Notes under the pieces: generated by a model
The model's database searches: none
The model's input: only the letters and a program-made list of their open reading frames with translations
Told to the model about the DNA's origin: nothing
Program-made: the position numbers and the translations under genes
Assembly: GCF_018350175.1 (NCBI RefSeq)
Contig: NC_058375.1
Location: 17,050,001 to 17,114,000, forward strand
DNA: 64,000 nucleotides
Source: Felis catus
Lineage: Eukaryota
Direction of reading: 5' to 3'
Shown here: positions 1 to 64,000 of the stretch, in pieces
Numbering within the stretch: the first letter of the stretch is position 1
Layout of the letters: each line of letters begins with the position of its first letter

Positions 1-24
1 CTCAGGAAGGTAAGACAGTGCAGT

Positions 25-200
25 GGTGGTGAAGATCCAGGACTCTGAAGTTGGACTGTTAGCGTTGGAGTCCTGGCACTTGTTGCCCATGTGGCCTTAG
101 ACAAATTATTTCACCACTGTCTCAGTTTTCTTCTGTCAAAAAATGAATAGGACGGATTTCATAAACTTATGGTAAGAATTAACGGAGGTAGTACGTAGAT
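25..200 (+). mobile_element. MIR fragment
   Basis: Degenerate MIR core (ggactctg...tgtggccttagacaaattattt...ctcagttttc). Confidence 0.55.
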
Positions 201-269
201 TCTATTGTGCACTGGACATTCAGTGTTGTCTTTATCACCAGTAAAGTCTTTTCCCTCCATCCTCTCTAG

Positions 270-457
270 GATGTGAAGTGATAGCTGTGAATACCCGCTC
301 CACAAGCCAAACCTTTATTTACAAATGTGATGCAGTTCTCTGTACCCTTCCCTTGGGTGTGTTGAAGCAACAGCCACCGGCTGTTCAGTTTGTGCCACCT
401 CTTCCTGAGTGGAAAACATCCGCAGTGCAAAGGATGGGATTTGGCAACCTTAACAAG
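270..457 (+). CDS. KDM1A: KDM1A (LSD1) internal coding exon, amine-oxidase domain ([14 protein letters not shown]...GFGNLNK)
   Basis: Acceptor ctctctag|G at 269/270 and donor AAG|gtaac at 457/458. 188 nt, phase 1 to 0. The translation matches the LSD1 C-terminal amine-oxidase sequence I recognise. Confidence 0.97.
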
Positions 458-877
458 GTAACTTGCCCGAGGCACGCACTTCTCTGCATACCCACTGTAC
501 AGATACCGGTCTTAGTGCCCTCCAGCCAGAGAGCCTAGGGCTTTGCATTTCTGTATGTTCTGCTGTGCTCTCTGCTCTGTGATATCAGGGTGAGTTGAGG
601 CCTGTCAGTTCTTTCATTTCAGTGCCTAATTCTATATAAAGTATCCACGAGACTTAGTCTTCTGGGATCACTTCGCAAGCCTAAGCCTATAAAAAGTTCT
701 AAATGTTGTCCCAAGTAATACGTTGATAATAGGGATTTCTAGGCTTATATTGAGAGTGGGTTAAAAGAAACTTTAATAAGGTCTGAGGAAGAAGTATTTC
801 CTGTTGAGGCTTAGCTCTGCTTAAAGCCATGTTCTTGGAGTTGTGTTGTCAGTTCACGTGCTCCTTTTTTACGATAG

Positions 878-992
878 GTGGTGTTGTGTTTTGACCGTGT
901 GTTCTGGGATCCAAGTGTCAATTTGTTCGGGCATGTTGGCAGTACAACTGCCAGCAGAGGTGAACTCTTCCTCTTTTGGAACCTTTATAAAG
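878..992 (+). CDS. KDM1A: KDM1A coding exon ([38 protein letters not shown])
   Basis: Acceptor ttttttacgatag|GTG, donor AAAG|gtaact. 115 nt, frame continuous with both neighbours. Confidence 0.97.
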
Positions 993-1717
993 GTAACTCC
1001 TTCCTGGTTTTAATCTTCTTTGTATCCTTATGGAAGTAAAGAATTAGGAATATTCTGGTTTTTCTCAAATACGTATGTCTTGATTTTCCATTAACTCAAC
1101 CAACCAGCAATTTCTAAAAATCCTGCATAGGTACTGGGGATATGGGGGTTTTGGAAAAAGGCTGCCTTCAAGGAGTTCAGAACCTAGTGGGAAATACAGT
1201 AAAGAGGTGAACAGTCTAGGAACAGGGCTTATAAGTAGAGGGTCACAGTGAAAGCCCAGGGCACTGTAAAGAAAACATAAAGAATCAACCCAGCCAGGAG
1301 GCACAGAACCAGGGAAGCTTCCCAGAAGGGAAAATTGTGTTTATTCCTCATTCCCAAGACTTTTGTATCTGACTGGCCCCTGCATCTTTGATCACTTCCT
1401 TTAGGATTTTGTAGCAAATTCCTACCTTCTGTTTTAAGTTCTCCTGTAATTGGATTGCTCTTCTCTATGGTGCTTAAAATATTTTATGTATGTGTGTGTA
1501 TACATGTATGTAAAATATTATTTATTTTATGTCTGCTACTTCAGGGCCTCTGTATTTACTTTGGTCTGGGCCTGGGCAGCTTTTATTTTTCTTCTCTTTG
1601 TTCCCAACATGGCATACTCTGCCCAGCCTTTCAGGTCTTGACCTAAATGCCACTGTTTCAGAGTCCCTTCGGGACACACGTACCTCCACTGCCTCAAATC
1701 TAAAATAAATCCCTGTA

Positions 1718-1900
1718 GGGATGCCTGGGTGGCTCAGTCGGTTAAGCGTCTCATTCTTGGTTTCGGCTCAGGTCATGATCTCTTGGTTTTGTGAGTTTGA
1801 GCCCCACACTGGGGATTCTCTCTCTCTCCTGGTCTCTCTGCCCCTCCTGCACTCATTCTCTCTCTCTCACTCACTCTCAAAATAGATAAACTTTAAAAAA
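1718..1900 (+). mobile_element. Can-SINE
   Basis: gggatgcctgggtggctcagtcggttaag tRNA-derived head, (CT)n tract, A-rich tail. Confidence 0.9.
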
Positions 1901-2480
1901 TTAAACCCCTATATTATTCTTCCTGTATCCTTTTTTGTCATTGCTTTTATCAGTGCATAATTATAGGTGTGATTATTTCTGCTGATCTATGGAGCATATC
2001 ATTTAGTTTATATCTTTTATATCCCAGTAATCTAGTACTGTGCCTATCACAGAAGCCTGTTGCATCAATACTCACCAAATGTGGGTGGGTAGAAGTGGTG
2101 ATGGGCCTGGAACAGGTAAAGGGATGTAGCTCTTGCTATGGAGCTAAGGCGGTCAGGGCTAAGGATTCTGTGCCTAAATATAGGAATACTTGGTTTTCTT
2201 AGCAAGGTCTGAAGTTCTGTCTTCAAGACTTCTGTATTAGACAGTTACAAGTGGTTAATTGCATGAGTCACACTTCACTCACCTCTATAGTTTGCCAGCT
2301 CACTTCTAGGGATGGATTTTAAGTTGCTGTTTCAGAAACATTGCTTGTCTCCAGCCAAGTGTTGCATGTCTGTCCATTGGTCATCAGATTTCAGGGTGCT
2401 TAGAATAATGTGGGCCCTGACAAAGCAGTTCTTGAGAAAAGTCTAAGAAAACCCTGGAATTATCCTTTCTGTTTTTCTAG

Positions 2481-2608
2481 CTCCGATACTATTGGCACTA
2501 GTGGCGGGAGAAGCTGCCGGCATCATGGAAAATATAAGTGATGATGTGATTGTTGGCCGATGCCTGGCCATCCTCAAAGGGATTTTTGGTAGTAGTGCGG
2601 TGCCCCAG
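2481..2608 (+). CDS. KDM1A: KDM1A coding exon ([43 protein letters not shown])
   Basis: Acceptor gtttttctag|CT, donor CAG|gtaagt. 128 nt. Confidence 0.97.
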
Positions 2609-2919
2609 GTAAGTAAGTGGGTAGGAGCAAGTGGGGATCAAGAGTTCACACTAAGGCAGGGTTTGACATAGTCTCTTTACGTTGGTCAGGACAGTTTCAG
2701 TCAGAATGGAGAAGTGGGTGCTGGGTTTACATGAATGCTGATGTTTTGAGTCCATAATGTTAAGTGTAGGGTTCAGAAGAGCCCCCCTCCCGCTCCCCCG
2801 TACATGGACTAGGGAATTGAGGTGGCTGTTTGCTGCACATCCCTGCTTGTCTCATCCATTGTATCTATGTGTGGAGTCACACCACTGCTACCTTTTAGAC
2901 AAAGTAGTCAGAGTCCCTT

Positions 2920-3122
2920 GGGGGCTGCCTGGGTGGCTTAGTCAGTTAAGTGTCTGAGTTCAGCTTGGGTCATGATCTCATGGTTCGTGAGTTTGAGCCC
3001 CGTGTTGGGCTCTGTGCTGACAGCTCAGAGCCTGGAGCCTGCTTTGGATTCTGGGTCTCCCTCTCTCTGCCCTCTCCTGCTCGTGCTCTCTCCTAAAAGT
3101 AAATAGACATTAAAAAAAAAAA
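2920..3122 (+). mobile_element. Can-SINE
   Basis: Head, (CT)-rich body, polyA tail. Confidence 0.9.
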
Positions 3123-3362
3123 ATCTCTTGGTACTTTTTTCTATTCTTTAGGTCTATTGAAACACTTTTTAGATCCTTAGGATTCCTTTGAGAGAATGCT
3201 TATTAATGCTTCATGTGAATTAGAATAAAAGTCAAGCCCTGGGTAGATGTCATAGGCAAGGCAACGGGGAAGCTTAGTCAGAAGCCATTTGCGTTGTGTG
3301 TCGTATAGCAGCAGCATTCATCACCTGGCTAGCCCATGTCTCCTGCCTCTTTACCGCTCAGT

Positions 3363-3404
3363 TACATCTCCACCCACCCCAGCTACATCTCCACCCACCC
3401 CAGC
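3363..3404. repeat. Perfect 21-bp tandem duplication (tacatctccacccaccccagc x2)
   Basis: Read directly; lies in a KDM1A intron. Confidence 0.9.
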
Positions 3405-3476
3405 TTTTCCACTTTTCAGAGATGATTGGTTTGTCCTTTGTCATATAATAACTACTGCTCATGCTTTTTCCTTTAG

Positions 3477-3686
<210 letters not shown>

Positions 3687-4470
3687 TAAAATTGATGCCA
3701 CGGATTTGTGGTTTGTTTTTGGGTTTTTTTTTTTAGATTTTAGTCATTCTGTCCTTGGAGCCTTTCAAATACTAAGAGCAGAGGAAAAGGGAGGAAGAGT
3801 ATTATTTGCGTCTGATTTCTCACATTGTGGCTCCGTAAATCTAGGCAGTCCACATTCCCAATGGAAGAGTCCACAGTATAAACCAGTTACTTTTTCCTTA
3901 TTCAAAAGTTTGTCCCTAAAAGTTAGGATGAAAAACATTTTTAATTGCACCCCATTTTGTAATGGCTCATAGGATTATTGCAGGTATCAGTTACTAGGTG
4001 TCTCCAGTACATGCCCCTGAGGGGTTCTTATCTAGATAATGCCAAACCCTGCTCCAGAGAGTAGTAAGCATTCCTCAGGACCCTGTGAACCTACTCTGGA
4101 GCTGAGAGGCAAAGGTGTTCCTGAATTAGAACAAATGCTGGACTCTATGTGGTACAGAGCAGTCAGGAACCCCTCTGCCCCAGTAGGTACCGTATGAGGC
4201 AACGGAAGCTCTAGAACCGGATATCCCCCAGCATTAAATAATCCCTAAGAACAGATGCAGTTATGCATTACCCTAGGACTAAGGCTGGGCTGAATTTTGT
4301 CATATTTCTACTTTTATCAATTTTAGGATGCCTACTGTTAAGGGAGACCCTTTTTGGTAGGATGATGGTCTGTGATTGGCAGACCAACAGGAATTTGGCC
4401 GTTTAAGTACAGCAGAAATGCTGTTTGCAACCTGATTTTTCTCTCAATTTTTTTTTCTTTCCTGAAATAG

Positions 4471-4656
<186 letters not shown>

Positions 4657-4953
4657 GACTGATGGGTTCGGAGGGAAGCAGCCAATGTGCGTGTCTTTTG
4701 CTGTGTAGACAGAGCTCTTGTAGCAGTACCGGATCCCACTGAGAAACTCACTCTGGCATCTGGGCTCCCAGTCAGCTGCTGGAACTCATGATGCCAGGTG
4801 GCCAAGGAGGTTGCCTCCTTTGAGTGACTTAGAGCTAGAGAGGCAGTTGTCCGTTAGTGTGGAAGTTGGCGTTCTTCCTAAAGACTGAGGTAACCAAGTG
4901 TGGGGAGGGGACATCTTAGTCTCTTGGTGTGTGGTGGTTTTTTATATTTTAAA

Positions 4954-4959
4954 AATAAA
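4954..4959 (+). terminator. KDM1A: KDM1A polyadenylation signal AATAAA (cleavage about 4975-4985)
   Basis: AATAAA about 300 nt after the stop, with U-rich sequence upstream and a U/GU-rich element (tcttcttttgttgttgttt) about 25-40 nt downstream. Confidence 0.8.
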
Positions 4960-5429
4960 ACTTCATATAAAATTCTTCCTATCTTCTTTTGTTGTTGTTT
5001 CCCCTTGGAGTTATACAAGACAGGAGTACTGTGCCTTTGGAAACGGCAGTTTTATCCACGTTTAGATAGGATATTTATATAAAGGAAAAAAATGGTTGGG
5101 TCAGGTCTGAAGACAGGGTTGAGGGAAGCCCCACAGAAGCAATGGGCTCCCTGATCTGTGGAACTGGAGAGTTCCCTATTGGGATTATAGGGTGACTGTA
5201 TGCTAAGACTATGAAGCTACAGGTCAAGCATATGGATATTAGGAAATTTTGAATCATTAAGACGAAACAAGGCAGAGTTTGGGTGTGTCTCTAGCAGACC
5301 ATCTGGCTTTACTCCCCAGGTTCCCTCCATGGGTATGTGCTAACTTTCCACTTTTGTCCAAAGTACTGCTATAAAAGTTTAGGAAGTGTTACATTAAGAA
5401 GATCAAGGGTTTAGATGACTTACTTAGCT

Positions 5430-5712
5430 GGTGTGTTAGTTTCCTACTGCTGCTGTTAACACATTACCACAGCAGGCTTTGGAGGGAAGGTTCCATTTCC
5501 TTGCTTTTTTAGCTTCTAGTGTGTTCCTTCTATATTCCTTGACTTGGGTGGCCTCTTCATCCATCATCAAAGCACACTACTTGAGGGTTGGCTTTAGCTC
5601 ACTTGATTCGCAGTTGATTGTCAGAGCACGTTACTCCAATCTCTGCTTCTCTTGTTCTCTAGTCCTATCTTCGTGCCTCCCCTCTTACAAGGATACTTAT
5701 GATTTCATATAA
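5430..5712 (-). mobile_element. MLT1-family (ERVL-MaLR) LTR remnant
   Basis: tgtgttagtttcctactgctgctg...actccaatctctgcttc...ctcttacaaggatac resembles the MLT1 consensus. Subfamily and orientation are tentative. Confidence 0.6.
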
Positions 5713-5865
5713 GGTAGTAAAACATTTTTATAAGAAAGGTATTACAGTAACTGTTCCTTCTCAAGCTTTCCTAACAGTGTTACTAAATGCACGTACACGA
5801 TCTGTTTCTGGAAATTGGCTTTTACTAATGTTACAATTCTTCCCTGTAATTAGTCTAAATGAGGT

Positions 5866-5871
5866 TTTATT
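5866..5871 (-). terminator. LUZP1: Candidate distal LUZP1 polyA signal AATAAA
   Basis: TTTATT on the + strand; the most distal hexamer I found before KDM1A. Confidence 0.3.
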
Positions 5872-6444
5872 CTTAGTAAGATTTAGGTGACATTACATTG
5901 GTGGTCTGAAGAGAAGACGGAGAGGGCTTTTCCCCTAGTCTTGGAACGAGTAACAGCAGTGGAGAACATCTGCGCAACAGGATCAGGGCAAGTGGTATAA
6001 AGGTGAGAACAGCATGCAGTGGAAAGTATATGGACTTTGGACCTATATTTGAATCCCAGCTCTGCCATTAATATTGTTACCTCAGGGGGGGTCACAGTTA
6101 TCCAGAGTTAGGTGCTTTAAAACGTGTGTTTTTTTAAATACATGGCATAGGTAGCTTGAGACTGATCATCGTTTTGTGTGTGACAACAGACAAGCCTAAA
6201 ACTAAAACGTAGCAATGAAATAGCTGCTACAATTCTAAGTCCAGTTCAGTTATGGGGGGGGTAGGTGTGTCATTTTCCAAGCCTCAGGTCTTTACAGCAT
6301 CATTAATTAGTTGGCTGAGTATTTTAAGTAAATAAACTACAATGAAATATACTAGCTATACCAGTGCACGGACAACAGTTGTACTCAGGACATCAACAAA
6401 AATGGCATCACTGACTCACACAGACCACATGGAAACTAGGGAGC

Positions 6445-6450
6445 TTTATT
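6445..6450 (-). terminator. LUZP1: Candidate LUZP1 polyA signal AATAAA
   Basis: TTTATT on the + strand, with a UGUA element just upstream on the minus strand. Confidence 0.4.
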
Positions 6451-6810
6451 GGTTACATATTGTGCTGCAGAGCCAACAGACAGCATTAGAGCCAGAGGAT
6501 ACATGCAGACAGGCAGCTTCCACTATACACATGCACCCAAGGAGCCCTGAGTCACTGCTCATGGCTTCGCCCTGGTTTCCAGCAACAGGGTCCGGCCTCC
6601 TTGGTCCCAGGCTTGGAGCAGGAATGTAGAAGCTGCTGCACCTAGACTCCAAGGGGCAGGGGTGAGACCAGAGCACCTGCCTGAACAAGTAGATGTGGAC
6701 TGACAGATACTGCTGCCCCCTCGCAAAGGGGCCTTTAATGCATTAACAGGTTTTTTTTGAGGGCTGTACTTCCCTAGCCCTCCCAATCTTTAAAATACAA
6801 AAAAATAGAC

Positions 6811-6816
6811 TTTATT
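6811..6816 (-). terminator. LUZP1: Candidate LUZP1 polyA signal AATAAA
   Basis: TTTATT on the + strand, with a U-rich element downstream on the minus strand. Confidence 0.35.
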
Positions 6817-7443
6817 CTCTTAAAAATACATTCCATTCAGTACATGTTCTGAGCTGTGAAGCAGCAGGAAAATAGGGCCCCTTTCCTATGGTCTTGGTTG
6901 TGAGGCTTTGAGGAGAACACCCTGTGGCCCACCCAGGGTAGACAAAAGATAATCCCTAAAAGCAGCTCTTCCAAAGCAATCTCGTCAGAGTGACAACAAA
7001 CCCCACATCGACAGAGGCAGCTAGGGACCCAGCCTCTGGGTCCCGGTTCCTTTACTGGAAAATGGTAGCACCTGGCGCTAACCCACTAAATATAAAGCAC
7101 TAAAACTGCCCCAGGATCAACATAGACCCTCCCACACCCCATGAGAGGGGAATGATTTATGTGCAGGCTTGCCTGGGGCAGAGGTTGGAGTCCTTGGCCC
7201 CACTGCAAATCCCCTTTGCCCACCATCCCTGCAGCTTTCTCTGGTTGCTTTTAGTACCAGAATAGTGAGATGCAGCAGCAGGTGGAAGAGAGACCAGCCT
7301 CTGGCATTCAGCCAGCTCTGCTTCCTCCAACCAAGCAGCTCTGGAGTGCCAGGTTCCCTGGGAACCCTCCCACAACAAATACACCTGCCAGTAAAATCTA
7401 GAGTTGGAGCTACGCTGCAGAAGAGGCTTGTCATGTAAGTGGG

Positions 7444-7449
7444 TTTATT
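7444..7449 (-). terminator. LUZP1: Candidate LUZP1 polyA signal AATAAA
   Basis: TTTATT on the + strand within the presumed 3' UTR. Confidence 0.35.
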
Positions 7450-8714
7450 GGCTGGGACAGTGGGAATATTTGGCTTGACTGGACCAGCTACTTAATTACC
7501 AGGTCTCCCCTTTATATGGAAATTTCCTCCAGGACCCCTGGTGGTGAGGCCTGGGTCCAGAAGGTCACACAGAGGTTGCTTTTCAGAAAGGTGCCTTCCA
7601 ACTTTGGAATCTGAGAGCCAGCCTTGCCAGCCATTTGAAACCCAGAGGAACTGAGCCTCCAGCCTTCATCTGCTATTACAAATGGTATCTTCTGCAATGC
7701 TGAGGACACTTAAAAATAAAATCTATTTTACAATGGTTCTAGAAAGTACGCAGATTAAGGAAACAATATTTATCCTGAAATAATTGTTACAATCAAACCC
7801 TATTGCACTCAGATTTTAAGATAGCAGCCCCCAGCAAGAGGGCACCATAACTGTCCCTCTTCCAGAGCATTTGGGTAGTGGCAGATGTTGGTGCTGCTGC
7901 AGTGTGGAAAGATCCAGACTTTGGCACCAGGAGCTACAGCACCAGAATCCAGGGCTCCAACGCCCAAAGAAGAGAATTAGCGGCGAAATCTTTGTAGGCA
8001 TGGCTTGGCACCCTTTTGTTTCCACCAGCAGAGAAGAGCCACAGACTTGGTTTCCTATAACCTCAGTTGACCACCGCAGAGGTCTGTTTCCTAGTTTCTG
8101 GCCAGGGACCCAGGAGAAGCAGCAGGAAGAGATTTTGAAAACAGCATCTTAAAACTGAGCAGCTGAGTCAGCACTATGTAGAGGAAAGATGAGCTACACA
8201 GCAATGCCCTTAGACTGGCAGACCTCCAGAAAATGGAAGTAAGCGCAAAACATTCCTGACCCCGAAAGGAAGCTCATCAGCGTGCCCCCAAGCCGCCTCC
8301 AGGATGGCCAAGTCTGAAGGCAGACACGGGCGAGATGAACACCGGTTCCCACACCAAGTGCAGGCAGGGACTATGGCCCACGAAGCACAGCAACGGGAGA
8401 CAGCCAACTTGTGTCACAAAAGCCAGGGGATGCTGTGTGGCAAGTGGGCAAGGCTGGTGCCAAAAGGGCTGCAGAAGCCATCTGATCTTATCCCTTCATC
8501 TTACAAACTAGAAAAATGAGGGAGCTTCTCTGAGCTCATCCTCCTGACATTAGAACATGGAAAGAATAAGGCCCAGAAAACAAGGCCGGGGAGGACCCAT
8601 TCCCCAAAACCATCTGGATGCTACCTTCCAAAAGCAGAATCACCCCCCACAGGACAGTGTAAACAGAACAACCTCAGAATGCCAGATTTAGGACCCTTAG
8701 AGACCATTACAAAG

Positions 8715-8830
8715 AATTCATTTTTATAGATAAGGAAACTGAGGCCCCACGAGGACAGTGACTTGCCCAAAGTCACACAGCAAGAAAGTACAAAGCCATG
8801 AAGCAAATTCAGCTTTCCTGACTCCTAGTA
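8715..8830 (-). mobile_element. MIR fragment in the LUZP1 3' UTR
   Basis: gataaggaaactgaggccc...tgacttgcccaaagtcacacagc is the reverse MIR core. Confidence 0.75.
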
Positions 8831-10132
8831 ATGCTCTCTTTCACTATGAAGGAACAGTGTGCCATTAAAAGTAGCCTTTGAAAAGGGAGCCCTTCTCTGA
8901 ACTGAGAAAGTTACACAAAAAGCAGTGCCAAGAATATACGGTTCTTTTCAACTTCCCCATGTGACGTAAGGAAACTATTCAACTTTATGTGGCTTCCTGA
9001 AAGGTTTGCTGCATTTTGTATTACATAAACCTGGGGCCCTCAGTGGGCACGTAGTACTTTTCCTCCAGTGAAGTCATCACGACAGTTTGCAGAAACCATG
9101 GGCCCACTTCCGTAGGAATGCATCAGTTCGGTAAAGTGCGATTCCTCCTCCTCCATGGGGGAATGAAGGAAGAGGAAGAAAGTCCATGCCTTTCATGGAA
9201 CTATTGCTTTGTGGAGTGACTGGGGAAATGTTTCTTCCAGCCCACTTTCCCCCTTGCTGGGCACTTCCTAGAAGGCAGAGTATGCTGGGTCAGGCCCAGT
9301 TTAGTCCGGAAGTATTCCAAAGATGGAAACGACGGAGTCAGCCTGAAGTCTCCAGCCACGGGAGAGGAGCAGGCAGTGCCAGCAGCATTACGGGTGCCCA
9401 GAAAAGGAGATGCGTGAGGCTTGTGCACTTCCAGGTGCCTTTGGAAGGTGAGCATAGAGCCAGGGGAGGGGAGGGATGATGCCATTCCAATAGGTGGGTA
9501 CCCGTGTGCTCTGCCCCCAGGAAACAATTGTCAGCCGGGGGCGATGTCCGAGAAGCTTCAGCCTAAAGGTTGGTCCCGTAATCCCTTAGAGGCAGCACAG
9601 ACCTCTTCTGCGGTACAAGTCTGAGGAACTCCAAAGGGGAAAGGAGTAGAAGCCCCCTAGATGGAGGTGATGGCTGCTAAGTCTTAGGGGGTACTTAGGC
9701 CCCCAGGGCAAACAAGGAGTAAACTGGATGCGGTGAGACGAAGAAATGAACCACACTGAAGGGGCTGCCCTCTGACCCACTGAGCAGCAGAGGAGAGCTT
9801 TCAGCTGTTGTGGTATGGTGAGGATACAAGGGGTTTCTAGATCTTTCCCCATTTGGGGGCCAGAGTGGCCCATCCGATCTGGGGACAGGGGCAAGGAGAG
9901 AGAACTCATGCATCAGGGAAGGCTGGGCCTGGGTGACTATGTCCAGCTTGTAGTTTCTGATCCCCTCTGGCCAACTGGCAAAATGACCCGAGCCACAGCC
10001 TGGTTTGCCACAGTCTCCCAGCCAAGGCCTGGCGTCTAGCCTCGTTAACTGGCCTTGCATCCTTCATAGGGCAGGAAGGCAGGAGAGCGGAGAAGCAGGA
10101 GCAGAGGAGACAGCAGACCTCACCCAGCTGGT

Positions 10133-10288
10133 TCAGTTGTCCTCGGCACAGGGCCTGGCTGGCCGTAACCGTTCCTCAGCCCGGGCTCGCCCGGGCTCTG
10201 GCAGCCCCTGCTTCGCAGGCAGTTCAGACCGCTCCAGGGAGTTGTGCGGTCGTCTGTGGACACCGAGCGTGCAGTCGTCACCTTCCTC
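10133..10288 (-). CDS. LUZP1: LUZP1 last coding exon ([17 protein letters not shown]...RPCAEDN*)
   Basis: Minus-strand acceptor tttttgtcatttttggcacag|GAG at 10289/10288, phase 0. 51 aa plus stop, resembling the LUZP1 C-terminus I recall. Confidence 0.92.
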
Positions 10289-10911
10289 CTGTGCCAAAAA
10301 TGACAAAAAGTGAGCTGCGAAGGACAGTAGCGAGTAACAAGACACACTCCCCCCCCCCCGCTCCCAGTGGTCTTCTTCAGCCTGGCAGAGGGAGGCAGAG
10401 TGCAGACAACAGCTGAACTGCAGAGATTCGCTTTGGCCTAAGGAAACCGGTAGACTACAAACTCCCAAGCTGCTGGGGCTCAGAGGGTAGACTGGCGGCT
10501 CACAACTGAGCAAGGGCGTGTGGAGGACGGGGCCTGCACCACATGGTCCTGTAAGGAGGCCCAGAGACCCTTGAGTTCTGCGTGTGCAGGCTGCATTTCC
10601 CTCCTGGGAAACAAGGGAGTATATACTGCCGAAAAGGACACTGGACCATGCTTTTCCTACTTTCCACTTATAAACTACCAAAAAGCCCAGGTGCCTTCCC
10701 TTTTGGGTCCTACACCTATGCCTTATCCTGTTTGTCAGCCAGAGCTTCAAGGGACTAAACACCCCCCCCCCTCTCTCTCTCTCCACTCTCCTACCAGAGT
10801 TCTGCCTTTTCAGTGTTGGTCCTTCAGAGAGAACGCAGATGAAAACAGAAGTAAGAGTGAGAAACGTTGGCAGGGTAGAAAGAGTACTGGATTCAGAAAC
10901 GGGAATCTTGC

Positions 10912-11122
10912 GGGCACCGGGGTGGCTCAGCAGGTTAAACTTCTGTCTCTTGATTTCAGCTCAGGTCATGATCTCAGTTTGTGAGTTCAAGTTCCACATC
11001 ATCAGGCTCTGCACTGACCGCATGGAGCCTGCTTGGGATTCTGTGTTTTCCTCTCTCTTTGCCCGTGTTCTCTCTCTCAAAAATAAACATTTAAAAACAA
11101 AAAAACAAAAAAAAACAAAAAA
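10912..11122 (+). mobile_element. Can-SINE in the LUZP1 last intron, inserted into a MIR
   Basis: Full SINE with TSD ac(g/a)ggaatcttg; a MIR remnant continues to about 11260. Confidence 0.9.
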
Positions 11123-12095
11123 CAGGAATCTTGGATTCAAATCCTAGCTCTCATCCAATAATTCATTTGGGTGGCCTTAGGTATGACACTTTGTGGCTCT
11201 GACCATCCGTGTAAATCTAAAAAGTGGAGACAATACCTGCCCACAGGGCTCTTGGAGAAACTGTGGCAGTGGGAATGTGCTCTGTCAGATGGTGAGTACC
11301 CTATATGCACTCACAGGACATTTCAAGTGAATACACCTGCCTTTTAAAAAGAAGGAAACCACTTCCAAAACGTCTCTCATCCTCAGAGGCTCCACATCTA
11401 AAAGACACTCCTAGGGGCTTCCCCTTTAGGTGCTGTTCTGACACTCTGACCCTCAGAGGCAGAGGTGGTTCTGGATTTATCTATCCTGTAATGAGCCGTA
11501 CTGAACTAGTTCTGCCCTCAGACTGATGATAAAATGGCTTAGACAAAATAAAGTGACACATGGACACAAGTATATAAAGTAGGCCCAGTGGAAGCCTCAC
11601 TCTCCTCCCCCATATGCCAGCAGCTGGCAAAACTTTGCTGTGAAAACCCTCTCCCTGCCCCCCCACCCCCGTCCTACGTGTGCTACAGAAGGGTCACCGG
11701 GTACCCTGGCATAGGGCTTCCCAGTGGCCACCGCTGGTTCTTGGGCTTCTAGGTGCTGCTCTATAGGGTTTTAGGGGGAGGGGTTTTTTTTTTCGCTATG
11801 CTGGCAAACCAAGAGAACGGAGGCTAGATCTCTTTTTTGTGTGACCTTCATATATAGAAGAGATAAACTGGAAAAGGGGGTTGGGGAAACTCATGCTGCT
11901 CTCTGGCAAACACCTCCTTCAAGGTACTAAACTCTTCTTCAAGGCCAAACCTACCTTATTTTCAGTTCTCTGAGCAATCCATCTAGCTCTCCCAGGATTT
12001 CTCAGCCGCATAATCCTGAGACACACAGGCCAGAGCAGAGGGAGCAAAGAGGAAGGTAAAAGAGTAAAGGGGGGGGGGGCAGCAGTGGGGCTCAC

Positions 12096-15000
12096 CGCGC
12101 CTGCCGAGTGGTTCCAGGCTGCAGCCGAGGCAGTGTCTCCCACCCGATTCCGACGAGTCAGCACCTCAGACACGGTGAGGCTACTCTGGGTCCTTCTGGA
12201 GGTGAGCTCAGGGGCATCCCCTGAATTTCCTGCCCTTTGAGCACCCTGCTCACAAAGGTACAACTTGGGCTGTCCAAGGTCTGAACAGTCTGTGGAGGCC
12301 CTCTGGGTGTAGGTGTTGGTGGCTTCCACGTTTCTACCTATTCGAGTTGGGGGGTCTTCTAAGGAGTTCAAGTCTCGCCTACTCTTCCAGGCGTTCCGCA
12401 CAGTAACGTGTCTGGCATCTGAAGAGCCCACTTCTGAAGGGGCACTATGGCTTTTCCACCTGATTGTCTCCGCTGGGGGGGCATGGCTGTTCCTCTCCAC
12501 AGGATCTGATGGCTTGATTATAATGCTGCTCCGAGAGACCACTGTTTCTGGCTTGTTCTTCAGGGGCCCATCTCCCATTCTTTCAGCTTCTGTGAACTGC
12601 AGAGCAATGTCATGTTTGTGAATGGAGAGCTCAAAGGGAGAGCTGACGTGGTTGCTGACTGATGTGAGCTCTGCTGGCCCAACCTGGATGTTGCTGGTGG
12701 ATGTGTGCCTTTCCCTCGGGGCCTCACCTGGGGCAGCTCTGGGGCTGCCGCTGTCAGAGGGGTAGATAGTTATGCTGCTTGTCACCTTGTTTGGCCCTGG
12801 TTTGGAGGTGGATTTCTGCTTCTCCATTGTGGCCTCAGTTCCAGATCCTCCCATGATTTTTTTCACATCCTTATCAATGATGACAGGTTTGATGATGGCT
12901 CTAGACCGCAACGCCTCTCTGGGGCTAAAGGGCCGCTGGCTTTTCACCCCAGCACCATTGGCGTCTGGGAATTCCGTGGCATTGGTGGAGGCTCTGACAG
13001 GTTTCACAGACTCACTTTCTGTCCCAGCATCTTTATCATTCTCAAACAGGGACGTTCTGAGTCCCCCTCGGGATTTGGCTCTCTCTCTAGAGTTGGGTTG
13101 GTGTTTGAGCTCTGGCTCTGGAGTGATGGTGGTGTTTACCAATTTGGCAGTAACAAGAGATGTCACATCCACGTCGTCATCTGAGTCTGGCTTCTCTCTG
13201 CCACTAGGCTTGATGACCCGGCACCTCAGGGTCTCATGTTGACTGCTGTCTTCCATCACGACTGCTACGGGTTGATCAACACCTTCTTTATTTGGGGTTG
13301 AAAAGCCCTGAAGGATGTTCTCTTGGCTTCTGGAATTATAAGGATACTTTGATAAAAGTGGAGGCTTGGAATTTGGGGAAGTGGTATCAGCCTCCAGGCC
13401 ACCAACAGCCTTTTTGCCCTTGGAGAGCCCTTCTGAGGAAGATCTTCGGGATGAGGCCAGAGCTCCAATCGCCTTAGGACTGCCACAGTCTGCAACCTGG
13501 GTTACCTGACTTCCATTGCCAGGTACCTGCCCCCTTTTGCCAAAGAGGGCCTCAGAAGAGGTGTCAGAAGCCTTGTCAGCTCTACCCAGTACGTCACTGG
13601 GAACAGATCCATGGTTGGTATTATCACTAAATGTTCGTGTTGTCTTCTCCACTTTTCCCTTCAACCCACCCTCAGTACCTGGTTTGGGAGTACTCTTCCA
13701 AGCTTTACTGTGCTCCTGAGCAGCAGGTGGGTAGCGGCTAAGCACTGAAGGCTGCTCCCTGGACTTCTTCCCTTCACTCTGAGAGGAGCCAGATACAAAT
13801 CGGTCTTCAGTTCTCCTTGTCTCCTGAGTCCCACTGTCTGTACCCGCCCCGATGTTGGAAGCTTTGGCTGCCCTCCTATTGGTGAAACTGGGAGAGGAAA
13901 CCTGCCTATTGCCCAGAGAACAGTTTTCATTGTTGAGCGCAATATCTCTGTTTCGATGCCTCTCCCGCTTCTGCTGAGGGGACAGTTCCCGCGGTGTGTG
14001 CTTGGACACAGGTACCTCATTGCCATGGCCTCTTAACTTAGTCCTCTCGTGCCTGCCTTTGCCGGACAGGAAAGCCTCTTCCCCTTCTACCTCCCCGTTC
14101 TCTAACTCTTTCTGTTTCTTGATTTGTAGCTTTATCTCCTCCAGCTGGCTGGCTAAGAGTTTGTTTTTATTTTGTTCACTTAGGTAATTATCCTGAAGAT
14201 CATTATTTTTGGCCCTCATTTTCTTAAGCTCTTCTTCCAAAGATTCAAAATGTTTGATTTGTGTCTTGAGTTTCTCAATCTCTTGGTTGAGATCTTTAAC
14301 TTTGTTGTCTTCTTGATTTCGGTTCTTTTCGTTTTCTGATTTGTTTCTTGTTTCATTCTCTACCTGCTTTAGATAGTCCAGAGCGCCCTTCCTTCTTGAT
14401 TCTTTGCACGGCAGTGTGGAGGAGATCCCGTCCTCAATCCGCAGGTCATTCCTTTCCAGAAGATTAGAAGCATTCCTTGAATAATCTCGGTTCATTTTTT
14501 TGTTCTGCTCCAGTTTTTGAGTGAGCTCTTTTATCAGTTTCTCATTCTCTTTCTCCTTTTCATTCAAGTATTTTCTCTCACTTACAAAGTTCAGAGTTAA
14601 TGACTTCAGTTTTTCTAACTCTGACACTAAACTCTGCTCAGTTTTATCTAGGCGGTCCTCGGAAGATTCTAGTTCTTTCACTTTGACCCTGAGCATTTCC
14701 AGCTCAGCGGAGATCTTCTTTGTCAGGTTTCTCTCCTCATTCAGGCTCAGACAGAGTTGGGTGCAATCGTTCTTACTCCTGCCAAAGGCTTCCTCCAGCT
14801 TCTCCAGTTCAGCCATTCGTTTCTGAAGCCGTTCAATCTCAGATTTCAGCTCCCGGGTGAGGTTTTCTTCCTCTTCAAGCTTCTCCTTCATCAGCTGACA
14901 CAGATCCTCTGCTCTCTTAATTTCCTCATCTTTGCCTTCAATTCTCAGCACTNNNNNNNNNNNNNNNNNNNNNNNNNNNNNNNNNNNNNNNNNNNNNNNN

Positions 15001-15164
15001 NNNNNNNNNNNNNNNNNNNNNNNNNNNNNNNNNNNNNNNNNNNNNNNNNNNNNNNNNNNNNNNNNNNNNNNNNNNNNNNNNNNNNNNNNNNNACTTAGAC
15101 TTTGTAACTTAAACCGCAAGTGGCGGCTGGAGGCAGTATCCTTGTAGCTTGTAAATTCAGCCAT
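12096..15164 (-). CDS. LUZP1: LUZP1 main coding exon, 1023 codons ([24 protein letters not shown]... coiled coil/leucine zipper, then a long low-complexity region); 140 nt are N
   Basis: ATG at 15164 (gtagacATGG). The ORF stays open across the N-run; donor GCG|gtgagc at 12096/12095. The sequence is recognisably LUZP1. The spliced product is about 1074 aa. The ORF-track start at 15209 is a GTG, not an ATG. Confidence 0.95.
14953..15092. other. N-run (140 nt) inside the LUZP1 CDS. Other N-runs: 17607-17763, 23564-23692, 24933-25074, 26519-26660, 27061-27197, 27294-27478, 31218-31353
   Basis: Read directly. The reading frame is preserved across this one. Confidence 0.95.
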
Positions 15165-15172
15165 GTCTACTG

Positions 15173-15283
15173 CTAGCCGGTGTGGGCTCCTAGAGGCATC
15201 CAGTTCCACTCAGGGGGCTGAGAAATGGTTACCTTTCTCTTGGCATCCACAACCTTCTTTGGCAGCTGGAGACCATTATCAGT
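15173..15283 (-). CDS. Candidate spliced uORF, 37 aa: [40 protein letters not shown] supplied by 42820-42822.
   Basis: Joining ...TAAATG| to |ACTGATAAT... gives 36 more sense codons, then TAG (15175-15173) 8 nt before the LUZP1 ATG. Depends on the predicted junction. Confidence 0.55.
15229..15276 (-). CDS. Candidate short u[18 protein letters not shown] in the LUZP1 leader
   Basis: ATG at 15276, in-frame ATG at 15246, TAA at 15231-15229. Out of frame with LUZP1. Confidence 0.35.
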   Translation of the reverse strand: MVSSCQRRLWMPRER

Positions 15284-15300
15284 CTATAGAAGGAAAGCAG

Positions 15301-15649
15301 ACATACACAATGGAATATTACTCGGCAATCAAAAAGAATGAAATCTTGCCATTTGCAACTACGTGGATGGAACTAGAGGGTATTATGCTAAGCAAAATTA
15401 GAGAAAGACAACTATCATATGACTTCACTCATATGAGGACTTTAAGACACAACAGATGAACACAAGAGAAGGGAAGCAAGAATAATATGAAAACAGGGAT
15501 GGGGACAAAACATAAGAGACTCTTTATATAGAGAACAAACAGAGGGTTGCTGGAGGGGTTGTAGGAGGGGGGATGGGCTAAATGGGTCAGGGGCATTAAG
15601 GAATCTACCCCTGAAATCATTGTTGCACTATATGCTAACTAACTTGGAT
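15301..15649 (+). mobile_element. Carnivore/felid L1 3'-end fragment, no polyA tail, TSD GGAAAGCAG (15292-15300 and 15650-15658)
   Basis: ORF2 terminus (MEYYSAIKKNEILPFATTWMELEGIMLS) plus carnivore L1 3' UTR. Confidence 0.9.
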
Positions 15650-17115
15650 GGAAAGCAGAAAGCATGTCAGGCAGCAAATCCAATTATCTGTACTTCAGCT
15701 CCCAGTTGTTAACAGACCTCTCGTATTAATTCTTGTGCCTAGAACATAGCAGGTGTTCAAATTTGTTGAATGAATGAATTTTAATAAACCTGCAGAAAAA
15801 CACTGGTTTTTCTTTATGACTGATGTTGAGGTGATACCTAGTTTCATCCTAATGAAGAATGCTACCAGTGGCTGCATGGCAAAAAAACACAGAAGAATAC
15901 CCCACTTCTCATGGCAAGCTCTAAGAATCTCTTTACCATCTGCCACCTACATAATGTCAGGAGAGTCATCTCAGGAGAGTAACAGCTCCAGTTTTACTTA
16001 GTTGTAAAATGGGTATAATAATCCCTACCACATCTCTCCCCATTATCATTCGGAGATAATGCATAGAGCTCTAGGTAACAAAGCAGTAAATAATCCTAAA
16101 ATTATTAAGAACTACAACAGCTTCAGGGAAAGAAGTAGATTAGTGAAAAAAAGTCACCTCACTGACACCAGGGAGATAAAAGGACCTAGGCTCCGTGAGG
16201 GGAGAAACAAAAGGGTATATCCCTAGAGAACGTATAATCTTTGGCCTGCCTTCACTTGAGTTCAGAGTTCAGATTTACACTGCCTTGAGGGGTCTGATAC
16301 CAACTTCTCCTCGCAGAGAATCTAACCAAAAATGGTCTCAGCCTGGTAAAATCCCTGGGAAACCTACCAGAGGTAAACAAAAATACTCTGGAGAGAGAGA
16401 CTCTCTACCAAGGTCACATAAGAGTCCCATAGATAAAGTCCTGTTGAACCTGAGTTTACAATTCTAAATTACAAAACACAGAAGGACCAATCTTTTACTA
16501 TGACTGAACAACAGGCATTTACACCAGTAAGAACCAAAGTTAGTAAGACACACTAGAAACTGTAAGTACATTCCAATGTTTAAAGTCATAAAAGAAGGAA
16601 TCAAAACCAGGAGACAAGAAAATGGTATCAACAAAGATCAGAAGATTTTTAAATTAACCAAATAGAATCGCTTAGAAATGGAAAGAAAAATGGCAAATTA
16701 GATGCAAATGAAAAGAACGCAGTATTTGAGAAGAGATATAAGGAGATTACAAAAGGTAGCACAAACTTAAAAATTTTGTGAAAGAAAGGTTAATAGGGGG
16801 AATAAAATACAGAGGTCCAAAAATGAAGTTTTAACAGGTGGCCCAAAAGGAAGAACAGAGAGAATGGGGGAGAGGCAGAACTACTAGCTAAGTATTTTTC
16901 AAGAGTTGATGAAAGGGAGCCTCATATTTAGGAAACAAAGTCCCAACCAAGCAGGGTAAAAGTTAAATCTGCACCTGGACACATGATAAGGATACAGCAG
17001 AATACCACAAAGAGAAGAGAAGCAACAAGAAGGAAAAATATTCTATGAAGAAGTAACAACTGAACTGGCTTCTCAACAGAAACTTAAGTGTCAAACAGAA
17101 GACAAAAGACAGGAT

Positions 17116-17241
17116 GGGGCACCTGGCTGGCTCAGAGCACGCAACTCTTGGTTCTCAGGGTTGTGGGTTTGAGTCCCATGCTGGATGTACAGATTACTTA
17201 AAAATCTTAAAAAAAAAAAAAAAAACAAAATAAAACAAAAA
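17116..17241 (+). mobile_element. Short-type Can-SINE
   Basis: tRNA head without a (CT)n body, long A tail. Confidence 0.8.
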
Positions 17242-17248
17242 AACTAGA

Positions 17249-17447
17249 GAGGTGCCTGGGTGGCTCAGTCAGTTAAACATCCTGAAGACTTCAGCTCAGG
17301 TCATGATCTTGTGGTTCACGAGTTCAAGCCCTGTGTCAGGCTCTGTGCTGACAGCTCAGAGGCTTGAGCCTACTTCGGATTCTCTCTGCCCCTCCTCTGC
17401 TCACACTTGGTCTCTCTCTCTCTCAAAAATAAACAAACATTAAAGAA
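17249..17447 (+). mobile_element. Can-SINE
   Basis: Head, (CT)n tract, tail. Confidence 0.9.
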
Positions 17448-17449
17448 CT

Positions 17450-18115
17450 TATCAAAACAGTATGAAGGTTCCTCAAAAAGTTCCTGCCCTACGATCCAGC
17501 AACTGCACTACTAGGTGTGTATCCAAGGAATACAAGTGTGCTGTTTTGACGGGGCACATGCACCCCAATGTTTATAGCAGCGCTATCGACAATAGCCAAA
17601 GTATGGNNNNNNNNNNNNNNNNNNNNNNNNNNNNNNNNNNNNNNNNNNNNNNNNNNNNNNNNNNNNNNNNNNNNNNNNNNNNNNNNNNNNNNNNNNNNNN
17701 NNNNNNNNNNNNNNNNNNNNNNNNNNNNNNNNNNNNNNNNNNNNNNNNNNNNNNNNNNNNNNNACTAGAGGGTATTATGCTAAGTGAAATAAATCCGAGA
17801 AAGACAAATATCATATGATCCATTCATATGTGGAATTTAAGATACAAAACAAATGAATATAAGGGAAGGGAAGCAAAAATAATATAAAAACAGGGAGGGG
17901 GACAAAACATAAGAGACTCTTAAATACAGAGAACAAACAGGGTTGCTGGGAGGGGCTGCGGGTGAGGGGATGGGCTAAATGGGTAAGGGGCATTAAGGAA
18001 GACACTTGTTGGGATGAGTGCTGGGTGTTACACATAAGGGATAAATCACTGAAATCTGAAATCATTGCACTATATGCTAACTTGGATATAAATTAAAAAT
18101 ACATTTTAAAAATTA
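17450..18115 (+). mobile_element. Carnivore L1 3' end (contains N-run 17607-17763)
   Basis: ORF2 terminal motif (MFIAAL..IAK; LEGIMLSEI) and carnivore 3' UTR. Confidence 0.85.
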
Positions 18116-18120
18116 AAACT

Positions 18121-18294
18121 GGACACCTGGGTAGCTCAGTCGGTTAAGGGTCCCACTCTTGGTTCCAGCTCAGGTCATGATCTCATGGTTTGTAAGTTTG
18201 AGCCCCAAGTCAGGCTCTGTGCTGACAGCGTGGGATTCTCTCACTCTCCACCCTCCCCCCCGGCCCCCCACTCTCACTCAAACTTAAAAAAAAA
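18121..18294 (+). mobile_element. Can-SINE
   Basis: Head and tail recognisable. Confidence 0.85.
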
Positions 18295-18437
18295 GACAAA
18301 AGACATGGTAATATCTTTATGAAAGAAGGTACAATTGAACACTTTTCAGAACACAAAGGAAAATAAAAACCTAAGTGTTTACTATTAACAGACTTTCACT
18401 GAAAAAACTATTTATGGATGTAATTCAGAATATAGAT

Positions 18438-18547
18438 GGGGCACCTGGGTGGTTCAGTCGGTTAAGCATCTGACTCTTGATCTCAGAGTCATGAGTTCCA
18501 GCCTTGTGTTGGGCTCCACGCTGGGGGTGGAGCCTACTCAAAGGAAA
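18438..18547 (+). mobile_element. Short-type Can-SINE
   Basis: TSD agaatataga. Confidence 0.85.
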
Positions 18548-18844
18548 AGAATATAGAAAATGATCACTTAGGAAAGGCATGAGATGCAAGAAGAAACAGT
18601 AAGCAAAGAAATCAACCCAAACAAGCATTGGTTCAGTTAAACAATAAACAAAAATTAACTGGGAGTGGGAAGGGGAAGGGCAGGATAAAACCAAAGTGGA
18701 ACTACCTGAAATGGTAGATAATAACATGTTAAGTCCTAAAGAAGGAAATCAGAATTCAAGTGTTCTTAAAACTCTGTATTTTGAAGGAAGAGGATAGAAT
18801 TATTATAACTTTAGACCTTGGTAAGAGTAGATATTAATAATATA

Positions 18845-19705
18845 TCTGATAAGGCATCAATAAGCAGAGTATATATAAAGAACTCCTACAACCTAACAAA
18901 AAACAAACAACATGATTAAAAACTGGGCCAAGGACTTGAATAATTGATCCAAAGATGATACCCAAGTGACCTACAAGCATACGAAAAGATACCCAACATC
19001 ACTCATCATTAGGGAAATGCAAATCAAAATCACAATGAGATATCACTTCACACCCATCAAGATGGCCACTATCAAAAGAACAAGTGGTGGTGAGAATATG
19101 GAGAAACTGGAACGCTTGTGCACTGTTGGTGGGAAAATAAAATGGCAAAGCTAAACAGTATGGCAGCTCCTCCAAAAATTAAAAATAGAATTACCGTATG
19201 ATCCAGCAATTCCACTTCTAGGCCATACTATAAAAAAATTCAAAACAGGATCTTAAAGAGATAATTTGTACAGCTATGTTCATGACAGCACTATTGCAAC
19301 CAAGTGTCTGTCTATCAATGGATGATGGAGACACAAAATGTAGTATACGCTACAGTGAAATATTAGCCTTAAAAAGGAGACCTGGATGAACCTTGAGGAC
19401 ACTGTGCTAAGTGAAACAAGCCAGTCACAGAAGAGAAATAGTATATGATTTCACTCATATGAGGTATCTAGGAATATTCAAATTCAATTAAACACAGTAG
19501 AATGGTAGTTGCCACAGGCTGGGGGAGGGGGAAATGGGAGTTACTGTTTAATGGGTATGGAATTTCAGTCATGCAAGATAAAAAAAAAACTGTTCCAGAG
19601 ACTGGTTGCACAACAATGTGCAAATATATACTTAACCCTACTGAACTGTAAATGGTGAATATATCTTATGTTACGCATTTTTTACCACAGTTTAAAAAAA
19701 AATTA
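18845..19705 (+). mobile_element. Older L1 (L1MA/MB-like) 3' fragment
   Basis: ORF2 end (SLIIREMQIKITMRYHFTP) plus an L1M-type 3' UTR. Confidence 0.8.
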
Positions 19706-20565
19706 AGGGAGGAGAGAAGTAAAAAGCACAGAGAAGGTAGGGCAGATTTCCCACTTCTGGTCCAGAAATGCAAATGTAAAAAGCTTAGAAGTCATCACTC
19801 TGTGTCTTAACATATAAAAAACTGAACAGACTGAAAATTCACAACTCTTCTTAGGTCCATGAGAGAAATGAGGTCACAAAAACCACTTCCCTAAAACTTA
19901 AGACAAGTGGATGCAAAGAATCAACAATTTACAAAAATAGAAATTCACCAGTAGAAACCTCCATGGGAACCAGCAGCAGGGTAGGAAAACCTAAACTGCA
20001 ATTGACAAACTGCTGGAGGCTCAGTGTGGACAACTCTGAGAGTTAAGAACAAGAGGGAGTCTGTGTTAGGGGGGGATGCCCCCCATTTGGTGAGCTTTAC
20101 CTCCATGAGTTGAACGAGGTTCTCACAGTGAAGATGAGAGACTTCCCCCGCCCTGTGCATCCAACAGGGGAGTGTTAAATCAACCATTTTGAAACCAGAA
20201 CGTGGGGGGAAGGGAAATCCCCAATTCCTGCTCCCTCCAGCCATCCTGTACCACCTGAGGTATGGGAGGTTGGGAGGAGAAGGGAAAAAGGCTATCACTA
20301 AAGGCCTACTTACCTCAGTTTTTTTTTTTACCCAGGACATCATGTCCTGCTTTCACCAAAAAAAATCATAAGGCATACTAAAAGGCAAAAAATAGTTTGA
20401 AAAAACAGAGCAAGCATCAAAACTGGACTCAGAAATGGCAGATGTTGGAATTACCAGAAATTTAAAATACCTACTGCGATAAGGGCTCTAACGGAAAAAG
20501 TAGTCACCATACAAGAACAAATGAGTAACAGAAATGGAAGTTCTAGGAATCAACAAAATGTTACA

Positions 20566-20751
20566 GGCACCTGGGTGGCTCAGTAGTTTAAATATCCGAC
20601 TTTGGCTCAGGTCATGATCTCGTAGTTCATGACTTCCAGGCCCATATCCCTGCTTGGGATTCTCTCTCCCCATTTCTCCCCTCCCCAACTAGCACATGCA
20701 TGCACGCTCTCCCTCTCTCTCAAAATAAATAAATGGAAAAAAAAAAAAAAC
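20566..20751 (+). mobile_element. Can-SINE
   Basis: Head and tail; tail-to-tail with the next SINE. Confidence 0.9.
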
Positions 20752-20757
20752 CACGTT

Positions 20758-20969
20758 TTAATTTTTAAATTTTTTTAAATATTTATTTTTGAGAGAGAGA
20801 GCACAAGCAGGGGAGGGGCAAAGAGAGAGGGACACAAAGAATCTGAAGCAGGCTCCAAGCTGCATGCTATGAGCACAGAGCCTGATGTGGGACTCGAACT
20901 CACAAACTGTTGAGATCATGACCTGAGCCAGAGTCAGATGCTTAACCAACTGAGCCACTCTGGTGCCCC
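20758..20969 (-). mobile_element. Can-SINE
   Basis: Reverse-complement SINE ending ggtgcccc. Confidence 0.9.
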
Positions 20970-21646
20970 GAGACCATATATTTTTTAAAACAGAGATCAA
21001 AAATACTGTTACAGCAATGAAGACTGCCTTTGATTATCTTATCAGTAGACTAACAGAACTGAGTAAAGACTCTCAGCTTGAGGGTATGTCAATAGAAACT
21101 TCCAAGCCTGAAAAGTAAAGAGAAAAATGACTAAAAAAAAGGGAACAGAACATCCAATAAGTATGGGACAACTACACTTGTAATGGGAATTAACAGAAGA
21201 AAAATTTGAAGCAATAATGACTGAAAATTTTCCCAAAATTAGTGTCAGACACCAAATAACACCAAGCAGGATAAATGCCATAAAGACAAAAGAAAAACAA
21301 GAACCCAACACCTAGACATACCATATTCACACTGCAGAAAATCAAGGATAAAGAAAAAAATCTTGAAGCCCAGGAAAAAAAACACAACCTACAGAGTAGC
21401 AAAGATAAGAATTCCATCTGACTTCTCAGAAGTCATGCAAAGCAAGAAGAGAGTGAAGTGAAATATTTAAAATATTGAAAGGTAAAACAACAAAAACCCC
21501 AAACTACAATTCTGTACCCCACAAAAAAGAAAAAAAAAATTCAGTACCATTTCAAAAGTGAAGGAAAAATAAAGACTTAGACGAATAAAAATTGAGATCT
21601 GCTGCCAGTAGACCTGCCCTGCAAGAAATGTTAGAAGAGTTCTTCA

Positions 21647-21836
21647 GGGACATCTGGGTGGCTCCGTCGGTTAAGCGTCTGACTCTTGACTTCAGCTCAC
21701 GTCATGATCTCACAGCTTCATGGGTTTGAGCCCTGTATCGGACTCTGCACTGGCAGCATGGAGCCTGCTTGGGATTCTCTCATTCCTCTCTCTGAGAGGA
21801 TGTCTCTATTTCTCTCAAAAATAAACTTAAAAAAAA
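21647..21836 (+). mobile_element. Can-SINE
   Basis: TSD ttcttcag. Confidence 0.9.
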
Positions 21837-22138
21837 TTCTTCAGTGAGAAGAAAAATGATATGGATTAAAAACTCAAACCACATCAAGAAAGGAAGAGCA
21901 TTAAAGTTAAAGTAAAATAACATTTTTAATTTTTCTTACTTTTAATTGATCTAACAGATAATTCAAAATAATAGCAACAATGTATTCAATTGTTATACAG
22001 CTTATGTATAAATAAAATGAATGACAGCAGTGATACAAGGGACAAGAGAGGAACTAGAAATACTTTATTATAAAGTATTTGTACTACCTATAAATGTACA
22101 CTACAAACTCTAGGGCAAACTCTTAAAAAAGTTTAATT

Positions 22139-22358
22139 GGGGGCACCTCAGTGAGCATCCGACTCTGGCTCAGGTCTCAATCTCGAGGTTGCTGAGTTTG
22201 GAGTCCGCATGGGGCTGGCTCTCTGCTGTCATCACGGAGCCCGCTTTGGATCCTCTGTTTCCCTCTCTCCCCGCCCCTCCTATGCACTCTCTGGCGTGCA
22301 TGCTCACATTCTCTCTTTCTCTCTTTCTCAAAAATAAATAAGCATTAAAAAAATAATA
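22139..22358 (+). mobile_element. Can-SINE with an internal head deletion
   Basis: TSD aagtttaattg. Confidence 0.85.
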
Positions 22359-23083
22359 TAAGTTTAATTGATATGCTAAGGAGAGAAACTGGATCCATAT
22401 ACAATGCTTAATTATAACCACAAAAGGCAGGAAAAAAAGCCAAAAAGTAACAAAAAACAAGAGCTTATAATCACTTTAAACATCAACAGTCTAAATATAC
22501 CAATTAAAAGAGAGAGAGAGTATATCAAAAGACACGACTGTATGTTTACAGAAACCCCCTTCAAATTTTTTTAATTTCAGTATAATTAATGGACAGTGTT
22601 ACAGTTTCAGGTGTATGATATAATGATTCAACAATAGTATGCATTATTTAGTGCTCATCCACTTTAAAATTTTAATAAAGATGCATAATGATTAAAAGTA
22701 AAGGGATGGAGAAAATTTTGCCATACTAACTAATCAAAAGGAAGTTGGACTAGCTACATTAATATCAAGACCGAATATTTCAGAGCAAGTAATCACGGAT
22801 AAAGACAGACTTACATGATGATAAAGGAGTCTCAATTCTCCAAGACGTAACCATCCTTAATGTGTATGCACCTAACAAAGAAGCATCAAAAACCAATAGA
22901 ATTGCAAAGAGAAACATGAATCTATTACTATAGCTGGAGACTTCAGCACCCCTCTTTCAGGAACTGACAGATCCGGCAGGCAGAAAATCAGTAAGGACAT
23001 AGTTGAAGTCAACAATGCAATCAAGAAACTGTATATAATGAACATATATATAGACTATTCATCCAACAACAATAGCATACACA

Positions 23084-23160
23084 TTCTTTTCTTTTTTTAA
23101 TGTTTATTTTTGAGAGAGAGCAAGCAGGGGAGGGGCAGAGAGAGAGGAGATACAGAATCC
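23084..23160 (-). mobile_element. 5'-truncated Can-SINE (tail only)
   Basis: ttttttaatgtttatttttgagagagag...acagaatcc. Confidence 0.75.
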
Positions 23161-23369
23161 ATAGCCAGTAGCGTTCACATTCTTAAGTTCACATGGAACA
23201 TTCACCAAGAGAGACCACATTCTGAGCCATAAGACACAACAACTTGAAGAACAGAAATCATACATTGTATGCTCTCAGACCACAATGGAATTAAACTAGA
23301 AATCAATACCAGAAAGATAGCTGGAAAATGCCCAAATATTTGTGGAGATTAAACACACTTGTTTTAAAA

Positions 23370-23563
23370 ATTTTTTAAATATTTATTTATTTTTGAGAGA
23401 GAGAGAGAGAGAGAATATATGGGGGAGGGGCAGAGAGAGAGAGGGAGACAGAATCTGAAGCAGGCTCCAAGCTATGAGCTGTCAGCACAGAGCCCGATGT
23501 GAGGCTCGAACTCAAGAATCACAAAATCATGACCTGAGCCAAAGTCGGATGCTCAGCCAACTG
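23370..23563 (-). mobile_element. Can-SINE (head runs into an N-run)
   Basis: Reverse SINE body. Confidence 0.9.
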
Positions 23564-24235
23564 NNNNNNNNNNNNNNNNNNNNNNNNNNNNNNNNNNNNN
23601 NNNNNNNNNNNNNNNNNNNNNNNNNNNNNNNNNNNNNNNNNNNNNNNNNNNNNNNNNNNNNNNNNNNNNNNNNNNNNNNNNNNNNNNNNNNNGTGTACCA
23701 AAAGCAATGCTTAGAGGCAAATGTATAGCACCAAATGCATGTATTAGGTAAGAACAAAGATCTAATAGCAATAAGCTAAGCTTCCATCTTAGGCAATTAG
23801 AAAAAGAAAAGCAAATTAAAACCAAAGTTAACTGAAGAGAAGAAATAAAAATTAAAGCAGAAATCAACTGGTTCTTTGAAAAGATCAATAGAATCAATAA
23901 GCCTCTAGCCAGGCTAATGAAGAAAAAAAAAAAAGACAAATTACTAATACCAGTAAGAGGGGCTATCACTACAGATCCCATGGACATTAAAAGAACAAGG
24001 GATTATGAACAACTCTATGCCCACAAATTTGATAACCTAGATGAAATGTACCAATTGCTTGAAAGATATAATCCTCAGGAACTCACACAAGCAGGAAATA
24101 GGTAATCTGAATAGGATTGTATCTATTTAAGAAATGGAATCAATAATAACCTTCAAAAACAGGAAACATACTGGGCCTAGATGGGTTCACTGGTAATTCT
24201 ACCATACATTTAAGAAGTAATTCTATCAATTATAA

Positions 24236-24458
24236 GAGATGCCTGGGTTGCTCCACTGGTGAGCATCCAACTCTTGATTTCGGCTCAGGTCATGATCTCA
24301 TGGTTCGTGGGACAGAGCCCTGGGTTGGGTTCTCTGCACTGAGCACTGACAGCACAGAGCCTGCTTGGGATTCTCTCTCTCTCTCCCTCTCTCTGCTCCT
24401 TTCTCTCCCCCCACTCACAAGCATACCCTCTCTCTCAAAATAAATAAATCAAAAAAAA
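24236..24458 (+). mobile_element. Can-SINE
   Basis: Degenerate long TSD aagaag(t/c)aatt(c/a)ta(t/c)caatta. Confidence 0.9.
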
Positions 24459-24745
24459 AGAAGCAATTATACCAATTATACAATTTTCTACAAATTCTTC
24501 CAGAAGTTAGGAGCAGAGGAAATACTCCTTAGCTCATTCTGAGGCCAGCATTACCCTAACATCAAAACCAGACAAAGGAAAAAAAACCCCACAGACTAAG
24601 ATCTCTCATAAACATAGATGTAAACATCTTACAAAATATTAGCAGATCTAATCCAACACTGTATAAAAAGAATTTCAGACCATGACCAAGTGGGATTTAT
24701 CCTGAGTATACAAAACTGGCTCAATGTTCAAAAATCAATTTATGT

Positions 24746-24932
24746 GGGGCGCCTGGGTGGCTCAGTCGGTTAAGCATCCGACTTCAGCTCAGGTCACGAT
24801 CTCGCGGTCTGTGAGTTCGAGCCCCATGTCAGGCTCTGGGCTGATGGCTCAGAGCCTAGAGCCTGCTTCCGATTCTGTGTCTTCCTCTCTCTCTGCCCCT
24901 CCCCTGTTCATGCTCTGTCTCTCTGTCTCAAA
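24746..24932 (+). mobile_element. Can-SINE (SINEC_Fc-like; tail runs into an N-run)
   Basis: Near-consensus felid SINE body. Confidence 0.9.
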
Positions 24933-25426
24933 NNNNNNNNNNNNNNNNNNNNNNNNNNNNNNNNNNNNNNNNNNNNNNNNNNNNNNNNNNNNNNNNNNNN
25001 NNNNNNNNNNNNNNNNNNNNNNNNNNNNNNNNNNNNNNNNNNNNNNNNNNNNNNNNNNNNNNNNNNNNNNNNNNAAAATGAGGAATAGAGGGAAACCTCC
25101 TCAACTTTATTTAAAAAAAAAAAAATCTACAGCTAGCATCATACTTAAAGGTGGAAAACTGTTCTCTGATCAAGAACAAAGCAAGAAGTCCCCTTACCAC
25201 AGCTTCTCAAAACTGTACTAGAATCCTAACTGATATGGTAAGACAAGAAGATAAAAAAAAAAAAAAAAAAGAAAGGGAAAGAAGAAATGAAACTCTTTGT
25301 TTTGCACAGGACATGATTGTAGAAAACCCAAATGAATCAACAATAACAAAAAAAAATTCCCCAGAACTAATAAGCAACTACAGCAAGAATGTAAGATACA
25401 AAGTTAGCATTCAAAAGTCAGCTGTA

Positions 25427-25622
25427 GGGAGCCTGCGTGACTGGAGTCAGTTAAGCGCGTCTGACTCTTGATTTCAGGTCATGCTCTCACAGTTCAGGAG
25501 ATCAAGCCCTGCATCGGGCTCCATGTGCTGAAAACGAGGAGCCTCCTTGGGATTCTCTCTCTTCTTCTCTCTCTGTTGCTGCATGCATGCTTTCTCAAAA
25601 TAAATAAGCTTAAAAAAAAAAA
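25427..25622 (+). mobile_element. Can-SINE
   Basis: TSD aaaagtcag. Confidence 0.85.
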
Positions 25623-25688
25623 AGTCAGTCTCTTTCCTATATACCAGCAATGAACAAATGGAATTTGCAATTAAAAACAATACCATTA

Positions 25689-25876
25689 GAGGCGCCTGTG
25701 TGTCTCGGTTGAGCGGCTGACTCTTGACTTAGGCTCGGGTCATGAGTTCATGGTTCGTGGGATCAAGCCCTGTATTGGGCCTGCACTGACAGCATGAAGC
25801 CTGCTTGGGATTCTCTCTCTCTCTCCTCTCTCTGACCCTCCCCCTCCCCAAAAATAAATAAACATTTTTTTTTAAA
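25689..25876 (+). mobile_element. Can-SINE
   Basis: TSD aataccatta. Confidence 0.85.
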
Positions 25877-26016
25877 ACAAGAATACCATTAAAAAACACA
25901 CACAATAGCATTTACATTAGCACCCAGCTCCAAAAAAAAAAAGAATTACATAAATATAAACCTAACAAAATATGTACAAGACCTATGTAAGGAAAACTAT
26001 ATAAAACTAATGGATT

Positions 26017-26188
26017 GGGGTGCCTAGGTGGCTCACTCGGTTAAGCGTCCGACTTCAGCTCAGGTCATGATCTCACAGTTTGTGAGTTCAAGTCCCGCAT
26101 CGGGCTCTGTGCTGACAGCTCGGGGCCTGGAACCTGCTTCTGATTCTGTGTCTCCCTCTCTTTCTGCCCCTCCCCCACTCATGCTCTG

Positions 26189-26220
<32 letters not shown>

Positions 26221-26245
26221 AATAATAAATGAACATTTTTAAAAA
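26017..26245 (+). mobile_element. Can-SINE
   Basis: Full element with (CT)n. Confidence 0.9.
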
Positions 26246-26798
26246 ACTGATGAATCAAAGAAGAATTAATAAAGAGATATTCCATGTTCACAGATAGGAA
26301 GACTCAATAATGTCCAAATGTCAATTCTTCCTAACTTGAAAGAGTAAATGTAATCCCAATCAAAACCTCATGCAAATTATTTTGTGGATATCAACAAACT
26401 GATTCTAAAATTTATATGGAAAGGCAAAAGATCCAGAACAGCCAACACATATTGAAGAACAACAAAGTTGGGAGACTAACACTACCTGATCTCAAGACTT
26501 AACTATAAAACTGCAGTANNNNNNNNNNNNNNNNNNNNNNNNNNNNNNNNNNNNNNNNNNNNNNNNNNNNNNNNNNNNNNNNNNNNNNNNNNNNNNNNNN
26601 NNNNNNNNNNNNNNNNNNNNNNNNNNNNNNNNNNNNNNNNNNNNNNNNNNNNNNNNNNNNTTTTCACCAGGTAGTACTGGCACAAATGAACACCCACATT
26701 CAAAACAACGAACCCAGACACAGACATTAAACCCTTCAAAAATACTAACTCAAACTGGGTCACACACCTAAATGTAAAACATAAAACTATAAAGTGCA

Positions 26799-27004
26799 GG
26801 GGCCCTGGGGTGGCTCAGTCAGTTGAGCATCTGTCCAACTCTTGATTTGGCTCAGGTCATGATCTCACTGTTAGTAAGTTCCATCCCTGCATCAGGCTCT
26901 GCACTGATAGCATGGATCCTGCTTGGGATTCTTCCCCTCTCTGCCCCTCGCCCACTAAATAAAGAACAGACTTAACAAACTTTAAGTTAACAAACTTAAA
27001 AAGA
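26799..27004 (+). mobile_element. Can-SINE with a patterned tail
   Basis: TSD aaaactata(a/c)agtgc. Confidence 0.85.
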
Positions 27005-27742
27005 AAAAACTATACAGTGCCTAGAAGGTAACAGACCAGAAAACTTAAGATGACCTTGGGNNNNNNNNNNNNNNNNNNNNNNNNNNNNNNNNNNNNNNNN
27101 NNNNNNNNNNNNNNNNNNNNNNNNNNNNNNNNNNNNNNNNNNNNNNNNNNNNNNNNNNNNNNNNNNNNNNNNNNNNNNNNNNNNNNNNNNNNNNNNNCAG
27201 TGGGAAAAAATATCTGCAAAAGACATATCTGATAAAAGAGTGTAAACCTAAAATACAAAGAATCCTTAAAACTCAACAATAAGAAAATAACTTNNNNNNN
27301 NNNNNNNNNNNNNNNNNNNNNNNNNNNNNNNNNNNNNNNNNNNNNNNNNNNNNNNNNNNNNNNNNNNNNNNNNNNNNNNNNNNNNNNNNNNNNNNNNNNN
27401 NNNNNNNNNNNNNNNNNNNNNNNNNNNNNNNNNNNNNNNNNNNNNNNNNNNNNNNNNNNNNNNNNNNNNNNNNNNNNNGCTAGTGGGAATGCAAACTGAT
27501 ACAACTACTCTGGAAGACAGTTTGGTGGTTTCTTACAACTAAACAGTTTTACCCATATGATCCAGCAATAGCACTCCTTTGTATTTACCCAAGGGAATAA
27601 AATCTGCATGTAGATATTTCTAGCACCTCTACTCATAACTGCCAATACTTGGAAGCAAACAAGATGTCCTTCAGTAGTGAGTGGATAACCTGTGGTATAT
27701 CCAAATAATGGAATATTATTTGCCTAAAAAGAAATGAGCTAT

Positions 27743-27945
27743 GGGGTGCCAACCATAGCATCCAACGTCGGCTCAGGTCATGATCTCGTGGTTCGTGAGT
27801 TCGAGCCCTGCACTGGACTCTGCACTGACAGTGCGGAGCCTGCTCCAGATCCTCTTTCTCTCCCTCTCTCCCTCTGTTCCCCCCCCCTAGTTGCACACAC
27901 TCGAGTGTACTCTCTCAAAATAAACTTTAAAAAATTTGAAAGAAA
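27743..27945 (+). mobile_element. Can-SINE with an altered head
   Basis: Body and tail recognisable. Confidence 0.85.
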
Positions 27946-28440
27946 GAAAGAAGTTATCAAGCCATGAAAACACAAGGAGGCAGCTTAAAAGGAAAAGCAG
28001 CCAATCTAAAAAGGCTACATACTATATGATTCCAACTATATGACATTCTGGTAAAGTCAAATTATGGAGACAATAAAAAGATCAGGAGAGAGAAACAGAG
28101 TGAATTTTCAGGGCAATAAAGCTACTCTGCATAATACTATACCAGTAAATACATCTCATTATAAATTTGTCCAAACTCAGAGAATGTACAACACCCAAGA
28201 ATGAGCCATGTAAACTATGGACTCTGGGTGATAATGATGTGTCAATGTAGGTTCATCAGTTGTAATGAATGTGGATAATGAGGGAAGCTGTGCACATGTG
28301 GGGGCAGGAGGTATATGGGAAATCTCTACCTTCTGCTCAATTTTGCTGTGAACCTAAAAGTGCCCTTTAAAAAAAAAGGTAAGTTTAATAGACAACAAGC
28401 TTTATGGGAGGGCGGGGCGAGTGCTGAGAGGAGGCTGCAA

Positions 28441-28672
28441 TTTTTTTTTTTAATTTTTTTTTCAACATTTTTTATTTTATTTTTGGGACAGAGAGAGACA
28501 GAGCATGAACGGGGGAGGGGCAGAGAGAGAGAGGGAGACACAGAATCGGAAACAGGCTCCAGGCTCTGAGCCATCAGCCCAGAGCCTAACGCGGGGCTCG
28601 AACTCACGGACCCGCGAGATCGTGACCTGGCTGAAGTCGGACGCTTAACCGACTGCACCACCCAGGCGCCCC
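28441..28672 (-). mobile_element. Young SINEC_Fc-like SINE
   Basis: CpG-rich near-consensus copy; perfect TSD aggctgcaatttt (28432-28444 and 28674-28686). Confidence 0.93.
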
Positions 28673-28689
28673 TAGGCTGCAATTTTAAA

Positions 28690-31200
28690 TAGCGCAATTA
28701 GGGTAAGCCTCAAGGTGGCGCCTACGCAGAGACTTGAAGGAAGCAAGGAAGAATGTTTAGGGAAGAACATTCCAGGCAAAGAGAAAACTGAAGACAAAGA
28801 CTACAAAAAAAAGAGCATACTCAATGTATTCAAGGAATATGAACAGCGTGTCTGGGGCTGAGGGAACAAAAGGAGCGGATCAAGAGATGGCGTTGAAGAG
28901 GCAGTGGGGGCACCTTGCAGGCCCTGGGGAGGCCTCTGGGTTCTCATTTAAGAAATGGAGACCCCTCCAAAGGTTCTGAGCAGAGCAGTAACATATTCTG
29001 ACTTGGATTTAAAGGGATCGATCTGGACTATATGGTTTCACTTTATGTGGTTGAAAAAGAGGCAAAAACTAATCCATAGAGAGAGTGGTTACCTCTGGGG
29101 AGACAGTGACTAGGAGGAGACTGCTGGGGATGTTCTATGCATGATAGATTCCTGCCATCAAGTTATAGAACTGAAGATCTGTACACCGTATGTTATACCT
29201 CAATAACAAAAAATAAAGATGGATGCCCTATAAAACAAGATATAGATGGACGTGACTGCTGTGCTCAAAACAGACCACAGAGGATAAGAGTAAGAGCAAG
29301 AAGACCAAAAGGAGCTCAGTAGAGTAATCCAATCAAAAGGTAATTGTGGCCTGGCCCAGGACAGTGGCCACACACATGGTAAGAAGTGGCCCAACTCTGG
29401 CCACTTGAAAGCAGAACCACAGCATTTGCTCTTGAATCGCATGTGAGGTGTGAGATAAAGGGATTAAAGAGGACTCCAAGGGTTTCGGTCCGAATTTGCA
29501 GCAGGATGGAATTGGTATCAGTTCAAACAGGGACGACTGGATGAGCAATCTGAGAAGGAAGATCAGGAGCTTGGTTTGGGACACACTATTTATGAGATGT
29601 GTATTAGTTATCCAAATGGGGATGTTAAGAGACTGTCTGAATATACAAGTCTGGAATTCAGGAGAGAGAATGGGCTGAACAGATAAATCTGTGAGTCAAC
29701 AAAGAATGGATGGCTTAGAAAACCATGATCTGGATGAGACTGTCAAGGAAGTGAGTAAATACAAAGAAATCAAGAGGTCAAAGGTCTGAGCCCCAAGGTG
29801 GCCAATATTTTTTACTGGTGGAAATGCAGAGTAAACAGCAAAGGACACAAAGACAAAGTCGGCAAGGTAAAGGAAAACGGGGAGAATATAGTATCATGGC
29901 AGCCCAGCAAAGAAAGCCTTTCAAGGAGAAAGGAGTGCTCAGCTCTGTCAGGTGAAGCTGATGGCTCAAATAAAATGATGGCTGAGAAGAGACCACTAAA
30001 TTTCACAACATGGAAGTCACCCTGACAAGAGCAGCACTGTAAAGTGATGGAAGTGAAAGTTTTATTAGAGTTTGAGGGGTGCCTGGGTGGCTCAGTTGGT
30101 TGGCATCTGACTTCGGCTCAGGTCATGATCCCGCAGTCCGTGAGTTGGAGCACTGTGTTGGGTTCTGCTGACAGCTCAGAGCCTGGAGCCTGCTTCAGAT
30201 CCTGTCTCCCTCTCTCTGCCCCTGCCCCACTCACACTCTGTCTCTTTCTCAATAATAAACATTTTTTTTTAATTTTTTAAAAGAAAAAAAGAGTTTGAGA
30301 AAATAAGGTGATGAACTGGAGAACACAAATATTAGATGACTTCTGAATTCTGTTAAAAAAAAAAAAACAGAGCAAATAGGTGGGGAGGCCACTGACAGAA
30401 AAAGTGGTATCAAAGTGTTTCTTTTTAAGACAGAAGAAAAAGCATGCTGGTATACTGGAATACGATCCAGGAAAAAAGGGAAATTTTGACAAATTATGAA
30501 AGGCAGACACCTTCTGGAGCAATGAATATTCTTGGGCAAAGGAGAGAAAATGGGGCTCTAGCATAAAGTACAAGCAGCAGTGCTAGAGAACACAGTTCAT
30601 GCATGGTGACAGACAGCAAGGCAGAGGAAGACAGGTGTGGTGGCAGGAGTCTAGTAAAGTTCTCTTTAGGTGGTTTTTGCATCTTCGCTGAAATAGAAAG
30701 TAAGGTCATCCTCTTAAAGTGTCAGTGGGGGTAAAGTATTATAGGTTTCAGATCTGGTCAGCCAGGTGAGTGGGAAATACAGAACAATCACCAGGCAACA
30801 TTAAAGGCCCACTTAAAATTCATGGTTAGGATTTAAAGTGAAACCAATCAGCAAGGTTGTATTTTTATAACCAGTCTTGTTCAGCTGACCAGATGAACGC
30901 ACAGAGAAGACAGAGTTGCATTGAACCAGGTTGGAACTTGATGAATTCAACAAAGCAAGAGAAGGCCACAGGAATTACAGGCATGTATAAGGGAACTTAA
31001 GCTCATTCAGTAAAGAGGAATGAGAACATACAAAGAACAGTGAAAATGTAATAGGACCAAATGAATGGAAAGTACCAACAAGGACAGAAGGACTGCTGGA
31101 GTTAGGGTACTAGTGGGAGTGAGCTTGAACGACAAGAGATGGTAACCAGAGGGGGAATCTATCTCCAGGAACTGAAATTACCAAGGGGTTGCAGTAACTG
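28690..31200 (-). mobile_element. Long L2 remnant (interrupted)
   Basis: Purine-rich reverse L2 motifs (gaacattccaggcaaagag; tttggtttgggacacact; ggatgagactgtcaagg). Confidence 0.65.
30076..30290 (+). mobile_element. Can-SINE
   Basis: TSD agagtttgag. Confidence 0.9.
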
Positions 31201-31353
31201 ATGTCCAAAACTAAGGTNNNNNNNNNNNNNNNNNNNNNNNNNNNNNNNNNNNNNNNNNNNNNNNNNNNNNNNNNNNNNNNNNNNNNNNNNNNNNNNNNNN
31301 NNNNNNNNNNNNNNNNNNNNNNNNNNNNNNNNNNNNNNNNNNNNNNNNNNNNN

Positions 31354-31510
31354 CAGATTTGGGGCAATTATGGCGTGTGAATGGAGGTTCATCAGTTGTA
31401 ACATATACCACTCTGGTGAGGGATGTTGACAATGGGAAAGGCGGGCAGGGAGTATATAAGGAATCTCTTCCCTTCCCCTTTCTTCTGTGAACCGAAAAAT
31501 GCTCTAAAAT
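31354..31510 (+). mobile_element. L1MC-like 3' end fragment
   Basis: aggttcatcagttgtaac...ctgtgaacc...tgctctaaaataaag. Confidence 0.7.
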
Positions 31511-31524
31511 AAAGATTTTATTAA

Positions 31525-31634
31525 ATTAAAGATTTTATTTTTTACAGTAATCTCTACATCCTATGTGAGGCTTAAACTTGCAAGCCCGAGATCAAGAGTT
31601 GCACACTCCACCAACTGAGCCAGCCAGGTGCCCC
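31525..31634 (-). mobile_element. Short-type Can-SINE
   Basis: Reverse short SINE. Confidence 0.8.
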
Positions 31635-31744
31635 TAAGACAGTCTTAATAAAAAATAAAATAAAAAACCTGAAGTTTTTGGTCACAGATGAGCATGATTG
31701 TGCGAATGCTGGGGGCAGGATGGGGTTTTAAAAAGATCACTGGA

Positions 31745-31960
31745 GGGGCGCCTTGGTGGCTCAGTTGGTTGAGTGTCCGACTTCAGTTCAGGTCATGATC
31801 TCACAGTTTATGAGTTCAAGCCCCGCGTCAGTCTCTGTGCTAACAGCTCGGAGCCTAGAGCCTGCTTCAGATTCTGTGCCTCCCTCTCTCTCTACTCACA
31901 TTCTATTCTGTCTCTGTCTCTCTCAAAAATAAACAAACATTTAAAAATTTAAAAAAAAAA
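31745..31960 (+). mobile_element. Can-SINE
   Basis: TSD atcactgga. Confidence 0.9.
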
Positions 31961-32039
31961 TCACTGGAAGAGAAAAATAACTGAGAGGCAAGGACCACAG
32001 AATTGTACACTGAAAGCACCACAAATTAACAGGACCAGA

Positions 32040-32250
32040 GCGGCGCCTGGGTGGCTCAGTCGGTTAAGCGGCCAACTTCGGCTCAGGTCATGATCTCGCA
32101 GTCTGTGAGTTCGAGCCTCACGTCGGGCTCTGTGCTGACAGCTCAGAGCCTGGAGCCTGTTTCAGATTCTGTGTCTCCCTCTCTCTGACCCTCCTCTGTT
32201 CATGCTCTGTCTCTCCCTGTCTCAAAAATAAAAACATTAAAAAAAAAAAA
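32040..32250 (+). mobile_element. Can-SINE
   Basis: TSD taacaggacca. Confidence 0.9.
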
Positions 32251-32821
32251 TTTAACAGGACCACAGCTGGAAAAAGTGACATTAAACAAGAAGCTAAAGC
32301 CACTGAGAAATCAGAGGCAATTTGGGGAACTGGGGTGTAAGAAGGTGACAGCAGGACTAAGGGTGCTGGGTGTTATAGTCTGATGAGATTAGATTTAAAA
32401 CTAGGGGGAAAGAGGGGAGGAACGTGGTCTGAGCCATAACAGAAAAACAGCTACCACTTGAAAGAGAATAATGGATTCATCAATGATCCCACAAGAAAAC
32501 ATAGGGCCAAAGGAAAGATTTGTGGAAATGACAAAAGCCACTTGTCTCCAACGCCAAGATCCCTTCTACTGACTGCACTGCAAGCCTACAGCCACCAGAT
32601 GGAACCCATGTACCACCCTTAAAAATACCAAGACCTCTGAGGTTTGGGAAATACAGTCTCCCTCTCTCAGCCTCTGAGATCCTACCCTCTCCCGGATTAT
32701 TTCTCCACCACTTTGCTTCCCTGGATACATCCTTCTCTAACCTCTCATCTTTGCTTCTTTTGGTCTCCCATCCTTCTCTTGCCAGTTTATATGCTTTCTC
32801 ATTCTCAAAAATGGAAGGGGA

Positions 32822-33005
32822 GGGGTACCTGTATGGCCCAGCTAGTTAAGCGGACTTCAACTCAAATCATGAGCTCAAGCTCTGCTTCGGGCTTGCTGCT
32901 GTCAGCACAGAGCCTGCTTCAAATCCTCTGCCCACCTACCTCTCTGCCCCTCCCCAGCTCATTCTCTCTCTTGCTCTCAAAATAAATAAATAAACTTAAA
33001 AAAAA
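32822..33005 (+). mobile_element. Can-SINE
   Basis: Diverged full element. Confidence 0.85.
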
Positions 33006-33016
33006 CTGGAAGGGAG

Positions 33017-33272
33017 AGAAAGATATCATATGTTTACACTCATATATGGATCTTGAGAGACTTAACAGAAGACCATGGGGGAAGGGAAGGGGGGAAGAAA
33101 AGATAGAGAGGAAGGGAGGCAAACCATAAGCGACTCTTAAATACAGAGAACAAACTGAGGGTTGATGGGGGGTAGAGAGAGGGGAAAGTGGGTGATGGGC
33201 ATTGAGGAGGGCACTTGTTGGGATGAGGACTGGGCGTTGAAGCCAATTTGACAATAAATTATATTTTTAAAA
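33017..33272 (+). mobile_element. Felid-type L1 3' end
   Basis: gatatcatatgtttacactc...ggatcttgagagacttaacagaagaccatggggg...gacaataaatt. Confidence 0.85.
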
Positions 33273-35006
33273 AATGGAAGGGGGAAAACCCTAAATTTAT
33301 ATATTTATATAAGAAAAAAAACCCTTTTCCCTTATTCCCATCCACTTTTCCTACTTCAAGTGCCATTTGTTTTTGGCCTTTTGCCTAGTGGTATGGTAAA
33401 AACAAACTAACCAACAAGCAAAACCCTTACCAATCTATACACAGGGTGAAGGAAATAGAGGGCTGAACTAAATACGGGCCATAAACCAATTTTAAAAGGA
33501 TCTGTACTGGCACAGTAATCACTGGAAAACAAATGATATATGATGTGTCCACAAAGTACTTTAAATCAGCTTATCCTTGTAAATATGCTAGAAAGCCATA
33601 AAGTTATACGCTTTAAAGAGATGAACTTTATGATATATAAATTAGATCTCAATAAAGCTGTTTAAAAAAAATCCCAGCTTACCCCAAACTGAAACATTCC
33701 CCTCAGCAACTCTTAGTTATACTAGTTTATACTATAGTTTTCATAAACAAATCCCATTTTCAGAAGAGAGAAATGTTAAACTCTAATATAGTCCCATCTA
33801 TAAATTGTAATTCTGAACTAGCAGAATCCACAAATCCTACTGCTTATTCATTTGGCTTTTAGTGCCAATTTTATATGTTCTGTTCAAAACTCGATATGAA
33901 CCAATCAGTACACCACTAGAAATGGAAAAGCTAAGCCCAGTAACTATACAGCACATACTTACTACAGGTGTGAAGAGAAGGAGTTTCACAAACCACTACT
34001 CAAAATCCTTTCAAAGTACTTATTGCTCTCAGGATAAAGACCAAAGTCCCCAAGAAGGCATGCAAAGCCCCAAAGGATCTGGCCCTGCCTACCTAGTCAA
34101 CCTTGTCTTCAAACTCCATGTGGGCTCCACACTCTTGGAGCCCACAAACTTTGCACTCTATCATCTCCAGGCCTTTACTAGCTTGACTGGTAATCCTTCT
34201 CGTTTCTCCAAATGCCACCTTAGACAATACCTCCTCCTGGAATCTTCTGCAGCAACTTCCTCCCCAAAATTGCAGGGCAAAGCAGGGCTTCTCCTTCTTG
34301 CTTTTACAGTGTGGGCTGTACTGGTCCATTCACAGCACACATCACACTGTATTCGAGTTGTATTTACCCATTTTGTTTCTCCAACTTGTTTCTTATTCAC
34401 CACTGTATTCTCAGTACCCAGCAGGAAGCCTAGTCCATTATTAATGCGTAAAATTTGATGAATGAATGGCTGCATGGCTGGAGCCATTATTAAATGGCTT
34501 ATCGGCTCTTTGGCACTAACCATTAACAGAAAACAATAAAAATGATGTCAACAAGCTACTCATGGATTACAAGGGTGAAAACAATTGGCAGATATGGCAG
34601 CACAGATACCTGGTCCTGTGGTGATGCCCTAAATGACCTCATCCCAAGCCCAGTGTCACCTGTAGAGTCTCAGTCCTGGTGCTTTTCCATTTGAACTTGC
34701 CCTTTTGGGCTTTCAGGTCTATACCAGATCTTTTTCCACTCCTTAGAGTGGGATTTCAGAGCCAAAATGTAGCTAAAAGATCATTCAGTCCACTGGTTTT
34801 CAATCTGGGCTCAGCAAATCCCCTCAGGGGTCATTCGGAGCAGGGGAGAGAACAGGGAGAAGGTTTGAGCAGACTGAGCTTCAGGCTCCTTCTCTCATTT
34901 TCATCAACCAACGCAACCAATTTCTAGCTTTTTAACATACTGGGTTTCCCCAATATGACAGTAAAGAAAGAACTCCACCACTTTCGTTTAAAATAAAACC
35001 ACCTTA

Positions 35007-35225
35007 GGAGGCCTGGGTGGCTCAGTCAGTTAAGCATCCAACTCCTGGTTTCTGCTCAGGTCATGATCTCGCAGTTGTGGGTGCAAGCCCCACATCAGGC
35101 TCCACGCTGATGGCAGGAAGCCTGCTTGGGATTCTCTCTCTCTCCCTCTCTCTCTGCCCCTTCCCTCCCTGCTTGTGCTCGTTCTCTCTCTCTCTCTCAG
35201 AATAAATAAACTTAAAAAAAAAACT
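35007..35225 (+). mobile_element. Can-SINE
   Basis: TSD aaataa(a/g)accacct. Confidence 0.9.
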
Positions 35226-35884
35226 TACAAAATAAGACCACCTATTTGGCCCAATCCCCTTACTTTAAAAATGAAGAAACTGAGATTCAGAAGTAAATAC
35301 TGTGGTTTCTCTAGCAACTCAGAAAAGGTAAGGACTTTAGTCTCTTGACTATCCAGAATTCTTCCCATTGTGCAGAAACACCTGCCTGGAAACTCTTAAG
35401 CATTTTTACAAAGTGAGGAGTTCTGATTATTCACAGACCAATAACAAAAAGGTACAGAGGACAACCACCAATGGAGCACTACTGTACTGTAGACAATATA
35501 TTAAGTACTTAATTCACATGCTTTCTCTCGGAACCTCAGATCTACCCTTTACTTTTTCTTAAATCACCTAAGGCTTTCTCTTCCATACAAGTATGGTAAT
35601 CCCCAGGGATGTAAAGGACTTAGCAGAATGCCTTGCCCTAAGTCACAACAAGCAGTAGCTATTACTATTATTCTATTCAGTCTCCACAAAAATGTTATGG
35701 GATAGGAACCTTTGAACTCCTAATGTCACACAGCTGGCAAGGAGGAAAGCCAGATGTTGAACCCAAGTTTACTTCCACAGTCCACATTATTTTGAGAATG
35801 TTACTCTGTTGGCCAAATCAATAATCTCTGTGCCCCAGCGCCCTCCTCTGAGCAAATGAACAAATACCAACCCCACCTACCACA

Positions 35885-35885
<1 letters not shown>

Positions 35886-35920
<35 letters not shown>
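35886..35920. repeat. (CAA)n microsatellite
   Basis: About 11 perfect CAA units. Confidence 0.95.
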
Positions 35921-36541
35921 AAAGTCAGCTATAAAGGGCTCTGAAAAGTCCTATGCATACCTAAGGTAAGTTTCACCAGGCAAAATCCTCCTAGAAATAG
36001 CCTCTCACTAAAATCAGCCCTTCTGCCCAGAGAAAACAAGAAATTTGATCAAAAATGGAGTTAGAGTGCCACTTTTCTCTAACCTTTTGGCCCTACGCAT
36101 AGCCAGAGAAAGAAATGGCTTTGCTATCTCCAGGACCTCCCACATGCCCTAGTAACAGTATGTTTATCCAGATAAAATTCATTTGTAGACACCTATAGAA
36201 CATCTATGATGCACCTAGCATTTTGCCAAGTGCTATACAGATTATCAAGACCTAACCCTTGCCTTTAAGTCATCAGAAAGAGAGAGCTAACTCTCTTTCT
36301 AGCTGAGTTCCCATTCACATGAGAAAGATACAGCATCAATTCTCTCTCATTCAGGGCTCCTTTCTGCCAAAGTTCTTGAACCCAGTTCCAAATGGCCCTA
36401 TCTAGCATTTTGGAGGCTGGCTCTTCTTCCTGTCCCACTGGACCAGGAAAGTCTGAAATAGAACATAATCAAACTTGCCCTGCCCTTTCCCCCTAACATA
36501 GCTGTCATGATTCACACTTCCTGTTCCCAACAGTCATTGAA

Positions 36542-36870
36542 GATAGGGGGTCGACAAACTCTGTCTTTAGAGTTTGACAGTATCCATCATCATAAGCTAG
36601 GAGTAGAATTGCTAAATCAATATGTGGTACATCTGAAACTAATATAACATTGCATGTTAATTATACTTCAATCTTGAAACGTTTGATAGTATACATAGAA
36701 GTATACAACTTAGTTTAATAGTAAATAGTTCAGGCTTCAGAAGACCCAAGTTGGAGGTCTGTCCTTGTAGCATGAAACAACTGTACACAATGTATGAGCT
36801 GTGTTCCATCCAACTTTATTTACAAAAACAGGCAGTGGGCCCGTGGACCACCATTTGCCAACCCCTGATC
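36542..36870. mobile_element. MER58-like hAT-Charlie DNA transposon, split by a short L1 3'-end insert (about 36600-36690)
   Basis: Ends agggggtcgacaaact... and ...tttatttacaaaaacaggcagtggg...tttgccaacccctg. Confidence 0.6.
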
Positions 36871-38057
36871 AAAGGGAAAATGGGAAGACTATTTTTAAGC
36901 AGCCTTCTCCCAACCATTTCTAGTCACCTGCTTTAAGCCCTTAGACTATCCATGTCACACCACTTCCTCTTGAGCGCTTCTATTTCATTGCTGGGCCTAA
37001 ATTATTTTTCCCAGCATCACAAATTCACGTCTTAGATATGCAAACTTCAAAAGTTAGTAGCCCAAGGAGCACAGAGAGAGATTATCTAGGTGGGAAAGGA
37101 GTCAAAGACCGTCTGTTCCCACCTCCTAGTCAATGCAGAAGGTACCTCACAAGTAGCCATTTAGCTCCTGTTCAAATACTTCTAAAGACGGGAAAGACAC
37201 TCATTTCTTCCCAAGGCAACTCACTCCACCTCTGGACAGCTCCAAGACTTTTTCTTTTTTTTTTTTTAAAGCACACTTAACCACTTGATTACTGTCTCTT
37301 TTTAGTAGAATTTAAGATCCATGAGGTCAGAAACATGGTTTTTCATATCTGTAGCTGTTTTTTACTGCTGTCTCTTCAGCACTTTGAACAGTTTCTGGTA
37401 CATAAAGGGTATAAAATAATTATTTACAGAAAGCAAAGAAAGAAGGAGGGAGGAAGGGAAGAGAGGAGAGGAGGGGAGGGAGACAGAGGGAACAAAACAT
37501 CACTGCATTTGGGGAACTTTAATGCAGCAGGACTGAGTGAAGAGGCACAAGGGGAGGAACAGAGCAGGTAAGGCCAGAGTACAGACAGGGCGCAACATAG
37601 ACACCCTTGAAATCTCACAGCAAGTGCACAGGCTGAGGTGGTGGTGTTTCAGGAACAAGTTTAGGATTGCGCTTTCACCCCTATCCTCTTCCTTCCAGCC
37701 TCCTCCACCCCATTCCCATGGTGAACATCTTTCACAGCAGGACCTGTTCTCTCAAGCTTTTTCAGACAGCCCCCCCTACAACAATATGCACCCCCGTAAG
37801 CTTTGTACACTGTACCCATGATACTTACTTGGTCATATAGCTGTATTCCTCTACTGGGCTCTAAGTTCGGAGAGCAGGGACTGTGTCATCTTTATTTTCC
37901 TGACGTGGGCACTGAATACTGTGATGGAGCAAGGCAGGAACCTTATAAATGTGTGGTAGATTAAATGAAGGTTAAGTCTGACTGTATCCTGTACTGACCA
38001 AACTACACCTAAGGAATTTTCAGATCTGGGTACCACATTCAAGAAAGCACTTAGCCT

Positions 38058-38344
38058 TCTCTCTCAAAAATGAATAAACAGTAAAAAAAATTTTTTTTTT
38101 AAAAAGGCAGCCGGCGGTGGGGGAGGGGAGCGCCTGGGTGGCTCAGTCGGTTAACCATCTGACTTTGGCTCAGGTCACGATCTCACGGTTCGTGGGTTCG
38201 AGCCCCGCGCTGGGCTCTGTGCTGACAGTTCAGAGCCTGGAGCCTGCTTCAGATTCTGTGTCTCCCTCTCGCTCTACTCCTCCCCCACTCATGCTTTGTC
38301 TCTCTCTCAAAAATGAATAAACATTAAAAAAAAATTTTTTTTTA
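38058..38344 (+). mobile_element. Composite Can-SINE insertion (extra tail copy, GC linker, full SINE)
   Basis: All enclosed by a 17-bp TSD aagaaag(c/t)acttagcct at 38041-38057 and 38345-38361. Confidence 0.85.
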
Positions 38345-38517
38345 AAGAAAGTACTTAGCCTTTATGCCAAAGGTTGCAAGTGCAAATGCCAAAGAGATCA
38401 GGCCAATAATGTTAATGATGACAGGGGCCTGGTCACACAATAGCTAATGGGAGATCATGTTCTACTTTTATATGAATCTCTTATATGTAGCCAACTCATT
38501 CAAAAAGGAAATAAAAC

Positions 38518-38737
38518 GGACGCCTGGGTGGCTCAGTTGGTTGAGCATCCGACTCTTGATTCCAGCTCAGGTCATGATCCCAGGGTGGTGGGATTGAGCC
38601 CTGCTTCCAGCTCCATGCTGACAGTGTGGAGCCTGCTTAAAATTCTCTCTCTCTCCCTCTCTCTCTCTCCCTCTGCCCCCTTCCCCTGCTCATCCTCTCT
38701 CTCTAAAAACAAATTAAATAATTAAATAATTAAATAA

Positions 38738-38777
<40 letters not shown>

Positions 38778-38780
38778 ATA
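38518..38780 (+). mobile_element. Can-SINE with an expanded (AATTAAAT)n/(TAAA)n tail
   Basis: Head plus tail microsatellite. Confidence 0.9.
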
Positions 38781-39189
38781 GAACACCCTGTACAGACCCT
38801 CCAAAACATACTACATGCCTACAAGTGGACATGGGAAGCAAATTTGCAAGCTGCTTTGAACAAAGGGATTTAAGCAAGAGAGCAACACAATCAGAACTGC
38901 ATTTGTGAAAGAACATTCTGACATGACAAACTAGGGAGCTATATTACAATAGTCAAGGCAAGAGATAGAATAGGGGCCTGAACTAAGACAGTATCAATGG
39001 GGTAAAGGGGTGGGGGAGGATTTGAAAGATGACCTGGTTAATCCAGTTTTAATAATGAAGCTTAAGACTGCATGAGCTAATCTGGCAGTCACACTACCAG
39101 TGTGTAGTTTCCGTGATTTTTTTTTTAAATAAACTGCTATTAAATCTAATTTTAATAACTTAAGTATAGAACTTATTTCTTACATCTTT

Positions 39190-39410
39190 TGTAGGCAGTA
39201 TGGTACAAAGATTAAAGATTACAGACACTGGAGCCAAACAAGTTCAAACCTTGATTTTGCCACTTACTAGCTACGTGTCCTTGGATAAGTTACCTGACTT
39301 CTCTACGCTTCAATACCGACCTTAAAGGGTTACTGTAAGTGTAAATGAGTTAATACGTGAAGTGCTTAGATAAGTACCCAGTTCATCTTAAGTGTTAAGT
39401 TTTAGCTCAA
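39190..39410 (+). mobile_element. MIR
   Basis: gccacttactagctacgtgtccttggataagttacc core. Confidence 0.75.
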
Positions 39411-40122
39411 ATTATTTACTATTTTTCACACTTTAACTTGAAAGTTAGTTTCAATCAATAGTTTCAATTGTCTAAATATTTCTACACATTCCAGCTTAGA
39501 AACATTCACTGTAAATATGATAGGCACATCTTTTCTGTATCTTCATCCAAATTTATGTTCAAGCAGTTAAACAAAATATAACCAAGAACAGCTATCCAGA
39601 ATGCCACAAAAAACAGCCCCTCTTGATAAACATTGATCCATTATTGATACTTCTACAATACGTGCATGCAAGCCAGCCCAAAATTTTGTCTTGGGATCGC
39701 ATGAGAAAATGTTAAATACCTAATTTTAGCAATTAGGATGTGTTATTTTTGTAGCATATTCCTGACCATCCAGCCTAGAATCTTTTCAAAACTGGATTGT
39801 CCTGATATACATCAAAATGTTATGTAGTAATTATATAGGGGTAGTTTGAGTTTTTTCCCATTAATCTCTACTTTCTATATTTCTAAAATAAACTTGTCCT
39901 GCTTTTATAGTTTAAATAAAATCAAGGCAGAGCTTAAAGAAAACAAAGAATTGTTATCAGTTAACATAACTTACTTAGTGAACACAAGTGGCTTCTAGGA
40001 CACACTGTGTTCTCATCCTTTGCTCAGTCAGTTTTAGAATTTAACCAGGGATCACTGTCAAGTTTCCAATGATACCCTCAAACCCATGTGACCTAGACGT
40101 TAAGTCCAGATAAACAACTCTA

Positions 40123-40320
40123 GGGGCACCTGAGTGGCTCAGTCGGTTAAGCATCCGACTCTTGATTTTGGCTCAGGTCATGATCTCACAATATGTGAGT
40201 TCAAGCCCTGCATCAGGCTCAGCTATCAGCACAGAAACCACTTCAGATCCTCTCTCCCCATTTCTCTCTGCCCCTTCCCACACTTGCACACTCTCTGAAA
40301 AATAAACAAAAACAAAAACA
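40123..40320 (+). mobile_element. Can-SINE
   Basis: TSD aaaca(a/t)ctcta. Confidence 0.9.
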
Positions 40321-40329
40321 TCTCTACAG

Positions 40330-40738
40330 GGAGAATTAGTTGACCATACCTTCAAAATATGTCCAAAATCCATTACTTCCTGGCTATGCACCCTACGACC
40401 CTAGCCCAAGCCATCATCCCTCCCCTAGACTATACTGATCACTGCAAAAGTGGTCTCTACGCTTTACACTGCCTACCTTTCCCCACCTTCCCCCACCCCC
40501 CAGTCTATTCTCCCACAGCAACCAGTCTAAGCCTCTCAAAAAATAAGTCAATTTGGGGCACCTGGGTGGCTCCATCAGTTGAGCATTTGACTTTGGCTCA
40601 GGTGATAATCTCACGGTTTGTGAGTTCAAGCCCTGCATTGGGCTCTCTGCAGTCAGCGTGGAGCTTGCTTGGGATTCTCTGTCCCCTTCTCTCTCTGCCC
40701 CTCTCCTGCTCATGCACTCTCTATCGCTCTCAAAAATT

Positions 40739-40770
<32 letters not shown>

Positions 40771-41340
40771 CCTAAGTCAATTCTTGTCACTCCTCTACTC
40801 TGACTCTCCAGTGGCTCCCCCATCTCATTTAGAATAAAATGCACTCCAAAGGTCTTACACTAGCTCTGAGCACCTACCTACTCTGGGTCCCGCTGCTTCT
40901 CTGCCCTGACTCCTACTACTCTTTCCCTACCACTCCACTGCAGCCACACTGGCCTCCTTGTGAAGGACATGACAAGTCACATCATACATCGGGGCTTTTA
41001 CACTTGTTGCTCCCTCTGCCTGGGATGTTTTTCTCCCAGATATCGCTGGCTGGATTCCTCGCCTCTTTCAGAACGGCTTAAACTGTCACCTCATCAGAGG
41101 CTTTCCCTGATCTTACATAAAGGAGCAATGACCCCAGGCTCCCTACCACTTGACTACCTTACCCTGCTTTTATTCTTCTGGGCACATATTGCCTAGTGGA
41201 CATTATTTATCTACTTACTAGTTTATTTGTATCCAGTTACTGTCTTTTTTTTTTTTAATGTTTCTATCCTTCAGGATACAATCCTTGAGAACAAGGACTT
41301 TTTCTGTTTAGTGCTATATTAGCATTTTGTTTAGAGCTGG
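40330..41340 (+). mobile_element. L2 3' remnant (interrupted by a SINE)
   Basis: ccttcaaaatatgtcc...ctccagtggctcccc...agaataaaatgc L2 motifs. Confidence 0.7.
40555..40770 (+). mobile_element. Can-SINE
   Basis: TSD taagtcaatt. Confidence 0.9.
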
Positions 41341-41519
41341 CTAGCTCTAAGAATTGTACTAAGCATGTAGTTAAGTGGTCAATTTTTACCATCAGAACAT
41401 AAGCCCCAGTATATATAATAAAATACTCTATGTACAATAGGTACGTGTAATGAGTTTTGTTGAAAAAAATGATTACCCGCCCTGTCAAATTCATGAAGTC
41501 TATTAGAAAACATTGCTGC

Positions 41520-41737
41520 TTCTTAACTACAGAGAACAAACTTAGGCTAGCTGGAGGGGAGGTGGGCAGGGAGATGGGTTAAATGAGTGATAAGTACTAA
41601 GGAGGGCACTGTTGTAATAAGAACTGGGTGTTATATGTAAGTGATCAATTACTAAATTCTACTCCTAAAACTAATATTACACTATATGTTAACTAACTAG
41701 AATTTAATAAAAACTTGAGACATACAAAAAAAAAAAT
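41520..41737 (+). mobile_element. Carnivore L1 3' end
   Basis: gagaacaaact...atatgttaactaactagaatttaataaaaactt plus polyA. Confidence 0.85.
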
Positions 41738-42620
41738 TGGTGCTTCAATAAAGAGACTATAACACCATCAGAAAGATCAATGAACAAATGATTGTTCACA
41801 CTACCCACCCAGAAATGAGTGTCATAACCCAGTTCCCTGAGGTAGGAAAAATGCCCCAGGGAAAGGAATAGAACAAGAATCCTGAACCAGTTAACAGGGC
41901 AAGAGTTTGCCTCAAAGTTTCCCACCCCTTTAAGAAGAGCCTGAGCTATATCTAATGTGCCCCTTTCCCAGGAGGGGTCACCCTGACAGTGAGAGGCCTT
42001 GCTGAGATCCCTTTCCTATGTCCCACCACAACCATCCCTAGAACCCAGTTCCCAGACTCATTTTGCAGCTGCCCCATTGCTTTGCCTGTCCAGAGAACTT
42101 TTCTCTAGCTATTAACCAGCTACCACTGGTGACCAAAACCACTAGGTAAGGGCCTCTGGCTATGCACTGTGCGAGCTGTTTCTATTTCATTAGTGCTCTC
42201 CACCTTGGTCAACAACAACCAATAAAATAACTGGCACACAGAATCCAGAAAGGCTAGGAAAAGGAGCTAGTTGTCAATCAAAAGGATCTTTCATTTGTTT
42301 ATTTTGCTTTGCTTTTTAAAGATTAAGTCACTGTCTCAACCAAAAAAAAAGTAACTTTCTCAAAAGAGAAACATTACAGTACAACGAAAATAACCCAGGG
42401 CTGAAATCCAGTCCTCCCATTTACTCCCTGTGTGAACTTGGAAGTTCTTTAACTTCTCCAGGTTCATTTCCTCATGGCAAAAATAACAGCACTCACCTCA
42501 TAAGGCTGGTGCAAATGCTAAGGGAGATAACATATGTCAAACAGGACCATGCCTGGCATAAAGTATTCAATAAGTGGTAGTGAGGCCTATTTCTGAAAGT
42601 TGTTGACCAAATGCAAGGTT

Positions 42621-42650
42621 AGGCTGGCTGGCTGGCTGGCTGGCTGGCTG
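42621..42650. repeat. (GGCT)n tetranucleotide repeat
   Basis: About 7 units. Confidence 0.9.
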
Positions 42651-42819
42651 ATTACATCAGAAAACACATTAAGTACTTAGCACTGTGTTTGGTTCATAAT
42701 AGGTCATCAACAAATATTAACTTTTCTCCCTTTCCTGCAACGCTGCACAAATTGTAGAGACTTCAGAAACCATCCAATTCTATCAGTGTAGCCAGGTTTT
42801 GCTGTACAACCATACTTAC

Positions 42820-42926
42820 CATTTAGGTAATTTAAGCTTTCCGTTAATGCTTCTGGGGGCTCTCCTGATACTTTGCTGTCTTAGAAACAGGCACTCACTA
42901 TCTTTCAATGGCAGTTGCCTCTTGAC
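42820..42926 (-). other. LUZP1: LUZP1 upstream non-coding exon (107 nt)
   Basis: Strong acceptor ctttctgtttatattctgtccag|GTC at 42927/42926 and consensus donor ATG|gtaagt at 42820/42819, in non-repetitive sequence. Assignment to LUZP1 is inferred from strand and position. Confidence 0.72.
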
Positions 42927-43336
42927 CTGGACAGAATATAAACAGAAAGTAAGAGATAGGTAAAATGTGAATTGCACCAAGACCGAACTGAGGGGAGAGA
43001 AGACTTTCCTTTTCCTATCAGATGATATGGTCTCAAGGGAGACTACACAGTCTTTCTTAAATTAACACACCTATACATTTCCCAATAGTCTAAAAACTCA
43101 TGACATCTTACAGCTTGAGAGGGATCTTTGAAATCAACCAGTTAGATGCCCTTGATTTATGGAAAGAAACAAACTTGGAAAGGGTGAGTCACTCAACTGT
43201 TTAGGGTAAAAGCCAGGAATCTACTAAAAATAAGATGTTCTAGAAAATGGGTAAGAAAAAAACCCCAAACATCTGTGGAGTACCTACCACACCCGAGGCA
43301 ATATGTTTTATGTTGTACACAAGACAGTATTATACA

Positions 43337-43555
43337 GGGGCACTTTGGCAGCTCAACCAGTCAAGTGTCTGACTCTGGCTCAGGTCGTGATCTCGCGATT
43401 CATGGGTTCGAGTCCCACACTGGGCTCTGTGCTGACAGCTCAGAGCCTAGAGCCTGCTTCGGACTCTGCATCTCCCTCTCTCTCTGCCCCTCCCCCTCTC
43501 GTGCTTGCTCTCTCTCTCTCTCTCTCAAAAAATAAACATTAAAAAAAATTTTTTG
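43337..43555 (+). mobile_element. Can-SINE
   Basis: Full element. Confidence 0.9.
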
Positions 43556-45339
43556 AGACAATAATACAATATTGCCCCCTAATAAAGAATCTAAATTTCA
43601 AGAAGTCAAGTGACTGGTCCAAGGTCTTACAGCTTGCAAATAAATGGTAATCAGGCCTTAAACCCACACCTGTCTAACACAAAAGCCCCTTCACCAGGCT
43701 GACTGTCACTGGGTTGCCTTCTAGATGTGGTTCTCCAAAGGGCCCCGAACCACCTAATACCAATTAGAACCAAGCATTGCATCTCTGTCTGCAAACTTAC
43801 CCTCTGGTTTTGTAATGAGCATTCTACAGGAGACCCAAAAAAGTCTACTAACCCACCGAACATTACCCCTAAAATTTCAAAAGAATTACTGGAGGTGGAA
43901 GATCTGGGGCAAACTTCTGTCCATCCAAGTCTTGCCAAAGAATGGAAAGATACCTTCTAAGCTGGAAGTAAAGCATCTATACCTGGTCTTATACGCAAAC
44001 TATCCCCCTTCTTTCTCACAACTGCCCATACCTCCCTTATGCATCACACAGGCCACCATGTGACCTTCTTCCAAACTGTTGGTCCCTTTAATCTCATTTC
44101 CACACCTCCACTACCAAACCCATTACACATATATAGTAGAGTCCATCCCCGCCTCTATGCTCCTACAGAGCAAAGCAAGAAGGTTTAGAATTAAAATGGA
44201 GAGATAATCAAATGATAGGTTTTTTTAAATGGCTTTAAAAGAAAGATGAGGGGCTTGAACACTCAAGCCAGTAGACCAGAAAAGAATTAGGGACAAGCAA
44301 CGAAACTAGAAAAAAAAAGAAAGTAGGAGAAAAGATCTATACCAGGGTCAGCACCCAAGGAATGGCTTGAGTGGATGTGGGAGAAGTTTTAGCTCTCCCC
44401 AAATACCCTCCCCTCACACACACTTTTTAAAAAGTATTTAATGTACTTAAACAGCCATTTTAATTATTGAAACAGCTTCAGAACTGGTGCACAGACCTTG
44501 AGCCCTGCCCCTTACCCAACAGCTGTCTCTTTTCCCCTCTCCACCCACCTTAGACACACTTTCCTCTCCACAGCCTAGAACCTCTCCTACATAAGAATTC
44601 TGAACTCCAAAAAATGCCCACATACATCTGGTCTGTCTCCACTCAGCCGTAACAATGACAGCAGCAGCCCTGCGAAAGCTACTGCCTCCCCCATCTCTTG
44701 CCACATTTCCTGGCATATTACTAAGGCCCAGGGGGCTATTCTCTTCAAAACAGGATAGAATGCTCTGCCCAAAATCAGATGAACAGGAACTCCTGATGAT
44801 CCTGATTTGTTTTCAACTGTCTACATTCTGTCCTTATTTCTAAGGGATGGAAGTAAGCAGCAAATGACTTCTTTCTTTCCTTTACTTCTTGCATCCTTGG
44901 CATACTGACCCTGTGTCCCCAGAACAAGAGGATGACTGTAAACACCCTCAGGCTCTTTAGTGCTGCCCCTTCAGAGAGCTTTCCACCCCGGGAGATCCAC
45001 CCACACCCCTTCCTTCTGGCACCTCTTCTGCTCCTTCTTGTTAACTTCTAGTGAAGACAGTGGTGGTAGTATGGGTATGGGTGGGTGTGTCTGTCTCTGT
45101 CTAGAAGCAGAGATGAAAGGACCCTAACAGATCATGCAGAGTCTAACTGCCTCATCTACCAGAGGAGAAAATGAGTCTCATGGAGAAAAGACTGATCCCA
45201 GGTTGCAAAGCATGTTAAAGTGCGCATGGTTGAATCCACCTGAGGTAATGAGCCATACTGAAAATGAGTCCATCCTTATTTGATGGCTGAAGAATGAAGC
45301 TCTCTTAAATATGTATCACTTTTGTTCCCAAAATACTTT

Positions 45340-46210
45340 CATAATGGATAGAAATGCAAGTAGGAAACTGTGGTCCCAGCATGATCCCCCAACAGATAAC
45401 ATAAACTCTGGATAAAATGCCAAAAAAAACTGTCTGAAGTGAACAAAGGCTGGCAGATTTTGGAGGGAAGTCAAAAACTGGTAGAAGGGGCGGGGATGGG
45501 ATGAATTCTCCACTTTTGGAGCTTTCCCCAGAGAGCTATCCAGCTACACTGCCAGTCAAAAAACAAACCCTAGACTTTCTCTCTGGAGGAACCATAAGAC
45601 AGTGCCCAGAGCAGCCACAGATAATGGGAAGAAAGAAGAGAGCCAGAGAAGCAAAGTCCCAGGTGTTGAGTATGAACTCTGTCCAAATCTCTAGCTGACC
45701 CCTGCACTATGCATGCACAGGGTGGGACCCAAGCACCTCAGTCAAGGGCAAAAGAACGACTGAGATCTGAACAGCCACCCCTGCAGGGGAGACAAACCTG
45801 GCAGTTTTGAGTCTGAGTTAATTGCCTGCTAAAATAAAAACGTCAACAGAAATCAGTGTCTCCACAGCATAACATTTACATGCATTCATGTTCAGGAGAC
45901 AACCCCAAATTACATAAAGAACTAGAAAAACTACAGCCATTTGCAAGGGAAAAGACAATTAGCAGAGGGCAACTCCAAGATGACCCAAATACTGGAATTA
46001 TTTGACAAGGATATTAAAACAGAAATTATAGCTAAGCAGAGAAACAATTTTTTTTCTGAAAGTGGAAGTTTCAGAACAGAAATTATAGCACCTGAAACAA
46101 CAACAAAAATCCTCTGAATGAGCTTAAGAACAGAATGGAGAGGACAGAGAAAAGAGTTCATGAAATCTACAGATAAACAGAAATTATCCAAAGTGAAAAA
46201 CTCTGGGTCA
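45340..46210 (+). mobile_element. Ancient L1 5'-end/ORF1 remnant
   Basis: A-rich ORF1-like segment (gatgacccaaatactggaatta...agaatggagaggacagagaaaagag). Confidence 0.55.
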
Positions 46211-48600
46211 TCTGCAGTCTCTAGAAGAACCATCCTCAGCTCTTCACCTGAGTATACAGTGATTACTTTCTGTTACCAGAAAAACTGATACCAGAGAGAC
46301 CCAGAATAACTAAGGATCACAGAGATACCGTTAACCTGCAATTCTGTTGGAGCAGGCTACCCCTCATATCTACTAATTAACTTTTTGAGGTCTTCCAGAT
46401 ATAAGCAAAGAACAAAGTGTGAAGGTGGAAAATGAGAGGGCAGGATAAAAATTTAAACCTGAGATAACCATAATATCCGAAGTCCTAGATGTCAAATCTG
46501 GTGCCCCATTGTGTCTACTGAGAGGCAAGGAGACCATCATTTTTTCACCTGGAATTGCTGAAGCAACATTCTCAGGCAGGAGAAAAATGAGGAGGGATTT
46601 AATGTTTTTCTTCTGCCCTGTGCAATCTCTTCACCAAAAAGCCAACCTGTAAATGGGCCAATGGAAGGATGAAGTGTGACCAATCAGTGGGTTTGAGGCT
46701 GAAGAGTGCCAGCAGCTTGGTGAGAGCCAACCTGGTGCCACCCGGTTGATAAAAGCAGCTAACCTGAATGCCATACCTGACCAGCTTCCTGCACTCAGGT
46801 CATTTCATGTTGGAGTTCAAGACATTCCAGGTAAAAGCAGAGGGAAAAACATAACCTGCAGAAGAGATGTCTGAAAGCCTTGCCTTCTTCTCATCCCCCT
46901 CCCACCCATCCCACCTGCCCACGAGGGAGAAGGGTACAGAGCAAGTGAGAAACTGGTAAAAAGAAGAGGTGCCTCTTAGGGTGAAGAGCCTTGGACAGGA
47001 AGTTCAACCACTGACACCTCAGACATGACTTTTATACTCCCTGGGCCTCAGCTTCATCAGTCGAACAAAAAACTCAGACGGCATGATATTTAAGGCCCTT
47101 TCCAATAACAACATGTATGAACCCTTACCCATGCTGTTTCCGTCTGCCCCTGAAAAAACCGTAATAGATCCCAAAAGGCAAAAGTGGAGACATGCCAACT
47201 CATTTGATTTATTAGAATATCTCAATTATTCAATTTGTTAAAGAATAAATTAAGAATCTTGTTATTAATTCTTAAATTATGTTAATAACAGATTTCAATA
47301 CCCATCTATGATGGAGGGCTGCTAAAATAAGGTCTAATTCTCCCAGGATATAACTTTTTTATCCCTGTAACTCTTGGGATAAGAAGGCAGATACTCTTAT
47401 CCCCCCTACAACAGATGAGCAAACAGATTAAGACCTGTGACTCTTTTAGGAAGCTAATAACAGAGACAGGACTAGAATCCAGTAATCCCATCTCTGAGCT
47501 CCAGGGCTTTTTCCACCTTACCAAAGAAACCTTACTTAACAAAGAACCAAGAGTATAAACAAGATTAGAATTAGAAAGAAAGGATTTAAGAACTTTCAAA
47601 CACTATGGAAGCATTTATTAATAAACAATTGATAAGACTAGTTTGCGATTAGGACATCTATTTAAAAGCAGACCCTCAAGGACTGCCACCTGTCCGCTGT
47701 TTCCTTTTCTAACAAGTAGGCTATAATTGAGACTAGGCTTCCTTGCAATTAGCCCGTGTTTGTGGGGTTTAGCAATAGAACCACATGTCTAAAATTGCTG
47801 GTTTTAGACCTGCTTTAGAAAGTTGGCTAAATCAGAAGAACATGCTGGCTCCCTTTAACCTCTGGAAGTCTATAATTAGGATACCAAGGGGCCCAAAGGA
47901 TTAGACCAGGTAATGGCAAATGTAAACAGCAAAGTCACAACAACCAGTCTAAGGAGAAAGAAACTGAAAGTGCTTTTATTACCTAATTCAATCTTCATAG
48001 TAACCCTATTGGGTAAATACCATCATGATTACTTTATAAATGAGGAAGAAATAAAGGGTCAAAGTCACACAGCTGATAAGTGGATTCTCACGTAGGTATT
48101 TTGGATCCAAAATGTGCTTTCTCCTCTCCATTATACCACCCTGGAAGGAATTCTCTCAGATCTTACTCTCAAGAGAATCAGTCCTGACCCACATCCCAAA
48201 TAACACAGACCGACAAGCGGTTGATAGGTAGTTTGTGCATTCTTTCATTCATTCACGTATTCATGCAAATATTGACTGGCTACAGTGCATCAAGCTCTGA
48301 GGAAAATAGGGAGCAGAAACAGAACTGTCTTCATGCCATTTATTGTATAGCGCAACAGGAAAACACTAATTGAAGAATCATACTATTAAATTAATAGAAG
48401 CTGACCCATTAATAGGGAGGTCTAGGAAGGCTGCCCCTAGTGGTGAGGACATTTCCAAGCAGAAGAGGGAGCATGTTGAATATAAGGAGCTCAAGTAGAT
48501 CTGGCTGACCAACAAGGGAGAAGAAGTGTGACAAGAAATGAGACTGGAGAGGTATGGAGCAAGCCACACCATACAGGCCCTTGGAGGTCCCATACCATAA

Positions 48601-48657
48601 GATTATGACCTGAGCTGAAATCGGCCGCTCAACTGACTAGACCACCCAGATGCCCCA
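48601..48657 (-). mobile_element. Can-SINE head-only fragment
   Basis: Reverse of ggggcatctgggtggtctagtcagttgagcggccgatttcagctcaggtcataatc; no body or tail. Confidence 0.7.
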
Positions 48658-48938
48658 TCATTTAACTCTTAAGTAGGGATAAGGTATGCACATTTCCAGA
48701 TCACTTTGGCTTCAGTATGGACAACAGATGGAAGCAAGGACAAATGGTGCCAAAAGATGGGTAAGAAGGCCAGTTCCTTGTTTCAGGAGATGGTGGCCAT
48801 AGAGCTAACACTGCCAGCTGCATACAGGGCACTTACTGTGCCCCAGGCACCATTCTAGGCACTTTATAGGAATTAACTAAATCCTTAGAACAACTCTGTG
48901 AAACAGATACTATTATCCCCATCTTCTAAAAGAGGAGA

Positions 48939-49133
48939 GGAGCGCCTGGGTGGCTCAAATGGTTAAGTGTCAGACTCTTGGTTTCAGCTCAGGTCATGAT
49001 CTCACAGCCTCATGGGTTTGAGACCCACATCAGGCTCTGCGCTGACAATGCAGAGTCTGCGTGGGAGTCTCTCTGTACCTCCCCTGCTCATGATCTCTCT
49101 CAGAATATACAAACATTTAAAAAAAAAAAAAAG
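48939..49133 (+). mobile_element. Can-SINE (inside a MIR)
   Basis: Full element; MIR flanks. Confidence 0.88.
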
Positions 49134-49379
49134 AGAGAGAAGTTAAGTAATTTAATGGAATCAATGCCTCCCTTCATGTGGTCATTTCCCTTATAATCAG
49201 TTCCTTGCAAATATCTTTAATTCATTTGTCCCTCTCCCCTAATATTCAACTAGTAAAACTTCAATCGTCACTAAACCAAACTAACAACCTCTCCAGGCCT
49301 ACACCAAAGCACTAAGTTATAAACTGTGTCTGTAGAGAAAATGCAACTACTGACTGGTATCATTTAAAAAAACTTTTTA

Positions 49380-49600
49380 GGGGCACCTGGGTGACTCAGT
49401 AGGTTGAGTGTCCGACTTCGGCTCAGGTCATGATCTCACGGTTATGGGTTCAAGCCCCACGTTGGGCTCTGTGCTGACAGTTCAGGGCCTGGAGCCTGCT
49501 TTGGATTCTGTGTTGCCCTCTCTCTCTGTTCCTCCCCTGCTCACACTCTTTCTCTCAAAAATAAAGATTAAAAAAAAAATTTTTTTAATAATAAAATAAA
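49380..49600 (+). mobile_element. Can-SINE
   Basis: Full element. Confidence 0.9.
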
Positions 49601-49604
49601 AAAA

Positions 49605-49709
49605 TTTTTTAAAAATTTTAAACAGGCTCCACGCCCAACGTGGGGCTTAAATCCACAACCCCAAGATCAATAGTTGCATGTTCTACCAACTGAGCCAGCA
49701 AGGCACCCC
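49605..49709 (-). mobile_element. Short-type Can-SINE
   Basis: Reverse short SINE, tail-to-tail with the previous element. Confidence 0.8.
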
Positions 49710-50415
49710 ACATTTTAAATTTATCACCACAAAATCTCAAACATGTCCCTCGATGCTGCCAGCAACCCTACTATATCTCCCCTTGCTAGGTTCACTTTCC
49801 AACTCTCCAAAACAACTCTTGCACCTCTTTTTTTTTCCTCAATAAACCTCCAACCCCCATCAGCTAAATGACTGTCCCCAAGAAGCAACACTCAGACCAT
49901 CATCTCCCTAATTCCAAATCTAACCATATGTCAGCATTCTGTGTTCCCTATTGTTACAATGAAGAGGGTCTGCTGATACATAAAGTACAACTTTTCATGT
50001 CTACTATGGATCTGATTCCCTCTTATCTTCATATGCAGTGATCTCCACTCTCTTCCGTCATTTTTCTCCTGTACAGACTCTCAAATGACCCTAGCCAAAC
50101 AGCATGGGATCCACAGGCCAGCACTGGCTCACAAAATCTTACCAGTGTAAGTACAGGAATAGAATAGGCACCTAGACATTCGTGAAGCAAGCAATGCTGT
50201 AGACACTGCTACAACGTGCAAGCATAGGATCTGAGGAGGACTTCTCAAACAGGGTCTAGACCAGTGAGGGTGCTGATGAACTCACACAGTGAGTCACACG
50301 TGGAGTGAGTTACAGACAAAAATCTGCATAAGAATACCACATGTAGGTCCTGGACAGACTAGAAAAAATTAATTTGTCCTGCATCACTGACAGCTTGAGA
50401 AGCCACACTCTGGAA

Positions 50416-50572
50416 CAGTGCTTTTCAAACTTGAATGTGCACACAAATCAGCTGAGGATCTCACTGAAACACAGACACTGACTCAGTAGGTCTAGGGTGG
50501 GGCCTAAGACTGTATTTCTAAGAGCTTCCCAGGTTGATCCAGAGGCCACATTTGGAAAGCAAGATTCTAGAA
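50416..50572. mobile_element. MER5A-like hAT-Charlie element
   Basis: cagtgcttttcaaactt...tgactcagtaggtctagggtggggcc...tttctaagagcttcccagg. Confidence 0.7.
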
Positions 50573-50597
50573 TTTCCCATCTTAAAAAACAAAACGA

Positions 50598-50815
50598 GGG
50601 GCGCCTGGGTGGCTCAGTCAGTTAAGCGTCCAACTTCGACTCAGGTCAGGATCTCGCAGTTCGTGAATTCGACCCCCGCGTTGGGCTCTGTGCTGATGGC
50701 TCAGACCTGAAGCCTGTTTCAGATTCTGTGTCTCCCTCTCTTTGCCCCTTCCCCACTCATGCTCTGTCTCTCAAAAATGAATAAACATTAAAAAAAAAAT
50801 TAAAACAAAACAAAA
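50598..50815 (+). mobile_element. Can-SINE
   Basis: Full element. Confidence 0.9.
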
Positions 50816-50829
50816 ACCAGAAACAATAA

Positions 50830-52250
50830 ACTCTCCCTTGATCTCACACCTCCTTCCAGTTAGTCTAGCCCCAAAGTCTCTGCTTCTCTTCTCTTCACAG
50901 CAAAACCTCTCCGAGTACTCCACACGTTTTATTTCCATACCTCTAATGCTCAGTCACTCCAATCAGCCTTCTATCCTCAACACTCCACAAAAACTGTTCA
51001 TCAGGGTCAAAGGCCTCAATACTGACAAATTCTGTGGTCACTTCCCTATCCTCCAAATGGCATTTAACGCAAATAACCACTCCTTCTCCATCAAAACACT
51101 TTCTCCCTTGGTTCCAGGACATCATACTTTCCTCATCATCCTACTCCACAGGTCATCTTCAGTCTGCTCCACCTTCTCCTCTACATGACCAGAGATAGTC
51201 CCAGGACCTCTTTTCTTTATCTGCACCCTCCCTTCTTTGGGCAATCTCATCTAGTCCCATGACTCAATATCAATGACTTCCAAATTTTCATCTCCAGCAC
51301 TGACAATTCCAGAAGCATTTCCGACGGCCTACCGGACATCTCTACCTGGATGTCTAATCGATATCACATATCCATATATTCCCATATTGTTGATTGTATT
51401 GACCTCCCACCCGTCTTTCTCCCAAACTCATTCCTCCTCACATCTTCCCCTATTTACACTATCACCATTCACCCAACTGACCAGGCCAAACACCTAACCA
51501 TGCTGAATGTGTCTTTCCCCCACACCGAACATGAAATCCATCAGCAGGTCCTATCAACTCCAACTTCCAAATTTTCTTGAACCTGTCCCTCTGCTCTCTA
51601 CATCCCCGTTAAGCACCCTAGTCCAAGATACTGGACTCTCTCTCACCCTACCTACTGTAATAGCCTCCTTAAGCCTCCCTGCTACCAACTGTCCCCTATG
51701 AGTACCACTCTCCAAACAGCAGCAAATTTCTAAAAACTTAATCAGATCAAGACTCTATTCTGCTTAAAAACAACACAACAAAATACCTCTAACAGCTTTC
51801 CCTTCCACTTAGAATACTTTAAAGTCCTCACCAGAGTCTACTAGGCCCTGCATGATCTGGCCCCTTACCTACCTCTCTGACCTCATCTCCTACCAGGTCC
51901 CCTTCCTCACTTCCTGTTTCTTGCACACACTGCATTCATTCTGGCCTTAGGGCTTTTGCACTAGCTGTTCCCTCTTTCCTCTGTACAGCTGGCTCCTTTC
52001 AGTCATTGAAGGGTCAGCTTAAGTTTTATCACCTCTGTAAAGACTTGGCCAGATAATATTAAGTAGCTCTCAACCTCTAACATATCACCCTAGTTTATGT
52101 GCACCTTAACACTTAACCCCATCTGGTATTTTGTTTACTTACTTACTGTTTATCTCCTCCTCCCCACCTCTACCCCCACCTTCTGTCTACCTCATCACTA
52201 TATCCCTAGGGAATTCTGTACCCTAGAATGGTGCCTGGCTGACAATAAAT
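50830..52250 (+). mobile_element. L2 remnant
   Basis: Pyrimidine-rich L2 ORF2/3' motifs ending agaatggtgcctggc...aataaat. Confidence 0.7.
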
Positions 52251-52269
52251 AGATGGGTCTGTAGCACAG

Positions 52270-52690
52270 GGGAGCAATCCAGGCTGGATACATAAATTTA
52301 TGAGTCATGTGCATAGAGGTGTGGTTACTAAAGCCAATGGGGTGGATGAGATCACCCAGGGAGAGTGTCTAGTATGACCAGGGAGGAGGGCCTGCGAGAG
52401 TAGTACATTTAATAGCTGTAGAACGGAGGATGAACCTGCAGAAACAGCAGAGAAGTAGGAGAAAGAACAAGACAGTGTTATATCACTTGAGCCAAGACAA
52501 GAGAGTATTTCTAGAAGGAGTGGTCAACAGCATCAACTTCACCGAGAAAATGAATTTGAAAAGTCTGTTGAATTCAGCTTCATGAAGGACATCAGTGACT
52601 TTACTGAAGTGTACAGTGAAATGACAGGGCAGAAGCCAGCCTAGGACAGGCTAAGAGGAGGGAGGCAGTAAATACAGACATCTTGTTTAG
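52270..52690 (-). mobile_element. L2 remnant (opposite orientation)
   Basis: ggatgagatcacccagggagagtgt reverse L2 motif. Confidence 0.65.
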
Positions 52691-53548
52691 ATTCGAGAGG
52701 ATGCAGGGTTGAGGATGAGCTGTTTAGTCTGTTTCTGTTTAAAGGGGGCACCATCCTCACACTGCCACATGTACAAGCGGCAGGTCCTGGCAGCCGCAAG
52801 TCACCCAAGGGCTTCAAACCTTTTTATTCAGCTAAGAATTCCGTTCCCCTTGGACCGATTCCTAAACGTCCAGAGTATCAATCTGGAAGTCTTTTTTCAA
52901 ACACAGATCTCATCTTCACTACAACGGAAGATAAAAATGTACACTTTCCCTTGGTGTGTCAGGAACAGAACACGTGGCTTTTTATACCAGAGGGCCTGGG
53001 TTTAGAAAGTTTTCTCTGCCATTTTAATTCCAAGGCTCATTCTGGGGGAGTCATCCTTATTTCTACCCCCAGCAAGAAGTTTCTTTCCATTTTACAGCCT
53101 CTAGAGAACTTCCCATTGTCTCTGTTCCACACTCCTTCTCCACCCTGCCTGCTGCCCAGGCAACATACCACAATGGGAGGAGTACACATGGTCTCAGAAG
53201 CCAGGGAATCTTGGTTTCCTCTATACTTCAGTCACACAGCAGTCCGGGTGATTAAACTTCACGATCTCAATTTCTTCAAGTGTACACAGAGACTATAATA
53301 TCTAAACTTCATGGGACTGATGTAAAGGACTATATGGAAATACAGATTCAGTATAAGCAGATAAGGCCTGGCATAATGTGTTCTATAAATGTTAATCCAA
53401 TTTTCTTCTTCTCACCATTCTGATAAAGCATTGTATCCCCTGTGTGTTTTTATTTAGTTTCTCTTTCCTTCTAAGTGTACTTGGAAGACCTTGGGAAAGG
53501 AACCCTGAGAAATTTACTTGCCCAGTTCCAGCAGAAATAATTTTAAAG

Positions 53549-53783
53549 GGGGGCGCCTGGGTGGCGCAGTCGGTTAAGCGTCCGACTTCAGCCAGGTCAC
53601 GATCTCGCGGTCCGGGAGTTCGAGCCCCGCGTCAGGCTCTGGGCTGATGGCTCAGAGCCTGGAGCCTGTTTCCGATTCTGTGTCTCCCTCTCTCTCTGCC
53701 CCTACCCGTTCATGCTCTGTCTCTCTCTGTCCCAAAAATAAATAAAAACGTTGAAAAAAAATGTTTTTTTTAAATAAAAAAAA
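53549..53783 (+). mobile_element. Young SINEC_Fc-like SINE
   Basis: Perfect 16-bp TSD agaaataattttaaag (53533-53548 and 53784-53799); CpGs intact. Confidence 0.93.
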
Positions 53784-54902
53784 AGAAATAATTTTAAAGA
53801 AGTACCAGGAGAGGTGGGTGAGGCCAGAGGTGTTGCTGGGCAGCATGTGAAAGGGCAGGGAGGATGCCCCTGGGCAGAAGACATCAGCAGGCTCTCTGCC
53901 AGGTTCTCTGCATCTCCCCACCACCAACCCTTGTCCAAGTTCCTTCTTATAGCCCTGGATGTGCCTCTTTATCTCATCTGCTCAGAAAGCCATGCTTGCC
54001 AACAAGTCTCAAGTCAGTGTCTTCAGTATTAAAAACAAACAAAACAAACAGCACACACACTCAGAGCACACATACTGAGCAGAACACAGGGCAATGAAAT
54101 CCTGAGACCCAGTCCTGTCTCTCTAATTTACTGGTTCTGTGATCCTTAATAGATATTATAATTCTCTGAGTAGAAGTTTCCTCATTTGTAAAACAGAGAT
54201 AACAATATATCCAGACTCCAAGGCTGTAAGGACCAAATGAAATAATATATGTGAAAGTACTTTGTATATTATAAAACATGGTTATTGTTATATTACAGGT
54301 ACACAGAGCAGCTGCAGAATCTACCTTTGGCCAGCTGAGGTGTGTTACTGAGAAAGTCCACATTCTTGGAGTAGTCTGTTCTATGATCTAAGGCTACCTG
54401 TTTCCAACTTAAGTGCTCCAATCTCTAGCCGCTAAAAAAGTTATATTCTAATTTCACTTGATTCTCTTATCTTAGCAAGAACTCAAACTTCTCTGACTAA
54501 ATGGCTCCATGTCTCCAAATGGTAAAGACCACTGGCCCTGATGCTAAGGGCCCTTTTTGACTCTAACATTCTAAGATTCTCCATCCTTTGCTCCCAAAGT
54601 ACTTTGTCCATATCTCTACTTGCACAATTCCCAGTCTACTTTGCATTATAACTTTGTTTTGTATCATCCCCTAAGGAGAGAGCAAAAGGCTGTCTTACCG
54701 AGTTTGATATTCTCCATAGCACTTAACATGGAGCTCTGTACACAGAGCTTTGTGCGCCAAACAATATTGGCCAATTGACTCAACGCTAATTTCTAATTTT
54801 TTGCACTTATTGTCCATCCCACACAATAACTATAAACTCTTATTCTTCTATGCTTTTTTTGTACCTCCATAGGCCTGGCACAGTGTGAAACACATAGTTA
54901 AT

Positions 54903-55126
54903 TTTTTTTTTTTTATTTTTTTTTTCAACGTTTATTTATTTTTGGGACAGAGAGAGACAGAGCATGGACGGGGGAGGGGCAGAGAGAGGGAGACACAGAA
55001 TCGGACACAGGCTCCAGGCTCTGAGCCATCAGCCCAGAGCCTGACGCAGGGCTCGAACTCCAGGACCGCAAGATCGTGACCTGGCTGAAGTCGGACGCTT
55101 AACCAACTGCGCCACCCAGGCGCCCC
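54903..55126 (-). mobile_element. Young SINEC_Fc-like SINE
   Basis: Near-consensus reverse copy inserted at a T-run. Confidence 0.92.
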
Positions 55127-55434
55127 AGTTTTTTTTTTTTTTTTTTAAAGACCAGTGACTGGTTTATTTCTTGGTCAAGGTTTGAAAAAGCCCAATCAAC
55201 CTATCCTACCTATGATTTTTAACAACTGGCTCTGGTTATTGACATATATAAACATGACATTTATCAGAGTGTCACAAAAGGAAAGTGCATAATGGAGTTA
55301 TTACACAGATGGAGGGAAATGAAATGCGTGAGTTGAGGGGCCTTGTTCTCCCCAGTGGCACCAAAAATATGGTAAAAAGGCAAATATATTGATAGTCAGC
55401 AGACCTGGACTCTAGAGTTTATCTCTAGAAGATG

Positions 55435-55970
55435 GGCAGTCTTCTAAAATGGCTCCCAAAGATCTCCACCCCCTAGTGTCCATGTTCTATGTGGGCTCTT
55501 CCCCTTGAGTTTGGTCTGGGCCTCAAGACTGGTGTCTAACAGTGAGAACATAGGCAAGAATTATGAGATGTCATTTCTGAGATTAGCTTATAAAAGACTG
55601 AATTCCTTCTTACTGGCTCTTTCTCTCTTTTGCCATCTCTTGCTTGCTTTGATGAAGCTAGCTGCTGTGCTACAGAAGCCCATATGGCAAGGAACTAAAG
55701 GTGGCCTCCATCTACCAACCAGTAAGGAATGGAGGCCCTCAGTCTAACTGCCCACAAGGACCTGAATCCTGCCAACAACTGAGTGAACTTCAAACCCTTC
55801 TTCGGTCACACCTTGATGGCTGACATCTTGATTACAGCTAAGAGCCTGAAGCAGGAGACCCAGCTAAAGCCATGCCTGGCTTCCTATCCCACAGAAACTG
55901 TGATATAATAAATGTATATTGTTTTATGCTGCTAAATTCTGTTATGCAGCAACATATAACTACCATACCC
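55435..55970 (+). mobile_element. MLT1-family solo LTR
   Basis: tgggcagtcttctaaaatggctccc...gaaactgtgatataataaatgtatattgttttatgctgctaaatt...ataact. Confidence 0.75.
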
Positions 55971-56048
55971 TGTATGTTTAAAAAAAAAAAAAAGGAGGGG
56001 ATATGGAGAGATTCTAAGATTAAAAGATTCTTAAAAAAGATATAACCA

Positions 56049-56275
56049 GGGGCGCCTGGGTGGCTCAATCGGTTGAGCGTCCAACTTCAGCTCAGGTCAT
56101 GAACTCACCTTCTGTGAGCTCAGGTTCCACGTCGGGCTCTGTGCTGACAGCTCAGAGCCTGGAGCCTGTTTCAGATTCTGTGTCTCCCTCTCTCTCTGCC
56201 CCTCCCCCGTTCATGCTCTGTCTCTCTGCCTCTGAAAAATGAATAAACCTTAAAAAAAAAAATTAAAAAAAAAAA
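56049..56275 (+). mobile_element. Can-SINE
   Basis: TSD aaaaaagata(t/c)aacca. Confidence 0.9.
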
Positions 56276-57639
56276 GATACAACCAACCAGCCACAATGTA
56301 TGGATCTTAACTGGATCCTAATTCAGACTAACTGTAAGAAGCAAAACAGAATCATTGATGAGAAAATGAAAATTTGACTGACTAGATATTTAATGGTATT
56401 AAAGAATTCTGGTTTTTTATGTGATATTAAAATTATAGTTTTTTTAATTGTAAGAAGTCCTTAACTTTTAGAGATACATAATGAAATGCTTACAACAGAT
56501 GAAATGATATAATGTCTGGAATTTGCTTCAAAATAATACAGAATGGGGTTAAGTGGGTAGGGTATAGATGAAACAAGACTGGCCATGATTTCATAACTAT
56601 TGAAACTGGGAGTGGATACATGGGAGCCCTCATGAAGTTTCCTTTTGTATACATTTTAAATTTTCTCTAACAAAAAAAAACTAAGAAAGGGAAGAAGGGT
56701 AGGTAGAATCCTAAAGTCCAAGGGCCCCTCTAGTTCTCACAATCTAACTACACTACAGCCACTCTGACCTCCCCTAGGTTTTCTGCACTGGATATACCAT
56801 TTCAGTCCATGCCAGTGACCAACATTATCAACTCTCCCACAAAAATTCTGTCGAGCACTTAGATCTGATAAGTTACTTAAAGTAAGATTATTTAGACAAT
56901 TTGGCCCTTATAGGTAAAGAGGGTGGAGTGAAATGGTAGCTAATTGCTAGAAGGTGCTTGGCACAAACTAGAAGGAATCACCATAGGTCTTCCTGGTGTG
57001 GGAAACCATCCCCTATTGCACTTTATTGTGGCCTGCCTTTGGACACCCCAGCCTCCCAACTTGATAGGTATTTTAACATTTCCTCCCTGTGCTGTGTACA
57101 GACTTAATTTCTTACCTCTTAAAGTTTTCTTTAATTAAGCTTTAAGTATCTTAATTGCTGTGAATGATCTATTTTCCAATTTCCCACTGTGTTCAGCTAA
57201 TTAAAAAACAAAAAAAAAACAAACACACACACAAAACTCATGGTCAATAGTTCTGCAAGAAAGTAACTTCAACAGGAAAGAAATCATATCTGCTTTTTCT
57301 TGTCAGAGTCTCTGATTCTTAGATTAGAGAATCAACCTTTGAAGTTCCTACTAAACAAGAAAATTCACACAACAAAGTGAAACTGGGATAGACAAAAGAG
57401 AACTTCGTGACTAGTTCCCACACTCTTTCTCTGGGCACACCACCACTGCTACTACCATATCCCAGTTCTATTGTATAAGAGGTCCACGCTCTAATCTGTT
57501 ATGATAGCTTCAATCACTCATACTATATTTATATTCTAGCCCCTACCTTTCACTCTCTCTTTAAAAGAACAGTCCTAAGATTTACACTCCTGGAGGTTTT
57601 CAACGCTAATTATTGGAAAAACCTAGGAGCTTTCAAAAA

Positions 57640-58910
57640 TACCATTTATCTGATAAATGACTGAATTTCTACAATGAGTCAATGATATGAAAAAGTGGGA
57701 GCAAGGGAAGGACTTGAAATACAAAGAAACTTAGGAAACATAACAACTTAATGTACTGTATGGGTTCTGGTCAGATCCTTACCCTAACAAAGTAACTGCA
57801 AAGACATTTTTTAGACAATCAAGGAAATCTGATTATGATCCTATCTAGATGTTATTAAGGTTTTGTTAATTTTCTTAAATTTGATAATAGCATTATGGTT
57901 ATGTGAGAAAATGTATTTAAAGATGCATAAAAAAGTGTGTAGGTATAAAATGATATGATTTCTGGGATTTGGTTTAAAATTCTTCAACACATTAAAAAGA
58001 ACTGAAGGAAATGTAGCAAAATCTTGAAAATTACTGAATATAAATATATGTAGGTTCACTGTATTAGCCTCTCTCCTTTTGTGAATGTTTGAATTTTTTT
58101 TCTTTTTTTATTTATTTTTGAGACAGAGCATGAATGAGGGAGGGGCGGAGAGAGAGGGAAACACAGAATCTGAAACAGGCTCCAGGCTCTGAGCTGTCAG
58201 CCCAGAGCCCAACGCGGGGCTCGAACTCATGGACTGTGAGATCATGACCTGAGCCAAAGTCGGACGCTTAACCAACTGAGCCACTCAGGCGCCCCGAAAT
58301 TTTTCATAATAAAAAAAATTTTAATACTACCACCTAGTACAACCAAACTCTAGCAATATCTACCAGAGCTAAACATATGACCCAGAATCTTATTCCTAGG
58401 TATACACCCAAGAGAAATGAGTGCATATGTTCACCAAAAGATATACATAAGACTAAGAGTGTCCATGGCAGCTTTGTCATATAGCCAAAACTGGTAAGAT
58501 CCCAAATGTCCATCAACAGTAGAATAAATAACTGTGATACATCCAAACAATGAACCATTACATACTGCTACATACAACATGGATGAATATCCAGACACAA
58601 TGTTAAACAAAAGCAGCCAGACCCAAAATAGTTCATGCAGCTGAGGCTATTTATGTTCTATTACATGCAACTCAAAAATAGACAAAACTTATCAATGGAG
58701 ATAGAAGTCAGAATAACTAGTTACTTGGGTAGCCAGTACCGATGAGGAAGAAGCACGAGGGAGCCTTCTGGAATTCTGGAAATGTTCTCTATCTTGACCT
58801 GATGCATATCTTGATGTGAGTAGTCTTTACATGACAGCATACATACATAAAAATTCATTGAGTATTTTACTGAAAAATCTGGATAATTTACTGTAGCTAT
58901 ATCTCAATAA
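57640..58910 (+). mobile_element. Old L1 (L1MC/ME-like) 3' fragments
   Basis: Degenerate L1 3' UTR motifs (cccaaatgtccatcaacagtagaata; aacttatcaatggagatagaagtcagaata). Confidence 0.65.
58095..58295 (-). mobile_element. Can-SINE
   Basis: Reverse full element. Confidence 0.9.
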
Positions 58911-61900
58911 TGAACAAATAATGGGAGTAAAAATCAGAATCCTAGGTATCAGTATTTTATAAAAGCTCTGTAAGCAATTCTAATGTGCAGCCAATACAAA
59001 GAACCATTCTACCTCAGCAAGCTCAAAGTTAAGCCTCCCAAGTCTTCCTACTTCCAGTTCAATAGTACCTGTGAGATAAGGTAATAAGAACTGAAGCTTG
59101 AAAAGATGGTGGAGCAGAGAGGAGGGAGAGAGTTATCCCTTTGAAACGAGTAGGAATCTAGGGCAAGGGAGGAAAAGTTGAGGTCAGTGCTGATGGAGCT
59201 AAGAACAAAGCTGCAAAAGACTGAATATGACAACTCATTTTAATTCTAGCTTTACCACCAACGAGCTATGGGTATGACCTTAGTCAAACTGCTTTATCTC
59301 TCCAGGCCTCCCTATGATCTCGTACAGCTTTTAAACAAAGTCTGGAGAAGAAGGTGAGAGGAATCAAGTAAGAACAGGCCCTTTTAAAAGACCGTAGGTT
59401 TCCCTCTAACACAGACAGCACTTACCATCCTGTATTGTAATTATCTACTTCTTTATATCCCCCCACCAAACTGTGAGCTCTTAAAAGGCCAAGATTATGT
59501 ATTTCATCTCCAAATCCAAGCACATGAATAGAACTTGGCACACAGTAATAGTTCGGTAAATGTTCAATGGCTACATAGCTGAACACTATGAGGAGTGCTT
59601 CTATTTATATTCTTATAAGTATAGGTATGTATACATAAAAAAGAACAATCCATCTCCCACATGTATACCTTTAAATAACATTGAGTAATATTATTTTCTT
59701 TACTAACACCAACTAAAAGAAGTCCAGATTCCAGGATGCCCAAAATCATCAGAAAGGCTCCCCAAAGATGTCCTGCCAGAGGCCTCAAAAGTCCATGGCT
59801 CCTCCTCCCTAAATAATATAATGAATAATAATATCTAATGCTTACACATTATTTCATACTTCAAATCACTTTCACTCCCATCCACTCAATTCTCACAACT
59901 CTATGAGGAGATACTATCAAACCCATTTTAAAATGTGAGGAAACGGAGGCTCGTATTTTAAATAATTTGCTACTCTAAGGCAAGCTGAAAGCTTCTAAAG
60001 AAAGGCTTTCGTAGGCAGCCCCTTTCTTCAGCACCCAGGAGAAACATCACCAGTTCTATTCCCCCAGCCTCCCCAAATAAGATGGATCCATCAGTTCACT
60101 AGCTGCTTTTATTAAGCTAACTACCTCTTGGGTTTTCCTTGTACCCATGAGACTCAGTTACACAGATTACTTTTATTATGTTTTAAGCAAAAAATAAGAC
60201 CAGCACAGGGAGAAAAATCCCAAGACTACAGAAACCCACACTCAAAAGTTGCTGTTTAACCTCTTTGTGTATAAAGCTAAAAAGAAACAAGACTAAAACT
60301 TGCTCCAACAAGCAAGCTCTAAACCCTACTTACTGACCAGAGAACTCTGCAGCACTCAGGGTATTCGTTATGCACAGATGATTCAGTCTGTACTTGCTTC
60401 AGTATTTTCTTCAATAATTTGTACTATCATTTTCTCCACACCACTGTAAATTCTTACAAAGGCAAAGGTCATATCTTCCAGTTAGGAAGGTCCAGCTCCT
60501 ATAAAAAAGTACATAGTACCCCAAATCACACCACTAAACATGTTTTTCTGTCCTAGTAATTGATATAAAGTCTTTCCCAAAATTAAAAATTAAAATACTT
60601 TAATTAACAAGTTGACATTCTTCAACAGAACAACACATATAGAATCTAGAGTCTCTAAGAAACAAAGATCAAAGGGCACTTGGCACCACAGTAATGCCAG
60701 GCACACATTTTAGTGGAAACTAAATCAAAGTGTGCTGAATAATGTTAACTAGGAGCTTAACATTCATTAAAACTCAAGGACCAAGGACAAAGAAAGATGG
60801 GCACAGAACACAGAGTTAATTGGAAAAATAGCAAATCAGATTCTAAGGCAGTTCCACCCAAGGTCATGCTGGGGTCCCACAAGGGAACACTCTGGATTTA
60901 AGCACCAGAGACCTAGAGCCCCAGTGCATGCATCAGAACAGGGGCCTAGCACACAGGTTCTTTCGCCTTGAGGAGCATCTCAAACAGCAGCAGCTGGCCC
61001 CCTCCCCCCAATTACCCTCCACTCACATGCCCTGAGGCCCTGCAGGCCATAGGACTGTTGGAGTTAAGCCAGACAGAACTAAAAGTTGGAGGAAATTAGC
61101 ATGTCACCTGACACTTTTCTGGCATAGCCTAAACTGATTAGTTTAAGTTACAAACATGACTGCAAGATTCCACTATGCTGGTGAGACTACTCTTTTTCTG
61201 CAACTAAAAATAACCTATTTATCAAACTTGAGCATTCCTCAAGTTTTTTCTGCCCTGTCAGCAACCCAAACTTCCATTTCCTCAACTCCTTCATCTTCAT
61301 CTAGAGTGTTTTCTTGGATCAAGTCTCCTCACCTCTCCAACCTTCCCAACTCCTCACCCTAATCCCGTGAACACAGCATAAGAGACCTAAACTCCTTTCT
61401 CCTAACTCAAACTTTTAGTTTCTTTCCAGTTACAAACATTTACAAAGGTTAGAGGCTCCTGCCTTGTGTAAAGCCACAACTAGAAGATGGGTTGAGCTGC
61501 AGCAAATAATAATGAAAAGCAACGAAAAAATGAAGGACAAGACAGGGCATGATCAGGAAGTCAGCTAAAGGCTTTTCATTCAGGCAGGAATGGAGGGAAC
61601 CCCACCCACTGAGAAGAATAACGCACGAAGGTGAATGGTTTCCAGTAAAGAGCCAGACTGTATCTGGCCTTATCTCCTTACAACACAGCCATCAAGCCTG
61701 CTCTGGGACAGAATCGTACCCAATGAGTTCTGAGTAACCTACAAGAATCATTAAGCTGTCCTGGGGTTGCAGTGACATTTTCAGGGGGAACAAACTCCCA
61801 TCATTTAAGCCAAACAAGCCAAGCTTCAAGTGCAGATTTTCTGGTCCCACAGAGCTGAGGGGCTCAAATCATTCCACCAGGAGTGGGAGTTCTAAGGAAG

Positions 61901-62210
61901 CTAGAAACCGTGTCCTCAGTAGCTCTCCCACCTGTTGGGTCCTGAGGTAAGCGGGCACACCTTTTCCAAAGGTGGAAACTATGTGGACTTTGAACTTCCT
62001 TATAGCCCCTTGTTCTCTGCAACAGCATCAAGAGAAGGCCACAATACTATGCCACCCTACACAGACTGAACAAAGCATCTGTTATTCCACAACAGTTACT
62101 TGAGATACACATTTATATATTCTCCACAGATCCAACTTTAAAGTCTTCTTTCACTCTTATTTTTAACCTTTCACATTCTCTTTAAAAATAAAAACAAAAA
62201 CAAAACTCAC

Positions 62211-62246
62211 TTATCTATAGAATCCAGACTCTCAGAAATATTCCTC
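62211..62246 (-). other. Candidate 36-nt non-coding LUZP1 exon
   Basis: Minus strand reads gctaatttttctttttcag|GAGGAA...GATAA|gtgagttttg: branch-like CTAAT, polypyrimidine tract, GTGAGT donor. No transcript evidence available. Confidence 0.3.
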
Positions 62247-62729
62247 CTGAAAAAGAAAAATTAGCCTGAGACTACGCAAGGTACACTGTGGTAAAGTTCC
62301 AATGCAGCATCTATACTGTGTCAGAGCAAACTGAAGCTGTGGCCCTTCATCAGAGCATCAGAACCTTTCAGGATTCATGAAATCAAAGAATATCAGAGCT
62401 AAAAAGATCTTTGAGGATCAATAATCCAGCCTTTCATTTTAAAGATGGGGAAAATAAGATCCAAAGAGAGGAAAATGGAGGCTTGGAGCAAAACTGGACC
62501 TAAAAGCTAGGTGTCCAGAATCCCAACTCAAACCTCTTAAGCCACACCATTCCTCTTCATAAGACTGAGTTTATGGAAGTCCAGGAGCTAAAGAAAGGGA
62601 GGGAAAGGAAAATGAATACATGGTTCCAAGCAGAGATCAACTCCGTGAACTCTCCTCCTCCTCTGTTGCTTTGTAGTGTGCCTCAGGGGCTGTTTCTGTT
62701 CCTCCATATGCCTTAATTTTAGGAGCTTT

Positions 62730-62737
62730 TCTATTTT

Positions 62738-62791
<54 letters not shown>

Positions 62792-62939
62792 ACAGAGGAG
62801 GGACTGAGGGAGAGAATCTCAAGCAGCCTCCATGCCCAGGCAGAGTCTGACACGGTGCTGGATCTCACGACCATGAGATCATGACCTAAGCCAAAATCAA
62901 GAGTAGGATGCTTAACAGACTGAGCAACCCAGGTGCCCC
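62730..62939 (-). mobile_element. Can-SINE with a long (GA)n microsatellite
   Basis: Reverse element; (GA)n at about 62745-62788. Confidence 0.9.
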
Positions 62940-64000
62940 TCAAAAGCTTTTCTCTTGAACGTTACATAATTTTTACTATGAAGCAAGATATAAATTCCCA
63001 CTCACACCTTAACCAGGCCTCCCAATCACGGGTCAGGCAAAGTCAAAAACAACCAACTGCTAAGATAAAATGACTACAAGAACCCTTAAGCAGAAAGATA
63101 ACAACCCTTGGGGGAAGGGATATGTTTTAAAAAGATGACTCAACTGGATGACCCTAATGAAGGAAACTACATTACTAGACTTCATATTCTAGTGTCTAGT
63201 ATCTAGGTCTTGGAGAAAATCTCAATTATCTGAATCTTGGTTTAATAGTAAAATAAAAAAATAAAGACTTTCATTCATTCTAAGGCCCTTTCAAGTTCTA
63301 AAAGGCTCAATCTCTTTGCAAGAGGCCCCTAATAAAGGAAGACACTAGCCATGATAGTACCCAAAAGGCAAGGTACAAAAGTCATAAGTTTGGCCACCAG
63401 CCTGGCCCTGGCAAATAGGCTTCCTAGCTACTCTAGCCTTCCCATAACCTGACAGTGAACATCAATGGTACCACTAAAATTAAACATGGGGGAAAGAGTG
63501 CATACTGGCTTTAACAGTGTGCCCACTAGAATGTTGGCTGTGACGCCTTTAAGGATCTGGTCTGACCATCTACAGATGGTTTAAATCTGCCACTACTGAT
63601 TGTTTCCATCCTCTCCAGTGAAATCAAACTGAATATTTATTGTCTACCACTAAATATACTAAACACTTTCTCATTATCTTCATTCTCTATTTTTTCTTTG
63701 ATTTAGCATTTTGCATGTTAAAAGACCTATTAAAAAATTTAAAAATCTAGTCACAAGTAAATAACTAGACGTTTCAATTAGTAGAAAACCAAAAAAAAAA
63801 GAAAAAACCAATTGAGCATAAGCAAGCTTTTTCTATAGCATCTAAGTCTACATAGCCAATGCCACATTCTTTCAGAGACTGCTCCTTCCCAGAGATGTGG
63901 CTGATGGTGAAAATGCCATATAATATAAGCAGAGAAGACCAGAATTTGGTTTTCTGCTGACTCATCAACAACACATCTTAATATAAAGGCTACAGGGGCG

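Follow-up and report, generated by a model that had tools for sequence, protein, structure and literature searches.

The 5' leader of LUZP1 in Felis catus includes a real non-coding exon, exon 2, which is internal and has an ATG as its last three bases; on its 5' side it is spliced to exon 1, which is GC-rich and lies beyond the window. Transcripts joining exon 2 directly to the main coding exon may thus carry a junction-built upstream open reading frame (uORF) of 37 codons, which is here considered, with a probability of about 0.6, an ordinary lineage-restricted addition to a uORF-bearing leader, its peptide probably not being a selected product. Judged from the sequence comparisons below, it looks like a weakly used upstream ORF and not like a conserved microprotein. 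The window is the whole stretch analysed, 64,000 nt of the forward strand of NC_058375.1 (assembly GCF_018350175.1, positions 17,050,001 to 17,114,000); all the LUZP1 leader features are read on its minus strand (Table 1), and the spliced leader model was searched exon by exon.

Table 1. Features of the LUZP1 leader and the start of the main coding exon, in window coordinates.
Feature	Position	Strand	Basis or remark
Exon 2, 107-nt internal 5'UTR exon of the LUZP1 leader	42820..42926	-	Splice sites read in the sequence, and X1 contig
Last three bases of exon 2 (ATG), proposed uORF start	42820..42822	-	Only ATG in exon 2
Intron bases of the exon 2 donor (gtaagt)	42814..42819	-	Sequence; X1 contig reaches 42820 and no further
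Polypyrimidine tract and AG of the coding-exon acceptor	15284..15302	-	Sequence; a dispersed repeat adjoins upstream
Proposed uORF, 36 codons and TAG, in the 5'UTR portion of the main coding exon	15173..15283	-	Translation
15-codon uORF in another frame, wholly inside the proposed uORF	15229..15276	-	A at -3, G at +4, strong context
Nested 8-codon uORF (MPLGAHTG and stop), same frame as the proposed uORF	15173..15199	-	Sequence reading
Second in-frame TAG, stop of all four relatives (W-Q before it)	15167..15169	-	Sequence and protein comparison
LUZP1 main ATG	15162..15164	-	G at -3, G at +4; in phase with the long ORF 15209..11919

The acceptor of exon 2 reads tctgtccag/GTCAAG and its donor CCTAAATG/gtaagt. 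A 172-nt RNA contig from run X1 covers 42820-42928 exactly, without flanking intron, and continues beyond exon 2 as 63 nt of GC-rich sequence, for which no match was found anywhere in the window; the missing intron flank and the continuation into sequence outside the window show that exon 2 is real and spliced to exon 1. Translated in phase, this overhang gives RAGARAGVPE, which resembles the RAGARAGAAE found before TDNG in the pangolin protein P0003 and in P0004, so the overhang corresponds to LUZP1 exon 1. All 6 sampled words of exon 2 are present in 20 runs from 11 studies. For runs X4, X5 and X8, in which exon 2 is indexed, no contig was placed on it, which does not indicate absence, as contigs are dropped by the filter applied. 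The contig terminates exactly at the exon 2 donor and so stops short of the join from 42820 to 15283, where the coding-exon acceptor reads tctatag/ACTGAT (15284/15283). An earlier note on this DNA had predicted a spliced 107-nt leader exon joined to 15283; the exon is borne out by the X1 contig, and the join is a predicted one.

The anatomy that the same note had given for the uORF (terminal ATG, 37 codons, two TAGs and an 8-nt gap) agrees with the letters of the minus strand, and the part in the coding exon translates to 36 residues and a stop, equal to the peptide then proposed minus its first M; in the unspliced DNA a stop codon immediately precedes this part. The first TAG (15175-15173) lies 8 nt ahead of the LUZP1 ATG, and an in-frame stop is present upstream of the main ORF. 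The start context is weak, as had been claimed, with T at -3 of the junction ATG and A at +4 after the predicted splice. Shuffling the 119-nt segment leaves 36 codons open in 18% of trials, so the length of the frame is no more than expected by chance.

Two other uORFs start within the coding exon. The strong-context ATG at 15276 sits 10 nt downstream of the junction ATG in the spliced model and 77 nt from the ATG at 15199, and the two open frames of 15 aa and 8 aa, respectively (10 aa for the latter if the second TAG is taken as its stop). The nested 8-codon frame has counterparts in P0003, ending MLLGAHVGWQ, and in P0004, ending MPLGAHVGWQ. In human LUZP1, a translated uORF1 (10 aa) and uORF2 (16 aa), whose starts are 80 nt apart, have been reported from Ribo-seq and MHC-I immunopeptidomics (Ouspenskaia et al., bioRxiv 10.1101/2020.02.12.945840; PMC9776223). 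They lie in the same gene and, as in the cat, in the stretch of leader directly before the main ATG, and the spacing and sizes fit, the match being one of coordinates and sizes only; the 15-codon uORF is likely the counterpart of the published uORF2, and the nested 8-codon uORF likely that of uORF1. The frame of human uORF1 is that of the cat 37-codon ORF, which starts one exon upstream at the splice-junction ATG, whereas the human ORF starts at an internal ATG. A literature search for a long LUZP1 leader peptide found none, and searches on the leader structure yielded only the two uORF papers.

The relatives compared (P0002, P0003, P0004 and P0006) are proteins predicted from other assemblies and available as protein sequences only, so that changes silent in the 37-codon frame are invisible, and they were picked up as open frames, which brings an ascertainment bias. 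All four have the same frame at 83-86% identity, in ORFs of 57, 73 and 103 aa versus 37 aa in the cat; P0003 is the 73-aa entry annotated as a protein in the pangolin genome. In P0003 and P0004, the coding exon follows directly on exon 1, and in P0002 and P0006 the coding-exon frame is preceded by an unrelated third exon, of which a tblastn search with the upstream part of P0002 found no counterpart in the window. The M-TDNG start is absent from all four relatives, each of which reads through different upstream sequence. They all end in GWQ and a stop where the cat ends in G and a stop, having TGG-CAG-TAG in place of the cat TAG; among the sequences compared, the first TAG thus occurs in the cat genome alone. 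Two further candidates, P0001 (a 622-aa repeat protein) and P0005 (a 408-aa, bacterial-looking cluster mate), were rejected as spurious matches. A word search with P0002 failed to recover P0003, matching nothing but the near-twin P0006, and its blank therefore carries little weight.

Variation is unevenly spread along the frame, with 3 of 19 codons variable in the first half, which overlaps the 15-codon uORF, versus 10 of the 19 codons that follow (Fisher p = 0.038). Of the three first-half changes, two leave the peptide of the 15-codon frame unaltered. The first 20 residues are nearly invariant over the five sequences, which is compatible with constraint on the 37-codon frame as well. The internal M is replaced by L in P0002 and P0006, and a start and stop kept in orthologues, the mark of a conserved-peptide uORF, were not found in P0002, P0003, P0004 or P0006. 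The stable microprotein suggested in the earlier note finds no backing in these comparisons, since no relative starts at the junction ATG, the stop differs and two have lost the internal Met.

Like exon-junction-spanning uORFs in general, the predicted cat ORF has an upstream AUG, a stop near the main AUG and a weak context that suits leaky scanning, and its presence hinges on alternative leader exons, as for other spliced uORFs; the sole oddity is that its start codon makes up the 3' end of an exon. With conserved-peptide uORFs and uORF microproteins (e.g., MIEF1-MP, PMC9776223) it shares partial amino acid similarity across mammalian orders, but unlike these it has no conserved start or stop, its C-terminal half is variable and a second uORF, read in a different frame, overlaps its conserved part.

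The probable reading of the 37-codon ORF as an ordinary addition to the leader suggests the following course of translation. Where exon 2 is joined directly to the coding exon, the junction ATG would open the 37-codon uORF, and under the scanning model most ribosomes would bypass this weak AUG (U at -3, A at +4). The bypassing ribosomes would initiate 10 nt downstream, at the strong-context AUG of the 15-codon uORF, the end of which, 64 nt ahead of the main AUG, would leave room for reinitiation. The minority starting at the junction AUG would terminate 8 nt before the main AUG and be mostly lost to LUZP1, adding a small extra repression. Translational damping by the uORF is a reasonable proposal for LUZP1, whose protein is associated with the cytoskeleton and the cilium, and if the uORF is real and used it would represent one more splice-dependent layer of LUZP1 translational control. 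As it stands, the case is an example of how frequently uORFs are built across splice junctions and of the changes that alternative leader exons bring to them.

The strongest competitor, though unlikely, is that the uORF is hardly present in vivo, exon 2 being either a minor or cassette exon left out of most transcripts, or one joined first to an exon between 42819 and 15284; such an intervening leader exon, possibly in a masked stretch, would place other sequence after the junction ATG. The leaders of the relatives speak for this possibility, with exon 1 directly on the coding exon in the pangolin and P0004 and the unrelated third exon in P0002 and P0006, as does the break of the X1 contig exactly at the donor, which is expected at a branch of the assembly graph with several continuations; the six masked intron stretches offer room for such an exon. 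However, the same contig crosses the join of exon 1 (63 nt) and exon 2 unbroken, which argues for dominant inclusion of exon 2 in the X1 sample, and the whole of exon 2 is contained in 20 small contig sets. Its donor (GTAAGT) is also strong, and the 15283 acceptor is obligatory for every coding transcript.

A much less probable reading is a relay from stop to start, in which an ORF from exon 1 through exon 2 ends at a splice-made TGA overlapping the junction ATG (A-TG/A) and ribosomes reinitiate on the 37-codon uORF in spite of its weak context. In the phase set by exon 1, the 35 codons of exon 2 are indeed free of stops, ending TG/A, and the exon 1 ATG opens exactly the relay phase in the pangolin and the species of P0004; however, the cat exon 1 is outside the window and its relay start codon is only putative, about one random case in five should stay open for 35 codons, long uORFs are known to allow little reinitiation, and the relay is a post-hoc observation. 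Slightly more doubtful still, and very improbable, is a basic core with a W-x-W motif acting as a functional module translated in many mammals from differing upstream exons. None of the five sequences interrupts the frame between the exon boundary and the stop, the identity and N-terminal near-invariance are as given above, the pangolin genome annotates one such ORF as a protein, and MHC-I peptides have been reported in human from the 10-aa uORF of the same frame (bioRxiv 10.1101/2020.02.12.945840; PMC9776223). Against this, the N-terminal parts of the relatives are unrelated or only weakly alike, the start is not conserved, the stop is shifted in the cat, the internal Met is missing in two sequences and the C-terminal half changes freely, whereas the conserved block coincides with the strong-context 15-codon uORF, in which two-thirds of its changes are silent. 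A Pfam search gave no family above noise, the human caller reported only the 10-aa ORF in the 37-codon frame, and the matching sequences are open frames by ascertainment. The two ideas can be combined, the leader module (...WxW...LGAH) being translated in many mammals from any spliced-on exon and reached in felids through the exon 1-exon 2 ORF and the TGA/ATG overlap. This combination is given a similarly slight chance; if true, a splicing-dependent relay would set LUZP1 output along with an alternative small protein.

The outcomes of practical use are the confirmation of exon 2, the identification of exon 1 through the pangolin and other transcripts, and a first TAG that is missing from the four relatives. 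The six N runs between the exon pieces are all intronic (15284-42819; 129-185 nt each) and touch neither piece, so the exon pieces and the 37-codon frame are unaffected; these runs could conceal alternative exons. The N run in the coding exon (14953-15092) preserves the LUZP1 frame, the ORF listing having a single ORF, 15209..11919, which shares its phase with the ATG at 15164. The dispersed repeat next to the coding-exon acceptor has further copies at 17764-18000 and 33024-33184.

The LUZP1 leader contains a true exon 2, the 107-nt segment, and its sole ATG, read on the minus strand, is formed by its final three bases. All six words sampled from this exon were present, by index search, in 20 runs from 11 studies and three organisms; the contig sets of most of these runs are small and transcriptome-like, and none of the 20 is recorded as RNA. 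The contigs of four of these exon-2-bearing runs were aligned on 41700-43330, and a contig was obtained from one of them (X1). This 172-nt contig matches 42820-42928 exactly, with zero differing letters and the intron absent on both sides, and carries beyond exon 2 a GC-rich overhang of 63 nt, which has no match anywhere in the window. On the minus strand, the overhang (including two ambiguous bases) has the 3' end …CCTGAG and translates in phase 0 to RAGARAGVPE; in two independent predicted proteins of other mammals, …RAGARAGAAE immediately precedes the frame of exon 3. This match indicates that the overhang corresponds to exon 1 of LUZP1, which is located outside the window, consistent with the lack of a GC rise upstream within it. 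Exon 2 with 150 nt on either side is single-copy within the window. SINE-like short repeats, with more than 20 copies in the window, flank the region (40112-40294, 40539-40772 and 43336-43554).

The X1 contig terminates exactly at the exon 2 donor, short of any join of 42820 to 15283. The simplest reading of this end is a branch of the assembly graph, that is, more than one continuation, and the predicted join is plausible. Exon 2, read in the phase that exon 1 sets, is open across all 35 codons (42822-42926, minus strand) and ends TG/A, and the predicted join with exon 3 makes a TGA overlapping the junction ATG (ATGA). An ORF running from exon 1 through exon 2 and ending at this splice-made TGA is a competing reading of low probability. 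On the upstream side, the acceptor of the coding exon is adjoined by a dispersed repeat (15372-15603), with further copies at 17764-18000 (85%) and 33024-33184 (75%).

Features of the LUZP1 leader and coding exon in the window
Feature	Position	Strand	Sequence context	Frame	Remarks
Exon 2	42926-42820	minus	acceptor …tctgtccag/GTCAAG, good; donor …CCTAAATG/gtaagt, strong
Junction ATG	42822-42820	minus	-3 T, +4 A; weak	a	ORF of 37 codons
Main LUZP1 coding exon	start 15283	minus	preceded by tctatag
ATG 15276	15276	minus	-3 A, +4 G; strong	b	ORF of 15 codons to 15229, 64 nt before main ATG
ATG 15199	15199	minus	-3 T, +4 C; weak	a	ORF of 8 codons nested in the 37-codon ORF
First in-frame TAG	15175-15173	minus			ends 8 nt before main ATG
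Second in-frame TAG	15169-15167	minus			downstream of first TAG
Main LUZP1 ATG	15164	minus	-3 G, +4 G	c	24 N-terminal residues read in translation

The earlier note, which proposed a uORF starting at the junction ATG, had correctly read the letters of the exon 2 end, donor and TAGs; its peptide, without the first M, is recovered by translating 15173-15283 (minus) up to a stop, and the distance of this stop from the LUZP1 ATG, the second in-frame TAG and the weak start context are all as it described. The sequence observation is correct and exon 2 is real. The anatomy of the uORF is nothing above chance: when the 119-nt segment is shuffled behind a terminal exon ATG, 18% of the shuffles keep the frame open over 36 codons, and uORFs are frequent in mammalian leaders. 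Under a scanning model, most ribosomes would bypass the junction ATG and initiate at 15276, just 10 nt downstream, and those using the junction ATG would translate 37 codons and stop 8 nt short of the main ATG, which disfavours reinitiation. The net effect expected on LUZP1 would be a small added repression.

The 36-aa exon-3 piece had no Pfam match. An exhaustive protein search with it gave three real matches and a later word search a fourth, these predicted proteins being P0003 (73 aa; NCBI KAI5139145.1, Manis pentadactyla genome annotation, evidently misnamed), P0004 (103 aa; one assembled contig of 7.9 kb), P0002 (57 aa; two assembled contigs) and P0006 (57 aa; 24 assembled contigs). All four have the exon-3 frame, at 83-86% identity to that of Felis catus, and are in the database because their frames are open. 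In each, the frame continues upstream of the exon boundary via sequence other than exon 2: P0003 and P0004 join exon 1 directly to exon 3, and P0002 and P0006 have an unrelated exon, rich in lysine, of which the window contains no counterpart. The start and stop of the proposed uORF are not conserved, as none of the four begins M-TDNG and all end GWQ (MLLGAHVGWQ in P0003, MPLGAHVGWQ in P0004), past the position of the first TAG. This shared ending implies that the others have TGG (W) at the site of the first TAG, with the second TAG as their common stop, and partly answers which TAG is ancestral: among the five sequences, the second is common to the four relatives and the first is in Felis catus only. 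The nonsense change at 15173-15175, seen only in the Felis catus genome among the sequences compared, shortens the frame by two codons. The internal Met is L in P0002 and P0006. Of the first 19 codons 3 vary, versus 10 of the 19 that follow (Fisher p = 0.038), in a comparison of proteins only, where changes silent in the 37-codon frame are invisible. The conserved half is exactly the stretch overlapped by the strong-context 15-codon uORF, and two of the three changes within this half are silent in the frame of that uORF. KAI5139145.1 is named Adenylate Cyclase Type 7, but it is the LUZP1 leader ORF (exon 1 plus coding exon), and the entry is probably an annotation artefact. Another protein, P0005 (408 aa, bacterial-looking), shares a 90% cluster with the 57-aa leader ORF P0002, which looks like an oddity of the protein collection.

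In human LUZP1, Ribo-seq predicted two uORFs that were also detected among MHC-I ligands (bioRxiv 10.1101/2020.02.12.945840); a review table gives their lengths as 10 and 16 aa and their start-to-start distance as 80 nt (PMC9776223). The in-exon ATGs of Felis catus are 77 nt apart, compared with 80 nt in human, and their ORFs have 15 and 8 aa (10 aa if the latter is read to the second TAG), compared with 16 and 10 aa. This fit of spacing and size, together with the endings of P0003 and P0004, suggests that the 37-codon ORF is an upstream extension of the human uORF1 frame, the match being one of sizes and coordinates; the human caller gave only the short form in this frame. The predicted 37-codon uORF has a weak context, does not exceed chance and lacks a conserved start and stop, and a better explanation for the conserved core of the leader is the short overlapping uORF that human is already known to have. 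As a uORF it is ordinary.

The window contains eight N runs, each of 129-185 nt. Six of them are within the intron (15284-42819), outside both exon pieces and the frame, and could hide alternative leader exons. The run at 14953-15092 is in the LUZP1 coding exon, where the ORF listing gives a single ORF (15209..11919) that spans it and shares the phase of the main ATG (15164); since the reading frame is kept, this run is a length-preserving mask rather than an estimated gap.
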